Assembly (NCBI GenBank): GCA_009692425.1
Contig: SHZF01000004.1
Span: forward strand, 10,175 to 74,174
Direction: 5' to 3'
Length of the DNA: 64,000 nt
Source: Myxococcales bacterium
GTDB lineage: Bacteria > Myxococcota_A > UBA9042
This document shows, one piece after another, positions 1 to 64,000 of this stretch. The notes below the pieces were generated by a model, which saw only the letters and a list, made by a program, of their open reading frames with translations, made no database searches and had not been told where the DNA came from. The position numbers and the translations under genes were made by a program. Positions within the stretch are counted from its first letter, which is position 1. Every line of letters starts with the position of its first letter.

Positions 1-655
1 CCTTGTCGTTGCAGTCCTCCTTGGTCACGCAGGCGCTGCACTTCGACTTATCGGTGCCCCCATCGAGGCACGCCTCACCGACTGCGCAATCGGCCTGCGT
101 CATGCAGCAGCCGCCCTTGTAGCTGTACTTGCAGACGTTGTAGGCGCAGTAGTCGAACGAACAGAAGACGCCGTCATCGCAATCGATGTCGTTCTGGCAC
201 GGCGAGCTGACGACGTAGTAGACGGAGCCGCGCGCCTCTGGGTTCGTGAGCTTCGTGCCGTTGTCGGAGGCGAGCGTGCACGTCAGCAGGTGCGTGCCCT
301 TGCTCATGTTGTTGAACGTGAACGAAGACGACTTGGTCGTGCCGACCGCAACATTGTCGATGTCGCACGCGACTTGCCCTAGGGTGAAGTCGCTGGTTAT
401 AAAGGCGAACTCCACCGAGGCCTTCTGGCCAGGCTGGACGAACGTAGACGACCAGTTGGCCGGCGCCATCACCTTCAGCGTCGGTTGCGTCAAGGCAAAG
501 GTCTCGACGTGGAATTCCGCATCGACGCCCGCCGCGTCGGGTGCGTGCGCGGGCGCGGGAGGCGGGCCCTCTTGCGTACACCCGGCGAGCCCGATTCCGG
601 TTAGCCCGCCCCCGGCAAGCGCGAGAACGGCGAGCGATGGCAGGCATGAGCGCAT
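1..655 (-). CDS. Cysteine-rich secreted lipoprotein, N-terminal 218 aa; the gene continues beyond the window start. Paralog of the three giant proteins at 13072-22163.
   Basis: Manual translation of the reverse strand from ATG at 655-653 gives MRSCLPSLAVLALAGGGLTGIGLAGC (lipobox LAGC) then ...CQNDIDCDDGVFCSFDYCAYNVCKYSYKGGCCMTQADC..., the same C-D-D-G-x-x-C-x-x-D-x-C repeat as the downstream giants. The reading frame stays open to position 1. The ORF track did not list it because it runs off the window. Confidence 0.7.
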   Translation of the reverse strand, partial: MRSCLPSLAVLALAGGGLTGIGLAGCTQEGPPPAPAHAPDAAGVDAEFHVETFALTQPTLKVMAPANWSSTFVQPGQKASVEFAFITSDFTLGQVACDIDNVAVGTTKSSSFTFNNMSKGTHLLTCTLASDNGTKLTNPEARGSVYYVVSSPCQNDIDCDDGVFCSFDYCAYNVCKYSYKGGCCMTQADCAVGEACLDGGTDKSKCSACVTKEDCNDK

Positions 656-1085
656 GGAACGGCCTCTGGGCGAGGCCTCCACGGGCAAGGCACGCAAGGC
701 CCCGGCCGGCTCGATGCAGAGGTACTGGCGGACACGGCGCTCGATTCGCATCTCAACCCTCTCAACGACAGGCCTCGCCGGGGCCGCGGCAGGGCGCGAG
801 CGGTGGGGCGGATGGATCGAAGCGGGCGAAGAAGGAGAGATCCAGGTTGCCGAGCTTGCGCTGGCGCACACTTGCGCGGGCCGGTTGCCCGCGCCATCCC
901 TGAACCCTCTGCTTCGCCGTACTCTCGATCATCGCACCGAACCGTCGGCTTGGCGCCGCGCTCCGGGACTCAGTTGTCGCGTCGGCACGGTTGCGCGTGC
1001 AACCGTTGTCGACACAGTTGCAGGTGTCGACACTGCTGCAGGGGATCGGAGGGACGCGGTGGCTCTGCCCATTGGGCGTCGGTCC

Positions 1086-1204
1086 GAGTGGCGGCGACGT
1101 CTCTGAGAGGACGACGTCTCCGAGAGGACGACGTCTCCGAGAGGACATAGCCGCCCGGAGGACACAGCCGCCCGGAGGACATTGCCGCCGGGAGGACACT
1201 GCCA
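1086..1204. repeat. Tandem array of seven 17-bp units. Three are gacgtctc(t/c)gagaggac and four are a(t/c)(a/t)gcc(g/a)cc(c/g)ggaggac. The array lies in the 730-bp region upstream of the divergent Cys-rich lipoprotein gene.
   Basis: Direct reading: gacgtctctgagaggac, gacgtctccgagaggac, gacgtctccgagaggac, atagccgcccggaggac, acagccgcccggaggac, attgccgccgggaggac, actgccaccgggaggag. All units share the same 17-bp phase and a ...gaggac 3' end. Confidence 0.8.
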
Positions 1205-1384
1205 CCGGGAGGAGGCAGAGAGCCGGGTGGATCAAACCCGAACTCTCGATTCTGAACGGCAGTTCGCCGTTTCGTCGTCACCCAGGCGCACGCAGCGCCG
1301 TGAAACGACCCTCCATCGGGCAGGCTAACAAAGCGATGGCGCAATGGCAAGCAGATGATTTCGAGCGGCGGCGCCGGACGAGTC

Positions 1385-2104
1385 TCACGGCCTGAGCTGG
1401 GGCAACTCGAGGGCGCGCCCTGCGCCGAGTTGCACTGCATATTGCGACCCGTGTGCAGCCACGAGTGCGCTGCGGTGGGCAGCGGAAGTCGCGGTCGTGA
1501 GCGCCGCGTAGGTCGTGGCGGCGCTGCCGCACAGCGCGAGTCCGGCGCCCGCGCTAGGCTCGGTGGCTACGTTCAAGGCGATGCCATGACCCGCGACCCC
1601 GTGGGCTTCGTGCAAGCCCAGGCTGGCGAATTTGCCGCCAGCGAACCACACGCCGGCGTCGGCGCCACTGCGCACTTCCGCGGCACAACCGTATGAACGG
1701 GCCAGTTCTGCGGCGGCGAACAACAATTCGGCAGCGAGGCCTGCGAGACCAGTGCGTTCACAGCGCACCGCAACGAAAGCAACAAGTTGGCCGGGCGCAT
1801 GCAGCGTGCCGAGGCCGCCGCGTGGAGCGGGCTCCACCGCGATGCGCTGCGTGGCGCACTGGGCGATCGTGGCAGCGAGCGCGGCCCGTCCGGCGGGCAG
1901 GTGGGCGCGCCGGCCCAGCGTAAAGATGGGCTCGGCAGGCTCGAACAGGAGGAGTTCCGCGCAGCCAGTTTCCGCCACGACGGCCTCCGCGGCGGCGTTG
2001 GCGGCCAGCGCGGTGCCGAACGGAATGCGGCCGAGCCAGCGCGTGCGTGCGCCGCGGAGCCACCCGCTTGCGCAAGTGCAGGCCGGGTTCAGCGACGCAT
2101 TCAT
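1385..2104 (-). CDS. lipB: Lipoyl(octanoyl) transferase LipB
   Basis: RGGLGTLHAPGQLV, KFASLGLH...GHGIALNV match the LipB catalytic region (RGGxxTxHGPGQ / G(L/I)ALNV). Confidence 0.8.
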   Translation of the reverse strand: MNASLNPACTCASGWLRGARTRWLGRIPFGTALAANAAAEAVVAETGCAELLLFEPAEPIFTLGRRAHLPAGRAALAATIAQCATQRIAVEPAPRGGLGTLHAPGQLVAFVAVRCERTGLAGLAAELLFAAAELARSYGCAAEVRSGADAGVWFAGGKFASLGLHEAHGVAGHGIALNVATEPSAGAGLALCGSAATTYAALTTATSAAHRSALVAAHGSQYAVQLGAGRALELPQLRP

Positions 2105-2946
2105 CCGCGCAGCGCGAGCCAGGCCTGGACGACCGCCCCGCCGAACAGGACGCCATCGACGCGATCGAGCATGCCGCCGTGCCCAGGCAGCAGTGCGCCC
2201 GAGTCCTTGGTATCGGTGGCGCGCTTGAACAGGGACTCCGCGAGATCGCCGAGTTGGCCGGCAATGCCCACGGCGGCACCCAGCGCCAACCCACCGACAA
2301 CGGCGCCGCCGGGGAGGAGCGCCCAGATCGTGAACAGTCCTGCCGCCATGGATGCGATCAGCCCCCCTACGGCGCCCTCGACCGTCTTCTTCGGGCTGAC
2401 GAGCGCGTGGAAGCGGCGGCGCCCGAATGCCCGGCCCGCGAAATAGGCACCCGTGTCACCGGCGAACACGATGACGAAAGTGCCCATGAGGGCGCCGCGC
2501 CCTTCGTCGAAGGGTCCCAGCACGAACCCGCCGACCTGGGCCGATGCGGCAGCCGGCAGCGCCGACCGCCCGTACATTGCGACGAGCGCGCCGATCAACA
2601 TGCCGACGTATCCGATCGCCAGCACCCCGAGCCCCGCGCGGCGGGCGGCCGTGCCCACGTCATCGACGCGCCACAGGGCGATCGTCATCGCGCCGAGGGG
2701 TCCGAGCGCCACGACCATGGGCCACAGGGCGGGGCCGAGCAGGGGGGAGAGCGCGACGGCGACGGTCAGGACCTCGCATACGATGCGGTCCAGCATCCGC
2801 ATGTCGCGGTACATCCGCAGGAGTTCGGCCGTACACCGCCAGGCGGCAAAACCGAGCACGCCATACAGCGCAGCCTTCGGAGCCCACAGCACGACCCACA
2901 CGAGCAGGGGGGCCAGTACGAGCCCGGTGGCGATGCGGACGAACAC
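2101..2946 (-). CDS. cdsA: Phosphatidate cytidylyltransferase CdsA
   Basis: Multi-TM protein with SPKKTVEG, GDLAESLFKR, GHGGMLDRVDG, the CTP_transf_1 signature. Confidence 0.85.
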   Translation of the reverse strand: MFVRIATGLVLAPLLVWVVLWAPKAALYGVLGFAAWRCTAELLRMYRDMRMLDRIVCEVLTVAVALSPLLGPALWPMVVALGPLGAMTIALWRVDDVGTAARRAGLGVLAIGYVGMLIGALVAMYGRSALPAAASAQVGGFVLGPFDEGRGALMGTFVIVFAGDTGAYFAGRAFGRRRFHALVSPKKTVEGAVGGLIASMAAGLFTIWALLPGGAVVGGLALGAAVGIAGQLGDLAESLFKRATDTKDSGALLPGHGGMLDRVDGVLFGGAVVQAWLALRG

Positions 2947-3044
2947 GGGCGACCTCGCTGGGAACCGGCAGACGCGCGTATGAGGGCGTCGAAAGCGGGC
3001 TTGCGTGCTGCAACGCTACTGCGCGGTGCGCGCGCGAACAAGGA

Positions 3045-3881
3045 TCACGAGCGCGGTGTCGCTTCGGATCGGCCGAACCGGCGTTGGCGGCGGGCATAGT
3101 CGAGCAAGGCGGCGGCCAGTTCAGGCTCCCCGAATTCCGGCCAGGTCGTGTCGGTGAACCACAACTCCGCGTATGCGCACTGCCACAGCAGGAAGTTCGA
3201 CAGGCGCCGCTCGCCGGACGTGCGCACGATGAGGTCGGGAGGCCCGGCCAGAGGGGCAGTCCACAGCGCGGACTCGAAGCGGGTTTCGTCGATCGCGTCC
3301 AGCGCCAGGCGGCCAGATTGCACCTCGGCGGCGAGACGGCGGGCGGCGGCGACGATCTCCTCACGGCCTCCATAGGACAGGCAAAGGCACAGCGTCATGC
3401 CGGTGCCGTCGGCAGTCGCCCGCATGGTCGCTTCGAGGGCCGCGCGCACGCCGAGCGGCAACCGGGCGAGGTCTCCGATCGCCAGCAACCGGATGCCATT
3501 GTCACGCATTTCGCGCAGTTCGCCAGCCAGGTACTCGACGAGCAACCCCATCAGGGCATCGACCTCGCCGCGCGGTCGCGCCCAATTCTGCGCACTGAAC
3601 GCGTAGAGGGTGAGCGTCCGCAGGCCCAAGCGGCGGGCCATGCGCGTGACCGTGCGCACCGTGGCGGCGCCCGCGCGGTGGCCGTCCTGGCGCGCGAGGC
3701 CACGGGCCTGCGCCCAACGGCCGTTGCCGTCCATGACGACCGCGAGGTGGCGGGGCAGACGTCCCTGACACCGCGCGAGGTCGAGGTCGTCTTGCCATGC
3801 CGAACTGGGGGCCGACTGCGTGCCGGTCGCGGCGGCGTAGGCCGGAAAATCATGGGATGCCATGAGGTTCTCCTTTGACAA
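3045..3881 (-). CDS. uppS: Undecaprenyl-diphosphate synthase UppS. It has a ~40 aa N-terminal extension, so the true start may be an internal Met.
   Basis: HLAVVMDGNGRWA, RTSGERRLSNFLLWQ are canonical cis-prenyltransferase motifs. Confidence 0.88.
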   Translation of the reverse strand: MSKENLMASHDFPAYAAATGTQSAPSSAWQDDLDLARCQGRLPRHLAVVMDGNGRWAQARGLARQDGHRAGAATVRTVTRMARRLGLRTLTLYAFSAQNWARPRGEVDALMGLLVEYLAGELREMRDNGIRLLAIGDLARLPLGVRAALEATMRATADGTGMTLCLCLSYGGREEIVAAARRLAAEVQSGRLALDAIDETRFESALWTAPLAGPPDLIVRTSGERRLSNFLLWQCAYAELWFTDTTWPEFGEPELAAALLDYARRQRRFGRSEATPRS

Positions 3882-4848
3882 CCGGCGCCGTGACCGGGGC
3901 CTCGCGGGCAGCCGGCCACGCGCAGCCGCGCCACAGCACCCACCCGGCCCACGCCGCGAGAGGGAGGCTGATGAGTTGAGACGTGGACAGCAGGCCGCCC
4001 AGCCACAGGCCGCGGTCGTCGGCGCGCAGGAATTCGACGCCGAACCGGAACACTGCGTACGACAACATGAACCAGAAGAACACCTCGCCGTCGAAGCGGG
4101 CGCCCTTCTTGTAGCGAGCCCGACACACCAAGAAGATCACCGCGCAAGCCATGGCTTCGTAGAGCTGCGTGGCATGGACGGGCAGGCTGGCCCGGGCGAG
4201 GTCGGACAGGCGGTGTTCGGCGAGGTGGTGGTCCCAGGCCGGCGAGTGGCGCGGGAATGCGAGGCCGAAGGGGCCATCGGTGACCCGACCGAAGCAGCAG
4301 CCGGCGAGGACGCAGCCGGTGCGGCCGAACACGAGGCCCAGCGCGATCGCCCACGCGGCAATGTCGGCAAAGCGCCACACCGGCACCCGGCGGCGGCGCA
4401 GGAACCACAGCCCGGTCGGCACCGCGAGCAGGAAGCCGCCGTAGTAGGCATAGCCGCCGTACCATATCTTGACCACGCGCAGGCAGTCGCGATGCTGGCG
4501 GCACAGCCCGCTGGCGGCCTCGCACCAGTCGCCCAGGCCGGCGTCGAGGCACTGCGCGTCTGCGGCGCACTTCATGCCGTGGCCGAGCGCGAGCGCGGGC
4601 ACGGCCAAGGGGTCGGTGCAGAGGTGGACGTAGTCCCAGAATTGGCCGTCGGCGACAATGTGCAGCGCGCGCGCACCGACCAGGCCGCACGCCAGCATTA
4701 GCAGGCCGCAATCCAAGATGGCATTGCCGTCGAGTCCGACGCGCATTCCTTCGGCGTGGGCCCACAAGATCGCGAGCGTGAAGCCGACCATCAGCAGCGT
4801 AAAGTACGCTGGCAATACGGTGATGCCGAGGTCGAACGAAGGATGCAT
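3850..4848 (-). CDS. lgt: Prolipoprotein diacylglyceryl transferase Lgt. It carries a ~50 aa Cys-rich insertion before the W-x-GG-x-x-x-GG motif.
   Basis: MHPSFDLGITVLP start found at 4848-4846. Motifs IWYGGYAYYGG, GRTGCVLAGCCFG, HATQLYE, FLRADDRG. The 722-aa track ORF 3850..6018 continues upstream in-frame by chance, but that part is Arg-rich garbage and overlaps lspA. Confidence 0.82.
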   Translation of the reverse strand: MHPSFDLGITVLPAYFTLLMVGFTLAILWAHAEGMRVGLDGNAILDCGLLMLACGLVGARALHIVADGQFWDYVHLCTDPLAVPALALGHGMKCAADAQCLDAGLGDWCEAASGLCRQHRDCLRVVKIWYGGYAYYGGFLLAVPTGLWFLRRRRVPVWRFADIAAWAIALGLVFGRTGCVLAGCCFGRVTDGPFGLAFPRHSPAWDHHLAEHRLSDLARASLPVHATQLYEAMACAVIFLVCRARYKKGARFDGEVFFWFMLSYAVFRFGVEFLRADDRGLWLGGLLSTSQLISLPLAAWAGWVLWRGCAWPAAREAPVTAPVVKGEPHGIP

Positions 4849-4853
4849 CGACG

Positions 4854-5837
4854 TCAGCGCCCGGCGGGAGGTGCGACGGCGCTTGCGTCGACCGGCCGCT
4901 TGGCGAGGACCATCTCGAGCGCAATCGCGATGACCCCGGCCGTGATGCCGATGTCGGCGACGTTGTAGACGGGCCAGCCATAGACGCGCTCGGCCCCGAC
5001 GACGAAGTTGTAGACGAAGTCGACGACGACGTGGAAGCGCAGGCGATCGACGAGGTTGCCCAGGGCTCCGCCGAGAATCGCGGCGAGGGCCCAGGACGAC
5101 CAGGCAGTGCCCATGCGCCCCTGCCACAGCGTCCAGCCCATGGCGAGGCTGGCGACCAGTGAGATCACGACGAAAAGCACGTGACGGAAACCAGCTGGTG
5201 CGGTCGCGAGGAAGCTCCAGGCGGCGCCAGGATTCTCGGCATACACATAGGAGAAGTAGCCGTCGATCACCGAAATGGTGCGTTCTCGCAGCAGGTACGT
5301 CACCCCGGGCTCGCGCGGCGCGGTCGGGTCGGCGACGGTGCCGCGCGTCTGCACCGTGTGTGCGTCGAACAGGGACTGCACCGCCGCGGCGTCGACCCGC
5401 CACGCCTTTGCGGCGACCTCGGCGAGCGACTGCCCGACGTCCTGTTGGCGGACCCAGGCGCGGCGCGGCGCCGGAAAGCCAGAGCCCTGCAACGCGGTCA
5501 GGTCGAGCCCGACATCTTCGGCCTGGACCGCGCTGCTGGCGGCACGGCCCGCCCACTTGTGAGCCCGCACGACGAGACCGTTGCGCACCGCAGCGGCAAA
5601 TTCGCCAGCGGAGACGCCGCGCCGGGCGAACGCAGCAGCCACGGTGTGGTCCTCCGGTTGGGCGCCGGCGGGGACGGCGAGCGGGTGGACGACGTTGGCG
5701 AGCGCCTCGATGGCCCACTGCTTGGACCACAGATCGAGGCCCAGGGTCAGCGCGACGCAGGCGAACAGCAGGGTGCGGGCAGGCGGTGGCGACGACATCG
5801 AGACTCCTGCCCAGCGTGCGCGGCGCAGTCGGTTCAC
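4854..5837 (-). CDS. lspA: Lipoprotein signal peptidase II (LspA). It is unusually long at 327 aa, with a ~150 aa insertion between conserved N- and C-terminal blocks. A later start (e.g. Met14, 5798) is possible.
   Basis: LDLWSKQWA near the N-terminus. GGALGNLVDRLRFHVVVDFVYNF...WPVYNVADIGITAGVIAIAL near the C-terminus, the signal peptidase II catalytic Asp blocks. The stop at 4854 lies 6 nt before the lgt start. Confidence 0.78.
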   Translation of the reverse strand: MNRLRRARWAGVSMSSPPPARTLLFACVALTLGLDLWSKQWAIEALANVVHPLAVPAGAQPEDHTVAAAFARRGVSAGEFAAAVRNGLVVRAHKWAGRAASSAVQAEDVGLDLTALQGSGFPAPRRAWVRQQDVGQSLAEVAAKAWRVDAAAVQSLFDAHTVQTRGTVADPTAPREPGVTYLLRERTISVIDGYFSYVYAENPGAAWSFLATAPAGFRHVLFVVISLVASLAMGWTLWQGRMGTAWSSWALAAILGGALGNLVDRLRFHVVVDFVYNFVVGAERVYGWPVYNVADIGITAGVIAIALEMVLAKRPVDASAVAPPAGR

Positions 5838-6035
5838 CGGCCCGACAACCCGACTGCCCTGGGGGAGATTCCGGGTCCGCGAAAGGGGGCGGGATTGTGC
5901 GGGCGGCGTCGGGCGCCGTCAACGAGATGCTGTCCCCCGACCGCCGCCTTCGGCGCATTTTGTCGTTGCCGTCGTCGGTTGGCGGTTCGACGCACCCGGT
6001 GTACGCCTTCACCGCCAACCTCCTAGGCGCCTAGA

Positions 6036-6059
6036 ACTGAACAAGAATTCGGCGTTCAG
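6036..6059. promoter_or_regulatory. Perfect 6-bp inverted repeat CTGAAC-N12-GTTCAG (contains GAATTC) in the divergent lspA / 6179-gene intergenic region; candidate operator.
   Basis: Read directly: ctgaacaagaattcggcgttcag. It sits in a local AT-richer patch of an otherwise GC-rich intergenic region. Confidence 0.3.
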
Positions 6060-6178
6060 GGAAGGTTGGCTGGTGCATCGGGGGGCCCGCGTGCTCGCTG
6101 CCGGTCGCACGACGGTTGCGTGCCGGACCGAGGCCCGCCTACGCTGTGCGTGCGCCCGGTGCGGTGCGGTGAACCTGC

Positions 6179-7030
6179 GTGACACGCGCCTCCCTCGATA
6201 CGGGCAGTCCTTGCCACCATGCAGGCGACGGCCCCCACTGCGTCCTGTGCGGCGCGAACGCAGCCGGCCAGCGGGTCCCAGCCGAGAACGCGCCGATTGC
6301 GGTGGATGCTGCCGTGCGCGGAGCCCTCGACGGTGGAGCGACGGCCATCGTGCTGCGCGGTGGCGACCTGCTGCAGCGCCCCGACGCGCTCGACATGCTG
6401 GCCCGGGCGACGCAGTTCGGGGCACGCGACATCGAAGTGTGGACGGCGGGCCGGGCCTTGGCGCGGGCCGGCGCGGCCGAGGCAGTGCGGGCGGCCGGCG
6501 TGACTCGTGTCGCCATCCCCCTGCACGGCGACACGGCGGCGGCCCACGATTGGGTGGTGGGGCAGGCAGGTGCCTTCCAGCAAGCGCTCGCGGCGCTGAA
6601 GCGGGCGCGCGCTGCCGGTCTGCGCACGACGGTGCTCGCGTCGGTCGTGCGTCCGACGTACCGCCAGTTAGGCGGACTCGTGCAGAAGGCGCTGGCGCTG
6701 CAGGTCGATGGTTTCCGCTTCATCCGGGTCGATGGGACGGAGCGCGAGCGCAATCCCCTGCTCGCGCCGCCGGCGCTGGCGGGTCCGTGGGTGGCGAGCG
6801 CTGTCGTGCGAGCCGAGGCCGCACGCCGGCGAGTCGCCATCGAGGGGTTGCCTGCGTGCGTGCTCGGAACTGCCGCCGCGCACATCGAAACGGGCCTCAG
6901 CGGCTCCGGCGAGCAGGGGCCGCCGTGCGCCACCTGCACATGGCGCGCGCGCTGTGCCGGCATGCCGCCGCTTGCCGTGGTCGCGCACGGGTGGACCGCA
7001 ATCGAAGCCCGCCGGGATGTGCCGCACTGA
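6179..7030 (+). CDS. Radical-SAM-like protein with a noncanonical Cys spacing (C-x8-C-x2-C instead of CxxxCxxC) and a Cys-rich C-terminus; GTG start.
   Basis: SPCHHAGDGPHCVLCG at the N-terminus. IVLRGGDLLQRPD resembles the GGEPLL(R)xD SAM-binding block of the MoaA/PqqE type. C-terminal CVLG...CATCTWRARC. Strong GC3 bias in this frame supports coding. Confidence 0.55.
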   Translation: MTRASLDTGSPCHHAGDGPHCVLCGANAAGQRVPAENAPIAVDAAVRGALDGGATAIVLRGGDLLQRPDALDMLARATQFGARDIEVWTAGRALARAGAAEAVRAAGVTRVAIPLHGDTAAAHDWVVGQAGAFQQALAALKRARAAGLRTTVLASVVRPTYRQLGGLVQKALALQVDGFRFIRVDGTERERNPLLAPPALAGPWVASAVVRAEAARRRVAIEGLPACVLGTAAAHIETGLSGSGEQGPPCATCTWRARCAGMPPLAVVAHGWTAIEARRDVPH

Positions 7031-7274
7031 CGGGCGGGAGTCGCGCGCCTCCGGTATCGGCAACCGAAACGCCCATAGAAGCAACAATCTCGCTGGCGGG
7101 GCTTGCAATCCGCACGGTCTGGACCCCATCCTGCAAGGCGCGCAATCTGCGGTCGCCCGATCGGGTCGGCCGCAGCGAACCCCGGAGCCGTCCCCCGGCC
7201 GATCGGTTCGCAGCGCCAGTCCGCAGCGAGCGGCCCACCCGGTGCCGCCGCGCGACCTTGGGACGGAGCCAGTC

Positions 7275-9281
7275 ATGACGAGCGTCTCGCCGCCACAACC
7301 TCCGCTGCCGGGCGACTCGGCCTCGGGCAGCATCGATATCGCGGCCCTGGTGGCTTCGGGCCTGCTCACGCGCGATGAAGCCCGCGCGCTGGAACACGCC
7401 CAGCAGGCCGAGACCGGTGCGGGCAGCCTCGTGCGAATGGAGGCTCTGCCGGAAACGGGAGGAGGCGGCGATCAGAAAGACGCGGTGAAGGAAACCGCGA
7501 TGAAGCACAAGCGCCACTGGGTACGCGTGACCCGTGTGTGCAACCAGCGCTGCACGTTCTGCCTGGATTCGATGAACCAGGACGGCTCGATGGTCGACGT
7601 CGAGTCGCTCAAGGCCTACATCCTGCTCGGCCGCCGCATGGGCCGCGAGCGCCTGATCCTGTCGGGCGGCGAAGCGAGCGTGCACCCGCAGTTCATCGAT
7701 CTGATCCGCTACGGCCGCCAGGTCGGCTATGACTGGGTGCAGACCGTCACCAACGGCATGATGTTCAGCTACAAGCGGTTCGCGCAGGCGGCGGCGGACG
7801 CGGGCCTCAACGAGGCGACGGTCTCGATGCACGGCCACACCGCCCACTTGCACGACAAGCTGACCGGCACGCCGGGCGCCTTCGTGACGGGCGTCAAGGG
7901 GATGCAGAACCTGCAGGCCACCGGCCAGGTCGTCGTCAACGTCGATGTCGTGATCAACAAGCAGAACTACAAGGCGCTGCCTGAGATCATCGAGTACTAC
8001 CACGACCGGCTGGGCATTCGGGAATTCGATCTGCTGCACATCATTCCGTTCGGCCGTGGCTTCGACGAGCACCGCCACTCGCTGTTTTTCGACCTCAACG
8101 ACGCCGTTCCGTATTTCCGCAAGGCTTTCGCGTGGTCGCAGAAGCCGGGCGTCTACCTGTGGACGAATCGCCTGCCGGTGACGTACCTGGAGGGCAACGA
8201 GAAGCTCATCCAGGACCCGCACAAGTTGTTCAGCGAGTTCGATGGCGGGCGGCACAATTTCGAGGGCTTCCTGCGGCGCGGGCTCAAGCCCGACTGCCAC
8301 GGCGAGCGCTGCGACTACTGCTTTCTCGATGGGCCGTGCCGCCAGACGATGTTCCCGTACCGCACGATGCTGGAGGCGGGCTCGTTCCCGGCCGTGCGAC
8401 TCGATGCGCGCCACGTCTGGCAGGGCACCGAGGCGCGCGCCAAGTTCGAGAGCCAGCGACCGCAGCGGGTGAAGCTGACCGCCCGCGACGCCGAAGAAGC
8501 TGCCGGCGCGTTGGATCGCCTGCCGTTTGCCGGCGCGGACGTCACCGTCGAGTTGGCGGCGGGCGCCGCGACGACCGCCCTGCACGGACTGCCCCAGGTG
8601 CGGCGCTTTGCTGTGGCCACCGTGGCCGACGCCGCCCGCATTCTGCAAGGCCCGGATGCCGTGCCCGCGCCGCACGAAGTCGAGGTCCGACTCGACCAGC
8701 CATTGGCCGCATGGCTGCTGGAACATGCCGAACTGGTGGCGCAATGGGGCAAGCGACTGGTGCTGACGCTGCGCACCCACGAATACCTGTCGGAGTCGCA
8801 GGCCACCGACCCGGACCCGGCGTCCTTGCGCGCACTCGCGGCGCTGGGGGCGCGCACGAAGAACGTGCCGAAATGCATGACGGGGACCGCAGCCGAGCCC
8901 CACGACCATCAGGTACTCGACGCCACCTTGCTCGACGGCGCCGGGCACCTCGACCTCGACCGCTACGTCAACCACTTCGTGGTCGAGGAGTACTTCGCCA
9001 AATCGCTGCGCTGCGGCCGCTGCGCCGAGGTCGATCGCTGCCACGGGGTGCACGTCAACTACGTGCGTAACCATGGCTTTGCGGTCATGGCCCCGCTCGA
9101 CGAAGCGGGCCTGCCGCTAGCGGACGCCGAGAGCTTCGACGACCTCGCGAAGAAGGTCGCCGATGCCACCGCCCGCCGCGAAAAGCGCGAGCGCGACAAG
9201 CTGGTCGGCATGCACCGGCCGCGGCTGCTGGAACCCACCGGTCTCGCGATCGGCCGGGTCGAAGAGACCGCAGGAACCTGA
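7275..9281 (+). CDS. Radical SAM enzyme, 668 aa, with a 75-aa N-terminal extension and a long C-terminal extension carrying SPASM-like Cys clusters. An alternative internal start at 7500 (MKHKRHW) has a good RBS.
   Basis: CNQRCTFC (CxxxCxxC), ILSGGEASVHPQF (GGE motif), HGHTAHLHDKLTGTPG, then CHGERCDYCFLDGPC and CGRCAEVDRCHG. The 6708 start of the track ORF is rejected, since the upstream part is an Arg-rich frame artefact. Codon GC3 bias begins at 7275. Confidence 0.85.
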   Translation: MTSVSPPQPPLPGDSASGSIDIAALVASGLLTRDEARALEHAQQAETGAGSLVRMEALPETGGGGDQKDAVKETAMKHKRHWVRVTRVCNQRCTFCLDSMNQDGSMVDVESLKAYILLGRRMGRERLILSGGEASVHPQFIDLIRYGRQVGYDWVQTVTNGMMFSYKRFAQAAADAGLNEATVSMHGHTAHLHDKLTGTPGAFVTGVKGMQNLQATGQVVVNVDVVINKQNYKALPEIIEYYHDRLGIREFDLLHIIPFGRGFDEHRHSLFFDLNDAVPYFRKAFAWSQKPGVYLWTNRLPVTYLEGNEKLIQDPHKLFSEFDGGRHNFEGFLRRGLKPDCHGERCDYCFLDGPCRQTMFPYRTMLEAGSFPAVRLDARHVWQGTEARAKFESQRPQRVKLTARDAEEAAGALDRLPFAGADVTVELAAGAATTALHGLPQVRRFAVATVADAARILQGPDAVPAPHEVEVRLDQPLAAWLLEHAELVAQWGKRLVLTLRTHEYLSESQATDPDPASLRALAALGARTKNVPKCMTGTAAEPHDHQVLDATLLDGAGHLDLDRYVNHFVVEEYFAKSLRCGRCAEVDRCHGVHVNYVRNHGFAVMAPLDEAGLPLADAESFDDLAKKVADATARREKRERDKLVGMHRPRLLEPTGLAIGRVEETAGT

Positions 9282-9312
9282 TCGGCACGAACGCGAGGAG
9301 GCAGGGTCCGCC

Positions 9313-10539
9313 ATGGCGAACATCGGCTACATCCAGATGGTGCGCCACTGCAACCAGAACTGCGGGTTCTGCTCGAATCCGGAGACGCCGTTCTTCCATG
9401 ATCTCGAACAGGTCCACCGCATCGTCGACGACTTCGTGGTGCGCGGCTACTTCGGCGTGATCCTGACGGGCGGCGAGCCGACGTTGTCGCCCATCCTGCC
9501 CGATGCCATTCGCTATGCGCGCGCCCAGGGCCTGCACGTGCGCATGATCACGAACGGGCAGAAGCTCGCGGACCCGGCGTACTGCGACACGGTGTGGCAG
9601 GCGGGGCTGCAGCACGTGCACGTGAGCATCCACAGCCACAAGCACAAGCTCGAGGACTTCCTGACCGGCACGCCGGGCTCGCTGGACTGGGCCGAAAAGG
9701 CGTTGGCGAACCTCGCCAAGACCGACATCACCGTCAACATCAACACGGTGATCAACCGCTACAACTGCGACCACCTGCACGAGAACATCGAGTGGTTCAT
9801 CGAGCACTTCCCGTTCATCCGGCACTTCGTCTGGAACAATCTCGACCCCTCGATCGGCCGGGCGACGACGAACAACTACTTCACGCCCAAGCTCAAGGAC
9901 CTCGAAGTCTCGCTGCACAAGGCGATGCGGCGGCTGCACGAGACGGGGCGCTCCTTCCGCGTCGAGCGCGTGCCGCTGTGCTACATGACTGAGTTTGCCC
10001 ACTGTTCGACGGAGACGCGCAAAATCGTGAAGTCCGAGGAGCGCATCGTCCACTTCCTCGATCAAAAGGGCACCGTACGGCAGACGGAATGGGGGCACTT
10101 GTACGCCGACGTGTGCGAGACGTGCACATTGCGCTCGGTGTGTGGCGGCCTGTTCGATCGAGGCGATGCCTACGACCCTGCGGAGTTGAGTCCCGTGTTC
10201 GTCGATCCGCGGCCGATCGTGCAGCGCATCGTCGACGATCTGCAGTCAGACCCGGCGTGGCGGCGCGAGAAATTCAAGAACCTCGCGACCCTGCCGTCGC
10301 CGCATCAGGGCCAGCGCTACCGACCGGGCAAGGTGCAGGCGCCCACCGGCGAGCGCCTGGTCGAGCCGAGCCGTGACCCGAAAAAACACCAGGACCCGAC
10401 GGCGCGCGACTGGCACCCCGCGGACGATGAACAGGACGCCGATTTTGGCCTTTTGGTGCCGGCTGAGACCGAGTCTGAGCGCGCCGCCGCCCCTGGCCGC
10501 GTGCCCTTGGACCGGCTGGCGGCGGAACGGGCGCCTTGA
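9313..10539 (+). CDS. Radical SAM enzyme, 409 aa; paralog of the preceding gene; disordered ~90 aa C-terminal tail.
   Basis: MANIGYIQMVRHCNQNCGFC, ILTGGEPTL, HSHKHKLEDFLTGTPG (same H-x-H-x3-L-x2-LTGTPG block as the 7275 gene), CETCTLRSVCGG. Confidence 0.85.
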   Translation: MANIGYIQMVRHCNQNCGFCSNPETPFFHDLEQVHRIVDDFVVRGYFGVILTGGEPTLSPILPDAIRYARAQGLHVRMITNGQKLADPAYCDTVWQAGLQHVHVSIHSHKHKLEDFLTGTPGSLDWAEKALANLAKTDITVNINTVINRYNCDHLHENIEWFIEHFPFIRHFVWNNLDPSIGRATTNNYFTPKLKDLEVSLHKAMRRLHETGRSFRVERVPLCYMTEFAHCSTETRKIVKSEERIVHFLDQKGTVRQTEWGHLYADVCETCTLRSVCGGLFDRGDAYDPAELSPVFVDPRPIVQRIVDDLQSDPAWRREKFKNLATLPSPHQGQRYRPGKVQAPTGERLVEPSRDPKKHQDPTARDWHPADDEQDADFGLLVPAETESERAAAPGRVPLDRLAAERAP

Positions 10540-10563
10540 CGTGCGGACGCGGCGGGCACCGGG

Positions 10564-10604
10564 TAGCCAGCGGGTCCTCTATCTGGCTAGCCAACGCGTC
10601 CTCT
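10564..10604. promoter_or_regulatory. Imperfect 17-bp direct repeat (tagccagcgggtcctct / tagccaacgcgtcctct) that also forms a TAGCCAG...CTGGCTA hairpin, in the 142-bp gap between the second radical SAM gene and the small-ORF pair.
   Basis: Read directly from 10561-10610. Confidence 0.35.
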
Positions 10605-10680
10605 GCCTTGAAGCCAACAGCAACGTGAAGTAAGAAGCCGCCCCGGCGGCACCCTCCCCCGGCGGGACCATGGAGCGATA

Positions 10681-11199
10681 ATGAGCGAACATTCGATCGA
10701 GACCTTCGACGCCGCTGCGGGCCGCATGACGCTGGCGCTCGACACCGGGCTGTATCCGCTCGAGGTCGTCTACGGCGCGGCCTACATCTTCATCGACCGG
10801 GCGTTCGTGCTGCTCGACCGCGAAGGGGAATCGGGCCAAGGCCGCTACCTCGTGCACCTGCGCACCAAGCAGGGGGCCGACGAGACGAAGCTGCGCGCGC
10901 TGTCCGGCGAGTTCGGCAACGAGCTGCTGAGCCAGGCGTTGCGGCGCAAGGTGGTCAAGGCGAACCAGAAGATCATCGAGGAGATCACGACGCAGGCGAT
11001 CGCGGGGGCAGCAGGCGGCGCGTTGCCGACGGACTTCCTGGGCGGTGCCGACGACGGCCTCGACTTTCTCGATGACCCGCTCGGCATCGCGGTGCCGTGG
11101 GAAGAGAAGTTCAAGAAGAAGAAGCCCGATGCCGCCGACCCGACCAGTGCCGCGGCCATCGCCGACGCCGCCGGTGGTACGGGCGAGGCCAAGCCATGA
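10681..11199 (+). CDS. Hypothetical 172-aa protein: structured N-terminal ~110 aa, then an acidic/Gly-Ala-rich low-complexity tail. Candidate precursor or scaffold of the radical SAM cassette.
   Basis: Complete ORF with coding-like composition. Its stop TGA (11197-11199) overlaps the ATG (11196-11198) of the next ORF in an ATGA. Confidence 0.55.
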   Translation: MSEHSIETFDAAAGRMTLALDTGLYPLEVVYGAAYIFIDRAFVLLDREGESGQGRYLVHLRTKQGADETKLRALSGEFGNELLSQALRRKVVKANQKIIEEITTQAIAGAAGGALPTDFLGGADDGLDFLDDPLGIAVPWEEKFKKKKPDAADPTSAAAIADAAGGTGEAKP

Positions 11200-11429
11200 C
11201 GGCCGCCGTCACGGTCAAGCTGCACCGGACGCTCTACATGCAGCAGGCACTCCAGGAGGCGGGCCAGGCCTTTGCGGAACTCGCCTCGTTCGAGATCGTG
11301 CGCGACGGCGAGTACTACGCCGTGCACATCGCCGACATCGACGCCGAAGTCGAGGGTGATCTGGTCGCTGAGTTCTGCAACCACGCGCTGGTCCACACGT
11401 GGAACCGCAAACGGAAAACCGTCGCATGA
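11196..11429 (+). CDS. Hypothetical 77-aa protein (MTAAVTVKLHRTLYMQQALQEAGQAFAELASFEIVRDGEYYAVHIADIDAEVEGDLVAEFCNHALVHTWNRKRKTVA). Possible small partner/RRE-like or HxsD-like accessory protein.
   Basis: ATGA overlap at both ends (11196/11199 and 11426/11429). The track's longer ORF 11097..11429 has an Arg-rich N-terminus that I reject. Confidence 0.5.
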   Translation: MTAAVTVKLHRTLYMQQALQEAGQAFAELASFEIVRDGEYYAVHIADIDAEVEGDLVAEFCNHALVHTWNRKRKTVA

Positions 11430-12925
11430 GCTACCTCGCCGGCCTGAACCTCGACGATGTCCCCGCCGATCGGCTCGTGCCGTTCAATCACCGTGCCGTG
11501 GGCGACCGCGTGCTGGTGTCGAACGATCTCGGCGATCACGTGTTCCTAGCGCCCGGCGAGTTCCGTGCGTTCGTGACGGGCCAGGTTGCCGCCGACACCG
11601 ATCTGTACGGCAAGCTGGCAGCGGCCAACCTGTTCGCGGCCAGCATCGACGTGGGCAAGCAGGCGGAACGCTGGCGCCGCAAGAAGCAGTACCTGTTCGT
11701 CGGGCCGACGCTGCACGCGTTCGTGTTGACGCACCGCTGCAACCACGGTTGCCAGTACTGCCACTCGTCGATCGTCGGCATGACGCGCACCGACACCGAC
11801 ATGCCGATCGATGTCGCCGAGCGCGCGGTCGACCTCGCCTTCCAGACCACGAGCCCGAGCCTGACGATCGAGTTCCAGGGCGGCGAGCCGTTGGCGAACT
11901 GGGAGGTGCTGCAGCACATCGTCGAGTATGCGCGGCAGAAGAATGCGCTCGCCGGCAAGAACCTGTCGTTCGCCCTCGTCACGAACTTGTCGCTGATGGA
12001 CGAGGAGCGGCTCGACTACTTGCTCGACCGCAAGGTGCAGTTGTGCACGAGCCTCGACGGCCCGGCAGACCTGCACAACAAGGTGCGCATCTATAAGGAA
12101 GGCGACAGCCACGACCTCGTGATGAAATGGATGGCGCGCATCAACGAGCGCTACGTCGAGATGGGCCTCGACCCGAACTTGTACCGTGTCGAAGCCTTGC
12201 CGACGATCACGCGCCACGCGCTGGCGCGGCCCAAGGACGTGGTGGACCAGTACGTGGCATTGGGCTGTCGCGCGGTGTTCCTGCGCAAGCTCGATCCGTT
12301 CGGGTTTGCCGCCCGCACGGCCGGCACGCTCGGCTATTCGATGGACGAGTTCCTCACGTTCTACCAGGAGGCGGTGGACTACATCATCGAACTCAACCGG
12401 CGCGGCGTGCAGGTGATGGAACGGCACGCCGGGATCATGCTGTCGAAAATCCTCAACGACGACGAGCCGAACTACCTCGACCTGCGCACGCCGGGCGGCG
12501 CGGTGACAGGGCAGCTCGGCTATGCGCCCGACGGCGGCGTGTACTCGTCGGACGAGGGGCGCTTCGTGGCGGCGATGGGCGACGAGATGTTCCGCATCGG
12601 CACGGTGACGGACACGTACCACCAGATCGTGACGAACGCGCAGACCCGCGCGCTCGTGATGGCGGGACTCAACGACGGGCAGCCCGACTGCGTGACGTGC
12701 GTGTACAAGCCCTGGTGCGGCCAGCAGGTGGAGTACAACTACAAGACGCAGGGCTCGATCCACGGCCGGATGCGCGACTCGGTGTGGTGCCGCAAGCACA
12801 AGACGATCTTCGACTACCTGATGGGCAAGCTGGCCAAGGCGAACGCCGAAGACCTCGCGATGTTCCAGCGCTGGACCACGAACCGAACGCTGGATCATTT
12901 CATGCAGGAACGCGGAGCGTTGTAG
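11426..12925 (+). CDS. Radical SAM / SPASM-domain maturase of the AtsB/anSME-like class, 499 aa, with a ~100-aa N-terminal domain before the Cys triad.
   Basis: CNHGCQYCH (CxxxCxxC), IEFQGGEPL, C-terminal CVTCVYKPWCGQ ... WCRK (SPASM-type). The start MSYLAGLNL at 11426 overlaps the previous stop. Confidence 0.85.
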   Translation: MSYLAGLNLDDVPADRLVPFNHRAVGDRVLVSNDLGDHVFLAPGEFRAFVTGQVAADTDLYGKLAAANLFAASIDVGKQAERWRRKKQYLFVGPTLHAFVLTHRCNHGCQYCHSSIVGMTRTDTDMPIDVAERAVDLAFQTTSPSLTIEFQGGEPLANWEVLQHIVEYARQKNALAGKNLSFALVTNLSLMDEERLDYLLDRKVQLCTSLDGPADLHNKVRIYKEGDSHDLVMKWMARINERYVEMGLDPNLYRVEALPTITRHALARPKDVVDQYVALGCRAVFLRKLDPFGFAARTAGTLGYSMDEFLTFYQEAVDYIIELNRRGVQVMERHAGIMLSKILNDDEPNYLDLRTPGGAVTGQLGYAPDGGVYSSDEGRFVAAMGDEMFRIGTVTDTYHQIVTNAQTRALVMAGLNDGQPDCVTCVYKPWCGQQVEYNYKTQGSIHGRMRDSVWCRKHKTIFDYLMGKLAKANAEDLAMFQRWTTNRTLDHFMQERGAL

Positions 12926-13071
12926 ATGGCGGCACGCACGAGAAACACGCCGCTGCGGTTTGAACCGATGCGCGGGGGCGTGCTAGCATGGTGCGTTCAT
13001 GCAACGCGCAGTCGGCCGGGTACCTCCGCCCCGTCGGCATGACGCGGCCGGGCCTGCGGGAGCCCTTCGCC

Positions 13072-16000
13072 ATGCGCCGATTCTGCGACCGTGCCCGAAT
13101 CCGCCCGTGGCGCCTTGCGCTCGCGTGGCTGGCGTGGGCGGCTGCGTGCACCGAAGAACCCTTGCAGCAAGGGTCGCTCGACGCGATTGGCGCCGACACG
13201 CGCGGAACCGGCGCCGACGCGGCCCCAGACACCGCGACGGTCGATGCCAAGCTGACGGACGCGGCCAGCGACGCCAAGTCCGACGCCGCGAACGACACGA
13301 AAACCGACGAGAAGACGGACAGCGCGGGCCCCGACAGCGCGATCGACAACGGCGCCGACGGCCTGCTGGACACGGCGCCCACCGACGATGCGGACGGGAT
13401 CGTCGATGAATTCGCTGCCGATCAGGACGGACCAGACAGCGCTGGCACCGATGCGGACGCTGCGGGCACCGTGGACGCCGGCGCGGGAGACGCGCCTCCC
13501 AACGTCAAGAGCGTGCATTCGAATGCGTGCACCGCGGCCAGCGACTGCCTGATCCCATGTGCATCGGGCAACTGCGTGGCGGGCACGTGCAGCTATCAGC
13601 CCAAAGGCAAGGGCTGCGTGGCCGACCTCGGCGGCGGCAAGGTGGGCTGCTTCGGCCCCGGCGACACGAGCGACGACAAGCCCTGCCTCGTGTGCCAGCC
13701 GTTGGTGTCGAGTACGGCGCTGACGACGGCGCTGTGGGTGAATGGCCTCGACGGCGAGCCGGGACTGCAGTTCGCCGACACCGCGGGCGCCGGCATCGGC
13801 TGGGGATTCAGCGACAAGAAGTCGAAGTCGGGCGGCAAGTCGCTGTGGTTCGGCGACCCCAAGACAGGCAACTACGCGATAGGCAAGGCGGTCGGCGGCA
13901 CGGCGACCTTGCCGGAGACGAAGGTGCCGCAGTTCAGCGGCACGCAGCCCAAGGTCGCGTTCTGGCTGTGGCTCGACACCGAGGAGTTCGACGGCCACGA
14001 CGTGCTGACGCTCGGCGTGCTCGAAGGCGGAGCCACGAAGGTCCTGTGGACGTCGGACGCGATCAAGGGCACCACGGGTGGCGCATGGCAGCGCATCGAG
14101 GCCGAACTCGTGGGCTACGGTGGCAAGACGGTGGCGCTGCAGTTCGGCTTCGACTCAAAGGACGAGGTCGCCAACACGTTCAGTGGCCCCTTCCTCGACG
14201 ACGTGGCCGTGCTGTCGGGCTGCTGCGCCGGGGCCGCGGATTGCGACGACGGCAACGCGTGCAGCGACGACAGTTGCGCGGCGGGAGCGGGCGGCCTGCC
14301 CCTGTGCAGCCACGCCAAGAAGGCCGGGTGCTGCTCGACGTCGGGCGACTGCGACGACAAGGTGTTGTGCACGTTCGATCTGTGCTCCGGGCCGGGCGGC
14401 ACGTGCAGCCACAACGCAAAGCCCGGCTGTTGCCTGACCGACAACGGCTGCGACGATGGCAACGCGCTGACGATCGACAAGTGCGTGGCTTCGAAGTGCC
14501 TGATCATCGACACCGCGTGCAAGTCGGACGCCGACTGCAAGACGAACGATCCGTGCCAGAAGGGGTCGTGCCAGGCCGGAATCTGCGCGTTCCAATCGAC
14601 GTGCTGCATCGCCGACAGCGAGTGCGACGACTTCAACCCGTGCACGATCGACGGCTGCGACAAGGGCAAATGCGTCACCACGGCATCGACGGTGCCGGGC
14701 TGCTGCTCGCCCCAGCCACTTTTCAACCAGTTCGGCAGCAGCGACGAGGGCTGGACGTCGGGCCCGGCGTCGCCCCAAAACAACGACTGGCATTGGAAGG
14801 CGCTGCCGTCCGCAGTCAGCCCGCCGGGCGCCCTGCACTTTGGATTGAAAGACAAAGACATGGGGCTTACGGCCAGCCAGCCGCAGTCCAAGATCACGAC
14901 GGCGAGCCCGCCGATCACGCTGCTGCCCGGCAAGGAAGTGACGTTCAAACTCTGGTACATGTCGGACATGACGGCCGCCAGTGGCAACGTGCGGGTGTTC
15001 GCGGTGGTCGACGGCAAGGAGGTGACGTTCGGCTACCTGAGCCTGAACACGAGCAAGAAGTGGACGACGTTCGGCCCGTATGACCTCTCGCCGGCGATGG
15101 GCAAGACGATCCAGATCAAGCTGGAGATGACGCTGACACCCGTTGGCTCGGTCACGGGCACCGGGCTGTGGGTCGACGACTTCGAGGTGAATTCGACGTG
15201 TCAGGCCAAGAAGTGCGCGGCCTCGGGCACCTGCGGCATCGGTGCGATGCCATGCGTGGCCGGCGTGTGCACGGACGGTCAGTGCACGTACCCGAACGCC
15301 TGCTGCGTCACGAGTGCCGACTGCGCCGACCAGAACCTGTGCACAAGCGACGTGTGCGTGAACACGAAGTGCCAGTTCAACCCGATCGCGAAGTGCTGCA
15401 TGGGCAGCGGCGACTGTGCCGACGGCAACCCGTGCACGCAAGACATCTGCCCAGCGCCCGGCCAGATCTGCCAGTGGCCGCCGGTGCCCGGCTGCTGCCT
15501 GTCGTCGGTCGAATGCAATGACAGCAACGCGTGCACGAAGGACGGCTGCATCCTGAACAAGTGCGTCAACGAGAACACGTGCTGCAAGGTCGACAAGGAC
15601 TGCGACGACAGTGAGACAAAGTGCACGGTCGACAAGTGCGTGGCCCAGATCTGCACGCACACGTCGACGGGCGCGGCCGGTTGCTGCTCGCCGATCGTGT
15701 GGGAGAACGACTTCGATCAGGGCGACCTCAAGGGCATCAAGGTGCAGAACTCCGCTGGCGCCAAGGGCTGGAACCACTGGCCGAACGCGCAGTTGTCGAA
15801 GTCGGGCAAGGGCGTGCTGTACTATGGCGATCCCGCGGTCGGCAATTTCGACTTCAGCTTGTCGAGCGGCACGGCCAAGACGCTGGCGATCCAGTTGCCG
15901 GTGTCGACGCCGTCGCACATGACGTTCTGGCTCTACATGGACACCGAGCAGGGCCCGCCCTACGACTCGCTCGCCGTGCGCGTCTACGTCGATGGCGCCC

Positions 16001-16191
16001 AAAATCCGGTGTGGGAAAAGAACCAGAACGGCTACACGGTGCTGAAATGGACCGAGATCAAGATCGACCTCGCGAAGTGGGCCGGCAAGTCCATCGAGAT
16101 CGAGTTCTACTTCAACACGGTCGATTCGGTGGGCAACAGCGGCAAGGGCGTCTTCGTCGATGACCTGAAGGTCGTGACGGCGTGTCCATGA
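13072..16191 (+). CDS. Giant secreted lipoprotein, 1039 aa. It has a D/A/T-rich linker, then several MAM-like beta-sandwich modules separated by C-x-D-x-N-x-C-T-x-D-x-C cysteine-rich repeats.
   Basis: MRRFCDRARIRPWRLALAWLAWAAAC signal and lipobox. Repeats CDDGNACSDDSC, CDDKVLCTFDLC, CDDGNALTIDKC, CDDFNPCTIDGC, CADQNLCTSDVC, CADGNPCTQDIC, CNDSNACTKDGC. Modules with LWFGDP / FWLWLDTE / GPFLDDVAV...C and a C-terminal GKGVFVDDLKVVTAC (MAM-like ...DD..(V/I)...C ending). Confidence 0.85.
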   Translation: MRRFCDRARIRPWRLALAWLAWAAACTEEPLQQGSLDAIGADTRGTGADAAPDTATVDAKLTDAASDAKSDAANDTKTDEKTDSAGPDSAIDNGADGLLDTAPTDDADGIVDEFAADQDGPDSAGTDADAAGTVDAGAGDAPPNVKSVHSNACTAASDCLIPCASGNCVAGTCSYQPKGKGCVADLGGGKVGCFGPGDTSDDKPCLVCQPLVSSTALTTALWVNGLDGEPGLQFADTAGAGIGWGFSDKKSKSGGKSLWFGDPKTGNYAIGKAVGGTATLPETKVPQFSGTQPKVAFWLWLDTEEFDGHDVLTLGVLEGGATKVLWTSDAIKGTTGGAWQRIEAELVGYGGKTVALQFGFDSKDEVANTFSGPFLDDVAVLSGCCAGAADCDDGNACSDDSCAAGAGGLPLCSHAKKAGCCSTSGDCDDKVLCTFDLCSGPGGTCSHNAKPGCCLTDNGCDDGNALTIDKCVASKCLIIDTACKSDADCKTNDPCQKGSCQAGICAFQSTCCIADSECDDFNPCTIDGCDKGKCVTTASTVPGCCSPQPLFNQFGSSDEGWTSGPASPQNNDWHWKALPSAVSPPGALHFGLKDKDMGLTASQPQSKITTASPPITLLPGKEVTFKLWYMSDMTAASGNVRVFAVVDGKEVTFGYLSLNTSKKWTTFGPYDLSPAMGKTIQIKLEMTLTPVGSVTGTGLWVDDFEVNSTCQAKKCAASGTCGIGAMPCVAGVCTDGQCTYPNACCVTSADCADQNLCTSDVCVNTKCQFNPIAKCCMGSGDCADGNPCTQDICPAPGQICQWPPVPGCCLSSVECNDSNACTKDGCILNKCVNENTCCKVDKDCDDSETKCTVDKCVAQICTHTSTGAAGCCSPIVWENDFDQGDLKGIKVQNSAGAKGWNHWPNAQLSKSGKGVLYYGDPAVGNFDFSLSSGTAKTLAIQLPVSTPSHMTFWLYMDTEQGPPYDSLAVRVYVDGAQNPVWEKNQNGYTVLKWTEIKIDLAKWAGKSIEIEFYFNTVDSVGNSGKGVFVDDLKVVTACP

Positions 16192-18452
16192 GTGCACAGC
16201 CGATCGACGGCGGGATTTGCGGGGAACGCACGGCGCGGTCTGGGCCGGAGCGGGCGGCCCTGTGGAGCATGAGCGCGTGGGCGGCCATCGCGTTGTCCGT
16301 CGCGGCGTGCGGGGGCGAGGACTCGCCGAAGAAAGCCGACGCCGATGCTGCCAGCGACGGGGCGGGAGCAGGCGCCGAGACGGCCGACGATCTGGCTCGC
16401 GTGGCCGACATCGACGAACCCGACAGTGCGGCACGTAGTGATGCCGCGGGCACCGATCTGACTGTGAACGACGCCGCCCCCGCCGACGAGGCGACGCCCG
16501 ACGTGCCGCCGGACGTGCCGCTTGCCGACCTCGGTCAGGACGTCCCGACGCCGGTGGACATTGCGCAGTGTGCGACGGGCACCGACTGCGCCGGCCTCCT
16601 GAAGTTGCAGCCGTGCGAACAGGCCACCTGCGTTGCCGGCCAATGCAAGCCGGAGCCGAAACCGGACCAGTGCTGCACCGATGCCGACTGCAACGATCAG
16701 GGCGAGTGCGTGGCGGGCAAGTGCGACACGGGGGCGCATGCGTGCCTGTACACGCCGATCCCGAACTGCTGCAGCGGCAAGGTGACGCTGCTCAAGACCT
16801 CGCTTGAGGGCGCCCCGTTCGAAGACGTGAGCGCCCAGGAGTCGCCCCAGAACGGCAATGTCGCGTGGGGCGAATCGACCACGCGCGCCCACTCCGGCAA
16901 GAAGGCGCTGTACTTTGGCAACGCCTGCAAGACGTACGACAACAGCCTGAACGTGGCGAACGGTTGCAAGGTCGGCGGTGCGTCGACCCCGATCCAGTCG
17001 GCGCTCACGACGAAGGAGCACGCGCTGCCCAAAGACAAGAAGGCGCAGTTGCACTTCTGGCTGTGGCTCGACACGGAATCGCCGTATGCCGACACGCTGC
17101 CCAAGGGGACGTGTGCGACCCCGTGCGTGGCGGGCGCGGCGTGCATTCAGGTCAACGGTCAGTCGCAGTGCGTGCCGGAAAAGGATGTGCTGACCGTCAG
17201 CGTGCTGCAGGGCGAGACCGCGACGTCGGTGTTCTCGTCGCTGCAGATCGGCAAGTCGACGAAGGGACAGTGGCTGCACGTCGCGGTCGACCTGTCGAAG
17301 TGGGCCGGCCACTCGATCAAGGCGCAGTGGGCGTTCGCAACGGGTACGAACCTGAAGAACGGCTACGAGGGCATCTACCTCGACGACCTCGTGATCGAGA
17401 CGAACTGCACGGAAAAAGGCGCGTTCTGCGACGAAAAGGCGCCATGCCAGGATGACGCCAACGCGTGTACTCAGGACGTGTGCACGAAGTACGCCAACAA
17501 CGCGGGACTCGGCGTGTGCTTTGCCGACAAGAAGGTCGGTTGCTGCACGGTCGTGTCCGAGTGCGCGGACGGCAACGCGTGCACCCTCGACGCCTGCAAT
17601 GCAAGCCAATGCTCGTGGAAGCCGGACGCGACGAAGCCGGCATGCTGCAAGGCCGAAGTGCTGGCGCCGCTGGAGGACTTCGAATCCGGCACGCTCGACG
17701 TGTGGTCGGTGTTCGAGTCCAACTCGACCATCTCGAAGTGGCGGCTGCACCCGACCGGAGGCAACGCGGGCCAGGCCCTGTACTTCGGCACCGAAGGCCT
17801 CGACACTTACGCGGACCCGGCGCTCGGCAAGGACTTGGGACCCAAGGGCACGATCTGCATGGACAAGGTCAAGATCAAGCAGGGCTCGCTCCACGACCTC
17901 GTAACGTTCGACCTGCAGATGGAGACGGAGTGGACCGGCTTGCCTGCGACGACCTACAAGAATCCGCCGGTCGCTGGTGGCAAAAAATTCGACGCGCTGG
18001 CTGTCTCCGTGTACCACAACGGCACGTTTACTGAGGTGTGGTCGTCGGATGCGGTGCTCGGAACGACGGGGGGACAGTGGTTGCCGGTGACGGTCGCGCT
18101 CGACGCCTTTCAGGGCCAGACGGTGCAGTTGTGCTTCGCTTTCGACGCGGGCGACGGCGCGGTCAACGACAAGGCCGGCGTGCGACTCGACAACGTGCTG
18201 GTCAAGGTCGCATGCAGCAAAAAGCCCTGCTATTTCGCAACGGAATGCAAGGCACTGTCTTGTGGCACGTGCAAGGTGCCGATATGCGACGGGGCCGGTT
18301 GCCAGTGCGTTGCGGTGCCGGATTGCTGCACGGCGGCGCAGGACTGTGACGACGGCGAAACAAAGTGTACGATCGACAAATGCGGGGCCGACGGCAAGTG
18401 CGTGCACGAGCCAACGGGGTTCGCCGATTGCCCGAACGCGGGCGGCAAGTAG
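16188..18452 (+). CDS. Giant lipoprotein paralog 2 (~755 aa), with the same MAM-like plus Cys-rich repeat architecture. The start could be ATG 16188 (ATGA overlap with the upstream stop), GTG 16182 or ATG 16269.
   Basis: Signal MSAWAAIALSVAACGG. Motifs KALYFGNACKTYDNS, FWLWLDTESPYAD, YEGIYLDDLVIETNC, CADGNACTLDAC, CDDGETKCTIDKC. Confidence 0.8.
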   Translation: MSAQPIDGGICGERTARSGPERAALWSMSAWAAIALSVAACGGEDSPKKADADAASDGAGAGAETADDLARVADIDEPDSAARSDAAGTDLTVNDAAPADEATPDVPPDVPLADLGQDVPTPVDIAQCATGTDCAGLLKLQPCEQATCVAGQCKPEPKPDQCCTDADCNDQGECVAGKCDTGAHACLYTPIPNCCSGKVTLLKTSLEGAPFEDVSAQESPQNGNVAWGESTTRAHSGKKALYFGNACKTYDNSLNVANGCKVGGASTPIQSALTTKEHALPKDKKAQLHFWLWLDTESPYADTLPKGTCATPCVAGAACIQVNGQSQCVPEKDVLTVSVLQGETATSVFSSLQIGKSTKGQWLHVAVDLSKWAGHSIKAQWAFATGTNLKNGYEGIYLDDLVIETNCTEKGAFCDEKAPCQDDANACTQDVCTKYANNAGLGVCFADKKVGCCTVVSECADGNACTLDACNASQCSWKPDATKPACCKAEVLAPLEDFESGTLDVWSVFESNSTISKWRLHPTGGNAGQALYFGTEGLDTYADPALGKDLGPKGTICMDKVKIKQGSLHDLVTFDLQMETEWTGLPATTYKNPPVAGGKKFDALAVSVYHNGTFTEVWSSDAVLGTTGGQWLPVTVALDAFQGQTVQLCFAFDAGDGAVNDKAGVRLDNVLVKVACSKKPCYFATECKALSCGTCKVPICDGAGCQCVAVPDCCTAAQDCDDGETKCTIDKCGADGKCVHEPTGFADCPNAGGK

Positions 18453-18521
18453 GGGCCGAAGTGCTCGCCAGCGGGGATCGGGACCTCGCAGGCAGCCTCA
18501 GCGTGTGTGTGGAGGGATGTG

Positions 18522-21500
18522 ATGGTGTGCAATGATCCAGTGGGCAAGGGCAATCTCGCGGCGTGCGCACAAGGGGCCCGCCAGTTTCTTGCGGGCCTGG
18601 GGCTCCTCGCGGCCGCTGTCGCGTGCGGGGACCCGGTCGCGACGGCCAAGACCGCGCCGGCAACGCCCGACACGACTGACCCAGATGGTGGGCAAGATGG
18701 CACCGAACCGACCGACGCACCTGCCGTGGTCGACACTGCGGCGCCGCTGGATGGCGATGCCGCCATCGAAGCGAAGGGTCCCGAACTGACCGATGCACCG
18801 GACATCCAGACGGCCCCGGACGTCGGTTGCCTGACGGACAACCAATGCGTGGGTGCCGTGCCCGTGACCGGTTGCACCGTGGCCGTCTGCCAGAAAGGCC
18901 TGTGCATCTTGGGGCCCAAGCCGGGGACGTGTTGCGACGACGCGCCGTGCGACGATGGCGTGCAGTGCACGAAGGACAAATGCGACGTGGCGACGAACAC
19001 GTGCCAGAACGCCCCGATTGCCGGGTGCTGCCAGAACCAGAAGAAATACTTGAACGTTGGCTTCGAGCAGGCGCCGGTGGGCGTTGCCGCGACGTACGAG
19101 GGCTTCGTGCAGAGCCCCGACCCGAAGGACGCCTCCTACCCGAACGGCAACGTGAAGTGGCAGGTCGAGACGCGGCGCGCGCACTCGGGCACCCACTCCC
19201 TGTACTTCGGCAATGAATGCGGAACGTACGACTCGGAGATGAAGGGGGCGCTCGCCTGCAAGGAAAGTGCGGTCTCGCTGGCCCTCTACACCGCGCTGAA
19301 GTCGAGTGAAGTGCAGATTCCGGCGGGCGAAGCCGCGCTGCTGTCGTTCTGGATGTGGGTCGACACGCAGCCGGTGCTGACGCAGTTGCATTGGACCCAG
19401 ACGCAGAAAGGGGAAAATGATTGCTCGCCGAAATGCGGCATCGGCGCCACCTGCGCGGCCAACGCGAACGGCAAGACGGAGTGTGTCAAGCAGCCCCAGA
19501 AGGCCGGCACCTGCAAGGTGCCGTGCGATCCCGGAACGACGTGTGTCGATGTCGGCGGCGGCAACTCGGCGTGCGTCAACGAGAGCGACGTGATGACGGT
19601 GCGCATCAACGGGGCGGTCAAGCCCACGCTGACCTCGACGGAATTCGACAAGTCGACCAAGGGGCAGTGGAAGCATTTCGTTGTCAACCTCGCGGAGTAC
19701 GCGGGCAAGTCGGTTCAGATCCTCTGGGAATTCAAGACGAACACAAATCGCAACGCCTACGAGGGCATCTACCTCGACGACGTAGGCATCGAAACGTACT
19801 GCGTGAAGAAGGACGAGAAGTCCGAGGGCTTCGCCAGCTGCGACGAGAAGACCGCGTGCCCCGACGACAAGAAGGAGTGCTCAGCCGACGTTTGCACGCC
19901 GTTCACGAACCTGAAGGTTCAGGGCCTGTGCCTGTACGACAAGGTGGCGAACTGCTGCGCGGGGTCGATCGACTGCGACGACGCGAAGGACTGCACGGTC
20001 GATGCGTGCAACAAGGCCGTCGGCAAGCCCACGGGGTCGTGTTCGCACAAGCCCGACTCGAACAAGGAGCAGTGCTGCAAGGCCGAAAAACTGTTCGGCG
20101 ACAACTTCGAAGCGGGCAGCTTGGCGGGATGGGCGACGGTGCTGAGCAACTCGCAGCAGGTCCTGTGGCAACTCCACAAGTCCGGCGGCACGGGCGGCGG
20201 CGCGGCGATGTACTTCGGCAACGCAGCACAGACCAACTACGACGACCCGACGATCAAGCCGAACGGGCCGAAGGGGCGTGTGTGCTCGGTCAAGAAGGTC
20301 AAGCTGACAGACACTGCGGCCTACAACGTCGCAAAGTTCCAGCTGAAGATGGAGACGGAGTGGTCGGGCAAGAAGAAGGAGAGCTACGTCAACCCGGCCG
20401 TCGTGCAGGGCCAGCCGGTCGAGAAGGTCGACTACTTGAACGTGGAAGTTCGCGTCGCTGGCGTCGTGCAGACCGTGTGGTCGTCAGACTCGGTGTACGG
20501 CACGACCGAAGGGCAGTTCCTGCCCGTGACGGTGGACCTGGACAAGTTCGCCGGCAAGGAGGTGGAGTTGTGCTTCTACTTCGACGCGGGCGATTCGGCG
20601 GCGAACGCAGCCAAGGGCATCACGATCGATGACGTGCAGATTGCGGTCGCGTGCGAAAAGGAAGTCTGCACGGTCGCCGAACACTGCGCAGCGGAGTGCG
20701 ACGCTGTGCTCGACACGCCATCGTGTGAGGCAGGCAAGTGCGTCTGCACGAAGATCCCCGGCAAGTGCAAGGACGACGCGTCATGCGACGACAAGGACAG
20801 TTGCACCGACCAGGCGTGCAAGTTGGGCAAGTGCGAATACACCATGAAGTCGCCAACGTGCTGCGCAGCAAAGACGCCTTACCAGGAGTCGTTCGATGCG
20901 GGCGTGGCCGGGGCGGCGCTGCCAACCGGGTGGAAGGTGACGGGCCTGCCGGGCACGGCGCTGAATGGCAAGCCGTATGACCAGACGATCAAGTGGAATA
21001 TCACGGACTTGAAGGCGAAGTCACCCCAATTTTCACTCTATTTCGGCAACAACGGCACCTACAACGCGGGGGCCTCGGCGCCCGGCGGGCTGGCGCGCAG
21101 CCCCGAAGTGACGCTGCCGGCCAACGGGACCACGCTCCTCACCTTTGCGCTGTTCCTGTCGACCGAGTGGGACCCGAATCCGAAGGACCCGACCAAAGTG
21201 TTCAAGGCGCCGCCCCCGGGCATCGTCGTCGACCGGCTGCGGGTGGGTCTGAACGACCCCAAGCAAGCCGACGCGGCCAAGGCCAATGCCTGGCTGTGGG
21301 ACAGCTACGCGATCGAAGGGACGACGGCGGGCAACTGGCAGGTCGTCGTCGTCGCGGTACCAGACGCCTGGAAGGGCAAGACCGCCAAGCTGCAGTTCGA
21401 GTTCGACGCCGGCCATGACAACAACAACATCTACGAGGGCGCGTACATCGACAACGTGCACTTGACGACGGTCTGCGATGTGCCGGAATGCGTCGAGGAC

Positions 21501-22163
21501 AAGAAGTGCGTGCCGGCGGTTCCCGACGTGTGCAAGAAGTACTACTGCTCGGCCCAGACCGTTGCCAACCAGCTGTCGTTTGCGTGCAAGGCCGACTTCA
21601 AGCCCGGCCCGACCTGCTGTTCTTCGTCGGTGGCGCTGGCGGCGGAGACGTTCGAATCGGCCAAGCTCGGCGCCTGGGCGGGGTCTTGCAACAACACGCT
21701 CGTGAAGTGGCAGGCGTCGCCGCACAAGTACTTGGCTGGCCTGTACGAAGCCTACATGGGCAACCAGGAGAAGCAGAACTACGCCGACGGCACGTCCATT
21801 GTGGTGTGCAGCCTGACGTCGCCGCTGGTGACGCTCTCGTCGGACCTCAAAAAGGAGGCCTTCTTGCAGTTCAAGGCGTGGATCGACGTCGAGACGAACT
21901 CTTTCGAGAAGTTGCGGGTCGTGGCGACGACGTTTGCCGGAAACCAGAAGCTGACGAAGGTGATTTGGGACAAGGCGGTGGCCAAGGACATGACCTTGGC
22001 GGAGTACAAGATGGCGATCGAGAAGAAGATCAACGTCTCGGAATTCAAAGGAAAGGGCGCCGTGTCGTTCAGCTTCGAATTCGACTCCCTCGACGCCAAG
22101 AAAAACGCCGACTTCAAGGGCGTGTACCTCGACGACCTGACGGTGACTGAGCCGTGCCTGTAG
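18522..22163 (+). CDS. Giant lipoprotein paralog 3 (1213 aa): four MAM-like modules interleaved with Cys-rich repeats.
   Basis: GGAGG RBS 6 nt before ATG 18522; the track's GTG 18507 is an alternative. Signal LAGLGLLAAAVAC. Motifs HSLYFGNECGTYDSE, FWMWVDTQP, YEGIYLDDVGIETYC, CDDAKDCTVDAC, NIYEGAYIDNVHLTTVC, FKGVYLDDLTVTEPC. Confidence 0.85.
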   Translation: MVCNDPVGKGNLAACAQGARQFLAGLGLLAAAVACGDPVATAKTAPATPDTTDPDGGQDGTEPTDAPAVVDTAAPLDGDAAIEAKGPELTDAPDIQTAPDVGCLTDNQCVGAVPVTGCTVAVCQKGLCILGPKPGTCCDDAPCDDGVQCTKDKCDVATNTCQNAPIAGCCQNQKKYLNVGFEQAPVGVAATYEGFVQSPDPKDASYPNGNVKWQVETRRAHSGTHSLYFGNECGTYDSEMKGALACKESAVSLALYTALKSSEVQIPAGEAALLSFWMWVDTQPVLTQLHWTQTQKGENDCSPKCGIGATCAANANGKTECVKQPQKAGTCKVPCDPGTTCVDVGGGNSACVNESDVMTVRINGAVKPTLTSTEFDKSTKGQWKHFVVNLAEYAGKSVQILWEFKTNTNRNAYEGIYLDDVGIETYCVKKDEKSEGFASCDEKTACPDDKKECSADVCTPFTNLKVQGLCLYDKVANCCAGSIDCDDAKDCTVDACNKAVGKPTGSCSHKPDSNKEQCCKAEKLFGDNFEAGSLAGWATVLSNSQQVLWQLHKSGGTGGGAAMYFGNAAQTNYDDPTIKPNGPKGRVCSVKKVKLTDTAAYNVAKFQLKMETEWSGKKKESYVNPAVVQGQPVEKVDYLNVEVRVAGVVQTVWSSDSVYGTTEGQFLPVTVDLDKFAGKEVELCFYFDAGDSAANAAKGITIDDVQIAVACEKEVCTVAEHCAAECDAVLDTPSCEAGKCVCTKIPGKCKDDASCDDKDSCTDQACKLGKCEYTMKSPTCCAAKTPYQESFDAGVAGAALPTGWKVTGLPGTALNGKPYDQTIKWNITDLKAKSPQFSLYFGNNGTYNAGASAPGGLARSPEVTLPANGTTLLTFALFLSTEWDPNPKDPTKVFKAPPPGIVVDRLRVGLNDPKQADAAKANAWLWDSYAIEGTTAGNWQVVVVAVPDAWKGKTAKLQFEFDAGHDNNNIYEGAYIDNVHLTTVCDVPECVEDKKCVPAVPDVCKKYYCSAQTVANQLSFACKADFKPGPTCCSSSVALAAETFESAKLGAWAGSCNNTLVKWQASPHKYLAGLYEAYMGNQEKQNYADGTSIVVCSLTSPLVTLSSDLKKEAFLQFKAWIDVETNSFEKLRVVATTFAGNQKLTKVIWDKAVAKDMTLAEYKMAIEKKINVSEFKGKGAVSFSFEFDSLDAKKNADFKGVYLDDLTVTEPCL

Positions 22164-22190
22164 TCCAGCCGACAAGCATCCCTGCGTGCC

Positions 22191-23138
22191 TTGAGACAGG
22201 CATTGTCGTGCCGACCGAAGTCCATGCCCGCCCTCTCTGACCGCAGCTTCAATCCCGGCGCGTGGGCGCGGCTCGGCTTGGTCGCAGTCGGCCTGGGCGT
22301 GGTCGCGCTGGCGGTGTGGGCGACGACGTTTTGGCACGAGGACGCGATCGAAGTGCCGCGCCTGCTCGACAAGCGCTTCGATGAGGCACCGGGCCGGCCG
22401 GGCAGCACGACCACGCGCATCTCAAAGCTGGGGGCCAAGGCGGTGCCGACGCTGATCCAGGACCTCGGTTCTGGCATTGTGACGGAGCGCCAGAAGGCCT
22501 TGGAACTGCTGTCGACGATCGACGACCCGCGCGTGGTGCCGGCCCTTGCCCACGGCCTGGTGGACCGCGATCTGGGCGTGCGGTTGATCGCCTTGGCGGG
22601 ACTCGGGCGCACCGGCAAAGCGGAGGCGGCGGCGGTGCTGTGGGGCCTCACCGAAGCGCCGAGTGAACTGGTGCGCTACCGGGCGCTGGTGGGCATCGGC
22701 CTGACCGGGCAACAGCCGGATGCCGACCGGCTGTTGCGCGACCTGCCCGGCGTGATCGGCCACGAGCGCTACGTGCAGGCCTGGGCGGCGGGCCGCATCC
22801 TGCGCCGGCTGGCGAACCCGGACCGCCAAGGCTACCTGCCCGGAGCGCCCGTGCCGGCCGACGAAGCCGCAGCCGCGCAGTTGCAGGCAGACGTCGATTT
22901 GGTGCACGCCGCGCTCGACAAATTGGAATCGCCGCGCCAGAACGCCATCTTGTTGTCTGAACGCACGGACGTCGCGTTCGCCACTTGGGACCAAGGGCAC
23001 CAGATCGCGCTTCAGGTGGTCGCCGTCAACGGGCCCCACGCGGTGCGGCGCGGGTCGGCCGAGTCGGTGGTCGCACCGCCACCTCCGTCGAAACGGGGCT
23101 TGGAGTTGCGCGGAGAGCGGGTCCCGGTGGCACGCTGA
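22191..23138 (+). CDS. Membrane-anchored HEAT/PBS-lyase-type repeat protein. The start is probably the internal Met at 22224.
   Basis: One N-terminal TM helix, then AVPTLIQDL...ALELL..DDPRVVPALAHGLVDRDLGVRLIALAGLGR repeats. Confidence 0.6.
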   Translation: MRQALSCRPKSMPALSDRSFNPGAWARLGLVAVGLGVVALAVWATTFWHEDAIEVPRLLDKRFDEAPGRPGSTTTRISKLGAKAVPTLIQDLGSGIVTERQKALELLSTIDDPRVVPALAHGLVDRDLGVRLIALAGLGRTGKAEAAAVLWGLTEAPSELVRYRALVGIGLTGQQPDADRLLRDLPGVIGHERYVQAWAAGRILRRLANPDRQGYLPGAPVPADEAAAAQLQADVDLVHAALDKLESPRQNAILLSERTDVAFATWDQGHQIALQVVAVNGPHAVRRGSAESVVAPPPPSKRGLELRGERVPVAR

Positions 23139-23283
23139 TTCCAGCGGCGGTCACGAATCCCGCGCGGCAGACGTACCCGGGCGGCAGCGTCAAGTTCTGT
23201 GAAGTGCAGAGTTCAGTCCACGCGCCGGTATGCTACAAAGCGTGCAGCATGCGGCGCGACCGCAGCCCGACCGGAGTCGCAAC

Positions 23284-23985
23284 ATGGCGCGCATTCTGAT
23301 CATCGACGACGACGTCCGGCTCGGCGCTCTGCTGGAGCGGTTGTTCAAGCCCGAAGGCTTTCAGGTAACACTCGTCACCGACGGCCTGCAGGGAGTGCGC
23401 CGGGCGTGCGCCGAGGTGTTCGACATGGTCGTGCTCGACGTGATGCTGCCCGGGCTCGACGGCTTCGAGGTGCTGCGCCGCATCCGGCAACAGTCCTCGG
23501 TGCCGGTCCTGATGCTGACGGCCAAAGGCACGGACAACGACCGCGTGGTGGGCCTTGAACTCGGCGCCGACGATTACCTGCCCAAGCCGTTCAATCCCCG
23601 TGAACTCGTGGCGCGCATCAAGGCGGTGTTGCGGCGGGCCGAGCCTGGCATGGCGGCGACCAAGGCCGAAGTGCTGCGCGTCGGCGACCTGGCGATCGAC
23701 GCCGCGCGGCGGGAGGCGTCGGTGCGCGGCACCACCGTCCAATTGACGACCACGGAATTCGACTTGCTGCGCTGCTTCATGCGCTACCCGGGTCAGGTGT
23801 TGAGCCGCGATGCGCTGATGGACATGCTGCGCGGCGTGGGCTACGCGGCGTACGATCGTTCGATCGACGTGCATGTGAAGAACCTGCGCGCGAAGATCGA
23901 GACGGACTCGCGCACGCCCAAGTACATCAAGACAATCTGGGGCACCGGCTACATGCTCGCCGCCGACGCGGTCGCTGCCGAGTAG
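23284..23985 (+). CDS. OmpR-family response regulator (receiver + winged-helix)
   Basis: MARILIIDDD..., D-box VLDVMLPGLDG, C-terminal TTTEFDLL...IKTIWGTGY winged helix. Confidence 0.9.
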   Translation: MARILIIDDDVRLGALLERLFKPEGFQVTLVTDGLQGVRRACAEVFDMVVLDVMLPGLDGFEVLRRIRQQSSVPVLMLTAKGTDNDRVVGLELGADDYLPKPFNPRELVARIKAVLRRAEPGMAATKAEVLRVGDLAIDAARREASVRGTTVQLTTTEFDLLRCFMRYPGQVLSRDALMDMLRGVGYAAYDRSIDVHVKNLRAKIETDSRTPKYIKTIWGTGYMLAADAVAAE

Positions 23986-23991
23986 GCACCC

Positions 23992-25179
23992 ATGCCGCAT
24001 CAGGACTTGTACGGCGCGCCCGATGGCCCGGCCCCCGTTGCCGTGCGCGCGCCCGTGCAGGCTCCGGGGCTGTCGCGTGGCGAATGGACCGTCATCGGGG
24101 TCGGCGGCGCGGGCCTGTTGGCGGTCGGCGTGGCAGCGGTGCTGGCGGCGCTGGATGCGAACCCGAGCGGACACCTGGCCATCTTTGCCGAGTTGTTGAT
24201 TGCGGCGTGCGCCCTGACGGTCCTGCTCATCATGTCAGTCACGCTGTCGCAGCGGCTTGCCGTGCGCGTTCGCATGTTGCGCGAGGTGGCACAGGAGCTC
24301 GGCGGCGGGGACCTCGGCGTCCGCGCGCCGGTCGAATCGGCCGACGACCTGGGCAAGCTCGGCCAGTCCCTCAACGTGATGGCGGATCGGATTGCGCGCG
24401 TACTTCAGGCGCAGCGCGACCTGCTGTCGGGTGTTTCGCACGAATTGCGCAGCCCACTCGCGCGCATCGAAGTCGCCATCGAGTTGATCCGCATGGAATT
24501 CGAAGATGGCCGCCGCAACGCGCCGGGCGGTGCCGACCGGCGCAAAAGCCAGGGCGAGGAGTTGGTGGCGGAAATCCAGATGGAGGTCGGCCTGCTCGAG
24601 CGCCACATCGAGCGCCTGCTCGACGCGCAGCGGGTCGGAGTCGATCGCGTGCTGGTGCAGCGCGAACTCGTGCGGGTCGATGAGTTGCTCGGCCAGATCC
24701 TGGATCGCGAGCAGCACCGGTTGAGCCATCTCGGCTTTGCGGTCGAGCGCAGCCTCGAACTGTACGATGGCAAAGTCTCAGGCGACCCCAACGCCCTGGA
24801 CCGGGCGTTCTCGACGCTGATTGAAAACGTGGTGCAGCACGCCCAGCACGGGGGCAGCGCCCGCAGCGTGCGGATGGAGTCGCGACGCGACACGATGGGC
24901 GTGGTTGTGCGCGTGCTCGACCGCGGGCCTGGGCTGGCGCAGGAGCAGTGCGCACGCGTGTTCGAGGCCTTCTTCCGCGTGGACCCGAGCCGCACAGAGC
25001 AAACTGGAGGCACAGGACTTGGTTTGTACCTCGTCAAGAAGATTTCCGAGGCCCACGGCGGCACGGCGCGCGCCCACCCGCGGGCGGGCGGGGGCCTCGT
25101 GATCGAAGTGCGCCTGCCCTTGCACGGCCAGCGCCAGGCCAAAGAGACGGTCAAGGTCCAGGCGGTCAGTGGTGACTGA
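23992..25179 (+). CDS. Sensor histidine kinase (TM + HAMP + HisKA + HATPase_c)
   Basis: HELRSPLARIEVAIELI H-box; GGTGLGLYLVKKISEAHGG G-box. Confidence 0.85.
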   Translation: MPHQDLYGAPDGPAPVAVRAPVQAPGLSRGEWTVIGVGGAGLLAVGVAAVLAALDANPSGHLAIFAELLIAACALTVLLIMSVTLSQRLAVRVRMLREVAQELGGGDLGVRAPVESADDLGKLGQSLNVMADRIARVLQAQRDLLSGVSHELRSPLARIEVAIELIRMEFEDGRRNAPGGADRRKSQGEELVAEIQMEVGLLERHIERLLDAQRVGVDRVLVQRELVRVDELLGQILDREQHRLSHLGFAVERSLELYDGKVSGDPNALDRAFSTLIENVVQHAQHGGSARSVRMESRRDTMGVVVRVLDRGPGLAQEQCARVFEAFFRVDPSRTEQTGGTGLGLYLVKKISEAHGGTARAHPRAGGGLVIEVRLPLHGQRQAKETVKVQAVSGD

Positions 25180-26035
25180 TCGTCGGCCGCTCCACGCGCT
25201 GACCGTCGATGTCGAAGAGTGGTTCCACATTCTGGACGCGGGTCCGCGGCCCGAGCGCTGGGAGCACTTGCCGAGCCGCATCGATGTCGGGCTGGCGCGC
25301 ATTTTCGGCCTGTGCGAGCGCTTTGGCGTCCATGCGACGTTTTTCGTGCTGGGTTGGGTGGCACGGCGCCGGCCCGATGTCGTCGCCGAGATCGTGCGCC
25401 GCGGCCACGAGGTCGGCTCGCACTCGTTCGGCCACCGCGTGTTGCGCGAGCTCGGACCCGACGGCTTTGCCCGGGACCTCGACGCCTCGCTCGATGCGAT
25501 CGCGCGCGCGGGCGGCAACGTGCGGGCCTACCGGGCCCCGGGATTCTCACTGACAACGCAGAGTTCCTGGGCGTTTGGCGTGCTGGCCGACCGCGGCATC
25601 GAACTCGACGCATCGCTGTTCCTAGGTCCGCGCGCTCACGGCGGCTGGTCGCTCGACCGCAGCGGGCCGTTCGCAGTCGTGCTTGGCGACGGGCGCACGG
25701 TGATCGAAATCCCGACGGTGCCGCTGCGGGTGCTGGGCCAGGCGCTGCCGTTTTCCGGTGGCGGCTACCTGCGCCTGTTGCCGACCGCGCTCATCGACCA
25801 CGGCTTTGCCTGCGCCGAGCGGGCGGGCCAGCCCGTGTGCGTCTACGTGCACCCGCGCGAACTCGACCCCGACCCACCTGAGTTGCCCTTGCCGATCGCA
25901 CGGCGCTTCAAGTACTACGTCGGCCTGGACACGGTGGCCCCCAAGCTAGAGCATCTGTTGGCGCGCCATCGCTTCGGCACCGTGTCTGCCGTCGCCGCCG
26001 CCGCCACGCTCGGGGCGCCACTGGAGTTGCGGTGA
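25169..26035 (+). CDS. Polysaccharide deacetylase family protein (NodB fold with DUF3473-like C-terminus, the type found in PEP-CTERM/exosortase loci); GTG start.
   Basis: LTVDVEEWFH..., HSFGHRVL, and the overall similarity pattern of the TIGR03006-type deacetylases, from memory. Confidence 0.75.
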   Translation: MVTDRRPLHALTVDVEEWFHILDAGPRPERWEHLPSRIDVGLARIFGLCERFGVHATFFVLGWVARRRPDVVAEIVRRGHEVGSHSFGHRVLRELGPDGFARDLDASLDAIARAGGNVRAYRAPGFSLTTQSSWAFGVLADRGIELDASLFLGPRAHGGWSLDRSGPFAVVLGDGRTVIEIPTVPLRVLGQALPFSGGGYLRLLPTALIDHGFACAERAGQPVCVYVHPRELDPDPPELPLPIARRFKYYVGLDTVAPKLEHLLARHRFGTVSAVAAAATLGAPLELR

Positions 26036-27348
26036 GTCCACGTCGAGCCGCCGCAGCGAGCTGTGCCGTGTTTGCACTGTGGGCCGGTGCCGCGCGCGCT
26101 TCTACTTGGGAGTTCAACGGATTCGGTCCGCGCGCCGCCGGCCTCGGCAACGCCAGCGAGGCCGCGTCCGACGACTACTTTGCGACCTACGCCAACCCGG
26201 CGAACCTCGCGCTGGCCAGGCACGTCCATGGGGGCTTCGGTTTCGATGTGTTGCGTCACGCGTTTGCGATCGAGCAGCGCGGCGGCCGTTCCCGTCACCC
26301 GCCACGGCTGCCGCAGGACAACCAACTGGTCCACGTCGGCTTGTCGACACCGCTGGGCGGTTGGCTCGACGAGCGTGCGGGCCTCGGCCTCGCCTTCCAA
26401 CTCCCGCTCGCGGGCCCCACGCGGCTCGATGCGCTCGACTACCGCACCCCCCACCTCACGCTGTACGACTCCTTGCCCGACCGGCTTGAACTCGCCATCG
26501 GCCTGGGCGTGCGGCCGCATCCGGCACTCGCGCTCGGTGTCTCGGTCCAGATGCTGACCGCGCTCGTCGGGCAGGCGTCGATCGACTTGTCGATTCTCGA
26601 TCACCGCATCACGCGCAAGGCGATGGACGTGGCGCTGACGACTCAGGTGTTCCCGATCGCGGGAGCCACGTGGTTGCCGCTCGACCCGCTGCGCGTGAGC
26701 CTGGTGTGGCGCGCGGAGTCGCTCATCCGCTACGGGCTGCCTCTCGACGTGTGGCTTGAGGAGGTGGGGCGCCTGCGTTTTCGCATCGGCGGGGTTGGCC
26801 TCTACTTGCCGGAGGTGTGGGCGCTTGCAGCGGCCTGGCGCACGTCGGGCGGTTGGATGGCGACGGCCGGCGTGGCCTGGCAGCGCTGGTCGGGGATGCC
26901 GCCACTGGCACCGACCGTCGACCTCGATCTGGACGACCGCGAGATCGTGCGGCGCGGAGTGCCGGCCGACTCGGTCCTGTTCGTGCGCAACCATCCGATC
27001 GAAATGGGTGCGCGCGACGTGTGGGTGCCGCGTGCTGGCGTCGAGTGGCAGGGCCGCGTGCTGGCCGCGCGCGGCGGCGTGCAACACCGACCGACGCCCT
27101 TGCCCCGGGCGGACGGCATCGGCAACTACCTCGATGCGCCGGCCACGACCGTGAGCTTGGGCGTCGGCGCACGTTTTGCCGACCCGCTCGCCGTGCACGA
27201 CCAGCCGCTCTCGCTCGATTTGACCTTGGCGTGGACCCAACTTGCGAGACGAACGGTGGAAAAACGCGACCCGGCTGACCCGGTGGGCGGCACCTCGGTC
27301 GCAGGAGGCAGCCTGCACGCCGCCGTCGGCATCCACCACGACTTCTGA
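26032..27348 (+). CDS. Outer-membrane beta-barrel of the FadL/TodX/OMPP1 family
   Basis: Signal peptide, GNASEAASDDYFATYANPANLA N-terminal hatch motif, C-terminal aromatic ...HHDF. Confidence 0.72.
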   Translation: MSPRRAAAASCAVFALWAGAARASTWEFNGFGPRAAGLGNASEAASDDYFATYANPANLALARHVHGGFGFDVLRHAFAIEQRGGRSRHPPRLPQDNQLVHVGLSTPLGGWLDERAGLGLAFQLPLAGPTRLDALDYRTPHLTLYDSLPDRLELAIGLGVRPHPALALGVSVQMLTALVGQASIDLSILDHRITRKAMDVALTTQVFPIAGATWLPLDPLRVSLVWRAESLIRYGLPLDVWLEEVGRLRFRIGGVGLYLPEVWALAAAWRTSGGWMATAGVAWQRWSGMPPLAPTVDLDLDDREIVRRGVPADSVLFVRNHPIEMGARDVWVPRAGVEWQGRVLAARGGVQHRPTPLPRADGIGNYLDAPATTVSLGVGARFADPLAVHDQPLSLDLTLAWTQLARRTVEKRDPADPVGGTSVAGGSLHAAVGIHHDF

Positions 27349-27396
27349 CGCAACGCGTGCTATGGTGCCCGGCCTGCCTTCGCCATCGTCGTCCGC

Positions 27397-28539
27397 ATGA
27401 CCGAGTTCGCCACCAACACCCGATCACCCTTGGCGCACATGTTGGCCGCGCTCGCCGCCCTGGTGTGCGTGGCGGGCGCCGCAACGTGGGTGTTCGTGGC
27501 GCGCAACGCCGCCCACGCCGTGCAACCCAGTGACGCGAGCCTGGCCGCTGCGGCCCACTGGATCGACGCGGCCGTGCAACCGGGCGACGCGCTCTCGTTC
27601 CAACCGGACTGGTCGGCGGCCCAGCGCTGGCGCTTCGTGGCGTCCTGGACCCGACGCGGCCTCGACGCCAACGCGGCCCTGGTGCTGGGTGCGCCGCTTG
27701 TAGCGTGGGACCTCGACGGCTTCCGCCGCGTCTGGGTCGTGTCGACACACGGGCTTGGCGCCAAGGTCCATGTCCGCGCGCCGGCACGCCTGCAGACCGC
27801 GCGCAGCTTCGGGCACGGCACCGAGGTGGGGCTGTGGACCCTGGCACCATCGTTGACCGTCAAGGACCTCGGGCGCGCGCTGGGCGAGGCCGTCGTCGAG
27901 CGCGATCAGCCCGACGGCTCCTGGTCGGCGTGCACGTGGCGAGGCAGTTCGTTCGACTGCGGCCCCGAGTCGTGGAAGACCGTGCTGCACGATTTGGCGC
28001 AGGTCGGCTCCGGTCGGCGCCCGTGTATCCACGTGACACCGCACCGTGACGGTGGCCGGACGCGCCTGACGTGGCACGGCGTCCCGGCCGCGCGCCGCCT
28101 CGAAGGGCACTTCGGCCTGCGGATGTGGGCGGTGCGCAACGAGGTCGGATCAGATCTGCGCTTTCGCGTGCGCGTGGGCGACGACGTCGTCTACGAGCGG
28201 GCTGCGGAGCGGAGCGAATTTGCGTGGCAACCGTGGCACGTCGACCTTGCGCCAGGCCAGCGCGGGCTCGACGTCTCCTTCGAGGTGTTCGCGGCGGAGC
28301 ATTCGTGGCGCTACGGTTGCTTTGACGCGCGCCTGACCGGTGCTGCCGAACCTGTCGCACAGCCTGCGTTCCTGGTCCCCGCCGTGCCGCCGCTGGCGCC
28401 GCCGACGCCGACGGTCGATCCGATTGCCGTGCCGCCCGCCCTGGTCGGCCCCGGTGGGCGCATCGTGCCCATGTTGCCTCCGGTCGTGCCGACACCTCCC
28501 GCCGTGCCCGCGCCGTCCGGTTCACCGGCCCCGAACTGA
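27397..28539 (+). CDS. Hypothetical membrane-anchored protein with a Pro-rich C-terminal tail
   Basis: N-terminal TM helix and a long complete ORF with coding-like composition; no recognised motif. Confidence 0.45.
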   Translation: MTEFATNTRSPLAHMLAALAALVCVAGAATWVFVARNAAHAVQPSDASLAAAAHWIDAAVQPGDALSFQPDWSAAQRWRFVASWTRRGLDANAALVLGAPLVAWDLDGFRRVWVVSTHGLGAKVHVRAPARLQTARSFGHGTEVGLWTLAPSLTVKDLGRALGEAVVERDQPDGSWSACTWRGSSFDCGPESWKTVLHDLAQVGSGRRPCIHVTPHRDGGRTRLTWHGVPAARRLEGHFGLRMWAVRNEVGSDLRFRVRVGDDVVYERAAERSEFAWQPWHVDLAPGQRGLDVSFEVFAAEHSWRYGCFDARLTGAAEPVAQPAFLVPAVPPLAPPTPTVDPIAVPPALVGPGGRIVPMLPPVVPTPPAVPAPSGSPAPN

Positions 28540-28547
28540 GGCACGCA

Positions 28548-29744
<1,197 letters not shown>

Positions 29745-29830
29745 ACGGCGCGGCGGATCGGGCACGATGAGCGCGCGGCGCTGCGAACGCGCGCAAGGCG
29801 CGAAGCCGCATCGCTCCAACGAGGTCTGCC

Positions 29831-31192
29831 GTGGGCATCACGTTTGTCGAAAAAGGGGACCGCTCCCGGCCGCGCCCGCACGCCAAAGTCGCGCTCGTGC
29901 TGGCGGGCGGCGCGGTCACCGGCGGCGCATTCAAGATCGGCGGACTCATTGCGCTCAACACGCTGCTCGAGAACCGTTCCGTCGTCGACTTCGACATCTA
30001 CGTCGGCGTGTCGGCGGGTGCTTTCCTGGCGGCGCCGCTGGCCGCCGGAGTCAGCCCCGAAGAGATGCTGGCGAGCCTCGAAGGCCACAGTCCGCGCATC
30101 GATCGGTTCAACGCGCTCGATTTCTACCGGCCCAACTGGCGCGAGGCCGCCGCGAAGCCGTGGCAACTCGTACGCGACGCCCTGCTGACGGTGCCCGCCG
30201 CCACCGAAGCCGCTTGGGCCCAGGTGACGGAACACCGGCCGGAATTGCTGACGCGCGCCCGCGACTTCGTGCTCGCCCCGACGTACCAGACCGCCGAGGC
30301 GCTGGTCGAGCCCTTCATCACGGAGACGCTGCGCCACAGTCGCTTGCGCCCGGGGCTGTCGTACGTGCCGTCGGGCATCTTCGACAACCGCGGCATCGAG
30401 CGCTACCTGCGCGAACAACTGCGCAAGAACAACGTGCCCAACGATTTTCGCCTGATGCACCTGGAGCGCGGCAAGTCGCTTTACATCGGCGCGACGAACC
30501 TGAACACCGCAGAAGGCGTGGTGTTCGGCCATGACGAAGACAACAGCGTGACGATTTCCGAGGCCGTCCAAGCATCGACCGCGATCCCAGGCTTCTACCG
30601 GCCGGCGCGCATCCGCGGGCAGGACTATATCGATGCCGGCGTGCGGCGCACGGCCAACATCAGCCAGGCCGTCAAGCGCGGCGCGACGTTGGTGATTGCG
30701 TACAACCCGTTTCGACCATTCGTGAACTATCACACCGACCAACTGCTCAACGGCAACACGTCGATTTCGGACATGGGCATCGGCACCGTCATCAACCAGG
30801 CGTTTCGCACGATGCTGCACACGCGCCTGCTGCTCGGCATTGAAAAGCTGCAACTCAACCCGGACTTCCACGGCGACGTGATCCTGCTCGAACCGAGCGA
30901 GACGGACGTGAAGTTCTTCAACATGAACCCGCTGAACTTCTGGCAGCGGGCCGAGTCCGCGTTCCACGGCTACGTCAGCGCCACCGAAGCGATCGAGCGC
31001 CACCATGCGCGCATCGACAGCGTGCTGCGCAGCTACGGCATCCGCACCGACATCCAGCGCATGCGCGACCGGGTCGACCGCATCCGCAAGTCGGGCTTCG
31101 ACGAGCGTGGCATCATGAAGGAACTGATGCGCGATCTGCACCCGCAGCCTGACGCCGAACGCCCGCCTGTCAAGCTGCGCGTGGTGCGCTAG
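29831..31192 (+). CDS. Patatin-like phospholipase
   Basis: LAGGAVTGGAFKIGG oxyanion hole, GVSAGA (GxSxG) nucleophile elbow. Confidence 0.85.
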   Translation: MGITFVEKGDRSRPRPHAKVALVLAGGAVTGGAFKIGGLIALNTLLENRSVVDFDIYVGVSAGAFLAAPLAAGVSPEEMLASLEGHSPRIDRFNALDFYRPNWREAAAKPWQLVRDALLTVPAATEAAWAQVTEHRPELLTRARDFVLAPTYQTAEALVEPFITETLRHSRLRPGLSYVPSGIFDNRGIERYLREQLRKNNVPNDFRLMHLERGKSLYIGATNLNTAEGVVFGHDEDNSVTISEAVQASTAIPGFYRPARIRGQDYIDAGVRRTANISQAVKRGATLVIAYNPFRPFVNYHTDQLLNGNTSISDMGIGTVINQAFRTMLHTRLLLGIEKLQLNPDFHGDVILLEPSETDVKFFNMNPLNFWQRAESAFHGYVSATEAIERHHARIDSVLRSYGIRTDIQRMRDRVDRIRKSGFDERGIMKELMRDLHPQPDAERPPVKLRVVR

Positions 31193-31209
31193 CTTGTAGC
31201 GTCTACTGG

Positions 31210-32295
31210 TCAGCCGCCGTTGGCCCGCGTGCTGACGCCGGCGCCCCACCACTTGACGCCCTTCGGAACCGCGATGCCCTGCACAGGCGTCGCCTTGCCG
31301 GTCTGGACGTCGAGCGTGTACACCATGCCCGCCGAACTGAACGCGTAAAAAACGCCCTGCCACCAAGCGAGGCCGAACAGGTTGTCGACGCCGGTCTCGC
31401 CCACGAATTGGTCGATCGCACCCGTCTTCGGGTTCACGCGCACGAGCGTGTCGGTCGGAGACTTCCCCTTCAGTGTCGCGTACGTGCCGATGCCATCAAC
31501 GGAAAACGCGTCGCCCGAGCTGAGCCAGCCGGCCGGGTAGTTGCCGAGTTTCTTGATGGTGGTCTTGCCGCCGGCAATCTGGATGTGGTTCCAACTGCCG
31601 GTCTCGCCGATGCCGACCAGCACGTCGGCGCCCGGGTCGACCGTGCCTTTCGGCACGAAGGTGAGGCCGTTGAACGGGCTCGGCAGATCGGCAATCCACG
31701 CGCACTTCGCGTTGGCGATTCCGCAGACGAAGACGTCGGTGTGCGTGACCGCGTACAGCTTGCCGCCGGCGTCGACCGCGATGTCGGTGACCAGCCCCTT
31801 GGACTTGTCGAACGTGAACTTGCCCACCTCGACGATCGCCTTGGTGGCCAGATCGAGGCGGAACAGTGCGTCCGCCGTGTGGGCGTACAGGTGTCCGACG
31901 GGTCCAGCGGCACCGCCATCCAAGGGAGGCGCCTCGACATCGACGGCTCCGTCCTTGTCGAGCAGGGCACTCCAATCGATGTCGCCCGTGTCGTCTGCGG
32001 CGGCGGCATCGACCAGGTCCGGTTCTGTATCGGACCCGGTCAATGCCGAGACGTCTGCGGGCGCCGGGCCGTCCGTCGATGCGCCGGGCACCGCGTCGGC
32101 TGCGCCGTCGGCCACACTGGTTTTCGCATCCGTCGCGGCGCCATTGCGCAGCGGGCCGACGCCACTGGCGGGAGTCGGTCCCGCAGCGGGGTCCGCGCAA
32201 CTGGCGAGCACGGCCAGCATCACGAGTCCCCGCCCGACGACGACGCCCGGTCGCACGCCACGCGCGAGCAACCGAGGAGCGAACCGCTGCGCCAT
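31210..32295 (-). CDS. Hypothetical lipoprotein (beta-rich); start at MAQRF...VLASC
   Basis: Lipobox LASC after a hydrophobic stretch; complete ORF. Confidence 0.55.
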   Translation of the reverse strand: MAQRFAPRLLARGVRPGVVVGRGLVMLAVLASCADPAAGPTPASGVGPLRNGAATDAKTSVADGAADAVPGASTDGPAPADVSALTGSDTEPDLVDAAAADDTGDIDWSALLDKDGAVDVEAPPLDGGAAGPVGHLYAHTADALFRLDLATKAIVEVGKFTFDKSKGLVTDIAVDAGGKLYAVTHTDVFVCGIANAKCAWIADLPSPFNGLTFVPKGTVDPGADVLVGIGETGSWNHIQIAGGKTTIKKLGNYPAGWLSSGDAFSVDGIGTYATLKGKSPTDTLVRVNPKTGAIDQFVGETGVDNLFGLAWWQGVFYAFSSAGMVYTLDVQTGKATPVQGIAVPKGVKWWGAGVSTRANGG

Positions 32296-32299
32296 CGGG

Positions 32300-32647
32300 C
32301 TACACCTTGCCAGCGGTCGTCGCCTGGCGGTGCAGGTCGAGCAGGCGCCACGACGAGAACCGTTCGAGTTTCTCGCGATCGCCCGCCGGGGCACCCTTGG
32401 GAAAGCGCAGTGCGAGGATCGCCGTCACGACGCCGTCCTTGGAGCCGAACTCCTTGACCATGCGCGACGCCGCGCGGTGGTGCGACAGGAGCCGCGAATT
32501 CGGTGCCTGCATCAGCTTGGCCCGCGACCCGTCGGGCGTTGCCCCGCTGAGCGCGAGGATGGCGTCGACGAGCGCGCCCTTGTTGCCGAATGCGGACTTG
32601 ACCCGACTTTTCGGTCCCGGTGGATTGACTTGTTTGCCCTTTGCCAT
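32300..32647 (-). CDS. Small hypothetical protein (115 aa) with an internal tandem duplication
   Basis: KSAFGNKGALVDAILALSGATPDGSRAKL repeats as KEFGSKDGVVTAILALRFPKGAPAGDREKL. Confidence 0.45.
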   Translation of the reverse strand: MAKGKQVNPPGPKSRVKSAFGNKGALVDAILALSGATPDGSRAKLMQAPNSRLLSHHRAASRMVKEFGSKDGVVTAILALRFPKGAPAGDREKLERFSSWRLLDLHRQATTAGKV

Positions 32648-32840
32648 GATTCCCTCGTAGCGCCGGCCGTACGATGGCGCCAACCCATGGTGGCGCGCCG
32701 ACGTGCGATGCCGGGCAGCAGAAGGGAGACACCCGTCTCCCGTGCTGTGCGGCGTTCCAAGGCCCTATGACCTTGAGTGGACAGGCCCTACGGCCTTGAG
32801 TGGACAGGCCCTGCGGCCTTGAGTGGACTGGCCCTGCGGC

Positions 32841-33746
32841 CTACCCTTCCTCCAGTTCTCGATCCGTAAGCTTCTCGGGCTTCACCTCGGCCGTAGGCGG
32901 CGGTTCGGCCGGCATCTCGCTTGCCTCGCCGCGCGCCTTGGCCCTCGCCATCTCGCGTTCGAACTGGGTGACGGTGGCAGCCGCCGCCGATCCGACCGAA
33001 GTCTGCGGCCAGCGCGCGCCGATGACCCGCCACACGTCGACGGCGCGTTGGCGCCAGGCGAGGTGCTCGTAGGCTTCCGCGAGCAGCGCATAGTTGTCGA
33101 GCGTATGCGTGCGCGCCGGGTGTTCCTGCATCGCCTGGTGCAAGCGGGCGACGACACCGACCCATTGACCGGCGTCGCGGTAGAATTCGATGACGTAGTG
33201 GTTGTGCGCGTCCAGCACGTCGAGGCAGCGGTCGCGCAACAGCAGGGCCTCGGTCACGTAGCGCGAGCGTGGATGCTGGCGCACGAAGCGCTCGAGCTGC
33301 TTGCGCGCCTGCTGCACGCTGGAGAGGTCGAGTTCGTGTACGGGCGGCAGCGCCCAGAAATCCGACGGCATCATCTCGACGTGCGCCTTGGCGACCATGA
33401 AGAGCGCGTACGGCACGTTTTCATTGCCGTCGTGGCGCTGAACGAACGAGTGGTAGGTCTCGATCGCCTCTTCGAACTTGCGCTGGTGGAACTGGGCGTC
33501 GGCCAAGCGCAACCGTGCCAACGCGGTCAGACCCAGGTAGCTCGGCAGCTTGGAAAGCTTGAGGAAGTCCTGCTCCGCCTCCAGCAAGCCGCCACCATGC
33601 AGGTGTTCGAGGCCGTCCTGATACAACGACTCGGCTTCCACCGCGATCGGCTGCGCGGTCTGCGAGCTGCAGGCAAAGGCGAACGCACCGCACGCGCCCA
33701 CGAGGAGGCGGACGCAGGCGGGGCCGGTTGCAACGCAGGCTGCCAT
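32841..33746 (-). CDS. bamD: Outer membrane protein assembly factor BamD (TPR lipoprotein)
   Basis: Lipobox ...FAFAC; TPR-like helices; C-terminal YVTEALLLRDRCLDVLDAHNHYVIEFYRDAGQWVGVVARL typical of BamD/YfiO. Confidence 0.72.
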   Translation of the reverse strand: MAACVATGPACVRLLVGACGAFAFACSSQTAQPIAVEAESLYQDGLEHLHGGGLLEAEQDFLKLSKLPSYLGLTALARLRLADAQFHQRKFEEAIETYHSFVQRHDGNENVPYALFMVAKAHVEMMPSDFWALPPVHELDLSSVQQARKQLERFVRQHPRSRYVTEALLLRDRCLDVLDAHNHYVIEFYRDAGQWVGVVARLHQAMQEHPARTHTLDNYALLAEAYEHLAWRQRAVDVWRVIGARWPQTSVGSAAAATVTQFEREMARAKARGEASEMPAEPPPTAEVKPEKLTDRELEEG

Positions 33747-33810
33747 CGGGCGACACGGGCCGCACACGGCGGCCAAGGGCGCAGCAGGGTGAGGGATCGG
33801 CGCGTTGGCG

Positions 33811-34230
33811 TCAAGGCGATTCGCGCTCTTGCTCGGTGGCGTGGACCAGTGCGCGCACTTCCGCCGCGGTGCGGGCGTGCAGGCCCAAGCTGGGTCCGAC
33901 CCGGTGCACGACGCCGATCAGGGCCGCGCCGTAGGCCTCGGCACGGGCGGGGCCGAATCCGCGCACGAGGCGCAGTCCATCGAGGTCGGCCGGGCGCAGG
34001 CGGGCGAGCGCGCGCAGGGCGGCGTTGGGCGCCACGTGGTAGGCCGGCACCCGCTGCTCCGCTTCGGTCTCGGCCTCCTGGGCGAGGACGCGACGCGTGC
34101 GGCTCAGTTCGTCGTACAGGGCACGCTCGGGCTCCGACAGGGGAGCCTCAGGCGGCGGCGCGGGCATGAGGGCGCGGTGCGGCGTGACGCGACGGTCTTC
34201 GGATGGGGACGGCGTGACGATCGGATGCAT
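33811..34230 (-). CDS. HRDC-domain protein
   Basis: ALYDELSRTRRVLAQEA...VPAYHVAPNAALRALARLRPADLDGLRLVRGFGPARAEAYGAALIGVV matches the HRDC helical fold signature of RecQ/RNase D C-termini. Confidence 0.55.
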   Translation of the reverse strand: MHPIVTPSPSEDRRVTPHRALMPAPPPEAPLSEPERALYDELSRTRRVLAQEAETEAEQRVPAYHVAPNAALRALARLRPADLDGLRLVRGFGPARAEAYGAALIGVVHRVGPSLGLHARTAAEVRALVHATEQERESP

Positions 34231-34455
34231 GACGGCTCCAGCGGCCGCGTCAGCGTGCGGCCTGTGGGGCCCGACCGTGCAGGAGTCGTGCCACGGAGGC
34301 GACATTCCACATCGTTTTGTGAATTCAATCTGTTGCAAGACAAGGCCTCGCTTGCGTGGTCGCAGGGCCCCGTCACAGTCTCGCGAATCGGTCTCGCCAA
34401 GGTGAGACGCAACGCAGCGGGTGAGACCCCCAACGCAACCGGCAAGCCCCGTGCG

Positions 34456-37400
34456 TCAGCGCACGATCGCCTTGTAGTAGCGCTGCAGGCGGTCGCTCCA
34501 CGCCCCTGGCGCGCGCCGTTGCATCGCCCGCAGCACGTCGGCCCGGAACGCTTCGACGCCCGCATCGGCCGCGCCCGAGCCGACGTCGGCCGCGCCACGG
34601 TCGGGCGCGAGCCCCACCACGTCGATGGGGTCGGATGCAGATGGCTCCGCACCGCCCTGTGGCGACAGCATGTCGGCCGCGCGCTGCAGAGATTCGAGTA
34701 CTTCGCCGCCCTGTTCGAAGGCACGCGTCGCTTCGAACCGGTCCAAAGCATCGCGGGCTTCGCGCATCACGCCGAGCGCATGGTCCAGCCGCGCTCCGAC
34801 CGCGTGCTGGAGCGCGGGCGCCGTTCCCGCAGCGGCGAGGCGCTGGCGCAACGTGTCCAGATCGCGGCGCACCTGTTCTTGCTGCAGCGCATTTGCCTCC
34901 AATCGCTGGCGTGTCGGTGCGCGCAGTAGGTCTTCGGGCCGCGGCAGGGCGCCGCGCAGTGCCGCTGCCGCCTTCGCCAGTCGCTCGCCGGCCTCGGCAA
35001 GGCGCGCCCTGTCGAGTTCCGTCGATCGGGCGCTGGGGGCTCCGGTGGCGTGCAGCGCGCGCCCCGCGGCACCGATCAGGTCGTCGGCTTCGAGCATGGC
35101 CTGCAGGGCACCGTCGATGTGGCCGCCGGCCAGCGCCGACTGGGCCGACGCGATCGCCGCCCGCAGTCCGTTGACCGCGCGCAGCGACGACGGCCCGGCA
35201 GTCTGCAGTCGCGTAGGTCGCACCGCGTCGCGGGCCTGATCAAGGAGTTCCTGCACGGCCGGCAGAACCTGGGTGCGCGCCTGCCGCAACAGTTCCACAA
35301 GACTTCTGGACTGTTCAGCGCTTGCCGCGCGCAACTCGTCGCGCAACCGCCCCTGGCCCTGCTGCACCTGGCGGATGCCGCGCCGCAGGTCCGTCACGAG
35401 CCGCACATGGGCTGCCTCTTGCGCGCCGAGCTTGCCGTGGACACGTTCACGAACTGCGGCGACGACCGCCTGCAGGTCCTCGCGCAGTTGCCGCATTCGT
35501 TCGATCGCCTCGCGCGTGCGCCCTTGCCGCAGGAGGTCGCGTACTGCGCCGAGAGACTGGCGATGGTCGCCGAGGTCGCGCTGCAGGCCGCCGGCGTCGA
35601 GCCCCCCCGCGTTGACGTGCTCGTAGGGCACGATCCGCATCTGTTTCGAGGCGGCGGCGGCAAGCCGGTCGAGTTGGGCCTCGACGGCGTCGAGCAGGCG
35701 TTCGGCCTCAGAACGCAGAGGCGCCGCGCTGTCGTCCACGAGTTTGCCGAGCGTGGCGAGCAGGCGCTGTTCGGCGTCGTCGAGCGTCTGGGCATCGCGC
35801 GCCAGCGCGACCTGCTGCTCCGTGGAAGCCAAGCGAGCGAGTGCGTCGACCGCTCGCTCCTCTGCCGCGATGACCTCGGCGTGCAAGCGTTGGACTGCGT
35901 ACAGGTCCTTGACGGCGGCGTAGCCGGTGGCGCCGGTGTCGGTGCGGGCCAGCAACCGCGCTTCAGACGCAAGGGGTTCCGCGAGGCGCCGCTCGATTTC
36001 TGCCAGGTCCGCTCCGGTGCGCACCCCGGCCTGCTCGTCGCCCGCGAGTTCGCGCTGCACGCCGCGCAGGTCTTCGAGGGCGCCCTGCTCCGCATCGGCC
36101 AGTTCGCCACGGTTGCGCAGCGCCCATTCCAGCGTGGCCGTGCGCGCGGCCGGGTCGCGCTCGAGTCGGTCGGCCAACCGGAGCGTCCAGGTCTCCGACA
36201 GCCGGGCGAGCCCCTCGACGATGCGCGCGTGGTGGCGGTCGGCTGAAAACATGCGGACTTGAAGCTTCTGCGACACGCCGCGCCGCCCCGTTTCATTGGG
36301 GTTGCTGTCGCCCGCCTCGAGGTACACGGTTGCGGTCTCTCCGGGCCGGAGTTGCAACGCATCGACAGCGAGCACCTCGCGCACGGCCACGCGCGTCTCA
36401 CCGAGCGCCGCAAGCACGATCGCGCGCCGCTCGACGCCGCTCGATGGGCGCACGATCACGAGATTGAGCAGCGCCAGACCGATGTCGTCGCGGGCCTCGC
36501 CCTCGATCGGATACGCCTGGCCCGGGCGAACTTCTACCTCCGTGTCCGCGGCGCGCAGCGTAGCGGTCGGCGGCTGGTCCGGCCACGTCTTGATGTCGCG
36601 CCAGCCGCGTTCGCGCGCGCGATTCCCCTCGTTGTCGCGTCCCGCGTAGCGATAGCGCAGGGGCTCCAGCACGATGCGGGCCCACTGCACGCTGTGATCC
36701 GCGCGCTCGACGACCTTGCTGACTTCCGTGCGAAAACCGGTTGCCACGTGGGTCTCGATTTCGACATGGGTGACGCCAAAGCCGGGCAGGACGGCGGCAC
36801 GCATCGTGACCCGCGAACCGTGCAGCACGGCGAGGTCTGTGGCTTCCTCTTCGCGGGGCGCCAGCCGATGCGCGGCGTGTGGCGGCGCGGCAACGTGCGC
36901 GTGGACGTCGCCAACCAGCGTGCCGAATTCGATGACGGCAGGGCCGGTGTCCTGGCGCGCCCGCAACAGCCGATCCCAGAACTGGGGCGTGGCCACGGTC
37001 GAGACGGCCCACGCACAGGTGGCGACGGCAAGCAACCCCGTGTATTGCAAGAGGCGCCCGCGCAACGACGCCCGCGCCGCATCGACGATGCCGAGATGGC
37101 GCAGCGCGTGCGCCAGGGCGTGGTCGAGCAAGCGCACCGATGGGGCCGCTTCGAATGCCGCGCGCATCGCCAGTTCGAGGCCGCTGCGCAGGGCCTCCGC
37201 AGTGGCCGGGTCAGCCATCTCGACCGCCGCCTGTTCGGCCACCCACCTGCCGAGGTGTAGCGAACTGCGCCAGCGCGCGATACCCAGGCCCAGGCCGCAG
37301 CACGCGCCGGCACCTGCGGCACAGCCCAGCGTCCACCCCAGCGCGGTACCGGATGCCGCCAGCACGACCACGAGCACCGCGCCTGCGCCGGCCAGCGCCA

Positions 37401-37566
37401 CGGCGAGCAGCACGCCGAACAGCGTCGCTTCGACCAAGGCGAAGGCGCGCCACTTGCGGCGGCGGCTTTCGAGGGCCGCGCGCAACTGGGCGGCGGGCCC
37501 GATCGGCAGCGCAGCCGCCTTGCGGACCGGATTTCGCTGCGGTAGCCAGGAAGTCAATGCGGGCAT
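34456..37566 (-). CDS. Large (1036 aa) membrane-anchored, predominantly alpha-helical/coiled-coil protein of unknown function
   Basis: 3.1-kb uninterrupted ORF. N-terminal TM helices, then long A/R/E/L/Q-rich heptad-like stretches. Conserved-looking C-terminus ...RLQRYYKAIVR. Confidence 0.55.
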   Translation of the reverse strand: MPALTSWLPQRNPVRKAAALPIGPAAQLRAALESRRRKWRAFALVEATLFGVLLAVALAGAGAVLVVVLAASGTALGWTLGCAAGAGACCGLGLGIARWRSSLHLGRWVAEQAAVEMADPATAEALRSGLELAMRAAFEAAPSVRLLDHALAHALRHLGIVDAARASLRGRLLQYTGLLAVATCAWAVSTVATPQFWDRLLRARQDTGPAVIEFGTLVGDVHAHVAAPPHAAHRLAPREEEATDLAVLHGSRVTMRAAVLPGFGVTHVEIETHVATGFRTEVSKVVERADHSVQWARIVLEPLRYRYAGRDNEGNRARERGWRDIKTWPDQPPTATLRAADTEVEVRPGQAYPIEGEARDDIGLALLNLVIVRPSSGVERRAIVLAALGETRVAVREVLAVDALQLRPGETATVYLEAGDSNPNETGRRGVSQKLQVRMFSADRHHARIVEGLARLSETWTLRLADRLERDPAARTATLEWALRNRGELADAEQGALEDLRGVQRELAGDEQAGVRTGADLAEIERRLAEPLASEARLLARTDTGATGYAAVKDLYAVQRLHAEVIAAEERAVDALARLASTEQQVALARDAQTLDDAEQRLLATLGKLVDDSAAPLRSEAERLLDAVEAQLDRLAAAASKQMRIVPYEHVNAGGLDAGGLQRDLGDHRQSLGAVRDLLRQGRTREAIERMRQLREDLQAVVAAVRERVHGKLGAQEAAHVRLVTDLRRGIRQVQQGQGRLRDELRAASAEQSRSLVELLRQARTQVLPAVQELLDQARDAVRPTRLQTAGPSSLRAVNGLRAAIASAQSALAGGHIDGALQAMLEADDLIGAAGRALHATGAPSARSTELDRARLAEAGERLAKAAAALRGALPRPEDLLRAPTRQRLEANALQQEQVRRDLDTLRQRLAAAGTAPALQHAVGARLDHALGVMREARDALDRFEATRAFEQGGEVLESLQRAADMLSPQGGAEPSASDPIDVVGLAPDRGAADVGSGAADAGVEAFRADVLRAMQRRAPGAWSDRLQRYYKAIVR

Positions 37567-37676
37567 GCGGGCAGGCCGACCACAGGCACGCAGGAGCGCC
37601 GCTTCGATCGGTCCGCGCAGAGCTTGTCGGATTCCCCGTCAAACTCCTAGACTCTGCGTCGCTGAGGGAGCCCACC

Positions 37677-40136
37677 ATGCCCGTTTTACCCGCCGCCGCC
37701 GCCACCACCCACGTCGGGCGCTCGATCCCGCGCACCGATGGCCGCGCCAAGGTCACCGGGGCAACCCAGTACCTCGACGACCTGCCGTTCGAAGGTCTGC
37801 ACGGCGCGACGGTGCGCGCACCGACAGCGCGAGGCCGGATCACGGGACTGCGGTTCAAGGAGGGACCCGACTGGAGTCAGATCGTCGTCGTCACGCACCG
37901 CGACATCCCACGCTTCGCTAGGCCGATTGCGCGCGCGGCGGACACCTCGCACGGCCACCACGACGCCGACGCCGGCCCGGAGCACGTCGACCTCAACCGT
38001 GTCGCGCTCATCGAGTGGGACCAGCCCTACCTCGTGCGCGACGAATTCCGCCACAAGCATGAGGCGATCGCGCTGGTCGCTCACGCCGATCGCGCGACGG
38101 CCGTGTGGGCCGCGGCGTGCGTCGAGGTGCAATACGAGTCGCTGCCAGCCGCGCTCGATTACCGCGTGGCACCCCAACCTGGGCAGGTACAGCATGGTGC
38201 CGCCAACGTCTTCAAGCGCTACCTGTTGTGCAAGGGCGCGGCGGAGCAGGGCGAAACCGCCTTGGAAGCGGTGTTCGCCAAGGCCGCCCATGTCGTGGCC
38301 GAGACCTACGAGACCGGCGCGCAGGAGCAGGCCTACATCGAGCCGCAGGCGATGATCGCGACGGTGCACCGCGCCGCGCCTGACGACGGGGACGCGGGCT
38401 GGCCCACCCTTGACTTCCACGTCCGTGTCGAAGGTTCGCTACAGTGCCCCTACTACGTCCACCAGGCGATCAAGCACCTGTGCAACCTGCCAGACGATCA
38501 CGTGCAGATCGTGCAGGCGCCGACCGGCGGCGGGTTCGGCGGCAAGGAGGACTACCCCTCCATTCTCGCCGGCCATGCCGTGCTGCTCTCGCTCAAGGCG
38601 CGCCGGCCGGTCAAGATGGTGTACGAACGCGTCGAAGACATGCAGGCGACCACGAAACGCCACCCGTGCCAGACACACGTGCGCACTGCGCTTGACGCGG
38701 ACGGCCGGCTTCTCGCGCTCGACGCCAAGGTGGTGATGGACGGCGGTGCCTACGTGACCCTGTCGCCGGTGGTGCTGTCGCGCGGCACGATCCACATGGG
38801 CGGTCCATACGAGATTGCCCACGTGCGCGTGGCCAGCGAGGTCGTGCTGACGAACACGGCGCCCAACGGGGCGTTTCGCGGCTTCGGGGCCCCGCAGACG
38901 ATTTTCGCGATGGAGCGGCACCTCGACGTGTGCGCGCACCGACTCGGCATCGATCCCGTTGAACTGCGGCGCCGCAACCTGGTCAAGCGTGGCGGCACGC
39001 TGGCGACGGGGCAGACGATCGACGAGCCGATCGATCTGGTGGGTTGGATGGACAAGGCGCGGGCGGCGCTGGACTGGGACGCGCGCCGCACGGCCCACAC
39101 CGCGTTCAACTTGGCCCAAGCTGCCGTCCATGCTCCGTTGCGGCGTGGACTCGGCCTCGCGACGTTCATGCACGGCTGCGGCTTCACCGGTTCCGGCGAG
39201 GTGTGGCTCGCGTCGAAGCTCAAGGTCCGCGCCCTGGCGACGGGCCAGGTCGAGGTGCTGGCGGCGAACACCGAGATCGGCCAGGGCGCTCAGACCGTGT
39301 TCGCCCAGATCGCCGCCGATGCGTTGGGGCTCGCCGTGGCCGACATCGTGGTGGCGCAACCCGATACCGATCAGGTGCCCAACTCCGGTCCGACCGTGGC
39401 GTCGCGGACGTCGATGGTCGTCGGCCACCTGGTGGCGCGGGCATGCGACGACCTCGTGGTGCGGCTCGAATCCGCGGAAAGGCTCGCGGCGCTGCCCGAC
39501 GGACCCGGTGTCGGCTCGGTGTCGATGCAGGCCCACGCTCGCGGGCGGCGCCATGAGCCGGAGCGCCTGCGCGCGGCGCTGGCGAAAGCGGGTGCTGCGG
39601 GCGGGACGGACGCCGAAGGGTGGGCGGAATACGAACCGCCGCCGGGCGTCGTCTGGAACGATCAGACCTACCGCGGAACGGCGTACGGCACGTATGCGTG
39701 GGCAACGTATTGCGCCGACGTCGAGGTCGATCTCGTCACATTCGAGGTCAAGGTGCGCGATTTCGTGGCCCTGCAGGAGGTGGGCCGCGTGCTCCACCCG
39801 GTGCTGGCCGAGGGGCAGATCGCGGGCGGCGTCGTCCAAGGCCTCGGCTGGGCGCTGCTGGAGCAGGTCGTCGCCGACGCCGACGGGGGCATGGCCAACG
39901 CGAACTTGACGACCTACGTGCTGCCGACCATGGCCGACGTGCCGCGGGTGCGCGTGCTTTTCGAGGAGCAGCCCTATGGCTACGGGCCGTTCGGCGCGAA
40001 GGGCATCGGCGAACTGCCGATGGACGGCCCGGCGCCGGCCGTGGTCAATGCGGTCGCGGACGCGCTTGGCGTGGAGCCGACCGCGATCCCCCTGACGCCG
40101 GAGCGGTTGCTGCGGTTGGTGCTGGGGGAGGGCTGA
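37677..40136 (+). CDS. Xanthine dehydrogenase / aldehyde oxidase family molybdopterin-binding subunit, standing alone
   Basis: GRAKVTGATQYLDD N-terminus, QAPTGGGFGGKEDYP, RGFGAPQ, GQGAQTVFAQIAADALG, GAKGIGELPMDG. The start at 37677 (MPVLPAAAATTHVG) is chosen over the track's 37140. Confidence 0.85.
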   Translation: MPVLPAAAATTHVGRSIPRTDGRAKVTGATQYLDDLPFEGLHGATVRAPTARGRITGLRFKEGPDWSQIVVVTHRDIPRFARPIARAADTSHGHHDADAGPEHVDLNRVALIEWDQPYLVRDEFRHKHEAIALVAHADRATAVWAAACVEVQYESLPAALDYRVAPQPGQVQHGAANVFKRYLLCKGAAEQGETALEAVFAKAAHVVAETYETGAQEQAYIEPQAMIATVHRAAPDDGDAGWPTLDFHVRVEGSLQCPYYVHQAIKHLCNLPDDHVQIVQAPTGGGFGGKEDYPSILAGHAVLLSLKARRPVKMVYERVEDMQATTKRHPCQTHVRTALDADGRLLALDAKVVMDGGAYVTLSPVVLSRGTIHMGGPYEIAHVRVASEVVLTNTAPNGAFRGFGAPQTIFAMERHLDVCAHRLGIDPVELRRRNLVKRGGTLATGQTIDEPIDLVGWMDKARAALDWDARRTAHTAFNLAQAAVHAPLRRGLGLATFMHGCGFTGSGEVWLASKLKVRALATGQVEVLAANTEIGQGAQTVFAQIAADALGLAVADIVVAQPDTDQVPNSGPTVASRTSMVVGHLVARACDDLVVRLESAERLAALPDGPGVGSVSMQAHARGRRHEPERLRAALAKAGAAGGTDAEGWAEYEPPPGVVWNDQTYRGTAYGTYAWATYCADVEVDLVTFEVKVRDFVALQEVGRVLHPVLAEGQIAGGVVQGLGWALLEQVVADADGGMANANLTTYVLPTMADVPRVRVLFEEQPYGYGPFGAKGIGELPMDGPAPAVVNAVADALGVEPTAIPLTPERLLRLVLGEG

Positions 40137-40171
40137 CCGAAGCTGCGGCGGCCCCGGGTCGAAAACAGGCC

Positions 40172-41293
40172 TTAGTGCGGCGGGCGGTCGTGTGCCCCGG
40201 CCCGCTCCTGCCGTTGCACGTCGGCGCTCTCGGCGAGCCCGAGGCGTCGCTCCAGCAGGTGGCGCACGGCCGTGTTGGCCCGCACGAGGTCGAGGGCGAG
40301 CGCCGCGTGCCCATCGACGTACCCGTTGCCGATCAGCAGGTCGACGTCGGCCCCCACGCCCTCGGCGCCAAGCGCAACGCGCTGGAAACTCGTCGCCATG
40401 CCGAAAAACAGGCACAGGCCACGCGGCCGGCACGCCAAAACGGTCGCCAGTTCGGTGCCGGGCAGGCTCGCCATGTTGATCACGGCGTCGAAGCCACGTT
40501 CGCCGGTCCATCCGTGTGCCAGTGCGCGCACCGCCACGGCATCGCCGGCGTCGGCACTGGCGGCCGCATCGACGAGGCGTGCGGCGCAGACCTCGTCGAG
40601 CGGAGCCGCGTGCCGGTCGATGGCGGCCAGCCAGAGGTCGGGCCGCGTCGCCCGCAGTGCCGCCAACGCCAGCACGCCCGCCTTGCCCGCACCCAACACG
40701 AGCACGCGCGCCCGGGCCGGCAGCCGCTCCGCAACCCGATGGCACAGGGCCGGCGCCCCGCAGACATCGAGTACCGCCAGCGCCAGCACCGGGGCGAGAT
40801 CAGGCGGCAGCGCAGTGGCCGGAGCAGACGGCGGCAACCACGCGTCGCCCCGCACGGCGACCTGGTGCGTGGCGTAGCGCACGTCGAGCACGGCATCGAG
40901 GCGCAGCGGCGTGAGCGTCAGCGAGGCGAGGGTGGCCACCGCCGTCCCCGGTTCGAGCCCGACCAACGGCCCATCGTAGCTCGGGCCCAGGGCGCGCAGG
41001 CGGCCGAGCAACATCCCGCCCGAACCCGTCGTCGGGTTGTGCAGCTTGCCGCGCGCACTGACGATGGCCTCAATCTGGCCGGCCACTGTAGGCCCGCCGG
41101 CCCTTTCGACCTCAAGGAGTTGTTCAAACGAGGCCGCATCGACGTTGAGCCGATCGACGTGCAGCCACGCCTCGCACTCCCAGGGCGGCAGTGTCGCATC
41201 GAGCGCGTCGGCAGCCTGCGGCAGCAGACCGGCCGGCGCCAGGACACGGTGCAGGCCGAGCGCATCGCCACCGGGACGGAACATGGGCAGCAA
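40172..41293 (-). CDS. NAD(P)-dependent dehydrogenase, possibly L-erythro-3,5-diaminohexanoate dehydrogenase-like
   Basis: HNPTTGSGGMLLGRL and Rossmann VLVLGAGKAGVLALAAL; the family assignment is from memory only. Confidence 0.5.
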   Translation of the reverse strand: MLPMFRPGGDALGLHRVLAPAGLLPQAADALDATLPPWECEAWLHVDRLNVDAASFEQLLEVERAGGPTVAGQIEAIVSARGKLHNPTTGSGGMLLGRLRALGPSYDGPLVGLEPGTAVATLASLTLTPLRLDAVLDVRYATHQVAVRGDAWLPPSAPATALPPDLAPVLALAVLDVCGAPALCHRVAERLPARARVLVLGAGKAGVLALAALRATRPDLWLAAIDRHAAPLDEVCAARLVDAAASADAGDAVAVRALAHGWTGERGFDAVINMASLPGTELATVLACRPRGLCLFFGMATSFQRVALGAEGVGADVDLLIGNGYVDGHAALALDLVRANTAVRHLLERRLGLAESADVQRQERAGAHDRPPH

Positions 41294-41296
41294 CGG

Positions 41297-42139
41297 CTAC
41301 TTTGTCGACGTGGAGAATTCGAAAGCGTTGGGGCCGGCACGCACCGCCACCTTGCGCTCGAATGCCAGCGTCGTCGCCGTCTTGCCGCAGCGCACGATGT
41401 GCTCGCCGAGCAGCAGTCGTGTGCGCGCCTGCTCGAACCCCATCATCGTGCCGTCGACGAACACGTCGGCGCCTTTGGGGCAGAACACGGTGACCGGCGC
41501 ATCGGGCTCGTCGCGTTCGAGCCGCACCCGGATGTCGTGCGGCATTTCCTGCGTAGACGAGTTGACGACGACCGTCTGGGGCTTGAAGCCCAGCAGCGTC
41601 ACGATCACATCGGCCGCGCCAAACGGCACCAGCACCCGCATGGGCGTCTCAAACGGCAGCGGCTTGTTGTTCACGGCCACCGACGCGCCCGGCGGGCTCG
41701 ATTCGACGAGGACGGCAGCGTGCGTGTTGCGCAGCTGGCGGGCGACGTTTTCGAGGTGGTTGAGCACGATCTCACGCTGGCGCGGGTCGAGCGGCGCGCG
41801 CAGAGTCTGTTCGAGGTAGGGGTGGGCCTCGTCGTACTGCTTCAGCGTGCAGTGCATCGAGCCGACGTTGAAGATGGCGTTCGACAGCGGGAATAACTTG
41901 AGAGATTGCCGGAATTTCTCAAGCGCCTCCTCGTACTTGCCGGCCGCGACGAGCTTCTTGCCTTCCTCGTTGAAACGTTCGGCGACGCGATCGGCAGACT
42001 CGGGGCGGGCGGGCTCAGAGCGGGCGCTTGCGGCAGCTTCGGGCGGCGGCGCCGACTGGGCCCTGGCGGGGACGGTGAGCATGGCGGACCCGGCGAGCGC
42101 GAGGCCCAGCAGTGACCAGCGCGAAGACAAGACAAGCAT
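41297..42139 (-). CDS. Secreted TPR + PEGA-domain protein
   Basis: Signal MLVLSSRWSLLGLALAGSAMLTVPARAQ; TPR-like AAGKYEEALEKFRQSL; two PEGA-like blocks (ESSPPGASVAVNNKPL, CPKGADVFVDGTMMG). Confidence 0.7.
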   Translation of the reverse strand: MLVLSSRWSLLGLALAGSAMLTVPARAQSAPPPEAAASARSEPARPESADRVAERFNEEGKKLVAAGKYEEALEKFRQSLKLFPLSNAIFNVGSMHCTLKQYDEAHPYLEQTLRAPLDPRQREIVLNHLENVARQLRNTHAAVLVESSPPGASVAVNNKPLPFETPMRVLVPFGAADVIVTLLGFKPQTVVVNSSTQEMPHDIRVRLERDEPDAPVTVFCPKGADVFVDGTMMGFEQARTRLLLGEHIVRCGKTATTLAFERKVAVRAGPNAFEFSTSTK

Positions 42140-42284
42140 GGGCGACCTCTGGAATGACGATGCGGATCGGCGCACGCGCAGGGTAGTCCGGGGCGGTCCG
42201 GCCTGCAACGGGTGGTCTCTTGCGAGACGCACGGCGGCGCGCGGCGATTCGACGGTCGGGCAGCCACCGTGGCAGCATTGACGC

Positions 42285-42725
42285 GTGTTGCGCCGCCATC
42301 CAGGCCTGTGGATCGTTCCCGCGGTATGGGCCGCCGCCTTGGCGTTGGGCTGCGGCGGCCTCGCGGAGCGGGGACCGGTGCTGTGCGTGTGGCGGCTGAC
42401 GACGGGGCTGCCGTGCGCGGGATGCGGGCTGACGCGCGGGTTCGCGGCCTTGACGCACGGCCACGTCGGAGCGGCGCTCGATTTCAACCTGTTGACCCCG
42501 TTCGTGCTGGCATGGATGCTGGTCTGGTGGGTTGCGGCGCTGTGGCAGTGGTCCGGCGGGCGCGCGATCATCGAGGCTCCGGCGTGGTTGACGCGCAGCG
42601 CCTTGGGCGTCGTGCTGGCGTACTGGGTCGCTCGCGATGTGTGGTGGCTCCTGCAACCGGATGTGCCGGCGCGGTTGGTCGCCAACTCTCCGCTGCTGCA
42701 GCGCATCGTGCCGCTGTTCTGGTAA
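42285..42725 (+). CDS. DUF2752 family membrane protein
   Basis: CVWRLTTGLPCAGCGLTRG (C-x7-G-x-P-C-x2-CG-x-TR) plus hydrophobic helices. Confidence 0.7.
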   Translation: MLRRHPGLWIVPAVWAAALALGCGGLAERGPVLCVWRLTTGLPCAGCGLTRGFAALTHGHVGAALDFNLLTPFVLAWMLVWWVAALWQWSGGRAIIEAPAWLTRSALGVVLAYWVARDVWWLLQPDVPARLVANSPLLQRIVPLFW

Positions 42726-42764
42726 TGGCTGCTGTTCCGGCGGTGGCCGCGACTCTGGTGTCGG

Positions 42765-45700
42765 CTACCTCGCGCCGCCCAGGTTGCGCTGCAGCGTCTC
42801 CGCATCGCGGCGGTAGGTGTCGTCGGGCCGCGCCGCGCGCAGGTATTCGTTGACTGCGCGCAGGGCGGCAACCGCCTGTTCCCGCTCCTTGTGGATCAGT
42901 GCGATGTGGTACCAAGCTTCGGCCAGGCCCGGGTCGTTCGCCGCCGCCGCGCGCTGCAGGTGCTCCAACGCTTCACTCGACTTGCCGCGGTTCAGTGACA
43001 CGAGACCAAGATAGAGAGCCGCGTGGGCGTCATCGGGCCGCCGCGCGAGCACTTGCTTCAGTACGCGTTCCGCCTTGGGGCTTGCCGTCATGTACAAGCT
43101 GCGGCCGACCTCGACGAGCGCGTCGACGTCGTCGGGCGCCAACTGCAGCACCGCCTCCAGGTGAGGGATCGCCTGACCGTAGCGGAAGCGCTCCAAGTGG
43201 TCGCGCGCAATCATGCGATGGACCGCAGCCAGGTACGTGACCGGGCGCCCGAACTCCGCGTACTGGCTGGCCGAACTGAGAATCGTGCGCAGTTCGCGGA
43301 GCGCCACCTCGCGCGCGCCGTCCCGCTCGCGCAATTCAAACAAGCTGCGCGCAAGTTCGAAGCGGTACGCGTGTGCCGTCGGGTCGAGTCCAATCGCCTG
43401 CTTGGTGCGGCTGATGCCCTGCAAGACGTCCTGGCGCCGGAACGCCAACCGCCCGTACTGGAAAAGCGCCTCCGCGTTCTTGCCGTTGGCCGCCTGCGTT
43501 GCGCGGTGCAGCAACGTCTGCGCGCGGTCGTAGTCCTTGGCGTCGATGAGGTAACGGCCGGCGTCGGTGTTCAGCGCGACGTCCTCGACCGCGTTTTCGG
43601 CAAACGGCACCAGCGTGGCCGCCGCCTCCTGCGGTTGGCCCTTGTCGCTGAGCGCACGGGCCATCTGCACAGCGGCTTCACGGTCCAGCGCGCGACTGCT
43701 GCGCAAGGTGCGCAAGTAACCGAGCGCCCGGTCGACCTGGCCCGTGCGCAAGTCCATCTGTGCCGCCCGCAGCAGATACTGCCGGTTGTTGGGCTGCGCT
43801 TCGAGGAGCTTGGCCACCGCCGCGCGGGCCTCGTCGCCTCGGTTCAGCGCCATGAGCGAATCAGAAATGAGGCTGACGAGCCCCTCGTCGTCGCCGGCAA
43901 CGAGTCTGCCGCGCTCTAGAGTCGCGAGCGCCTCATCGTGGCGCCCGGCCGCCGCCTGCAGGGCAGCCAGACGCTGGATCGCGCGCAAGTGGCGGGGCTC
44001 GCGGGCGATCACCTGGCTGAAGTAGTCGCGAGCTGTGGCGAAATGCTGTTCCTTGTCTTCCACCTGGCCGCGCAGGAACAGCAGATCGACGGAATCGGGA
44101 TGGTGTTTCGTCGCCTCCGTGATCTCTTCGAGCGCGTCTGGGTTGCGATTGACCTGGAGCCAGTACTCGACAAGGGCGACCTCGTATGCGATCGACTTGA
44201 AGGACCCGGTCTTGCGCGCCTCAGTGAACAGCTTGTGGGCATCTGCGGATCGCTTGTCTGCGACGAGCAGTCGGCCGAGCCGGATCAGCGTCACTTCGTC
44301 TCGCTCCACGACCGCCAGGGCGCCCTGCAAGGCCGCGGCCTGCGCCGCTCGATCGCCGCGCCGCACGCCGATCCGCGCCATCGTCAGCCACGCATTGCGC
44401 TGAGCGGCGACGAGTTTGCCCTCCTGCGCCAGGCGCAGGCCCTCGGCAGCGAGGACTTCGGCGGCTTCGAGGTGGTTCTGCTCCAACTGCACGGACGCCA
44501 GCACCAGGCGCGCCTCGACATGGTCGCCGGCGCGCTTGGTGATCGCCTCGAGTCGCTCGATCAGCCCGTTGCGCGCCCCGAAGCGATCGAGCACCGCAAC
44601 GTGCAGCACTTCGAACTTCGCCCAGTTGCGCGCCTTGGCAAAGTGGCCCTGCAGGCCGTCGAGGCTCTTGCGCACCTGTTCCATCGCAACGTCGCCGACG
44701 GGCGAGGCGCGCAACGGGTCGGTGTCGGGCGAACTCGTCAGGCCGGGGTTGTCCAGCGCCCGCGCGTCCAGTTGCCGCTCGAACTGCAGCAGGCGCAAGC
44801 GCGCCGCAACCTCCTGGTCGTCGGGCGTGCCTTGGTCGAGCGGCGCGAGAGCGGCAGCCTTGCCGTCGAACATTCCGCCGGCGACCGCAGCCAGGACTTC
44901 GTATCGCAATGGAAAAGGCTGGACCGTGCTGCGCAGAGAGTCGAGCCGGGGCCGCCACGGCGAGGGGGGCTCGAACGAAGCTGGACTGCGCTCGAAGAAA
45001 TCGAGCAGGCGATCGACCAGTTCGCGCGAAACGACACGATCGTCGGGACGCAGGGCGACGATCTTGGCCAGGCGCTGCACGTCGGCCTCGTAGGTGGCCG
45101 CGGTATCGAGCAGTTCGACCGGGGTCAGCAGGTCGACCGCGACCGTCCGATTGCGGTCGCGCTTCTGGGTCGAGTCCGCAGACCGCCACAACCGGGAGCC
45201 AAACCAGCCGAAGCCGGCGACCTCGAGACCCATTCCGACCATGGCGGCCAGCACGGCCAGCACGGCCAGCGCGCGCGCAAGCCTGCGCACCCGAGCAAGG
45301 GGCGAGACGCCGCCGTGCGCACGGGCCGCCACCGCTGCCACGGGGCGTGGGCGTGCGACCACCACCGCCTCGTCGCGCCCGGCGCTGACGTCGACGGCGA
45401 TGGTGTCGTCGCTGCTCGCGTGGCTGCCATCGCCTTCTTCGAACAGCGAACTCGGGTCCGACCCGGCGGCGGGCGCACCGATCGCAAGCTTGGGGGCCGA
45501 CGCTCGGCCCTTCGTAGGCATGCCGACCACGTCTGCGGCGGCACCGGCACCCGAACGCGGCGCACTGATGCGGCCGAACGGGTTCGTGCGCGGCGAGGTG
45601 GCGCGCTTCTCGACGGACTGGACCGCGTCTGACAGGAGGGAGTCGAAGTCGATGTCACCGGACTCGGTCCCGGTGAAGCCGATTTCCGCGACGTCGGACG

Positions 45701-46259
45701 TGGGCTTCGACGCGTCGATGCGCTGCGAATCCTCGCCGCCCAAGACGGCCGCCGCGCGCGCCAGCAAGCCTGAGTCGCCTTGCGTTCGGGCCGAAGTCTG
45801 CCCAGCCTCCTTGTCGGCCATCGCCGTCCCGATGCCGAAGCCGGCAGCAAAGGCGGCGGGCGATGTGGGGGAACGCTCCGCTTCCTGAAAGCCACCGCTT
45901 GGATCGCGACTGCGAGCCCGAGGCCCCCCTGCGCCGGTGCCCGAGGGCGTGGTCGGCACTACGGTCGTCGCTCCGGAGCGCACGTCGGGGCCCAACGTGT
46001 CAGGAACCTCGGTCGGCATGTCGATGCCGGGCAGCGTGGTCGTCGATTCGTCCGTCGGTGCAAACCGCAGCAGGCACAGCGGGCACTCCGCCTCGCGTGC
46101 CCCGTCGGCCACCGGAAAAACCGCGCTGCAGCTCGGACAACGAACGTTCAACGCACGGCCCCACCGCACAGGTTCATCCCGCATCGACCCCAGGCTCGGA
46201 CCAACGCTGCAATCCCCCGCGCTACCCGCGACGCTACCTTGCAAGGGGCAGGGGGTCAA
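42765..46259 (-). CDS. Large TPR-repeat protein with an N-terminal MJ0042-type zinc ribbon. The true start may be an internal Met (MRDEP...).
   Basis: RCPSCSAVFPV...ECPLC zinc ribbon; one TM segment; ~15 TPR-like repeats through the C-terminal 700 aa. Confidence 0.72.
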   Translation of the reverse strand: MTPCPLQGSVAGSAGDCSVGPSLGSMRDEPVRWGRALNVRCPSCSAVFPVADGAREAECPLCLLRFAPTDESTTTLPGIDMPTEVPDTLGPDVRSGATTVVPTTPSGTGAGGPRARSRDPSGGFQEAERSPTSPAAFAAGFGIGTAMADKEAGQTSARTQGDSGLLARAAAVLGGEDSQRIDASKPTSDVAEIGFTGTESGDIDFDSLLSDAVQSVEKRATSPRTNPFGRISAPRSGAGAAADVVGMPTKGRASAPKLAIGAPAAGSDPSSLFEEGDGSHASSDDTIAVDVSAGRDEAVVVARPRPVAAVAARAHGGVSPLARVRRLARALAVLAVLAAMVGMGLEVAGFGWFGSRLWRSADSTQKRDRNRTVAVDLLTPVELLDTAATYEADVQRLAKIVALRPDDRVVSRELVDRLLDFFERSPASFEPPSPWRPRLDSLRSTVQPFPLRYEVLAAVAGGMFDGKAAALAPLDQGTPDDQEVAARLRLLQFERQLDARALDNPGLTSSPDTDPLRASPVGDVAMEQVRKSLDGLQGHFAKARNWAKFEVLHVAVLDRFGARNGLIERLEAITKRAGDHVEARLVLASVQLEQNHLEAAEVLAAEGLRLAQEGKLVAAQRNAWLTMARIGVRRGDRAAQAAALQGALAVVERDEVTLIRLGRLLVADKRSADAHKLFTEARKTGSFKSIAYEVALVEYWLQVNRNPDALEEITEATKHHPDSVDLLFLRGQVEDKEQHFATARDYFSQVIAREPRHLRAIQRLAALQAAAGRHDEALATLERGRLVAGDDEGLVSLISDSLMALNRGDEARAAVAKLLEAQPNNRQYLLRAAQMDLRTGQVDRALGYLRTLRSSRALDREAAVQMARALSDKGQPQEAAATLVPFAENAVEDVALNTDAGRYLIDAKDYDRAQTLLHRATQAANGKNAEALFQYGRLAFRRQDVLQGISRTKQAIGLDPTAHAYRFELARSLFELRERDGAREVALRELRTILSSASQYAEFGRPVTYLAAVHRMIARDHLERFRYGQAIPHLEAVLQLAPDDVDALVEVGRSLYMTASPKAERVLKQVLARRPDDAHAALYLGLVSLNRGKSSEALEHLQRAAAANDPGLAEAWYHIALIHKEREQAVAALRAVNEYLRAARPDDTYRRDAETLQRNLGGAR

Positions 46260-46303
46260 TTATCCTCGCGCGGCGTCGGCGGGTTCGGCGGCAGAGGATT
46301 GGC

Positions 46304-48283
46304 TTGCTCACTTTCGGTATCGCAGGCCACGTCGATCACGGCAAGACCTCGCTGGTGCGGGCCTTGACCGGCATCGAAACTGACCGCCTGCCCGAGGAGC
46401 GCCGGCGCGGCATCAGCATCGAACTCGGCTTTGCGTTCTTCGACGCGCCCCTGCCCCAAGGTGGGGTCGAGCGCGTCGGCATCGTCGACATGCCGGGGCA
46501 CGAGCGCTTCGTGCGGCGCATGATCGCGGGCGCCGCCGGGATCGATGCGGTGCTCTTGGTCGTGGCCGCGGACGAAGGCGCCATGCCTCAGGGCCGCGAG
46601 CACCTGTCCATCTGCCGCCTGTTGGGGCTGCGCCACGGCGCCGTCGTGCTGACGAAGACGGACCTCGTCGATGCGGACATGATCGAACTGGCGCGCGACG
46701 ACGCGGCCGAACTGGTGGCCGGCACGTTCCTGGGTTCGGCGCCGGTGTTCGCCTGTTCCGTGAGACAGGACGAATCGATCGAGGCGTTGCGCCGCGATCT
46801 GGGCGGCTTCGTCCAGCGCCTGCGCGACGGGGAAGCGACGCGCCTCGACGGGTTGCGGTCGCGCCCGTTTCGGCTGGCCGTCGATCGCAGCTTCACGGTG
46901 GCGGGCCGCGGCACCGTCGTGGCCGGCACGCAAGCAACGGGGCAACTGCGCGCCGAAGATCAAGTCGAAGTGCTGCCCCAGGGCGCGATCTGGCGCGTTC
47001 GCGGCCTCGAGCGCCACGGCGCACTGGTGGACCTTGCCGAAGCGCCCGGACGCCTTGCGGTCAACCTGGCCGCCGCCGCCGTGGCCGACGTGCCGGTGGG
47101 CGCGGTCCTGGCGCGGCCAGGCAGCTTGACCGTCACCGATCGGTTTGATGCGAGGCTGTCCCTGCTGCCGCACGCGGAAGCCGCGCTGCCCGTGCGCAAG
47201 CGCGCGACCGTGCACCTCGGCACGACGCAGATCGAGGCGACCTTGGTGCAACTCTCCAACCAGCCGCAGGCGCCGGGGACCGAAGCGTACGTCCAGGTCC
47301 GGCTCGACGCCCGAACGGCGGTGGCGGCGGACGAAGGCTTCGTGGTGCGCGGCAGCCATGCCGACGCGCGCCACGGTCAGACGTTTGCTGGCGGCCGCGT
47401 GCTGCACCCCGCACCGCGCCGGCATCGATTGGGCGACGAGAGCGTGCTGGCGGCACTCGAAGCGATCGCGAGCGCAGGACCCGAAGCAGCCTTGGGTGCC
47501 CTCGTCGGGCTCGCGGGTGTGCGCGGCATGGCCGACGCCGAAACGGAACGTGCCTCGGCGCTGGCGCCGGTCCAGGTGCACAAGGTTGCCAAGGCGCTGC
47601 TCGCAACGGGCCGCCTGCGCCGGGTCGGCTCACCGCCGCGCTGGTACAGTCCGGCCGCATTCGCGGAACTCGAGGGCAAGGTGATCGACGCGGCGACGCG
47701 CTTTCACGCCCAGTTCGCCGCGCGGCCGGGCCCGGAGCCAGACAGCCTGCACCCGGCCGTCGGTGCCTGGCTCGACGCGAGCGCGACGAGTGCTTTGGTG
47801 CAGGGTCTGCTGCGGCGCGGCACGCTTGTGGCGCGCGGGTCGGCGGTGGCGTTGCCTGGATTCGAGCCCACGGCGACCGCACGGCCCGAACTGGTGGATG
47901 CCCTCGTGCGGCGACTCGACGCCCAAGGCCTCGCCGTCGAGAGCCCAGTTGAGTTGTCCATCGGGCTCGCTGCCGACGTCCGCGACGTGCTCGCTGCGTT
48001 GGCTGCGGCGACGGCTGACGGGCGCCTGCTGCGCGTAGCCCAAGACATGCACGTGGCGACCGCGCGTGCACGGTCGGCGGCCGACAGCGTGATCGCGGCC
48101 TTTGCTGCCCGCGACAATTTCGCCACCGGCGAGTTGAAGGACTTGCTCGGCCTTACGCGCAAACACCTGATTCCATTTGCAGAATGGCTCGATCAGGCCA
48201 AGATCACGGTGCGCGATCCGGCGGGCAATCGGCGGATTCGCGAACGGGCGCTGCAGGCGTGGCGCGAGCGACAGGTGCCGTAG
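46304..48283 (+). CDS. selB: Selenocysteine-specific translation elongation factor SelB (TTG start inferred)
   Basis: GIAGHVDHGKTS, DMPGHERF, TKTDL GTPase motifs, followed by ~400 aa of winged-helix-like C-terminal domains. GAGGA RBS 6 nt upstream of TTG 46304. No ATG/GTG in frame between the upstream stop and the G1 motif. Confidence 0.82.
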   Translation: MLTFGIAGHVDHGKTSLVRALTGIETDRLPEERRRGISIELGFAFFDAPLPQGGVERVGIVDMPGHERFVRRMIAGAAGIDAVLLVVAADEGAMPQGREHLSICRLLGLRHGAVVLTKTDLVDADMIELARDDAAELVAGTFLGSAPVFACSVRQDESIEALRRDLGGFVQRLRDGEATRLDGLRSRPFRLAVDRSFTVAGRGTVVAGTQATGQLRAEDQVEVLPQGAIWRVRGLERHGALVDLAEAPGRLAVNLAAAAVADVPVGAVLARPGSLTVTDRFDARLSLLPHAEAALPVRKRATVHLGTTQIEATLVQLSNQPQAPGTEAYVQVRLDARTAVAADEGFVVRGSHADARHGQTFAGGRVLHPAPRRHRLGDESVLAALEAIASAGPEAALGALVGLAGVRGMADAETERASALAPVQVHKVAKALLATGRLRRVGSPPRWYSPAAFAELEGKVIDAATRFHAQFAARPGPEPDSLHPAVGAWLDASATSALVQGLLRRGTLVARGSAVALPGFEPTATARPELVDALVRRLDAQGLAVESPVELSIGLAADVRDVLAALAAATADGRLLRVAQDMHVATARARSAADSVIAAFAARDNFATGELKDLLGLTRKHLIPFAEWLDQAKITVRDPAGNRRIRERALQAWRERQVP

Positions 48284-48299
48284 CGTCGGCTGGGCGAGG

Positions 48300-48767
48300 T
48301 CAGAGCGGGCCGGGCACTGCAGGCTTGCCCTTTGCCTTCAATCCCTTGTCCGACCCTGCGCCCGCTGTTTTTTCCGGCGCGTCGCCCGCGTCGGCCCCGG
48401 ACAGCGGCAAACTGGGCTCGCCGGGCGCGGGACTGGCGCCGTAGGGCACCGGCGTCCAATCCTGCCAGCGCTCGTTCAGGCGCAGCCTCATGCGCGTCGG
48501 CGCATAGCCACGATGTTCCAACTGGTTGACGAAGCGCTGCAACAGGTTGTCGAAGTCCGGTGCCTCGCGGATGATGAACTGGATCACCAGGTGAAACGGG
48601 TCAGAGCACTGGGTTTCAGCGAACAATTTCTTGCGCTTGCGCTCCTCCTTCTCGAAGACCGTGACCTGAAAGATGAGGTCGCGGCCGAGTTTGGAGGCTT
48701 CCAACTGAAAGCGGGTGTGCTCAGTGATCACGGCCGGGATTGTGGCGAGCTGGCGCGTCTGGGTCAA
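48300..48767 (-). CDS. Hypothetical protein (155 aa) with a lysine-rich patch and a disordered C-terminus; TTG start per the track
   Basis: Complete ORF with a locally lower-GC, protein-like sequence (FQVTVFEKEERKRKKLFAETQ); no family recognised. Confidence 0.4.
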   Translation of the reverse strand: MTQTRQLATIPAVITEHTRFQLEASKLGRDLIFQVTVFEKEERKRKKLFAETQCSDPFHLVIQFIIREAPDFDNLLQRFVNQLEHRGYAPTRMRLRLNERWQDWTPVPYGASPAPGEPSLPLSGADAGDAPEKTAGAGSDKGLKAKGKPAVPGPL

Positions 48768-48823
48768 GGGCCCAATGCCCCCGGATCCGCCACCGACTCC
48801 CTTCGCCGGCCGCCCGTCGCCCG

Positions 48824-49795
48824 CTACGGCGTCGGCGCCTTGCCCGCCCGTTCCTCCGCGTACAGGAACGCCGACACGCCCGAAAACGCCAGCGCCGCCG
48901 AAATCTGCGTGCAGTTGCCCTTGGCGTCCGGCGCGAGGTCGCCCATCCCATCGACGAGCACCGACACCATCTCGATGATGCTCGGCTGGTCCTTGGCGCC
49001 GGTCAGCGCGATCTTCTCGATGCTCGAAAACGTGATGCCGCCTCCGAAAAGACCCGCCTCGATGCGGCGCTCGTCGATGAGCCTTGCCCGCACCCGCGCC
49101 GCGCGCACCTCGAGCACGTAGAGATTGCCGAACACGGACACCGGTACATCGACGTCGAAGGGCCCTGCGTCGAGCGTCCCGCCCTTGACGACCGCTGGCG
49201 CCGCGACCTTCTCCGGCGAATCGGACCGCAGGTGAAAGGTCTGACCGCTCAGCAGCTTCTTGTCCGTGCCGAGCAGGGGCATGCCCTGGCCGGCGCGCAG
49301 CGTCACCTTGACGTCGGTGTCGTCGACGAACGAGTCCAGGCCATCGACCTGCAACATGAGCAGCACACCGCCGTTGTCGATGCTCGCCTGCAGCAACCCC
49401 TCGAACGCCTGCAACCCCGACTTCTCGATCACCGGAACGAGCAAGGCAAACTGGTTGTCGATGCCCGGCTGGCCGTCGGGCGCGGTGAAGTCACCCTTGC
49501 CGCAGGACGCGGCGTCACCGTCGGGCGTGACTTTGCCGTCAACGTCGAAGCCGGGCGCCTTGCCGTCTTTCTGGACGCGCGTGAACGTCACGGAGTCGAA
49601 GACGTACAGGCGCCGGGTCACCACCTTCGCCGCAGCCGCAGCGTCGGTCTTGGCTCCCGCGTCGGCGGGAACGCCACCTGTGTCGGCGGTTTGCGGCGAC
49701 GCGGCGGGAGCCGTGCCACAAGCCGTCGTGACGGTCGCCAGCACGAAGGCGACCTCCAGCGACCGGGTGCGAAGTACCTGGCATGGCTCCCGCAT
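48824..49795 (-). CDS. Hypothetical lipoprotein
   Basis: Signal and lipobox ...LATVTTAC; coding-like composition. Confidence 0.55.
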   Translation of the reverse strand: MREPCQVLRTRSLEVAFVLATVTTACGTAPAASPQTADTGGVPADAGAKTDAAAAAKVVTRRLYVFDSVTFTRVQKDGKAPGFDVDGKVTPDGDAASCGKGDFTAPDGQPGIDNQFALLVPVIEKSGLQAFEGLLQASIDNGGVLLMLQVDGLDSFVDDTDVKVTLRAGQGMPLLGTDKKLLSGQTFHLRSDSPEKVAAPAVVKGGTLDAGPFDVDVPVSVFGNLYVLEVRAARVRARLIDERRIEAGLFGGGITFSSIEKIALTGAKDQPSIIEMVSVLVDGMGDLAPDAKGNCTQISAALAFSGVSAFLYAEERAGKAPTP

Positions 49796-49869
49796 GGTCT
49801 TCTCCCATTCGCTCGCCGCGAGCCCTCGATCCGATTCGGCGGGCTTTGGTATCAGAGGACTCCCGGCGC

Positions 49870-51192
49870 TCAGGCTTCAATCGCCCCGAGGCCGTCCTTC
49901 GTTTGCGCGTCATCGACCCCGAACGAGGCAAGGTCGAGACCGACGGCACGACAGATCGACAGCAGCACCTTCGACGTGTTCTCGCTGGCCGGGCTGCGGT
50001 AGTGCACGTTCGTCTTCAGCTTGCCGCCCGCCGACCCCGCCAGCACGAGCGGGAACTCCTCGAGCGAATGGACCTTGCCGAAGCTCACGTCCGACGTGCC
50101 GAGCACGACCATGTGGTCGAGCAGCGTGCCGGCGCCCTCCTGGACAGCCGCGAGCGCTTCGAGTTGCGCCGCCAGCGCCGCGATGCAGTGCAGCGTGATC
50201 GCGTGGACCTCCGGCTGCGGATTGCCCTCGTTATGTGTGAGTTCATGATGACCAGTCGAAGCACCTGGAAACAGGACATTGTTGACGGGCGCCGTGAACC
50301 AGTTCGAGAACACGCGGACCTGATCGCACGCCAGCGCATAGGCGCTGATCTCCGCGAACGCCTTGTTCTTTTCGGCCAGTTGCGGCCGCCCCGCAACGTC
50401 GGGAAAGTCGGCCGGGGGTGTCGCCGGCACCTTGCACGCGTCGAGCTTGGGTGGCGACTCCTGCAGGCGGGCGAGCCGATTTTCGAGCGCACGCACGCCT
50501 TCGAAGTGCTGGTCGAGCCGCTTCTGGTCCGCGGCGCCAACCTGGGCACGGATCGCCTGCATCTGTTGGCCGACTGCGTCGAGCACGCTGCGGCGCAAGG
50601 CGAGCGTCGGGTCGATCTTGGGGGTGTCGCCGGGCTTCGTGAACCCCTGAACGAAGACGCGCTGGTAGAGGGCGAAGGGAGACGATTCCGGCGGGTTGCG
50701 GCTGTTCGGTCCGTTCCACGAGTGGCCGTCGCCGGGCTTGGCGCCGAATTCGAGCGAGCGGAAGCGCGTATCGGCTCCCAGCTTCGCCGCGATCAACTGG
50801 TCAAGGCTCGGCCCGGCAAATGAGTGGTTGCTGCCCTGGACGATCAAGGGCCGCCCCGACAGGACGCCGGCGGCTCCCGACGTGTGGGGCACGTCGTTGG
50901 GCACGCCGAGCTTGGTGCCCGTGATCACGGCGAGGCGGTTCTTGAAGGGGGCCAGCGCCTGCAACTGGTCGGAGAGTTCCCAGTCGGCCTGGCTGGCCTT
51001 CGGTGTCCAGCGTTCGGGCAGCATGCCGTTGCCCCAGAAGAACAGGCCGAAGCGGCGCGGAAACCCGTCGTCGCCTCCGGCCGCGTATGCCGTGCCGTGC
51101 GCGTTGAGAAAGCGCTCCAGCGGCGGCAGGCCGACTGCGACCACGGCACCGCCGAGGAGGCCCTTGAGCAACGTGCGGCGGTGCAGGCTCAT
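49870..51192 (-). CDS. DUF1552 domain protein with a Tat-type signal
   Basis: MSLHRRTLLKGLLGG twin-arginine signal, GASTGHHELTH. Its start overlaps the upstream stop in ATGA (51189-51192). Confidence 0.78.
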   Translation of the reverse strand: MSLHRRTLLKGLLGGAVVAVGLPPLERFLNAHGTAYAAGGDDGFPRRFGLFFWGNGMLPERWTPKASQADWELSDQLQALAPFKNRLAVITGTKLGVPNDVPHTSGAAGVLSGRPLIVQGSNHSFAGPSLDQLIAAKLGADTRFRSLEFGAKPGDGHSWNGPNSRNPPESSPFALYQRVFVQGFTKPGDTPKIDPTLALRRSVLDAVGQQMQAIRAQVGAADQKRLDQHFEGVRALENRLARLQESPPKLDACKVPATPPADFPDVAGRPQLAEKNKAFAEISAYALACDQVRVFSNWFTAPVNNVLFPGASTGHHELTHNEGNPQPEVHAITLHCIAALAAQLEALAAVQEGAGTLLDHMVVLGTSDVSFGKVHSLEEFPLVLAGSAGGKLKTNVHYRSPASENTSKVLLSICRAVGLDLASFGVDDAQTKDGLGAIEA

Positions 51193-52862
51193 GGGGTGGC
51201 TCCCGTCGGTGCCCCAGCGCCCACGCGCCGAAAGCCATCGGAGCGAGCGACGGCCCGCATCAACCCACGCAACCGCATTCCGCCAGACGCGAACGTGTCG
51301 GAGAGGCGGTCGATTTCGCCCGCTTCCCCGTCGGTCACAGGCCGGGCGACGGCAAACGCGTACAAGCGCTGCACCACGCAACGGCGGAACTTCGGGGACT
51401 GCGCGATCACCGCGCCCAGCGACGCGAGATCGGCAAAGGTGGCGCCGTCGAGCCGCCCCGACGTGTCGACCGGCGTGCCGGCATCCGTCGCGCGCCAGCG
51501 GCCGATGCCGTCGAAGCGTTCGAAGGCAAAGCCGATCGGGTCGAGGTACTTGTGGCACGAGGCACACGACTTGACGGCCATGTGGGCCTGCAGTCGCTCG
51601 CGCATGGTCTTTGCGGTCGTCGATGGTTCTGGCAGGGCGGTGTTCAGGCCTGCTGGCGGATTCGGCACGATGTCGCACAGCAGGTGCTTGCGTACGTACA
51701 TGCCGCGCAGGGTCGGTGAGGTCGAGATCGGGTGTGACGCGAGCGCGAGAAACGCCACCGTACCGAGCAACCCGCGCCGCTCCGGATGGACGGTGAGTGC
51801 GATGTCGGCAAAACCGGTGTCGGCCACGGCGGGTTCTTCATAGATCGCGGCAAGGCGGCGGTCGACGAAAGCGTGGTCCGAGGTCAGCAACTGGCGCAGG
51901 TCTCCGTCTTGATCGAGCGCGATATGCTCCACGCGGCGCAGCACCTCTTCGCGGGCGGACGCGCCGAGATCGGGGCTGAAGTGCTTGTAGACCTTGGGGT
52001 CCTTGTTAAGCGCGCCGAGTTCGTGGAGTTGCAGCCACTCGAGCGCAAACTGGCGCACGCCGCGGCGGGCCTTGGGGGCGGCGAGCAGGCGGTCGACTTC
52101 GGCCGCCCATGCTTGGGCGTCGTCGAGCTTGCCGGCCGCGGCAGCATCGAGCAGTGCGTCGTCGGGCGGCCCGTTCCAGACAAAAAACGCCAGCCGACCG
52201 GCGCGTTCGAGGCCGGTCAGCCGGCGCCCACCCTGGACCGACGGGTCCGGCTCACCGCGCTCGACGCGATACAAGAACGCGGGCGCCTGCAGCAGCGGGA
52301 CTAGCGCCCACTGGACGGCGTGCGCCACGGTGCCGAGCGCCTTGCCGGCGGCCAGCGCGGTCTGCACGATCGCGGCCGTCTCCGCCCCCGTCAGCGGCCG
52401 TCGCCACAGCCGCCGGCCGACCTTGGCCACGAACGCGCCGAGACACGTCGCGTCCTCGGGTCCGATCGGCGTACACGGCAGCAGGGCTTGCAGCCGCGCG
52501 GGCTCCGCGGCGACCTGGGCGGCCAGGCTGCGGGCGGCGTCTTCGTAAAGTTCGACGCCGCGTGGACTGACCTGCGCCACGGACGCACCGACCGCGAGCA
52601 GTTCGTCGTAGGGCGGGTCGGGCTCAAGCTGCGGCGGCAACGTGAGCCCGCCACCGAGCACATCGACAACCGTGTTGTCGAAGTGGGCGCGCGTCAACCG
52701 GGGCAGGGCCGGCGGCGCGGGCACGAGCACCGGATAGGCTTCAGCGACCCCGGCAGGTTCTGCCGCAGGGTCGCTGCACGCGCAGGCGATCGCCGCCCAC
52801 ACGGCGAGACAGGCACCGCTGATCGCGTCTGCAGCACGGGTGGACCGAACGGGAACAGCCAC
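51189..52862 (-). CDS. DUF1588/DUF1592-type protein, the usual partner of DUF1552
   Basis: CASCHKYLDPIGFAFE motif, lipoprotein-like N-terminus, and its pairing with the DUF1552 gene. Confidence 0.7.
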   Translation of the reverse strand: MAVPVRSTRAADAISGACLAVWAAIACACSDPAAEPAGVAEAYPVLVPAPPALPRLTRAHFDNTVVDVLGGGLTLPPQLEPDPPYDELLAVGASVAQVSPRGVELYEDAARSLAAQVAAEPARLQALLPCTPIGPEDATCLGAFVAKVGRRLWRRPLTGAETAAIVQTALAAGKALGTVAHAVQWALVPLLQAPAFLYRVERGEPDPSVQGGRRLTGLERAGRLAFFVWNGPPDDALLDAAAAGKLDDAQAWAAEVDRLLAAPKARRGVRQFALEWLQLHELGALNKDPKVYKHFSPDLGASAREEVLRRVEHIALDQDGDLRQLLTSDHAFVDRRLAAIYEEPAVADTGFADIALTVHPERRGLLGTVAFLALASHPISTSPTLRGMYVRKHLLCDIVPNPPAGLNTALPEPSTTAKTMRERLQAHMAVKSCASCHKYLDPIGFAFERFDGIGRWRATDAGTPVDTSGRLDGATFADLASLGAVIAQSPKFRRCVVQRLYAFAVARPVTDGEAGEIDRLSDTFASGGMRLRGLMRAVARSDGFRRVGAGAPTGATP

Positions 52863-53095
52863 GGACGACCTGTGCGCCCGGCACCGGCGGCGCGCACCGA
52901 GGTGTACCTTGGCGGAGCGAGGCGATCAAGCTGAGTCGCCTACCCCGATCCACCACCGACTCCCATCCCCGGCCGCCGAATTCGGATGCAGATCAAGGCG
53001 GAGCTAGGAAGCAGCGTGAAGACGTAGACCCGGTACTTCGAACGCCAATTCCGCAGCGGCAACGCAGAGCTGCACCGAAGGCGGCGGATCTGGGC

Positions 53096-54178
53096 CTAGT
53101 GCAGCGTCTCCTCGCCGCTTCCTTGCGCTGCGCCGAGGTGGGCGGCCGGCTCCAGCCGGTCGAAGTACAGGGCGACCCCGGCCTCGTGCAGGAGCGCCAT
53201 GGCCGACAGCGACGCGTCGCGCTCGCGCACGCCGTCGACCACGTTCTCCGCGATCTCGCGGCGGACGGCCGGATCGTCGAGCGTGGCCCTGCGGGCAGGA
53301 GTCAGGCGGTCGAGGCGCGGCACGTGCCAGCCAAACGGCGTGCGGATCGGCACGGCGGCGAGGGTGCCGGGCTGCAGCGCCACGACTGCCAACGCATACG
53401 GCTTGACCATGAGGTCGTAGCCCTTCTGCCGCTCGTAGGGCTTGGACGGGTCATAGTAGAAATCGACGTGGGCGCCCGTGCAATTGGGGAAGGCATCGGC
53501 CCACGACGCCAGCCGTGCCGTCATCTCGAGGCCCGTCGCGGGCGGGTCGATTGCCAGGCGCTGGGCGAGGCGCTCCGCCTGCGGCTCCAGCTTGTCGATG
53601 CAGGCACGCACGTCTTCCCGCGCTTCGCACTCGCGCGCATCGCCTTGGCAGCACAGACACTGTGCCTCGGTCGTGCCGTACGCGGCCACGTGCGAGAACT
53701 TCTCATGCACCGCGGGCTGCCTGAACGCATAGGTGAGGTCCGCGAGCGAGATCTGGTCCGGGCCGAAGCGCTCCTCGTGGCTACGGCGCAGCAGGCGCGC
53801 GACCATGGCCTGGGCGTGCAGGTGGGCCAGTTCGTGGTTCCAGCCCCCGGCAGCGTGCGCGGCCGCAGCGAGCAGTTCGGCGTCGACAAGTGCCTGCAAG
53901 GTGGCGCGCACCGGCGTGCCAGCGGCCATGTGGCGTTGGGTGGCGCGGAGTTGGCGCCCGGTGATGGTGACGCCGTCCACGCACGCGACCAAGTCAGGTG
54001 CCACAACGCCGGGCTTGCAGGCGCCCACGGCCCAAGGGCGGTGGGGGTGCCCGGCTGCAGGCAACTGCGGCGGCGCAACGGTCAGGGAGGGGCGCTCGGC
54101 CACGGGCGCAGGGGCGGCGCACCCAATCACGCCGCAGGCAATCGTGCAGGCCAAGGTTGCGGTCGCGAAGGCATTCAT
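53096..54178 (-). CDS. Lipoprotein with a probable parvulin-type peptidyl-prolyl isomerase domain
   Basis: Signal MNAFATATLACTIAC. ...AVPIRTPFGWHVPRL resembles the parvulin F-G-(Y/W)-H block. The track ORF starts 70 codons upstream in Arg-rich sequence, which I reject. Confidence 0.5.
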   Translation of the reverse strand: MNAFATATLACTIACGVIGCAAPAPVAERPSLTVAPPQLPAAGHPHRPWAVGACKPGVVAPDLVACVDGVTITGRQLRATQRHMAAGTPVRATLQALVDAELLAAAAHAAGGWNHELAHLHAQAMVARLLRRSHEERFGPDQISLADLTYAFRQPAVHEKFSHVAAYGTTEAQCLCCQGDARECEAREDVRACIDKLEPQAERLAQRLAIDPPATGLEMTARLASWADAFPNCTGAHVDFYYDPSKPYERQKGYDLMVKPYALAVVALQPGTLAAVPIRTPFGWHVPRLDRLTPARRATLDDPAVRREIAENVVDGVRERDASLSAMALLHEAGVALYFDRLEPAAHLGAAQGSGEETLH

Positions 54179-54397
54179 GCAGAGGGGTTCCGTGGCGGCG
54201 TGGCCGCATCGACGAGATCCACGCCGCTGCGCGCGGCAACCCAAGTCAAGCCGCCCAGCAGCGTGCCGGCGAGGTAATCGTGGATGGCGATCGCATCGAG
54301 CGCGAGCGCGAGCGGCCACAAAGACGCCAAGGCCAGGCCCAGCCCGACGAACCGCACGCCCCACGCGCTGGCCGATGTCATCGCGCACCCCGCCCGC

Positions 54398-55105
54398 TCA
54401 TTGAACCCGCCACAGCCACAGCAGTCCACCGCACAGCCCGACCCACGCCACGCGCCGACCGACCCGCAGCGGCCACGTCTCGGCACCCCCGGCCGCGCGG
54501 CGCACGTGGGTGTCGGGCCGCAACGGTACCCTGCGCACGGCTAACCAACACAACGCGGCGGCAGCAACGCGCACTGCGCGGGCCCCTTCGTCGGCGGCAG
54601 CCAGCGCTACACCGAACCAGGCGATCCCCATGAATAGCGCAGCGAGCGCCCACGTCAACCCTGCCGGCGCAGCGTCGAGCAGCAGCCGTGAGGGCCGCGG
54701 CAGCATGCTCCACAACGAGGTCTGCGGCCGCTCCACGCGCCAGCACGCGGCGATCAAGCCAAGCGCCAGTGCCGCGTGCAGCAGGCCTTGCGTGGCCCCG
54801 AGCGCGCGCGGCCCGACGAGGATCGGGCAGGCGACGAGAAGCGGCAGCGGACCACACAGGCCTGCGCCGAGCACCGCCAACGCCTCGCCGCTGAGCGCCG
54901 TGGCTCCGAGCAGCACCGGTCCAGCCGCGAGTAGCAGGCCGACGGCAGGTCGATCGAGGCCGTCGTCGGGCCACAGGAACGCATAGGGCACCGCGGCGAC
55001 CGCAGCCCACAGCACGCCCGCCCACGCGAGCGGCCGGGCGAGTCGGCGCACCCGACCGATCAGGATGCGGGCGTGCTTGAGGATCGGTCGCGTCCCGGGC
55101 AGCAT
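54398..55105 (-). CDS. Possible polytopic membrane protein (low confidence; could be a GC-frame artefact)
   Basis: Several hydrophobic 20-aa segments in the 54398..55207 ORF; the overlapping 54378..55130 ORF is Arg-rich garbage. Confidence 0.3.
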   Translation of the reverse strand: MLPGTRPILKHARILIGRVRRLARPLAWAGVLWAAVAAVPYAFLWPDDGLDRPAVGLLLAAGPVLLGATALSGEALAVLGAGLCGPLPLLVACPILVGPRALGATQGLLHAALALGLIAACWRVERPQTSLWSMLPRPSRLLLDAAPAGLTWALAALFMGIAWFGVALAAADEGARAVRVAAAALCWLAVRRVPLRPDTHVRRAAGGAETWPLRVGRRVAWVGLCGGLLWLWRVQ

Positions 55106-55113
55106 GGAGCGGC

Positions 55114-55851
55114 ATGATAGCGCGCTCCACCCCAACCGGAACCCCTGTTGCCCCGCACGCGCCGTGCGGTGGTCAAGGTGGTGCCGCAGCGGGCAGGCGC
55201 GGGGCACGCAACCGACACTCGCGCTGGCTTGCTGCGGCCAGTGCCGCCGTGCTGCTCGGTAGCTTTCCCGTGGCCGTCCACGGACGCGACATGACGGGCA
55301 AGGGGGGCCTCGGGCTGCTGTGGAGCCAGGGCTCGGTGCCGGTGATGACCCTGCGCTACTGGCGGACCGACTTCGCGATCGAGGCCCTGGCGGGCATGGA
55401 ACGCCACATCGAGGCGCCCAGCCCGCCCCCGCTGGGCTCCGCGGCGACCGTGATCGAACCGGCGGCCACGGCGGTGCGCGTGGCGCTGGGCGCCCTGTAC
55501 CGCATCGGCGACCAGCCGCACACGTCCCTGCTGATCGGGGCGCGTCCGTGGGTCCACATCACTTACGAAACCAAGGTCGTGCGCCGCTATGATGCCAACG
55601 GCAGCAGCACGACGGATGCGCAAACGGGCGAATCGACGCCGGTGCACTTCGGCGTGGACCTGCCGCTCGTCGCAGAGTTGTTTCTCAACGATCACTTTGG
55701 CCTGCTGGGAAGCGTCGCGCTGAGCGTGCGCTTTGGTGCTCCGACGGAAGCGGCACCGCGCCAACTCGCCAGCCGCGCCGGCGGGGGTTCGTGGCTCGTC
55801 GAACTCGGCGGGGGCTGGGCCGGTGGGCTGGGTGCCGTGTTCTATTTCTGA
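55114..55851 (+). CDS. Small outer-membrane beta-barrel protein; start uncertain
   Basis: Signal-like AAVLLGSFPVAVHG; alternating-hydrophobic beta-strand pattern; C-terminal GAVFYF. Confidence 0.45.
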   Translation: MIARSTPTGTPVAPHAPCGGQGGAAAGRRGARNRHSRWLAAASAAVLLGSFPVAVHGRDMTGKGGLGLLWSQGSVPVMTLRYWRTDFAIEALAGMERHIEAPSPPPLGSAATVIEPAATAVRVALGALYRIGDQPHTSLLIGARPWVHITYETKVVRRYDANGSSTTDAQTGESTPVHFGVDLPLVAELFLNDHFGLLGSVALSVRFGAPTEAAPRQLASRAGGGSWLVELGGGWAGGLGAVFYF

Positions 55852-55968
55852 CGAGCCCTGCTCGGCTTCTATTTCTGACGAGCCCGGCGCAGCCGGTTCT
55901 GACGGGGCTCTTTGTGATGGGCCCTGTGCTGCTGACCTCGTCCGTTGCCCGACCCGGAACGGTTCCCC

Positions 55969-56433
55969 ATGCACATCGCGCTGTACGAACCCGAAATCCC
56001 CGGCAACACCGGCAGCATCGGCCGGGTGTGCTTGGGCACCGGCTGCGCGCTGCACCTGATCGGCCGCCTCGGCTTTTCGCTGGACGAGAAGTACGTGCGA
56101 CGCGCCGGCCTCGACTACTGGCAGCACGTGGACGTGACGTGCCATGCCGATCTCGCCGCCTTCGTCGCCGCGCTGCCGGGGCGGCGCCTGTGGTGGTTCT
56201 CCGCGCGCGGAGGCCTGCGCTATGACGAGGCTCGCTACGGCCCCGACGACGTCCTGGTTTTCGGGGGCGAGACGCGCGGCTTTCCGCCTGCCGTGCGCGA
56301 CCAGGCAGGCGGCGACGGCGCCATGGTGCGGCTGCCGATGCGCGGGGCGATCCGCAGCCTGAACCTCGCCAACGCGGTGACGGCGGTCGTATACGAAGCG
56401 TGGCGGCAGAACGGTTTCCCTGGCAGCGCCTGA
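55969..56433 (+). CDS. trmL: tRNA (cytidine/uridine-2'-O)-methyltransferase TrmL (SpoU family)
   Basis: MHIALYEPEIPGNTGSIGRVC..., LVFGGETRG, SLNLANAVTAVVYE. Confidence 0.85.
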   Translation: MHIALYEPEIPGNTGSIGRVCLGTGCALHLIGRLGFSLDEKYVRRAGLDYWQHVDVTCHADLAAFVAALPGRRLWWFSARGGLRYDEARYGPDDVLVFGGETRGFPPAVRDQAGGDGAMVRLPMRGAIRSLNLANAVTAVVYEAWRQNGFPGSA

Positions 56434-56491
56434 GAACTGGCGCGCATCACAGGACCTCTGCCAAGCTGGACGGCGCCGGCGGTGCCCGGCG

Positions 56492-58249
56492 GTGGGAGGC
56501 AGCGTGGTCGGGTCGATTGGCGTGCGGTGCGGAATGGTGGTGCTGGCGCCGGTGCTGGTGCTGGTGCTGGCGTGCGGTGAGTCGGTGCCTGCGGCGAAGG
56601 CGGACGCTGCGACAGAAGCCTCGGCGAGCGCCACGACGGCCGACGCCAGCGCAGGAGCCAGCCCAACGTATTGGGGTGCCGTGAAGCCCGTGCTTGACCG
56701 CGCCTGCACCGGGTGCCACGCCAAGGGCGGCATCGGCCCCGACGAATTCGACTCACTCGGCGCAGCGAAAAAACACCTCGCCAAGGCGATCCAGGCCATC
56801 GAAGCAGGCCGGATGCCGCCGTGGATGCCGGCGCCCGGGTGCCGCCGCTACAAGTTCGAGCGCACGCTGGCCGCCGGCGATCTCGCGAAGCTGAAGGCTT
56901 GGCAGGGGGCCGGGATGCCTGAAGGCGACCCCAAGCAGACGCCCGCCCCGGTGCCGGGCGACGGACCCGTGCTGGTGGAGCCGCCTACGCTCGAACTGGC
57001 CATGCCGCTGCCGTACACGGCGACGACGGCAGTGCAAGACGACTACCGCTGTTTCGCGCTCGGCCAGCCCTTTGCGGCGGAGACGTGGCTGCGCGCGAGC
57101 CAGGTCCTGCCAGGCGACGCCGGCACCGTGCACCACGTGCTCGTCTTCCTCGTGGAGCCACACCAGTTGGGCCAGATCGCCGCGCTCGACACCCATGAAC
57201 CGGGGCCGGGCTGGACGTGCTACAGCGGTCCCGGCGTCACGCCGCCACAGACCGTCGCCGGCTGGGCTCCGGGCGGGGTGCCGGCCGTGATGCGCGCCGA
57301 CACGGCCATCCGCTTTCCGCAGGGCAGCCAACTCGTGATGCAGGTCCACTACAACTCGGCCAACCACGCCCCGCAACCCGACCGCACCCGGCTGCAACTG
57401 TGGACGCTCGCCAAGCAGCCCGGCCAGTTGCTTGAAATCCGCGCGCTGCCGTACCTGGGGCTGGCGGTGCCGGCGGGCGCGAAGGCGTTGAAGCAGGTCA
57501 AGCTGTTCACGAACCAGTCCAAGAAGCCGTGGACGATCGTCGGCGTGGTCGGCCACATGCACACGCTCGGCACCCGCATCACGCTGACCCATGTCGTGCC
57601 GGCCAGCGCGGGAAGCACGGCGGGCGCCGCGGGTCCAACCGGCAAAGAGACGTGCCTGCTCGACATTCCCAAGTGGGACTTCCACTGGCAACAGGGCTAC
57701 GCGCTGCGCGACGGCGAAGAAGTCACGGTGCTGCCGGGCGAAGGAGTGCGGCTCGACTGCACGTACGACAACAGCGCCGAAAACCAGCCGTGGGTCGCGG
57801 GCAAGCAGGGGGCGCCAAAGCACGTCACGTGGGGCGAAGGAACCTACGACGAGATGTGCCTCGGCTACCTGTCGCTCGTGCAGCCGTACACGCCGTATGC
57901 AGCGGTGAGCGGCAAGTCGTGCGAAAAGTTCCAACCCTGTTACGACGCGTGCAAGCCCGGTCTGAACATGACGGCGTGCGCGCTGCAGTGCGCCAACCAG
58001 TCCAGTGGCGGCTGCACGACCTGCGTGGCGGGCGCGCTGGTGGGCTGCGCGGCGGGCACGGGCGGGTGCGGCGCCCAGGCCCAGGGCCTGCTCGACTGCA
58101 TCACGGGGTGCCAGACACATCCCGACGCCAAGGCGTGCGTGACCCAGAGTTGCGTGCCCGCGATCTTTGCCTTCGATGGCTGCATGGCACCGGTGGTGCA
58201 GGCAGGCAGTTGCGACGGGATGCTCGCCGGGTGCGGGGCCAAGCTGTAG
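56492..58249 (+). CDS. Lipoprotein fusing an N-terminal c-type heme motif to a copper type II ascorbate-dependent monooxygenase-like (PHM/DBH-like) domain, plus a C-terminal Cys-rich tail. The start is probably the internal Met at 56534.
   Basis: CTGCHAKGG (CxxCH). GTVHHVLVF, VQVHYN, VGHMHTLG, YDEMCLGYL are the H-H / H / H-x-H / M copper ligand pattern of this family. C-terminal ~90 aa has 16 Cys. Confidence 0.68.
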   Translation: MGGSVVGSIGVRCGMVVLAPVLVLVLACGESVPAAKADAATEASASATTADASAGASPTYWGAVKPVLDRACTGCHAKGGIGPDEFDSLGAAKKHLAKAIQAIEAGRMPPWMPAPGCRRYKFERTLAAGDLAKLKAWQGAGMPEGDPKQTPAPVPGDGPVLVEPPTLELAMPLPYTATTAVQDDYRCFALGQPFAAETWLRASQVLPGDAGTVHHVLVFLVEPHQLGQIAALDTHEPGPGWTCYSGPGVTPPQTVAGWAPGGVPAVMRADTAIRFPQGSQLVMQVHYNSANHAPQPDRTRLQLWTLAKQPGQLLEIRALPYLGLAVPAGAKALKQVKLFTNQSKKPWTIVGVVGHMHTLGTRITLTHVVPASAGSTAGAAGPTGKETCLLDIPKWDFHWQQGYALRDGEEVTVLPGEGVRLDCTYDNSAENQPWVAGKQGAPKHVTWGEGTYDEMCLGYLSLVQPYTPYAAVSGKSCEKFQPCYDACKPGLNMTACALQCANQSSGGCTTCVAGALVGCAAGTGGCGAQAQGLLDCITGCQTHPDAKACVTQSCVPAIFAFDGCMAPVVQAGSCDGMLAGCGAKL

Positions 58250-58332
58250 CGAACCAGCGGTCGGTGGGACGCGTTCGTGCGAAATGTGCATCCCTTGCGA
58301 CACCCGGGCGCTGCTGGTAGCGTCCGTCGGCC

Positions 58333-59673
58333 ATGAAGAGTTCGCGTGCAGACATCCGGTGCGACGTGCTGGTGGTCGGCGCCGGACCCGCCGGATTTGG
58401 GGCGGCACTGGCGGCCCGGCGCAACGGCTGCGACGTCGTCCTGGCCGAGCGACTCGCGCGCGTTGGCGGCACGCTGACCCACGGGCTCGCGCTGACACCC
58501 GTCGGCTACGAGCCCTTTCGCCACTGGCTCGCGGCGACCGATCCCGCAGGTTGGCTCGTCCAAGGCATCGCGCGCGAACTGCACGATCGGCTGCTGCGTG
58601 CAGGCGGCGTGTGCAAGCCGGTGTGGGACCCGGAAATGTACGCGTGGTTGGTCGAAACGATGCTGGCCGAAGCGGGCGTGCGACTGCTGCTTCATGCCGG
58701 TTGCGTCGATGCCGTGCACGAAGGAGATCGCGTCGTCGGAGCGGTGCTGGCGCTGCGCTCGGGCCTGACGACCGTGCGGGCCGACATCTGCATCGATGCC
58801 AGCGGCGACGGCGACCTGTTCGCGCGCGCGGGCTGTGCCTTCGAAGTGGGCCGCGAAGCCGACGCGCGGCCGCAGCCGATGACGACGGCCAGCGTGTTCG
58901 GCAACCTGCGCCTCGACTGGGGCGGCGCCACCACGTACGCCGACATGATGGCGTGGGGCCGCGACGAACTCGCCATCCGCCTGACGGAAGGTCGGGCCAA
59001 AGGGGAATTGCCGCCGATCTTCGTGGGCAACCTGTTCCCGTACTTCGCCGGTGGCCGGATCGTGCGCAGCCAGGTGTGGTGCCGCATGGTGCAGTCGTGG
59101 CGCAATCCGCTCGATGCCGACGACGCCACGCTGGCCGAGGTCGAGGGGCGCGCACAATTGCAGACCATCGTCGCGTGGATGCGCACGCACCTGCCCGGAT
59201 TCGAAGACGCCGCGCTGATCCAGAGTTCGATGGCGTGGCCGCGCGAGTCGCGCCGGTTGCGCGGCGTGGCCACGTTGCGCGAGACCGATGTCGCCGGCAA
59301 CGTGCGGCGCGACGACGGCATCGCGCGCGGCGCCTGCTTCCTGGAGGTGCACTCGGCCACGCCGGGCGACCCAGAAGCCGAGCGCGGCTATGCGTGGAGC
59401 GCGGCAAAAGCCCGCTTTTCCGAAGACGTGGACTATGACATCGCCTACGGCTGCCTCGTGCCGGAGCGCATCGACGGCCTGCTGGTGGCGGGCCGCTGCC
59501 TGTCTGCCACGCACATCGCCCACGGGTCGGCGCGCATGCAGGCCACGGCCATGGCGCTCGGGCAGGCCGCAGGCACGGCGGCCGCGCTGGCACAGCAGGG
59601 TCGGGTGGAGCCCCGTGCCGTCGACGTGGCGCGGCTGCGCGACCGACTGCGCCACGTCGGCGCGCGCGTGTAG
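58333..59673 (+). CDS. FAD-dependent oxidoreductase (FAD_oxidored-like)
   Basis: DVLVVGAGPAGFGAALAARRNGCDVVLAE dinucleotide-binding motif. Confidence 0.72.
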   Translation: MKSSRADIRCDVLVVGAGPAGFGAALAARRNGCDVVLAERLARVGGTLTHGLALTPVGYEPFRHWLAATDPAGWLVQGIARELHDRLLRAGGVCKPVWDPEMYAWLVETMLAEAGVRLLLHAGCVDAVHEGDRVVGAVLALRSGLTTVRADICIDASGDGDLFARAGCAFEVGREADARPQPMTTASVFGNLRLDWGGATTYADMMAWGRDELAIRLTEGRAKGELPPIFVGNLFPYFAGGRIVRSQVWCRMVQSWRNPLDADDATLAEVEGRAQLQTIVAWMRTHLPGFEDAALIQSSMAWPRESRRLRGVATLRETDVAGNVRRDDGIARGACFLEVHSATPGDPEAERGYAWSAAKARFSEDVDYDIAYGCLVPERIDGLLVAGRCLSATHIAHGSARMQATAMALGQAAGTAAALAQQGRVEPRAVDVARLRDRLRHVGARV

Positions 59674-59675
59674 CG

Positions 59676-60983
59676 GTGGCGCTGCGGCTCCCTCGCGTGC
59701 TGGTCCCGATCGACCTCGCCGAAGCCCTGCGGATGCTGGCGCAGCACCCCGATGCGTGCGCGGTCGCCGGCGGCACGCTGGCGCTGAACCCGACCCAGCC
59801 GATGCGGCCGGCGACGCTGATCGACCTGGGCGCGATCGGTCACGACGGCATCGAGTGGAGCGTCGCAGGCGAACTGTCCCTGGGTGGGCTGGTCCGCATC
59901 GGCGACCTCGCGCACGCGCCGGAACTGCGCCAGCCGGCGTGGGGCGCCCTGATCGAGGCAGTCGATGCGATGGAGCCCCGCGTGGTGCGGGCAGTGGCGA
60001 CGCTGGGCGGCAACTTGTGCAGTGGCGGCACCTTCGTCGGTCCGTTGGCCCTGCTCGGAGCTCGAGTGGAGGTGCAGTCCCGCGCTGGTGCGCGCTGGGC
60101 CGAGGCGGACGCCGTTGCGCTACAGCCCGGCGAACTGATCACGCGCGTGGTCGTGCCGGCGCCGGTCCGGTTTGCCCGCACGCACGCGGCAGTCCTGCGC
60201 CGCACGCCGGTGGGGCCCGCGCTGGTTGGCGTCGCGCTGGGTGAACGCGGCGGCCACTGCGACATCGTGGTCACGGGAGGCAACGTGCGGGCGCTGCGGA
60301 TCGGCGGCGCGCGGGCAGGCGCCGATCTCGCGCGCAGCGTCGCAGCGGCCGTGCTGGCAGCGGCTCCCGACGGCGGCCTCAGCGGCGACGGTCCGTGGCG
60401 CAGCGCGGTGGCAGGGGTGCTGGCGCGCAGGCTTGCAGGGATGGCGCAACCGCGTGCCGATGCCCCGGCGCGCCCCGACGGCAGGCGGCACGGTCCCATG
60501 TGGCGGCCGGCCGCCGTCGACGGTCCGTTCTGGTTCCGCGCTGACGTCGACGATGCGAGCCTAGCGGTCGAAGTCCCGGCCCACGCCACGCTGACAGAAG
60601 CATTGCGCGCTGCGGGCGCGACCCAGGTCAAGTCCGGCTGCGGAGAAGGCGCGTGTGGGGCGTGCGCGGTCTTGGTCGATGGCTGCCTCGTGCGTTCGTG
60701 CCTGACGCTGGCCAGCCGCTGCGGCGGCAGTCGCATCCGTACGGCAGCGGCGCCAGAGCACGCGGGCCTCGCGACGGCCATCGCAGCGGCGGGCGGGTTG
60801 CAATGTGGGTACTGCACGCCGGGCATCGTCGTCGCCCTCGGCAGCCTGGCTTGCACGGCGCCGCGTCCGCTCGACGCTGCGGCAGTGGCCGCCGAGCTCG
60901 ATGGCAATCTCTGCCGCTGCACGGGCTACCAGCAGTTGGTGGCGGCGGCGGCAGAAGCGTTGGGGCGCGAAGTGCCGAAATGA
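59676..60983 (+). CDS. Xanthine dehydrogenase family fused FAD-binding (CoxM-like) + [2Fe-2S] (CoxS-like) subunit
   Basis: N-terminal FAD_binding_5-like AVAGGTLALNP / ATLGGNLC; C-terminal CGEGACGACAV..., GLQCGYCTPG, NLCRCTGY. Confidence 0.8.
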   Translation: MALRLPRVLVPIDLAEALRMLAQHPDACAVAGGTLALNPTQPMRPATLIDLGAIGHDGIEWSVAGELSLGGLVRIGDLAHAPELRQPAWGALIEAVDAMEPRVVRAVATLGGNLCSGGTFVGPLALLGARVEVQSRAGARWAEADAVALQPGELITRVVVPAPVRFARTHAAVLRRTPVGPALVGVALGERGGHCDIVVTGGNVRALRIGGARAGADLARSVAAAVLAAAPDGGLSGDGPWRSAVAGVLARRLAGMAQPRADAPARPDGRRHGPMWRPAAVDGPFWFRADVDDASLAVEVPAHATLTEALRAAGATQVKSGCGEGACGACAVLVDGCLVRSCLTLASRCGGSRIRTAAAPEHAGLATAIAAAGGLQCGYCTPGIVVALGSLACTAPRPLDAAAVAAELDGNLCRCTGYQQLVAAAAEALGREVPK

Positions 60984-63136
60984 CGGAGTCGCACGACGGA
61001 GAGACACCCCGCGATGGCTTGCCGCCCCGCGATGGCTTGGCGCGGGCGCGCGGCCAGGTTTCCTTCGTCAGCGACCTGCACTTGCCCGGTCTGTGCCATG
61101 GTGCCGTAGTGCGCAGCACGCGCGCCCACGCCAACGTCACGCACCTCGACCTGCGCGCTGCCCTCGCGCTCGACGGAGTGGTCGCGGTGGTGACGGCTGC
61201 CGACGCCCCGGGACCGGTGCCCGGCGAGCATTTCTACGGGGTTCCCCTGTCGGCCCGCCCCGTCCTGAGCGATGAGCCGTGCCATGTCGGGCAGGCGATC
61301 GCCGCGGTGTGTGCCGACGACCCGGAGACCGCGCGCCGGGCCGCGGCCCTCATCACCGTGCGCTACGACGCGCTGCCGTGGTGCGTCGATCTCGCGGCCG
61401 CCGCGGCTCCCGGAGCACCCGAGGTTCGGCGTGGTCGATCGAACCTCGCGCTGCCGGGCGGCAGCCTGTTGTTCGAGCAAGGCGACATCGACGGCGCGTT
61501 CGACCGGGCCGCCCACGTTGTCGAGGGCGAGTTCGCGACGTCCACCGTGCAGGCCGCTGCGCTGGAGCCGTATGCGTGTGTGGTGCGGCCTGAGGCGGAC
61601 GGCGGCGTGACGGTGTGGAAGGGCGCGCCGGCCCCCTTCGAACTGCGCCGCCAATTGGCCGAGTTCCTCGGCATCGACGAGGAGCGTGTGCGGATCGTGT
61701 GCGCGCCCGTCGGCGGTGGCTTCGGCAGCCGCATGGACGATCTGGAATACATCGGCGCCCTGCTCGCCCGCCGCGCCGGCCGACCCGTGCGGATGGTGCT
61801 GGCGCACAGCGAAGGGATGCTGGCCGGTCGTGTGCGCCACGGCGCGCGGTTCCAGGTGCGCAGCGCGCTCGATCGCGACGGGCGCCTGCTCGGCCGGGAA
61901 CTGCTGGCCGACTACGACACCGGCGCGTGGCTCGACACCGGGCCCTTCGTGATGTTGCGCGCGCTGCGACCGCTCGCCCTGTACCCGGCGCCTGCGCTGC
62001 GGTTCCGTGGCCGCCTCGTACACACGTCGAAGGCGGTCGGCGGTGCCACGCGTGGCTTTGGCAACCCGCAGGCGACGTTCGCCGTCGAACTCCACACCGG
62101 CGAACTGTGCCGGCAGTTGGGCTTGGATCCTGTCGCGTTTCGCCGCGATGCCCTCGCGCGCGCGGGCGACCCGAACCCGTCGGTGGGCGTCGCCGACGTA
62201 GGCAGCGGGCGCTTCACGCCGAAAGGGGCGCGCATCGCCACGTGTCGGGTGCGCGAGTGTCTCGACGAGGTGGTCGCGCGTCTGGGTCCCGCAGGCTCGC
62301 CGCAATGGCCGTGGCTGCGGCGCGGGGTCGGGTTCGCCTGCGCCATGCACACGAGCGGCAAGGGCCGCAACGAAGCGTCGGAGGTTCGCGTCGACATGGC
62401 TGCCGACGGCCGGGTCACGGTGACGAGCGGAGCGCCCGATCAGGGTGGCACCGGCGTCGCCAACACGCTCGCGTTGGTCGCCGGCCACGTGCTAGGCCTC
62501 GACCCGCGCGCGATCAACGTCTCACTCGGCGACACGGCCGCGGGCCTGTACGACAGCGGGGCGCACGCGTCGGGGCGCACTTACGTGACGGGCCATGCCG
62601 TGCACAAGGCGGCCACCGAATTGCGCGATCGGCTGCGGTCGGGAGCCGCGCTGCCTGCCACGGCCACGGTGCGCCACGAGCCGAGCGGCAATGCCCCGCC
62701 GTTTGCGGCGTGCGGGGCGGTGGTCGAGGTGGATACTGAAACGGGCCAGGTGCGCGTGCTGCGACTCGTGCTCATCGCCGATGTCGGCCGCGTGCTGAAC
62801 CCGATGGCGGTGCGTGGCCAGTTGCTCGGTGCCGCCGTGCAGGGCCTTGGGTTCGCGCTGACGGAGCGGCTCGACGTGTCGGCGGCCGGCTTCCTGACGA
62901 CACGCGGCTTGTATGACTACGGCTTGCTGCGCGCGTGCGACCTGCCCGACATCGACGTCGGCTGGATCGACGGCTTCGAGCCCAGCCACCCGCTCGGCTG
63001 CAAGGGCGCGGGCGAAATCGGGCTGATGCCAGTCGCGCCTGCGGTTGCCGATGCAGTGGCGGCCGCCGTGGGCGCTGCTCCGGCGCGGCTCCCGCTGACG
63101 CCGATGGACGTGTGGCGCCTCGCCGGCGGCTCGTAA
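60980..63136 (+). CDS. Xanthine dehydrogenase family molybdopterin-binding subunit, ATGA-coupled to the preceding gene
   Basis: VGGGFGSRMD, RGFGNPQATFA, GQGGTGVANTLALVAGHVLG, GCKGAGEIG. The start MTESHDGE at 60980 overlaps the upstream stop. Confidence 0.85.
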   Translation: MTESHDGETPRDGLPPRDGLARARGQVSFVSDLHLPGLCHGAVVRSTRAHANVTHLDLRAALALDGVVAVVTAADAPGPVPGEHFYGVPLSARPVLSDEPCHVGQAIAAVCADDPETARRAAALITVRYDALPWCVDLAAAAAPGAPEVRRGRSNLALPGGSLLFEQGDIDGAFDRAAHVVEGEFATSTVQAAALEPYACVVRPEADGGVTVWKGAPAPFELRRQLAEFLGIDEERVRIVCAPVGGGFGSRMDDLEYIGALLARRAGRPVRMVLAHSEGMLAGRVRHGARFQVRSALDRDGRLLGRELLADYDTGAWLDTGPFVMLRALRPLALYPAPALRFRGRLVHTSKAVGGATRGFGNPQATFAVELHTGELCRQLGLDPVAFRRDALARAGDPNPSVGVADVGSGRFTPKGARIATCRVRECLDEVVARLGPAGSPQWPWLRRGVGFACAMHTSGKGRNEASEVRVDMAADGRVTVTSGAPDQGGTGVANTLALVAGHVLGLDPRAINVSLGDTAAGLYDSGAHASGRTYVTGHAVHKAATELRDRLRSGAALPATATVRHEPSGNAPPFAACGAVVEVDTETGQVRVLRLVLIADVGRVLNPMAVRGQLLGAAVQGLGFALTERLDVSAAGFLTTRGLYDYGLLRACDLPDIDVGWIDGFEPSHPLGCKGAGEIGLMPVAPAVADAVAAAVGAAPARLPLTPMDVWRLAGGS

Positions 63137-63247
63137 CACGCAGCCGTTCGTGACACGCAAGGGTGGCGCCTGCCGTCTGCCTTGCCGCTCCCGAACAGAC
63201 CCCGTACCATCAGCCGGGGCCCACCGCCCAGCAGGCGCCGTTTCCGC

Positions 63248-64000
63248 ATGCGCATCGCCCTCATCAATCCGCCGTGGATGTACAAGCGCCTGTATACGCA
63301 CGGCATCTATCCACCGTACGGCATCCTGATGGTTGGCACGGTGCTGCAGCGCGCCGGGCACGAAGTCCGCATCATCGACGCCAACGCCCACGACCTGGAC
63401 GACGCCGCCGTGCACGCCGAGCTGGCGCGGTTCGATCCGCACGCCCTCGGCATCACGGTGTTTACCGACAGCTTCGACTACATCGCGCGCACCGGGCCGT
63501 GGTGGCACCAAGCGTTTCCGGGGCGCCCGCTCGTCATCGGAGGGCCGCTCGTGTCGGGTGCGCCGGGGCCGTGCCTGGCAGCGTCTGGGGCGGACGTGGC
63601 GACGTTGGGCGAGGCCTTCGAGTCCGCTCCGCTCCTGTTTGCGGCGCTTGAGCGTGGCGACCCCCTCGACGCGATCCCGGGGCTCGCCATCGCGCGGCCC
63701 GGCCAGCCGATCGTGCGCACGGGCCCGACGCCGACCAGCGCCAGCCTCGACGCGCTCCCCTTGCCCGATTGGGAACTCCTCGACGTCGAACGCTACCTTG
63801 CAAGCAACGACGACCCCTATTTTCGCGACCGGCGGCTGCAGCGCTACCTGTCGATCATTACCACGCTCGGCTGTCCGTGGCGCTGCACGTTCTGCCAGGT
63901 GCCGACGCTGTTCGAGGGGGTACGCAAGCGCTCGCCCGCCTCGGTCGCCGCCGAGGTGGCCGGCTACCGCGAGCGCTACGGCATCGAGTCGATGTACTTC
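63248..64000 (+). CDS. B12-binding-domain radical SAM protein, N-terminal 251 aa; continues past the window end
   Basis: MRIALINPPWMYKRLYTHGIYPPYGILMVGTVL...VRIIDAN (B12-binding-like Rossmann) then LGCPWRCTFCQ (CxxxCxxC). Confidence 0.78.
   Translation, partial: MRIALINPPWMYKRLYTHGIYPPYGILMVGTVLQRAGHEVRIIDANAHDLDDAAVHAELARFDPHALGITVFTDSFDYIARTGPWWHQAFPGRPLVIGGPLVSGAPGPCLAASGADVATLGEAFESAPLLFAALERGDPLDAIPGLAIARPGQPIVRTGPTPTSASLDALPLPDWELLDVERYLASNDDPYFRDRRLQRYLSIITTLGCPWRCTFCQVPTLFEGVRKRSPASVAAEVAGYRERYGIESMYF

Follow-up and report, generated by a model that had tools for sequence, protein, structure and literature searches.

A 17-bp tandem repeat array in the predicted structured leader of a giant Cys-rich lipoprotein gene from an uncultured Myxococcales bacterium

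In the 64,000-nucleotide stretch of Myxococcales DNA analysed here (henceforth the window), a cluster of phased 17-bp direct repeats lies upstream of a gene encoding a giant Cys-rich lipoprotein. What are these repeats: sites for a DNA-binding regulator, a tract that switches the gene through its copy number, part of a regulatory RNA, or a minisatellite? Answering this question required the extent and composition of the array, the position of the promoter and start codon relative to it, and a comparison with the same interval in related genomes.

Composition and genomic context of the repeat array

Tandem Repeats Finder together with a reading of the sequence verified a period-17 array of two adjoining blocks in one 17-bp register, one at 1095-1146 (3.1 copies, 97% matches, score 97) and the other at 1141-1213 (4.3 copies, 89% matches, score 97). 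The array spans 119 bp, from window position 1096 to 1214, and was thus placed about 10 bp too far to the left in the initial annotation (1086-1204). It is composed of three near-identical type-1 units, three type-2 units and one degenerate founder unit, numbered u0 (founder) to u6 along the minus strand (Table 1). The description of seven 17-bp units of two types in a single register stands, but the GAGGAC end that all seven were said to share is missing from the last one, which ends in GAGGAG and equals the type-2 reference at 13/17 positions.

Type-1 units agree among themselves at 16-17/17 positions and type-2 units at 14-16/17; when the two types are compared in register, 10-11/17 positions are equal, including the hexamer GTCCTC (GAGGAC on the plus strand). 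Identity to u0 drops along the array, from 14/17 for u1 through 13/17 for u2, the type-2 reference, to about 10/17 for type 1, and the 17 bp next to the array (1079-1095) are unrelated to the unit (6-7/17). Allowing up to three mismatches, the type-1 unit occurs three times in the window versus 0.43 expected occurrences, a count reached in 0 of 100 shuffles, and neither unit type was found elsewhere within the 64 kb. The match of the type-1 units at 16-17/17 positions indicates that their duplication is recent and the tract mutable, as had been suspected from the start. Around the array there are no terminal inverted repeats, the search having returned only one 14-nt pair with 79% complementarity, and an origin from a mobile element was dropped for want of such flanking repeats.

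The array is non-coding, again in line with the initial annotation, because both a codon-position GC signal and Pfam matches are absent: GC across the gap amounts to 0.65/0.71/0.65 at the three codon positions, with GC3 values of 0.78-0.86 in the flanking genes, and Pfam returned nothing for the long ORFs that cross the array. The unit length of 17, which is no multiple of 3, also counted against a coding reading, and this reading was dropped. A leader peptide was dropped as well, since no start codon for one is conserved across lineages. The array has the makeup of a minisatellite, in that its units are non-coding, stand head to tail and are no shorter than about 10 bp.

The array sits downstream of the lipB stop and upstream of the lipoprotein start, in a long gap where, as proposed earlier, expression of the lipoprotein could be affected. 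NCBI protein EXR79_02030, from a Myxococcales MAG, has the same sequence as the LipB encoded in the window (100% identity), and cdsA, uppS and lgt lie upstream of lipB on the same strand (Pfam labels taken from orthologues). Since the minus strand encodes both lipB (2104..1385) and the lipoprotein, the two genes are co-directional, and the word "divergent" in the initial annotation does not apply to the pair if it was meant as divergently transcribed. That annotation had also put the start codon at ATG 655. We place it at ATG 751, the probable start, because a conserved ribosome-binding block stands there; the block, CCUGUCGUnAAGAGGAUUGnGAUG, aligns in all lineages compared below. ATG 655 is in frame and internal, 32 codons downstream of ATG 751 and directly before the signal peptide, and could conceivably act as a second start. 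Counted from ATG 751, the array lies 345-463 nt upstream.

Table 1. Features of the lipB-lipoprotein gap and its flanks, in window coordinates; promoter and RNA elements are predicted.
Feature	Position	Strand	Sequence or remark
lipB (octanoyltransferase)	1385..2104	-	PF21948, E 1.3e-12
Putative sigma-70-like promoter	1322..1350	-	-35 TTGCCA (1350-1345), 17-nt spacer with TG, -10 TAGCCT (1327-1322); placed by conservation
Leader 5' end: GGAGG and hairpin 1	1267..1316	-	15 pairs, loop YGCGUR
Hairpin 2	1218..1247	-	conserved loop (U/C)UGAUCC
Hairpin 2b	1199..1218	-	CUGCC-UCCUCCCGGU-GGCAG; C/U-rich loop with CCUCCUCCC
Founder unit u0	1198..1214	-	RNA: CUCCUCCCGGUGGCAGU; DNA: CTCCTCCCGGTGGCAGT
Type-2 units u1-u3	1147..1197	-	RNA: GUCCUCCCGGCGGCAAU, GUCCUCCGGGCGGCUGU, GUCCUCCGGGCGGCUAU; DNA: GTCCTCCCGGCGGCAAT, GTCCTCCGGGCGGCTGT, GTCCTCCGGGCGGCTAT
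Type-1 units u4-u6	1096..1146	-	RNA: GUCCUCUCGGAGACGUC twice, then GUCCUCUCAGAGACGUC; DNA: GTCCTCTCGGAGACGTC twice, then GTCCTCTCAGAGACGTC
Type-1 unit	1096-1112	+	GACGTCTCTGAGAGGAC
Type-1 units, same sequence twice	1113-1129 and 1130-1146	+	GACGTCTCCGAGAGGAC
Type-2 unit	1147-1163	+	ATAGCCGCCCGGAGGAC
Type-2 unit	1164-1180	+	ACAGCCGCCCGGAGGAC
Type-2 unit	1181-1197	+	ATTGCCGCCGGGAGGAC
Founder unit	1198-1214	+	ACTGCCACCGGGAGGAG; ends GAGGAG, not GAGGAC
CGAUCCCCUGC motif	1035..1049	-	loop of hairpin 3 in relatives: GUUGC-GAUCCCCU-GCAAC
Second tandem duplication, 18 bp	1007..1042	-	2 copies and a weak third; Tandem Repeats Finder score 58; within hairpin-3 module
Ribosome-binding block and start codon	749..763	-	GAGAGGGUUGAGAUG; ATG at 751-749; conserved
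Giant Cys-rich lipoprotein gene, 5' part	1..751	-	lipobox LAGC; continues beyond window edge

Promoter and RNA modules in the lipB-lipoprotein gap

Apart from the identical protein, the closest relative of LipB in the protein collection is 59% identical. In contigs from six related uncultured lineages the gene order is again lgt-uppS-cdsA-lipB-gap-giant protein, with a gap of 300-900 bp, and we compared the window with these loci (L001, L003, L006, L007, L010 and L135). The giant proteins are orthologous, having GVDAEFGVETFAL... in common after the lipobox, and the orthologue of L001 contains MopE-type and Dicty_CTDC Cys-rich repeats. A protein search with the lipoprotein N-terminus as a single sequence found nothing, and a six-sequence profile of the N-terminus yielded one new protein only, which led to L135, a lineage of lower GC content. 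MAFFT aligned the leaders reliably at both ends only. Scanning a metagenome collection, which evidently lacks the JGI contigs with the leader, for the combination of promoter, GGAGG and GCGT returned three unrelated promoters only, whose GGAGG serves as an ordinary ribosome-binding site.

About 35 bp past the lipB stop, the comparison revealed a block that resembles a sigma-70 promoter. The pattern CTTGCC-N15-TGYTAnnnT is kept in the window, L001, L003, L006, L007 and L010, and in L135 CTTGCA replaces CTTGCC; it reads as a -35 TTGCCw, a 17-nt spacer and an extended -10, and has a single match in the window, where 0.06 are expected. A simple promoter scan of the window did not call this conserved promoter, since TAGCCT fits TATAAT at 3/6 positions only. 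The sequence GGAGG follows 7-8 nt after the block and is invariant across lineages (1314-1310 in the window), and transcription would begin near 1314-1316. The minus-strand leader that would begin there, driven by the putative promoter, measures about 565 nt. In L007, the promoter is only about 230 nt away from the start codon, with all modules in between; these modules fill the stretch and leave no space for another promoter, from which we infer that they belong to the 5' leader of the lipoprotein mRNA. As the promoter is upstream of the array, the repeats are most likely transcribed within this leader, at about +100 to +220.

The modules follow one another in a fixed order: GGAGG with hairpin 1, the UGAUCC-loop hairpin, the C/U-loop hairpin, the GAUCCCC motif and the ribosome-binding block. 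In hairpin 1, 80% of cells are paired versus 36-51% in slid controls, and 8/15 pairs are compensatory. A covariance model (R1) built from five lineages recovers hairpin 1 in L135, which was outside the training set, with 22.8 bits (E 0.013), and finds no second copy of hairpin 1 in the window. In hairpin 2, 75% of cells are paired versus 35-55% in slid controls, with 5/8 compensatory pairs. Several G-U pairs of the hairpins would be A-C on the opposite strand, which indicates that the RNA strand is the gene strand.

The C/U-loop hairpins were folded singly, as their loop lengths differ too much for an RNAalifold consensus. Such a hairpin is the minimum-energy fold in 7/7 lineages, with stem sequences that differ, such as CUGCC-UUCUCCCCCGACAAAC-GGCGG in L007 and GGCCGU-CUCUUCCCCCGACAU-ACGGCC in L006. 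The version in the window, hairpin 2b, has a free energy of -10.9 kcal/mol (z -3.1); z values of -2.5 or below were obtained for the window and 4/6 relatives, and those of L007 (z +0.5) and L135 (z -1.0) are no better than shuffles. Hairpin 3 is seen in the relatives, and in the window its module is broken up by the 18-bp duplication at 1007-1042.

Leaders vary in length among lineages, between about 230 and about 870 nt, with the module order unchanged, so that the linkers appear to tolerate insertions. A search of Rfam with the window gap and the six related loci gave nothing at E <= 1. To judge from this comparison, the gap would hold a conserved structured leader, present in seven lineages, with two covarying hairpins and without an Rfam match.

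Origin of the array and rival explanations

The array begins inside one of these conserved hairpins. The founder unit u0 makes up the 3' arm and the loop of the C/U-loop hairpin and stands at a place orthologous to that of CUGCCUUCUCCCCCGAC in relatives, and CUGCCUCCUCCC in the window matches CUGCCUUCUCCC of L007 at the equivalent spot after hairpin 2. No 17-bp array was found in the leaders of L001, L006, L007 and L135 by Tandem Repeats Finder, or in that of L010 by eye. The leader of L003 carries an 18-bp array of its own (5.3 copies by Tandem Repeats Finder), directly 3' of hairpin 3 and unrelated in sequence. Tandem duplications arise repeatedly beside leader hairpins. With relatives as distant as these (LipB identity of 59% at most), the absence of the 17-bp array from them does not prove that it is dispensable here.

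The explanation that we prefer, with moderate confidence, is that the array is a lineage-specific, transcribed minisatellite that was born by slippage within a conserved structured leader, in a linker that tolerates insertions. A promoter after the lipB stop would start a leader with its modules in fixed order, and within this leader the C/U-loop hairpin would have had its loop and 3' arm duplicated head to tail, most plausibly through slipped-strand mispairing at the hairpin. The copies would then have diverged into two unit types, of which the distal one would have been re-amplified recently, the outcome being an insert of about 100 nt in a linker of widely varying length. The falling identity to u0 and the near-identity of the distal units fit such serial duplication from the hairpin followed by divergence and recent re-amplification. 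The 201-nt stretch with the array (-98.9 kcal/mol, z -4.1) is predicted to form a long self-paired domain, in which the array pairs with its own copies and with its 3' flank. Apart from making the leader longer or changing its structure, the array would have no sequence-specific role. The hexamer GUCCUC has stayed unchanged while the rest of the unit diverged, and this could reflect selection on the motif.

In several respects the array resembles bacterial VNTRs: its units of 10 bp or more stand head to tail in a non-coding gap between co-directional genes, and the copies are partly diverged, with the newest identical. The mycobacterial MIRU loci are intergenic minisatellites within operons that form dispersed families with 40-100-bp units, and clbR in the colibactin island reportedly has an 8-bp repeat upstream. 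VNTRs of the MIRU and clbR type are defined by copy-number polymorphism among strains, whereas the array described here was read in one genome, and, unlike a MIRU, its unit occurs at one place only in the 64-kb window.

The 17-bp period itself, which the initial annotation took as telling, is not special. Unrelated arrays with this period are abundant in GC-rich genomes: at least 120 loci, mostly in such genomes, have three GTCCTC hexamers at 17-bp spacing (one genome per species). Among the matches listed, neighbouring 17-mers are identical at 13/17 or more positions in 227/229 cases, which identifies these matches as tandem repeats, and their unit sequences are otherwise unrelated. An array from Nonomuraea (L091; four copies of GTCCTCCGGGCGGCTTC, 15/17 versus the type-2 unit) was judged a coincidence, with p about 0.1 by a rough estimate given at least 120 GC-rich arrays and two unit types.

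Could the copy number of the repeats be read out at the level of the RNA? The repeats might multiply an anti-Shine-Dalgarno-like C/U motif akin to the conserved loop of hairpin 2b, or the array hairpin might be a processing site, and copy number would then set translation or mRNA stability; the pairing envisaged is that of type-1 CCUCUC with the ribosome-binding site GAGAGG(G) and of type-2 UCCUCC with the invariant 5' GGAGGG. Such a rheostat is possible but unlikely. The GUCCUC hexamer is indeed retained among units and the type-1 units contain an exact 6-nt complement of GAGAGG, but six conserved positions in a row are not significant once the unit phase is free, and complementarity over 6 nt is weak evidence at 68% GC. 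At -28.3 kcal/mol, the most stable duplex of the array with the ribosome-binding region is no better than those of shuffled arrays (-31.1 +/- 3.3), and pairing of the 5' GGAGGG with the array is equalled by 24% of shuffles; anti-Shine-Dalgarno pairing of the array with either partner was rejected on these energies. A long hairpin is predicted over the array region (z -4.1), and in-silico loss of u1-u6 is predicted to make the ribosome-binding site more accessible (0.39, up from 0.20), albeit through a global refold and with long-RNA folds being unreliable, whereas removal of the type-1 units alone brings no change. The fold of the full-length leader pairs the ribosome-binding site with GAUCCCCU at 1035-1049, not with the array, and the relatives manage without an array. 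In a thermodynamic model, the partner of the ribosome-binding site is the single-copy C/U loop in L006 and L007 and a GAUCC loop in the window and L135, so that the conserved pyrimidine loops behave as anti-Shine-Dalgarno candidates. Its predicted partner is a conserved pyrimidine loop in 4/6 lineages and, since it varies by lineage (GAUCCCC motif, hairpin-2 loop, C/U loop or local sequence), no single interaction of the ribosome-binding site can be claimed. A precedent does exist, to which we return below: a transcribed, pyrimidine-rich repeat in the 5' UTR of a large surface protein, with expression set by the length of the repeat (PMC12721329).

The initial annotation favoured a reading at the DNA level, in which the repeats are an array of regulator binding sites or a contingency locus that switches transcription of the lipoprotein gene by copy number. 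We regard this as improbable. Like iteron and operator arrays, the repeats are phased and direct, of about 17-22 bp and with an internal dyad (GACGUC and UCUCNGAGA within the type-1 unit); they occupy a non-coding site upstream of a surface-protein gene, and the near-identical type-1 units make the tract mutable. Operator and iteron sites, however, are kept in relatives and overlap or precede the promoter. Here the only conserved promoter, itself predicted and found in the six related lineages, lies upstream of the repeats, which occupy the stretch 100-220 bp downstream of it, and 0/6 of these lineages carry the array although they keep the promoter and the RNA modules, which argues against a conserved operator array, since that would be expected to persist. 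Moreover, the two divergent unit types have only 10-11/17 positions in common, a 17-bp spacing would place successive sites on different helix faces, and no regulator or replication gene adjoins. Nor does the unit recur near the other Cys-rich paralogs, where the initial annotation had proposed to look: no copy of either unit type or of the leader was found upstream of the two such genes in the window (12988-16191 and 18507-22163). Classical contingency tracts have units of 1-9 bp in many identical copies, whereas the units here are 17 bp long and fall into two diverged types, with near-identity among three at most. It is very improbable that the gap encodes an independent small RNA of the cuckoo/CcsR type, with several hairpins showing CCUCCUCCC. 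One exact copy of this motif does occur in a predicted hairpin loop (u0), a promoter stands directly upstream, and CcsR1 weakly matches the minus strand at 1086-1161; in common with cuckoo, CcsR and alpha-r14, a C/U-rich anti-Shine-Dalgarno-like motif is present in several copies and displayed in a loop on a lineage-variable stem. The cuckoo family, described from alphaproteobacteria, has 2-4 adjacent hairpins, each with the motif in its loop (PMC4615179), but u1-u6 are without the 5' arm and so have no hairpins of their own, leaving u0 as the only unit that forms one. The CcsR match (RF02791) scores 12.6 bits versus a gathering score of 65.3 (E 6.1), no terminator is predicted, and the conserved modules run on to the start codon as those of a leader would; unlike cuckoo and CcsR, the element would be embedded in an mRNA leader rather than being a free small RNA, and it comes from a Myxococcota-like MAG. 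That the array is an assembly artefact or a chance GC-rich pattern is barely credible: the source is a metagenome-assembled genome and short-read assemblies can miscount repeats, but each half scores 97 in Tandem Repeats Finder, none of the 100 shuffles reaches the observed count, 119 bp should be less than a typical read, and the substitutions that distinguish the units anchor the assembly.

The hmw1A precedent and the meaning of the leader

In Haemophilus influenzae hmw1A, a tract of (ATCTTTC)n in the 5' UTR is transcribed and forms a hairpin cleaved by RNase III, and its length sets expression (PMC12721329). At both loci the gene encodes a very large surface protein and a pyrimidine-rich tandem repeat lies between its start codon and the promoter, in a leader that is transcribed there and predicted to be so here, and both repeats are mutable by slippage and associated with a long hairpin, shown there and predicted here. 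They differ in that hmw1A has units of 7 nt in 10 or more identical copies, as opposed to 7-8 diverged copies of 17 nt and of two types in the window, and in that no G-rich partner arm was found for the array, which is predicted to pair with itself and its 3' flank. Repeat-number dependence, RNase III cleavage and strain polymorphism are demonstrated features of hmw1A and would be hypothetical ones of the array.

Taken alone, the array is an ordinary bacterial minisatellite, whose main value would be in strain typing. There is more to be gained from its context, and the conserved leader is more notable than the repeats themselves. The array led to a long predicted leader RNA that is unmatched in Rfam and recurs in seven lineages of an uncultured deltaproteobacteria-like clade, where it precedes the gene for a giant Cys-rich surface lipoprotein, a gene that always comes after lgt, uppS, cdsA and lipB, which serve lipoprotein and lipid biosynthesis. 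The duplications in two lineages, which start inside or directly beside conserved hairpins, would be a clear illustration of hairpin-promoted slippage.

A further-reaching proposal, which we put forward as speculative and doubtful, is that this is an undescribed cis-regulatory leader in which competing anti-Shine-Dalgarno GAUCC and C/U loops would control giant Cys-rich lipoproteins of the MopE type in an uncultured Myxococcota clade; in this genome amplification of the C/U-loop module would have yielded the array, which, as a copy-number rheostat and 17-nt counterpart of hmw1A, would set translation or mRNA processing. Such a leader would consist of the invariant 5' GGAGG, hairpin 1 with its YGCGUR loop, two GAUCC loops, the C/U loop and the ribosome-binding block. 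If the pyrimidine-rich loops are anti-Shine-Dalgarno elements, the leader would be a new translational control leader, and the array would be a natural dose experiment on one of its modules.

Proposed leader and probable start codon of the giant lipoprotein gene

Comparison of sequences from seven uncultured lineages suggests that the giant Cys-rich lipoprotein gene is preceded by a conserved promoter and a structured 5' leader. The modules of this leader are GGAGG, a YGCGUR-loop hairpin, a UGAUCC loop, a C/U loop, GUUGC-GAUCCCCU-GCAAC (hairpin 3) and a conserved ribosome-binding block; a search of Rfam matched the leader to no family. The initial annotation had placed the start of the lipoprotein gene at ATG 655. 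We revise this to ATG 751, the probable start, which lies 32 codons upstream and at which the conserved ribosome-binding block, GAGAGGGUUGAG, is located. The signal peptide begins directly after ATG 655, and this codon could be an alternative start.

A ribosome-binding box, AGAGGGUU(G/C)AG, occurs in two copies in the leader (10/11 positions identical). After the copy farther upstream, an AUG begins an out-of-frame ORF of 98 codons, which is probably spurious.

Coordinates of leaders (promoter included), start codons, repeats and ORFs (L numbers denote loci in other genomes)
Feature	Locus	Position	Strand
Leader	window	749-1350	minus
Leader	L001	6736-7165	
Leader	L003	3525-3975	
Leader	L006	2398-2890	
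Leader	L007	6634-6905	
Leader	L135	575-1475	
Probable start, ATG 751	window	749-751	minus
Possible alternative start, ATG 655	window	653-655	minus
Ribosome-binding box, two copies	window	752-762; 900-910	
98-codon ORF	window	601-897	minus
18-bp duplication	window	1007-1042	
Its weak third copy	window	980-997	
18-bp array	L003	3804-3899	
23-bp tandem repeat	window	32760-32842	
Cys-rich ORF	window	12988-16191	plus
Cys-rich ORF	window	18507-22163	plus
ACAACAGGAGGTCCTCC array	L055	4290-4425	
ACAACAGGAGGTCCTCC array	L089	900-1000	minus
ACAACAGGAGGTCCTCC array	L013, L086, L127		
GTCCTCCGGGCGGCTTC array	L091	6990-7075	minus

Tandem duplications in leaders and elsewhere in the window

Besides the 17-bp array, the window's leader carries an 18-bp tandem duplication, TGTCGACACAGYTGCAGG, with two copies and a weak third. 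It interrupts the module that folds as hairpin 3 in relatives and probably records another slippage event in this leader, in addition to the 17-bp array. The related leader of L003 holds an independent 18-bp array (CCAGCGTGCCGTGGAAGC, 5.3 copies) that adjoins hairpin 3 on its 3' side; neither in sequence nor in position is it related to the array of the window.

Elsewhere in the window, the 23-bp unit AGGCCCTACGGCCTTGAGTGGAC is repeated in tandem (3.6 copies, 93% matches), with a small palindrome, AGGCC-CUAC-GGCCU, within every unit. Two more large ORFs encode the lipoprotein's Cys-rich repeat motif (tblastn E values of 4e-6 to 5e-4), with neither leader nor array upstream.

17-nt arrays in other bacteria

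In Nonomuraea maheshkhaliensis, an unrelated actinobacterium, four copies of the 17-bp unit GTCCTCCGGGCGGCTTC (L091) lie just past a terminator-like hairpin. The match of this unit to the window's type-2 unit is striking (15/17 positions), but probably fortuitous, with p roughly estimated at about 0.1.

Among the matches listed, several genomes of Thermoanaerobaculia and 'Candidatus Multivorans' carry a different 17-nt array, ACAACAGGAGGTCCTCC, in 6-9 perfect copies. The array abuts the ATG of a gene for a small secreted or membrane protein (119 aa in L055), and a TTGACA-type promoter lies immediately upstream in L089. In every unit, the Shine-Dalgarno sequence GGAGG stands beside its own complement, CCUCC. 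The array has the appearance of a conserved repeat leader in which the Shine-Dalgarno sequence would be sequestered.

Follow-up and report, generated by a model that had tools for sequence, protein, structure and literature searches.

The window, by which we mean the whole 64-kb stretch of DNA analysed here, contains between positions 6179 and 22163 nine co-oriented genes on the + strand (G1 to G9): four genes of the radical-SAM type, two small open reading frames and three genes for Cys-rich, MAM-like lipoproteins. ATGA overlaps link G4 to G5, G5 to G6 and G7 to G8, and the remaining gaps measure 31-244 nt. The gene set, strand and spacing given in the preliminary description of this DNA are thus correct, as are its noncanonical radical-SAM-like first gene, its two paralogous radical SAMs with a split C-terminus in one of them, its coupled 172-aa and 77-aa reading frames and its three giant paralogous lipoproteins. 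Gene calling done independently on a second assembly gave products of the same 668, 408, 172 and 77 aa. On the - strand, the divergent neighbours of this array are cdsA, uppS, lgt and lspA (2101..5837, Pfam matches), with lgt located at 3898-4848 (73% identity in tblastn). Neither Rfam nor tRNA searches over the full 64 kb gave any match, while a promoter/terminator scan of 5.7-23.3 kb returned counts at chance level and predicted no terminator between G6 and G7.

The upstream part of the array is identified by G6 (11426..12925, + strand). Its product matched TIGR03978, which models the radical SAM/SPASM maturase HxsB of the His-Xaa-Ser system, over the full profile length with 502.5 bits (cutoff 370). 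Full-length comparison with annotated plasmid HxsB gave 34-35% identity, and the G6 product is named HxsB in GenBank (MSP90584.1); both HxsB and HxsD are already named in this metagenome-assembled genome (MAG). Models of Cys-targeting maturases were not passed by G6, the scores being 94.3 bits for SCIFF (cutoff 425), 107.2 for CcpM (500), 101.8 for PapB (340) and 72.4 for anSME (349). The earlier 'anSME-like' label of this gene has therefore to be replaced. The earlier statement that the set could not be matched to Hxs also fails, since profile searches with the radical SAMs and the small reading frames led to exactly this known family, with HxsB, HxsD and HxsD-like proteins all above the curated NCBIfam cutoffs.

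Both small reading frames encode HxsD-family proteins. G4 (10681..11199, + strand, 172 aa) passed the HxsD model TIGR03976 marginally (52.6 bits, cutoff 50), is 100% identical to the GenBank entry 'His-Xaa-Ser system protein HxsD [Myxococcales bacterium]' and has a precomputed Pfam assignment, PF27806. G5 (11196..11429, + strand, 77 aa), a second, tail-less HxsD paralogue, passed the HxsD-like model NF038315 (HxsD_rel) with 63.3 bits (cutoff 41); in tblastn its match was located upstream of HxsB in 49 of 65 related loci, and in the mapped ones directly between HxsD and HxsB. The suggestion that the 172-aa and 77-aa products form a RiPP-like pathway with the enzymes stands insofar as both reading frames belong to a maturation cassette, but not as to their role, because the products are HxsD-family accessories and not obvious precursors.

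What distinguishes G4 is a C-terminal tail, the motif of which is missing from the canonical 96-aa HxsD. This motif, D-(x)-x-DFLDDPLGIAVPWE (residues 125-141; 11053..11103, + strand), was defined in an alignment of 45 homologues of 52-75% overall identity, in which F129, L130, D132, P133, L134, G135, I136, A137, P139, W140 and E141 are invariant, against a mean column identity of 39% over the whole HxsD alignment. The same motif was seen in 36 sequences taken from the loci and in locus L074; ahead of it stand an invariant AIAGAAG stretch and an acidic linker of variable sequence. Structure prediction with AF2 gave a folded part of G4 at residues 1-110 (pLDDT >85) and a disordered tail, which may thus be accessible. 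A search of the modelled HxsD against PDB folds gave no match at E ≤ 0.001, the top ones being Rpb11/RpoL-like alpha-beta domains with TM of about 0.35-0.55. This lends no support to HxsD as a peptide chaperone of the PqqD type, as neither RRE nor PqqD-type folds occurred among the 50 matches listed.

The three genes preceding G4 encode HxsC-like radical SAMs. G1 (6179..7030, + strand; PF04055, 34.7 bits) has a noncanonical CX8CX2C in place of CX3CX2C and a C-terminal CxxCxWxxxCxG, and its CX8CX2C and Cys motifs are kept in 15 of 16 aligned sequences, the window's own included; its top matches were generic radical-SAM/SPASM models, with HxsC among the best of the specific NCBIfam families. G2 (7275..9281, + strand), named simply 'radical SAM protein' in GenBank, has the canonical CX3CX2C (CNQRCTFC) and a C-terminal extension of ~330 aa with two Cys clusters about 240 residues apart. 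Its best NCBIfam matches were HxsC4 (102.9 bits) and HxsC (84.7 bits), and its orthologues, 65-71% identical, occupy the same position in 18 loci. G3 (9313..10539, + strand), likewise canonical (CNQNCGFC) and ending in CxxCx5CGG, had HxsC as its best NCBIfam match, and its orthologues in 18 loci are 75-83% identical. G2 and G3 share ~31-33% identity over the core, and a C-terminal CxxCx5CxG motif is common to G1-G3 and canonical HxsC. None of the three reached the HxsC cutoff of 267.9 bits (TIGR03977; 48 for G1, 84.7 for G2, 98.5 for G3), and G2, the best of them on HxsC4 (NF038332), was far from the 500 bits needed there. Identity to annotated HxsC is 17-28%. Judged by these scores, G1-G3 are distant HxsC-like paralogues, not HxsC proper, and with such distances from the HxsC and HxsC4 cutoffs their chemistry may differ. 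With PADLOC-DB 2.0.0, G2, G3 and G6 showed generic viperin-family radical-SAM similarity only, and no Hxs-named family was returned.

The downstream part of the array begins with three giant paralogous lipoproteins, G7 (12988..16191, with the likely start at 13072), G8 (16188..18452) and G9 (18522..22163), all on the + strand. They contain 74, 51 and 67 Cys (5.5-7.1%), arranged in spaced, CTDC-like blocks alternating with MAM-like domains. PF20773 (InhA-like MAM, cutoff 26.9) was matched with 36.8, 34.3 and 56.0 bits, respectively, whereas the Dictyostelium CTDC repeat (PF00526) was matched below threshold. Each has a putative signal peptide with a lipobox-like end after a hydrophobic segment, read from the sequence as ...AAAC, ...VAAC and ...AVAC. 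G8 and G9 share 39% identity across 688 aa, and G7 is 24-34% identical to both. The H-x-S triplet occurs at most once in each giant, and there are no HxS repeats. The block continues on the same strand (22224..27348, Pfam) with a HEAT-repeat protein, an OmpR-type response regulator, a histidine kinase, a polysaccharide deacetylase and a FadL-like outer membrane protein.

Comparison with related genomes separates the two parts. The order G2-G3-HxsD-HxsD-like-HxsB is kept in 18 related Myxococcota loci, G1 being present in 15 of them, and lspA-lgt-uppS-cdsA lies beside the cassette in related loci, L004/L075, L011-L014, L048 and L058 included. Genes 3' of HxsB vary, comprising OMP-like pairs, MBOAT, acyl-CoA ligase, toxin-antitoxin with type II secretion, or thymidine phosphorylase. 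Among the 14 of the 18 closest loci having at least 5 kb of downstream sequence, none carries giant homologues after the cassette. The second block, in turn, recurs in the order G7-G8-G9-HEAT-response regulator-histidine kinase-deacetylase-FadL at 40-82% identity, G9 being missing or degraded in two contexts. In L068 the G7, G8 and G9 orthologues stand in the same order (48%, 51% and 40% identity) and the remaining genes in the window order (47-82%); MutY follows the block in relatives, and about 50 clusters of G8 orthologues were found (44-54% identity). In four other genome contexts the block has different upstream neighbours (Rce1, DksA, a sigma54 activator and two unknown proteins) and no radical SAM within 10 kb upstream. 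Two MAGs place cassette and lipoprotein block on different contigs: GCA_945889325.1 (L007 and L068) and GCA_964356325.1 (L048 and L070).

Gene order across these genomes thus indicates that unit A (6179-12925, G1-G6) and unit B (G7 onward) are two independent gene blocks, with the junction, neither side of which keeps its neighbour in relatives, at 12926..13071. The giants turn out to be mere neighbours of the cassette, one of the options raised earlier, and the co-conservation expected if the enzymes modified them is absent. The G6-G7 gap is only 62-146 nt, depending on the start of G7, and in view of this and of the lack of a predicted terminator co-transcription may occur in this genome. 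Cys-rich giants of other families do lie downstream of HxsB in marine Myxococcota (L041, L051, L059, L064) and in Binatia-type loci. Three Cys-rich proteins found near HxsB elsewhere (c11, c30 and c24) were considered as G7-G9 homologues and rejected, the similarity being weak, confined to the repeat level and not above 36 bits.

A His-Xaa-Ser substrate was sought in the window and around related cassettes. Six-frame translation of the 64-kb window contained no HxS repeats (at least three H-x-S in 40 residues), while the same type of scan recovered HxsA and HxsA2 in the control loci L066 and L067. Neither HxsA, the tandem His-Xaa-Ser effector, nor HxsA4 (NF038313) is encoded in the window, and in none of the 18 closest loci did an HxS-repeat ORF lie less than 10 kb from HxsB, so the proposed substrate is unobserved for this cassette subtype. 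Comparison of the G3-G4 intergenic gap among 13 loci revealed no conserved small ORF; the small-ORF analysis, relying on a GC3-based gene caller, covered loci other than the lower-GC marine L044, L046, L047 and L050. More distant relatives do encode HxsA4-type (His-Gly-Ser)n peptides, two representatives of which scored 102.7 and 70 bits (cutoff 55). The gene follows HxsB directly in L061 and L074 and lies within 7-10 kb of it in L017, L027, L031, L032, L034 and L054. In Binatia-type loci, where a peptide beta-hydroxylase (TIGR04267, 83 bits, cutoff 40) comes after HxsB, the HxsA4 gene is placed between Cys-rich proteins of 1250 and 700 aa; in L017 it is inverted and still adjoins the 700-aa one. 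The five-enzyme cassette of the Binatia type was rejected as a curated HxsC4 system at L035, the best score being 128 bits against 500.

The reading we favour, and regard as reasonably probable, is that two blocks abut at about 12.93-13.07 kb and that G1-G6 constitute a variant set of Hxs maturases, the gene for their HxS-repeat substrate lying elsewhere. For the substrate, chemistry and biological role of the cassette we infer the following. One HxsB radical SAM/SPASM enzyme, two HxsD-family accessories and three diverged HxsC-like enzymes would act in the cytoplasm, by analogy with E. coli HXS, HxsD and the HxsD-like protein serving as adaptors for the HxsC-like enzymes. Their target would be an HxsA4-type peptide of (His-Gly-Ser)n repeats, the gene of which, if any, would lie outside the window in this genome. 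The giants with the HEAT protein and the two-component system form a separate conserved Myxococcales block, the Cys-rich repeats of which are most simply seen as disulfide-rich extracellular modules and not as radical-SAM substrates.

We consider it unlikely that the tail-bearing HxsD is itself the substrate, with no need for HxsA, in which case the HxsD domain would be a leader, DFLDDPLGIAVPWE would be modified by the HxsC-like enzymes and HxsB, and a conserved cofactor or signal of peptide origin would result. (This idea comes close to the first hypothesis of the preliminary description.) The invariance of the tail in 45 homologues, its predicted disorder and its absence from canonical HxsD would fit such a role, and so would the lack of HxsA in the window and the 18 closest loci and of a separate conserved precursor ORF in the G3-G4 gap, as well as the Asp-rich character of the tail next to the beta-hydroxylase of Binatia-type loci. 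However, in L074 a tail-bearing HxsD (DDFVTDPLGIAVPWE) adjoins both HxsB and an HxsA4-type peptide, and Binatia-type loci likewise have both, which argues that the tail is no stand-in for HxsA. A short invariant motif after a flexible linker would fit docking equally well, for example tethering of HxsD-HxsC to HxsB, and E. coli HxsD is an accessory protein binding HxsC. Similarly improbable, in our opinion, is that the substrate of the HxsC-like enzymes is a small molecule, a nucleotide or a lipid and not a peptide, or that the cassette is a decaying remnant devoid of a substrate gene. The core of G2 and G3 does resemble MoaA and viperin-type enzymes (pVip, 41-73 bits), the neighbourhood (cdsA, uppS, lgt, lspA) is one of housekeeping lipid and lipoprotein genes, and this subtype has no linked substrate gene, but such core similarity is common throughout the superfamily and falls far short of the cutoffs for those enzymes, and HxsB matches a peptide maturase at equivalog level. 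The intactness of all six genes, in an order conserved across 18 loci at 39-83% identity, argues against decay.

Modification of the Cys-rich repeats of G7-G9 by the radical-SAM enzymes before export, which would define a new substrate class, appears to us highly improbable. The position of the giants, directly after HxsB with a gap of at most ~150 nt, corresponds to that of HxsA downstream of its maturases in D-B-C-A, and canonical HxsA is likewise exported and modified before export; Cys-rich giants stand 3' of HxsB in the marine and Binatia-type loci as well. Against this, the giants are absent from all 14 informative loci, their orthologues belong to another conserved neighbourhood, they have no HxS repeats, HxsB scores far below the Cys-modifying maturase cutoffs, and the Cys-rich proteins near HxsB elsewhere are not G7-G9 homologues beyond a short repeat. 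Quite unlikely, too, is a looser relation, in which Hxs-type cassettes of Myxococcota and Binatia would be functionally coupled to giant secreted Cys-rich proteins, not necessarily as substrates but possibly as surface partners or anchors of the matured HxS-repeat peptide, with the window, the marine loci and the Binatia-type loci as three independent instances. The idea of a new substrate class, with Cys-rich lipoproteins of 700-1200 aa being cross-linked by radical-SAM enzymes, finds no support in comparative genomics and does not seem worth pursuing on this locus alone.

Under the favoured reading of a variant Hxs set, the result is modest but real: an Hxs branch in contrast to the near-confinement to Pseudomonadota (99.7% of HXS systems) reported in 2026 (PMC13128918). 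The window and 65 related loci represent a widespread branch in Myxococcota and Binatia-like MAGs, in which three to five HxsC-like enzymes are accompanied by two HxsD-type proteins (one of them bearing the invariant C-terminal motif), by (His-Gly-Ser)n HxsA4 peptides, linked or unlinked, and in some cases by a peptide beta-hydroxylase. Such a branch may offer a second, chemically richer setting for the action of HxsB, HxsC and HxsD on HxS repeats.

The HXS system was reportedly predicted by Haft and Basu in 2011. [quoted passage not shown] We confirmed this order in L066. The cassette described here resembles that system in its equivalog-level, full-length HxsB, in an HxsD-family protein immediately upstream of it, in the HxsC core and C-terminal motif shared by G1-G3, and in the presumed maturation of a protein with His-Xaa-Ser repeats by radical SAMs in the cytoplasm. 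It differs in having three divergent HxsC-like paralogues, one with CX8CX2C, and two HxsD-type proteins, one with the invariant tail, in the order C'-C'-C'-D-D'-B, in a window without HxsA, peptidoglycan-binding domain or HxS repeats, in its Myxococcota host, and in its fixed chromosomal position beside lspA-lgt-uppS-cdsA. G7-G9, for their part, resemble myxobacterial Cys-rich/MAM proteins (PF20773, PF00526, NF038128), with PF20773 above threshold and the CTDC and choice-of-anchor J matches weak; their predicted lipoprotein signal peptides and regular Cys spacing are typical of disulfide-rich extracellular modules, and nothing ties this family, with its HEAT and two-component neighbours, to radical-SAM chemistry. 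As for the NCBIfam type 4 models (HxsA4 NF038313, HxsC4 NF038332, HxsD-like NF038315), for which we found no underlying publication, G1-G3 and the five L035 radical SAMs stay at or below 128 bits against the HxsC4 cutoff, and an HxsA4 gene is lacking in the window and near the 18 closest cassettes; by contrast, G5 passes the HxsD-like model, G2 has HxsC4 as its best match, and HxsA4 is passed by peptides encoded in relatives, namely at L061, L074 and the Binatia-type loci.

Genes were called in the window, which is about 70% G+C, by codon-position G+C plus ORF listing, and all credible genes between 6179 and 22163 lie on the + strand. Six of them form a His-Xaa-Ser (Hxs) cassette: the HxsC-like radical SAM genes G1 (6179-7030), G2 (7275-9281) and G3 (9313-10539), the HxsD gene G4 (172 aa, 10681-11199), the HxsD-like gene G5 (77 aa, 11196-11429) and the HxsB gene G6 (11426-12925). 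They are followed by three genes of giant Cys-rich lipoproteins, G7 (two possible starts, 12988 or 13072, to 16191), G8 (16188-18452) and G9 (18522-22163), which are paralogues of one another with lipobox-type N-termini and with 74, 51 and 67 Cys, respectively, in regularly spaced blocks alternating with MAM-like domains. ATGA overlaps occur at G4/G5, G5/G6 and G7/G8, and the remaining intergenic gaps in G1-G9 are 31-244 nt. In G1, CX8CX2C replaces the canonical motif and is kept in 15 of 16 aligned sequences. The gene anatomy in the preliminary description was accurate, and the products of 668, 408, 172 and 77 aa were recovered identically in an independent assembly. Two molybdopterin-dependent aldehyde oxidase/xanthine dehydrogenase-type large subunits (36936-40136 and 60545-63136) and a planctomycete-type PSD/PSCyt domain protein (51189-52925) are ordinary chromosomal content, unconnected with the finding.

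Parts of the cassette already bear names in GenBank and NCBIfam. G6 matched the equivalog-level HxsB model of NCBIfam with 502.5 bits (cutoff 370), G4 the HxsD model with 52.6 bits (cutoff 50) and G5 the curated 'HxsD-like protein' model with 63.3 bits (cutoff 41). For G2 and G3 the best NCBIfam matches were HxsC or HxsC4, with scores far under the cutoffs, while the top matches of G1 were generic radical-SAM/SPASM models, its closest Hxs-type relative being HxsC, also far under cutoff. The earlier statement that the set could not be matched to Hxs was wrong, since on a 149 kb Myxococcales MAG contig GenBank labels the product of G4 'His-Xaa-Ser system protein HxsD' and that of G6 'His-Xaa-Ser system radical SAM maturase HxsB'. 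No characterisation of such a cassette was found in the literature searched.

Scanning GTDB species representatives with G6 gave 65 loci of 46-78% identity, whose record titles are mostly of Myxococcota, 'Deltaproteobacteria' and Binatia MAGs. Orthologues of G2, G3, HxsD, HxsD-like protein and HxsB stand in the window order in 18 loci, 15 of which also hold G1. Lipid-carrier and lipoprotein-processing genes (cdsA, uppS, lgt and lspA; 2101-5837, - strand) divergently adjoin the cassette in the window; lspA-lgt-uppS-cdsA lie likewise upstream in many of the 18 loci, this neighbourhood being kept in at least 8 related MAGs. The 3' neighbours of HxsB vary by clade, and comprise two OMP-like genes, an MBOAT gene, an acyl-CoA ligase gene, a PhdYeFM/PIN pair with type II secretion genes after it, or thymidine phosphorylase. 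The close relative L075, with its PhdYeFM antitoxin/PIN toxin pair directly 3' of HxsB (12362-12987), illustrates how variable the insertion point on this side of the cassette is. Myxococcota further removed have a lone HxsB beside ileS, and four loci (L046, L047, L049, L050) carry tandem HxsB paralogues, a copy 25-32% identical to G6 beside one of 59-64%; the analysis of small ORFs excludes the lower-GC loci L046, L047 and L050.

Homologues of G7-G9 were absent from all 14 of the 18 loci that hold at least 5 kb downstream of the cassette. The giants have relatives of their own, G8 having about 50 clusters of orthologues (44-54% identity). Four genome contexts show the gene series Rce1-like, DksA, sigma54/FHA activator, ~800-aa protein, ~550-aa protein and then G7-like, G8-like and G9-like genes (the last missing in one context and broken up in another), with HEAT, response regulator, histidine kinase, polysaccharide deacetylase, FadL-like and MutY genes 3' of the trio; no radical SAM was found within 10 kb upstream of the giant block in these contexts. 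A fifth context, L073, likewise has the order trio-HEAT-response regulator-histidine kinase, its contig ending just upstream of the G7-like gene. For each window gene from G7 through the FadL-like gene, locus L068 has a match in the same order (40-82% identity), and the L068 genes upstream of the giant block are without counterpart in the window. In L068 (2401-6713) and L070 (2602-6876) the giant block is preceded by DksA, the sigma54/FHA activator, a familyless ~800-aa protein and a TIGR04551-like ~550-aa protein; these four genes are missing from the window, with the Hxs cassette in their place. Cassette and giant block lie on separate contigs in GCA_945889325.1 (L007 and L068) and GCA_964356325.1 (L048 and L070). 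Synteny, the 14 loci devoid of giants and the separate contigs show that two independent synteny blocks meet in this region, at about 12.93-13.07 kb. The same synteny refutes the proposal that the giants are substrates of the radical SAM enzymes, as comparative genomics shows cassette and giant block not to be co-conserved, and bears out the other reading offered, in which the giants are neighbours of a maturation cassette. The records of L007 (CAMDBH010000033.1) and L048 (CAYHHL010000013.1) are titled 'Klebsiella pneumoniae' and 'Enterobacteriaceae', labels which look wrong because gene content and synteny match Myxococcales MAGs.

Cys-rich giants of other families do occur 3' of HxsB in two further lineages, marine Myxococcota (L041, L051, L059, L064) and the Binatia-type loci, in which the gene of a (His-Gly-Ser)n peptide, HxsA4, stands between a 1250-aa (c30) and a 700-aa (c11) protein, both Cys-rich, secreted and repeat-bearing, the ~700-aa c11 family remaining its neighbour even when the segment is inverted (L017). 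Likeness of these proteins to G7-G9 is at the short-repeat level only, and giant Cys-rich repeat proteins are abundant in these phyla. We consider a functional link between Hxs cassette and Cys-rich giants very improbable. The four marine loci have HxsB of 60-69% identity, without HxsD or HxsC-like neighbours, and a CTDC-repeat/MAM-like giant (1200-1850 aa where full-length) 4-5 kb 3' of it, with a Cys-rich protein, a short-chain dehydrogenase and a third gene of ~350 aa in between.

An H-x-S repeat ORF was found neither in any frame of the 64-kb window nor in the 18 closest loci. More distant relatives encode peptides of 105-131 aa that end in ~8-18 His-Xaa-Ser repeats, most of them His-Gly-Ser, with Trp as the last residue, and both peptides tested passed the NCBIfam HxsA4 model (102.7 and 70 bits, cutoff 55). 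The HxsA4-type gene directly follows HxsB in L061 and L074, lies ~7 kb downstream in L027 (17905-18243), L032 (10551-10880), L034 (17932-18270) and L054 (17973-18302), is inverted in L017 (16222-16725, - strand) and lies ~10 kb upstream in L031. On the simplest reading, the window cassette belongs to this HxsA4-associated branch, with its substrate gene unlinked or lost. The number of HxsC-like enzymes in Binatia-type loci is four or five, and in the single locus scored against HxsC4 every one fell short of the cutoff. 3' of HxsB these loci have an aKG-HExxH peptide beta-hydroxylase (TIGR04267, 83 bits, cutoff 40), a class known from RiPP pathways (PMC12636437). The TIGR04267 gene occurs within 10 kb of HxsB in 17 loci and directly after it in 12 (L018, L021, L022, L024, L025, L027, L031, L032, L034, L054, L055, L057), an indication of additional tailoring chemistry there. 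A compact variant, L074 (1464-4348; GCA_016218785.1), consists of tail-bearing HxsD, HxsB, an HxsA4-like peptide that carries a twin-arginine-type signal, and then an 82-aa HxsD-like ORF; no HxsC-like gene was seen in the 10 kb downstream, and the upstream contig end is ~1.4 kb before HxsD, so that such a gene may lie on that side.

The most conserved part of G4 among 45 homologues (52-75% identical) is a C-terminal motif, not the HxsD domain. The tail peptide, DFLDDPLGIAVPWEEK, ends HxsD of this branch with the motif DFLDDPLGIAVPWE (window 11053-11103, residues 125-141, alignment A1), in which F129, L130, D132, P133, L134, G135, I136, A137, P139, W140 and E141 are invariant; an invariant AIAGAAG segment and then a variable acidic linker precede it. 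AlphaFold models residues 1-110 as a confident fold and the tail as disordered; the fold had no informative PDB match, and the matches shown included no PqqD-like protein. Such a tail could itself be the modification substrate, near to the earlier idea that the 172-aa and 77-aa products are precursors, which is unlikely. However, the tail coexists with HxsA4 in L074 and Binatia-type loci, and a docking role, e.g. tethering HxsD-HxsC-like complexes to HxsB, is for this reason at least as likely as that of a substrate. The Binatia-type HxsA4 leader contains PLDFLSP, which resembles LDFLDDP of the tail, a four-residue resemblance that is a lead only.

The HxS repeats of the E. coli system show a mass shift of +8 Da. 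In E. coli, HxsD-HxsB-HxsC-HxsA is a broad antiphage system in which HxsC binds HxsD and mature HxsA acts in the periplasm; Pseudomonadota hold 99.7% of HxsA-defined systems, and 99.6% have the D-B-C-A order (Li et al., Nat Commun 2026, PMC13128918). Canonical plasmid operons encode an HxsA with signal peptide and HRSHSS repeats, whose C-terminal domain matches peptidoglycan-binding/hydrolase families. Their HxsB is 34-35% identical to G6, and their HxsC, 17-28% identical to G1-G3, has the C-terminal CxxCx5CxG motif in common with these, whereas their HxsD, of 96 aa in the annotated reference, is without the tail.

What the first reader, a model, noticed from the sequence alone, without database searches (positions are those of the whole stretch)
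6179..7030. Radical-SAM-like protein with C-x8-C-x2-C instead of the canonical triad, opening the cassette
The 283-aa product has a GGEPLL-like SAM-binding block (RGGDLLQRPD) and TIM-barrel-like beta-alpha periodicity typical of radical SAM cores. Its first Cys motif is CHHAGDGPHCVLC, an eight-residue insertion with two His between Cys1 and Cys2. It ends in a second Cys cluster (CVLG...CATCTWRARC).

It could be a catalytically dead scaffold paralog or a genuinely noncanonical cluster-binding variant (compare the ThiC, HmdB or Dph2 exceptions). Either is unusual as the first gene of a multi-rSAM operon.
Basis: partly seen in the sequence, partly recalled or inferred. Interest (0 to 1): 0.55.

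Follow-up and report, generated by a model that had tools for sequence, protein, structure and literature searches.

The report
Degenerating radical-SAM paralog in HXS-like cassette
This is a real, conserved gene for a radical-SAM-fold iron-sulfur protein whose SAM-cluster motif is stretched to C-x8-C-x2-C; close relatives in the same gene cassette have lost that motif altogether, so it is probably an accessory subunit rather than a working radical enzyme.

Summary
ORF 6179-7030 (+) encodes a 283-aa protein under purifying selection: its 73%-identical, gapless ortholog gives dN/dS 0.21. It just passes Pfam Radical_SAM (34.7 bits against a threshold of 29.5). AlphaFold2 gives a confident radical-SAM three-quarter barrel (pLDDT 88), and every top PDB match is a radical SAM enzyme.

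Its seven Cys form two groups: C12-x8-C21-x2-C24, and C227...C250-x2-C253-x5-C259.

The protein belongs to a small Myxococcota clade that branches from canonical HxsC-like radical SAM proteins. It is always the first gene of a conserved cassette: this protein, a 668-aa rSAM, an HxsC-like rSAM, HxsD, an HxsD-like protein and HxsB. The cassette is transcribed divergently from lspA-lgt-uppS-cdsA, and no HxsA substrate lies in the window.

Across the clade the four C-terminal Cys are invariant. The N-terminal triad is not:
- One subclade keeps it as C-x-H-x6-C-P-x-C (11 full-length sequences).
- It is lost at least twice inside that subclade and is absent from two sister subclades, with the cassette essentially unchanged.

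Other SAM-motif residues are also altered, and this is the least conserved protein in the cassette.

Best reading (0.5): a pseudo- or noncanonical HxsC paralog acting as an Fe-S accessory subunit. Main rival (0.3): an active enzyme with an expanded motif. Either way it is a new variant of a known kind.

The parts
6179..7030 (+). Target gene: 283-aa radical-SAM-fold protein, a divergent HxsC-like paralog
   Evidence: ORF and translation. GC3 0.83. PF04055 at 34.7 bits. Ortholog dN/dS 0.21. AF2 pLDDT 88.2. All top Foldseek PDB hits are radical SAM enzymes.
6212..6250 (+). Codons for C12-H13-H14-...-C21-V-L-C24, the C-x8-C-x2-C motif that sits where CX3CX2C normally does
   Evidence: Read from the translation. 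MAFFT aligns C12, C21 and C24 with Cys1, Cys2 and Cys3 of canonical relatives, with a 5-residue insert between Cys1 and Cys2. Conserved as C-x-H-x6-C-P-x-C in 11 full-length relatives. Lies in the low-pLDDT loop 8-38 that follows beta1.
6356..6385 (+). RGGDLLQRPD, the counterpart of the GGEPTL SAM-amino-binding motif at the end of beta2
   Evidence: G62 is invariant and D/E63 is kept. The Pro of GGEP is lost across the clade.
6857..6955 (+). C227 ... C250-x2-C253-x5-C259-x-G, the putative auxiliary [4Fe-4S] site (twitch-like)
   Evidence: Invariant in all 22 clade members, in 33 sequences that include canonical relatives and the window's own HxsC-like protein, and in the 60-sequence alignment. 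pLDDT is 81-98 here.
7275..9281 (+). 668-aa radical SAM protein with canonical CNQRCTFC. The rSAM domain spans about aa 79-355, and a C-terminal extension ends in a second P-x-C...C-x2-C-x5-C-x-G motif.
   Evidence: It is 60-90% identical in all related loci.
9313..10539 (+). 408-aa HxsC-like radical SAM protein with canonical CNQNCGFC
   Evidence: TIGR03977 at 98.5 bits, below the 268 cutoff. Translation. Syntenic in the related loci except L005/L006 (gene tables).
10681..11199 (+). HxsD
   Evidence: TIGR03976 at 52.6 bits, above the cutoff of 50.
11196..11429 (+). 77-aa HxsD-like protein
   Evidence: NF038315 HxsD_rel at 63.3 bits, above the cutoff of 41.
11426..12925 (+). HxsB, a radical SAM/SPASM maturase
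   Evidence: TIGR03978 at 502 bits, above the cutoff of 370.
2101..5837 (-). Divergently transcribed cdsA (2101-2946), uppS (3045-3881), lgt (3850-4860) and lspA (4854-5837). This block is syntenic with the cassette in the related loci.
   Evidence: Pfam hits. Synteny.

Best explanation
The gene encodes a divergent paralog of the HxsC branch of twitch-type radical SAM proteins. It keeps the (beta/alpha)6 core and a strictly conserved four-Cys C-terminal site, which is inferred to hold an auxiliary [4Fe-4S] cluster.

Its SAM-cluster site is being dismantled over evolutionary time:
- In the target's lineage the loop between Cys1 and Cys2 carries a 5-residue insert, giving T-G-S-x-C-x-H-x6-C-P/V-x-C.
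- The aromatic residue before Cys3, the Pro of GGEP and the Asn of TNG have all been replaced.
- In sister lineages the three Cys are gone entirely.

The most likely role is inferred, not shown. The protein is a non-catalytic, or at most vestigially SAM-binding, Fe-S accessory subunit. It would pair with one of the canonical HxsC-like enzymes or HxsD-type partners encoded just downstream. In that role it would give structural, substrate-holding or electron-relay support to a Myxococcota-specific HXS-like protein or peptide maturation pathway whose substrate is not encoded beside it. In this lineage the retained Cys3(+His14) site probably still binds a metal or Fe-S centre that is useful but not essential to that role.
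For: **Shown**
- The gene is real and constrained: dN/dS 0.21, with a gapless ortholog of the same length.
- It has the radical SAM fold.
- Its nearest canonical relatives carry CNNxCxFC and GGEPTL, and their best NCBIfam matches are HxsC4 and HxsC.
- The four C-terminal Cys are invariant in every alignment. The N-terminal triad is absent in P0012, P0014-18, P0022, P0023, P0026, P0028, P0154-P0156 and P0158.
- Loci L003/L004 (P0155, one Cys) and L005/L006 (P0022, no Cys) keep the first-gene position, the 660-aa rSAM, both HxsD-type genes and HxsB. L005/L006 alone lack the HxsC-like gene.
- An NJ tree built without the N-terminal 45 residues places the noncanonical clade as one group. There are at least two triad losses nested inside the C-x8-C-x2-C subclade, and two further subclades have no triad at all.
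- Motif changes run across the clade: GGEPTL to GG[DE]LL, TNG to T[AS]G, C-x-F-C to C-P-[LVI]-C.
- It is the least conserved cassette member: 35-45% identity, against 60-82% for its partners across the same loci. Against L001 its dN is 0.197, compared with 0.056 for the adjacent rSAM.
- Orthologs fall below Pfam's gathering score, at 23.7-28.3 bits.

**Supporting the pairing idea**
- Fused tandem HxsC-like x2 proteins exist, and one of them also lies next to an HxsD gene.
- HxsC forms a complex with HxsD in the characterised E. coli system (PMC13128918).
Against: - In the target's own lineage C12, C21, C24 and H14 are conserved in 11 full-length sequences down to about 35% identity. Codons 1-30 are at least as constrained as the rest of the gene (dN/dS 0.14). 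The site therefore clearly still matters here.
- The acidic residue of GG[DE] and the barrel are retained.
- Expanded Cys1-Cys2 spacings occur in other radical SAM clusters (PMC9477430). From my own knowledge, QueE (CX14CX2C) and HmdB (CX5CX2C) are active enzymes with expanded spacing.
- No biochemical data exist.
- The NJ tree has no support values.
- The partner protein is not identified.
Confidence: 0.5

Rival explanations
1. It is a fully active radical SAM enzyme. Its SAM-binding [4Fe-4S] cluster is held by an expanded C-x8-C-x2-C loop, and it catalyses its own step in the cassette's maturation chemistry. The Cys-less relatives would be separate, later degenerations.
For: - Three Cys at the canonical position are conserved in 11 full-length sequences.
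- GG[DE] and the (beta/alpha)6 core are retained.
- The N-terminal codons are under purifying selection.
- Other radical SAM clusters with CX4-CX11 spacings, including CX8CX2C, are catalogued (PMC9477430).
- The target itself passes Pfam's gathering score.
Against: - Triad losses are nested within the same subclade, with the cassette unchanged at L003/L004.
- Several SAM-contacting motif positions change together.
- Its amino-acid substitution rate is about 3.5 times that of the neighbouring rSAM.
- The cassette already holds three canonical radical SAM enzymes.
Confidence: 0.3
2. The N-terminal Cys3 plus His14 site binds something other than a SAM-accessible [4Fe-4S] cluster. Candidates are a fully ligated Cys3His cluster, a [2Fe-2S] cluster or Zn. 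It would serve as a structural or redox element, and the open iron needed for SAM would be blocked.
For: - His at Cys1+2 is present in 11 of 11 full-length triad-bearing sequences, where canonical relatives have Asn.
- The aromatic residue before Cys3 is lost.
- The loop is 5 residues longer than the canonical one.
Against: - The same His is kept in about 6 of 10 Cys-less relatives, so its conservation does not depend on the Cys.
- No structural or spectroscopic evidence exists.
- The AF2 loop confidence is low.
Confidence: 0.12
3. It is not a functional gene: either a GC-rich spurious ORF or a decaying pseudogene.
For: - Many overlapping ORFs exist in this 69% GC region.
- One public gene call truncates it to 238 aa.
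- Its similarity to Pfam is borderline.
Against: - GC3 is 0.83 in this frame.
- The ortholog is gapless and of equal length, with dN/dS 0.21 at dS 0.92.
- The gene sits at the same cassette position in every related locus fetched.
- The AF2 fold is confident.
Confidence: 0.02

Closest known systems
HxsC, the His-Xaa-Ser system radical SAM maturase (TIGR03977), and the HxsC4 variant (NF038332)
   Same: - These are the best-matching named families for the target's nearest canonical relatives. The HxsC match covers nearly the whole target: residues 21-262 against model positions 39-288 of 292.
- The architecture is the same: a radical SAM core followed by a short C-terminal Cys motif.
- The target is encoded with HxsD, an HxsD-like protein and HxsB.
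- In E. coli, HxsC binds HxsD and helps mature HxsA (PMC13128918).
   Different: - Scores are far below the cutoffs: 48 against 268 bits, and 38 against 500 bits.
- The motif is C-x8-C-x2-C rather than CX3CX2C, and GGEP and TNG are altered.
- No HxsA (HxS-repeat protein) lies anywhere in the 64-kb window.
- The gene order and content differ from HxsD-B-C-A, with three HxsC-like genes and two HxsD-type genes.
- The host is Myxococcota, whereas 99.7% of canonical systems are in Pseudomonadota (PMC13128918).
Twitch-domain radical SAM enzymes with solved structures: BlsE (7VOB), SkfB (6EFN), MoaA (1TV7)
   Same: These are the closest solved relatives by sequence profile (BlsE, E = 9e-15) and by fold (BlsE, E = 1.8e-10; SkfB; MoaA). 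All have a three-quarter barrel followed by one C-terminal auxiliary Fe-S site.
   Different: - Identity is only 17-22% and TM-scores are 0.47-0.60.
- Those enzymes have CX3CX2C and are catalytically active.
- No SPASM or twitch HMM matches the target.
Radical SAM clusters with expanded Cys1-Cys2 spacing (RadicalSAM.org megaclusters 4-6-1, -3, -5 and -6 with CX8CX2C; also CX4 to CX11 variants)
   Same: The same kind of deviation: an insertion between the first two Cys of the SAM-cluster motif (PMC9477430).
   Different: Whether the target belongs to any of those megaclusters could not be checked. They are not described as showing repeated loss of the motif. The target's clade branches from HxsC-like proteins.
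TIGR04347 pseudo-SAM/SPASM protein family (haloarchaea)
   Same: A curated precedent for a radical-SAM-derived protein family named as 'pseudo' (family name and description line only). The target scores 47 bits against it, a level shared with many other rSAM families in that scan.
   Different: It is not a member (47 against 525 bits). The taxon and the C-terminal domain differ (full SPASM there). The target still has three Cys at the site.

Membership tests
Radical SAM superfamily (PF04055) | Significant match to the family HMM above its gathering score | tested here: met
   34.7 bits against a gathering score of 29.5, E = 2.5e-8. This is marginal: orthologs P0002, P0022 and P0155 score 25.7, 28.3 and 23.7 bits, below the threshold.
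Radical SAM superfamily (PF04055) | Partial (beta/alpha)6 TIM-barrel core | tested here: met
   The AF2 model has pLDDT 88.2 and six beta-alpha units. Every listed Foldseek hit against the PDB that carries a functional name is a radical SAM enzyme.
Radical SAM superfamily (PF04055) | CX3CX2C motif after beta1 binding the SAM-ligating [4Fe-4S] cluster | tested here: not met
   The motif is C12-x8-C21-x2-C24. The three Cys align with the canonical ones but with a 5-residue insert. They are absent in many clade members.
Radical SAM superfamily (PF04055) | GGE(P) motif and other SAM-contact motifs | tested here: inconclusive
   GGD is present (G62 invariant, acidic residue kept). The Pro of GGEP, the Asn of TNG and the aromatic residue before Cys3 are all replaced across the clade.
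Radical SAM superfamily (PF04055) | Reductive cleavage of SAM to a 5'-deoxyadenosyl radical | not testable with these tools
   This needs biochemistry.
HxsC (TIGR03977) | Score above the curated equivalog cutoff | tested here: not met
   48 bits against a cutoff of 267.9.
HxsC (TIGR03977) | Encoded with HxsB and HxsD | tested here: met
   HxsB scores 502 bits (cutoff 370) and HxsD 52.6 bits (cutoff 50), within 5 kb on the same strand. The same block recurs in the related loci, although no HxsB hit appeared in L010-L012.
HxsC (TIGR03977) | Encoded with an HxsA substrate carrying His-Xaa-Ser repeats | tested here: not met
   No run of HxS repeats appears in any of the six frames of the 64-kb window. 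Genes downstream of HxsB are not conserved between loci.
HxsC4 (NF038332) | Score above the curated cutoff | tested here: not met
   38.4 bits against a cutoff of 500.
SPASM/twitch auxiliary-cluster domain | Match to the SPASM HMM (PF13186), or a CX2CX5CX3C-type motif with further Cys binding one or two auxiliary clusters | tested here: inconclusive
   There is no SPASM hit even at E <= 10. However, an invariant C...C-x2-C-x5-C-x-G motif of four Cys, enough for one cluster, is present. The closest structures are twitch enzymes.
TIGR04347 pseudo-SAM/SPASM | Score above the curated cutoff | tested here: not met
   47 bits against a cutoff of 525. It is an analogy only.

The most novel reading that the evidence does not exclude
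The clade could be a previously undescribed class of radical-SAM-derived Fe-S subunit, caught in transition from enzyme to pseudo-enzyme. In the target's lineage a Cys3His-type site would have replaced the SAM-binding cluster.

It would serve a Myxococcota-specific HXS-like maturation machine with three HxsC-type proteins, two HxsD-type proteins and HxsB, and no HxsA. The substrates would be encoded elsewhere. They might be the lipoproteins implied by the conserved linkage to lgt and lspA, and by the giant Cys-rich lipobox proteins found near the cassette in most loci.
Probability: 0.12. Interest if true: 0.7.

Novelty: new variant of a known kind. Interest (0 to 1): 0.42.

Why it matters
The canonical HXS system was shown only in 2026 to be an antiphage machine in which radical SAM enzymes mature a periplasmic effector. 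That study found it almost entirely in Pseudomonadota (PMC13128918).

This window and ten related fetched loci (L003-L012) show a conserved Myxococcota cassette built from the same parts list, but with extra HxsC-type and HxsD-type paralogs and no HxsA. So HxsB/C/D-type machinery is used for something else there.

The target protein offers a natural series within one orthologous cassette position: a canonical motif in the nearest relatives outside the clade, then an expanded motif, then no motif. Such a series is useful in two ways:
- It shows how radical SAM enzymes turn into non-catalytic Fe-S subunits.
- It flags a risk of over-annotation, because 'radical SAM protein' calls that rest on PF04055 alone would be misleading for much of this clade.

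Taken alone, the deviation in spacing is not unprecedented.

Tried and rejected
- **Spurious ORF or pseudogene:** rejected on GC3, dN/dS and synteny.
- **Downstream ATG start (the 238-aa public call P0001):** rejected. The first 24 residues are 21/24 identical in the ortholog, and dN/dS for codons 1-30 is 0.14 at dS 1.4.
- **SPASM domain:** no HMM hit even at E <= 10.
- **HxsA precursor:** two regex scans of all six frames found nothing. The 77-aa ORF after HxsD is an HxsD-like protein, not a precursor. Genes downstream of HxsB are not conserved across loci.
- **Intergenic region 7031-7274 and the region upstream of the gene:** no Rfam family at gathering score across 5500-13000. The only promoter-like and terminator-like matches in 5700-7400 lie upstream at about 5894-5955 and were not pursued; none lies in 7031-7274.
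- **PADLOC defence models:** no hit for the target, and only generic viperin-like similarity for the neighbouring rSAMs.
- **Is the C-terminal half of the 668-aa neighbour a second target-like domain?** hhalign found only weak similarity (probability 38%), limited to the last ~77 residues that carry the Cys motif. A structure prediction was not run because no permitted homologs cover that half.
- **Cys-Cys distances:** the model coordinates are not exposed, so they could not be measured.
- **Context of a canonical ~319-aa relative (P0251):** uninformative. It sits between transporter genes, and no DNA was available.

Full report
**1. The observation**

The window is 69% GC, so long ORFs occur in every frame. 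A codon-position GC test singles out the + frame from 6173 to 7030, with GC3 of 0.83.

The ORF starts at GTG 6179, two codons after an in-frame TGA, and encodes 283 aa.
- C12-HHAGDGPH-C21-VL-C24.
- RGGDLLQRPD at residues 60-69.
- C227 (CVLG), then C250-AT-C253-TWRAR-C259.

These seven are the only cysteines in the protein.

Pfam Radical_SAM matches residues 20-157 at 34.7 bits, against a gathering score of 29.5, with E = 2.5e-8. NCBIfam gives only sub-threshold matches to many twitch/SPASM-type radical SAM families. The HxsC match is almost full-length: residues 21-262 against model positions 39-288 of 292.

**2. It is a real, constrained gene**

The 5.8-billion-protein collection holds an identical protein, miscalled from a downstream start (P0001, 238 aa), and one ortholog, P0002. 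P0002 is 283 aa, 73% identical and gapless, and its DNA has the same GTG start.
- Nei-Gojobori dN/dS is 0.21 at dS 0.92.
- For the first 30 codons, which carry the Cys motif, dN/dS is 0.14.
- The adjacent 668-aa rSAM gives 0.094 and lspA gives 0.17.

The frame, including its N-terminus, is therefore translated and under selection. The protein nevertheless changes about 3.5 times faster than its neighbour (dN 0.197 against 0.056).

**3. Fold**

AlphaFold2 was run with a 60-sequence alignment and gave mean pLDDT 88.2 and pTM 0.89. The model shows:
- beta1 at residues 3-7.
- A low-confidence loop at 8-38 that carries the triad.
- Five further beta-alpha units.
- A confident C-terminal sub-domain at 218-283.

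The top-ranked Foldseek hits against the PDB are all radical SAM enzymes: BlsE, GDGT-MAS, SkfB, SuiB, biotin synthase, viperin and MoaA. A sequence profile of the clade also finds BlsE best, at 9e-15. No SPASM HMM hit appears even at E <= 10. The model coordinates are not exposed, so Cys geometry could not be measured.

**4. The family**

An exhaustive phmmer search of 1.84 billion representatives found 2857 hits. Only 15 scored below 1e-30. Reading the sequences shows a gradient.

The closest ~25 proteins, at 33-54% identity and about 250-330 aa, form a clade.
- The four C-terminal Cys, G62 of GG[DE], an H-D pair and two Arg are invariant in it.
- The N-terminal triad is not.
- More distant relatives (about 26-36% identity, about 300 aa) carry canonical CNNxCxFC and GGEPTL. 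Their best NCBIfam hits are HxsC4 and HxsC, still below the cutoffs.

MAFFT aligns C12, C21 and C24 of the target with Cys1, Cys2 and Cys3 of the canonical proteins, with a 5-residue insert after Cys1.

DNA from six Myxococcota MAG loci shows that several apparently Cys-poor hits were simply truncated by gene callers. The recovered motifs are:
- CPHPSISAACPIC
- CPHPFISAVCPLC
- CRHPMPAVACPLC
- CPH[VA]DSPLVCPVC

The subclade consensus is T-[GA]-S-x-C-x-H-x6-C-P-[LVI]-C, seen in 11 full-length sequences. Three more N-terminally truncated gene calls (P0005-P0007) are consistent with it.

It is also kept in about 6 of 10 relatives that lack the Cys.

**5. Loss of the triad**

An NJ tree was built without the N-terminal 45 residues, so that the trait does not drive the topology.
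- The noncanonical clade forms one group relative to the canonical proteins.
- One subclade carries C-x8-C-x2-C. At least two losses are nested inside it: P0155/P0015, and P0154.
- Two further subclades have no triad at all.

Other changes run across the clade: GGEPTL becomes GG[DE]LL, TNG becomes T[AS]G, and the aromatic residue before Cys3 becomes Leu, Val or Ile. The tree has no support values, so the number of independent losses is a minimum estimate rather than a firm count.

**6. Context**

The genes downstream of the target, all on the + strand, are:

| Coordinates | Product | Evidence |
|---|---|---|
| 7275-9281 | 668-aa rSAM, canonical CNQRCTFC | |
| 9313-10539 | 408-aa HxsC-like rSAM, CNQNCGFC | |
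| 10681-11199 | HxsD | TIGR03976 above cutoff |
| 11196-11429 | 77-aa HxsD-like protein | NF038315 above cutoff |
| 11426-12925 | HxsB | TIGR03978, 502 bits |

Upstream and divergent lie lspA, lgt, uppS and cdsA.

The same block recurs in every related locus fetched (L003-L012). There are some differences:
- L005/L006 lack the HxsC-like gene.
- uppS gave no hit in L005/L006 or L011/L012.
- No HxsB hit was seen in L010-L012.
- L010 starts too close to the contig end to show its upstream side.

The block also occurs where the first protein has lost its Cys: P0155 in L003/L004 and P0022 in L005/L006.

Across those loci the target homolog is 35-45% identical. The 668-aa rSAM is 60-71%, the HxsC-like protein 67-82%, HxsD 60-68% and HxsB 69-76%.

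No HxS-repeat protein exists in any frame of the window, and the genes after HxsB are not conserved between loci.

The characterised E. coli HXS system is HxsD-B-C-A. It matures the periplasmic effector HxsA, contains an HxsC-HxsD complex, and is 99.7% confined to Pseudomonadota (PMC13128918). The cassette here is therefore built from related parts but is a different system with an unknown substrate.

**7. Interpretation**

The protein's position in the cassette, its fold and its auxiliary Cys site all persist after the triad is lost. Its core role in the cassette therefore cannot depend on SAM cleavage at that site. This inference is the main support for the accessory-subunit or pseudo-enzyme reading (confidence 0.5).

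Fused tandem HxsC-like proteins exist, and one of them lies next to an HxsD gene. Together with the known HxsC-HxsD complex, this makes a pairing role plausible but does not show it.

In the target's own lineage the Cys3+His site is clearly still selected. An active enzyme with an expanded loop therefore remains a serious rival (0.3). Expanded spacings, including CX8CX2C, are already catalogued elsewhere in the superfamily (PMC9477430). A non-SAM metal site is a third possibility (0.12). A spurious ORF or pseudogene is effectively excluded (0.02).

**8. Verdict**

- 'Unusual as first gene' is not correct, because this is the conserved arrangement.
- Novelty: a new variant of a known kind. It is an uncurated, Myxococcota-restricted HxsC-derived subfamily with a degenerating SAM-cluster motif, set in an uncharacterised HXS-like cassette.
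- Interest is moderate (0.42).

Noticed in passing
window 12988-16191, 16182-18452, 18507-22163 (+): Three giant proteins (1067, 756 and 1218 aa) lie directly after HxsB. Each has 52-75 Cys, InhA-like MAM / choice-of-anchor J domains and weak Dicty_CTDC matches. Their N-termini look like lipoboxes (…AAAC, …VAAC, …AVAC). Similar giant Cys-rich repeat proteins (MopE/Dicty_CTDC hits) lie beyond cdsA in L003 and L005-L009. Whether they are linked to the cassette or to lgt/lspA is unknown.
   Followed up: partly
window 2101-5837 (-): cdsA, uppS, lgt and lspA are transcribed divergently from the cassette, and lspA, lgt and cdsA keep that arrangement in L003-L009 and L011-L012 (uppS gave no hit in L005/L006 or L011/L012). 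The LspA is unusually long at 327 aa, with its Peptidase_A8 domain only at residues 185-310.
   Followed up: partly
window 7275-9281 (+): In the 668-aa rSAM, the radical SAM domain is followed first by a CHGERCDYCFLDGPC Cys motif. A ~300-aa C-terminal extension then ends in a second P-x-C…C-x2-C-x5-C-x-G motif like the target's. hhalign to the target clade is weak (probability 38%) and limited to that tail.
   Followed up: partly
window 11196-11429 (+): A 77-aa ORF overlaps the HxsD stop by 4 nt. It is a curated 'HxsD-like protein' (NF038315, 63 bits against a cutoff of 41). The cassette therefore has two HxsD-type proteins alongside three HxsC-type proteins.
   Followed up: yes
window 6128-6159: A ~32-nt stretch (CCGAGGCCCGCCTACGCTGTGCGTGCGCCCGG), 20-50 nt upstream of the GTG start, is nearly identical in the ortholog's contig L001, while the surrounding intergenic DNA is not alignable. 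It could be a promoter or regulatory element.
   Followed up: no
P0165-P0174; L014 8001-9671: Proteins of 556-714 aa are tandem fusions of two (in P0166 perhaps three) HxsC-like radical SAM domains, each half carrying CX3CX2C. One of them sits next to an HxsD gene, a CHAT protease and an rSAM-methyltransferase fusion. P0161 looks like a tandem of degenerate halves, and P0162 is similar.
   Followed up: partly
P0001 (public gene call of window 6314-7030): A public metagenome annotation starts this gene at an internal codon, giving 238 aa and removing the Cys triad. Several homologs (P0005-P0007, and probably P0008 and P0010) look similarly truncated.
   Followed up: yes
L009, L012 record titles: Two MAGs carry this Myxococcota-type cassette but are titled 'uncultured Enterobacteriaceae bacterium'. 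The taxonomic labels are probably wrong.
   Followed up: no
L010-L012: In these three loci no HxsB hit follows the HxsD-like gene, even though several kb of downstream sequence is held. HxsB may be elsewhere in those genomes or missing.
   Followed up: no
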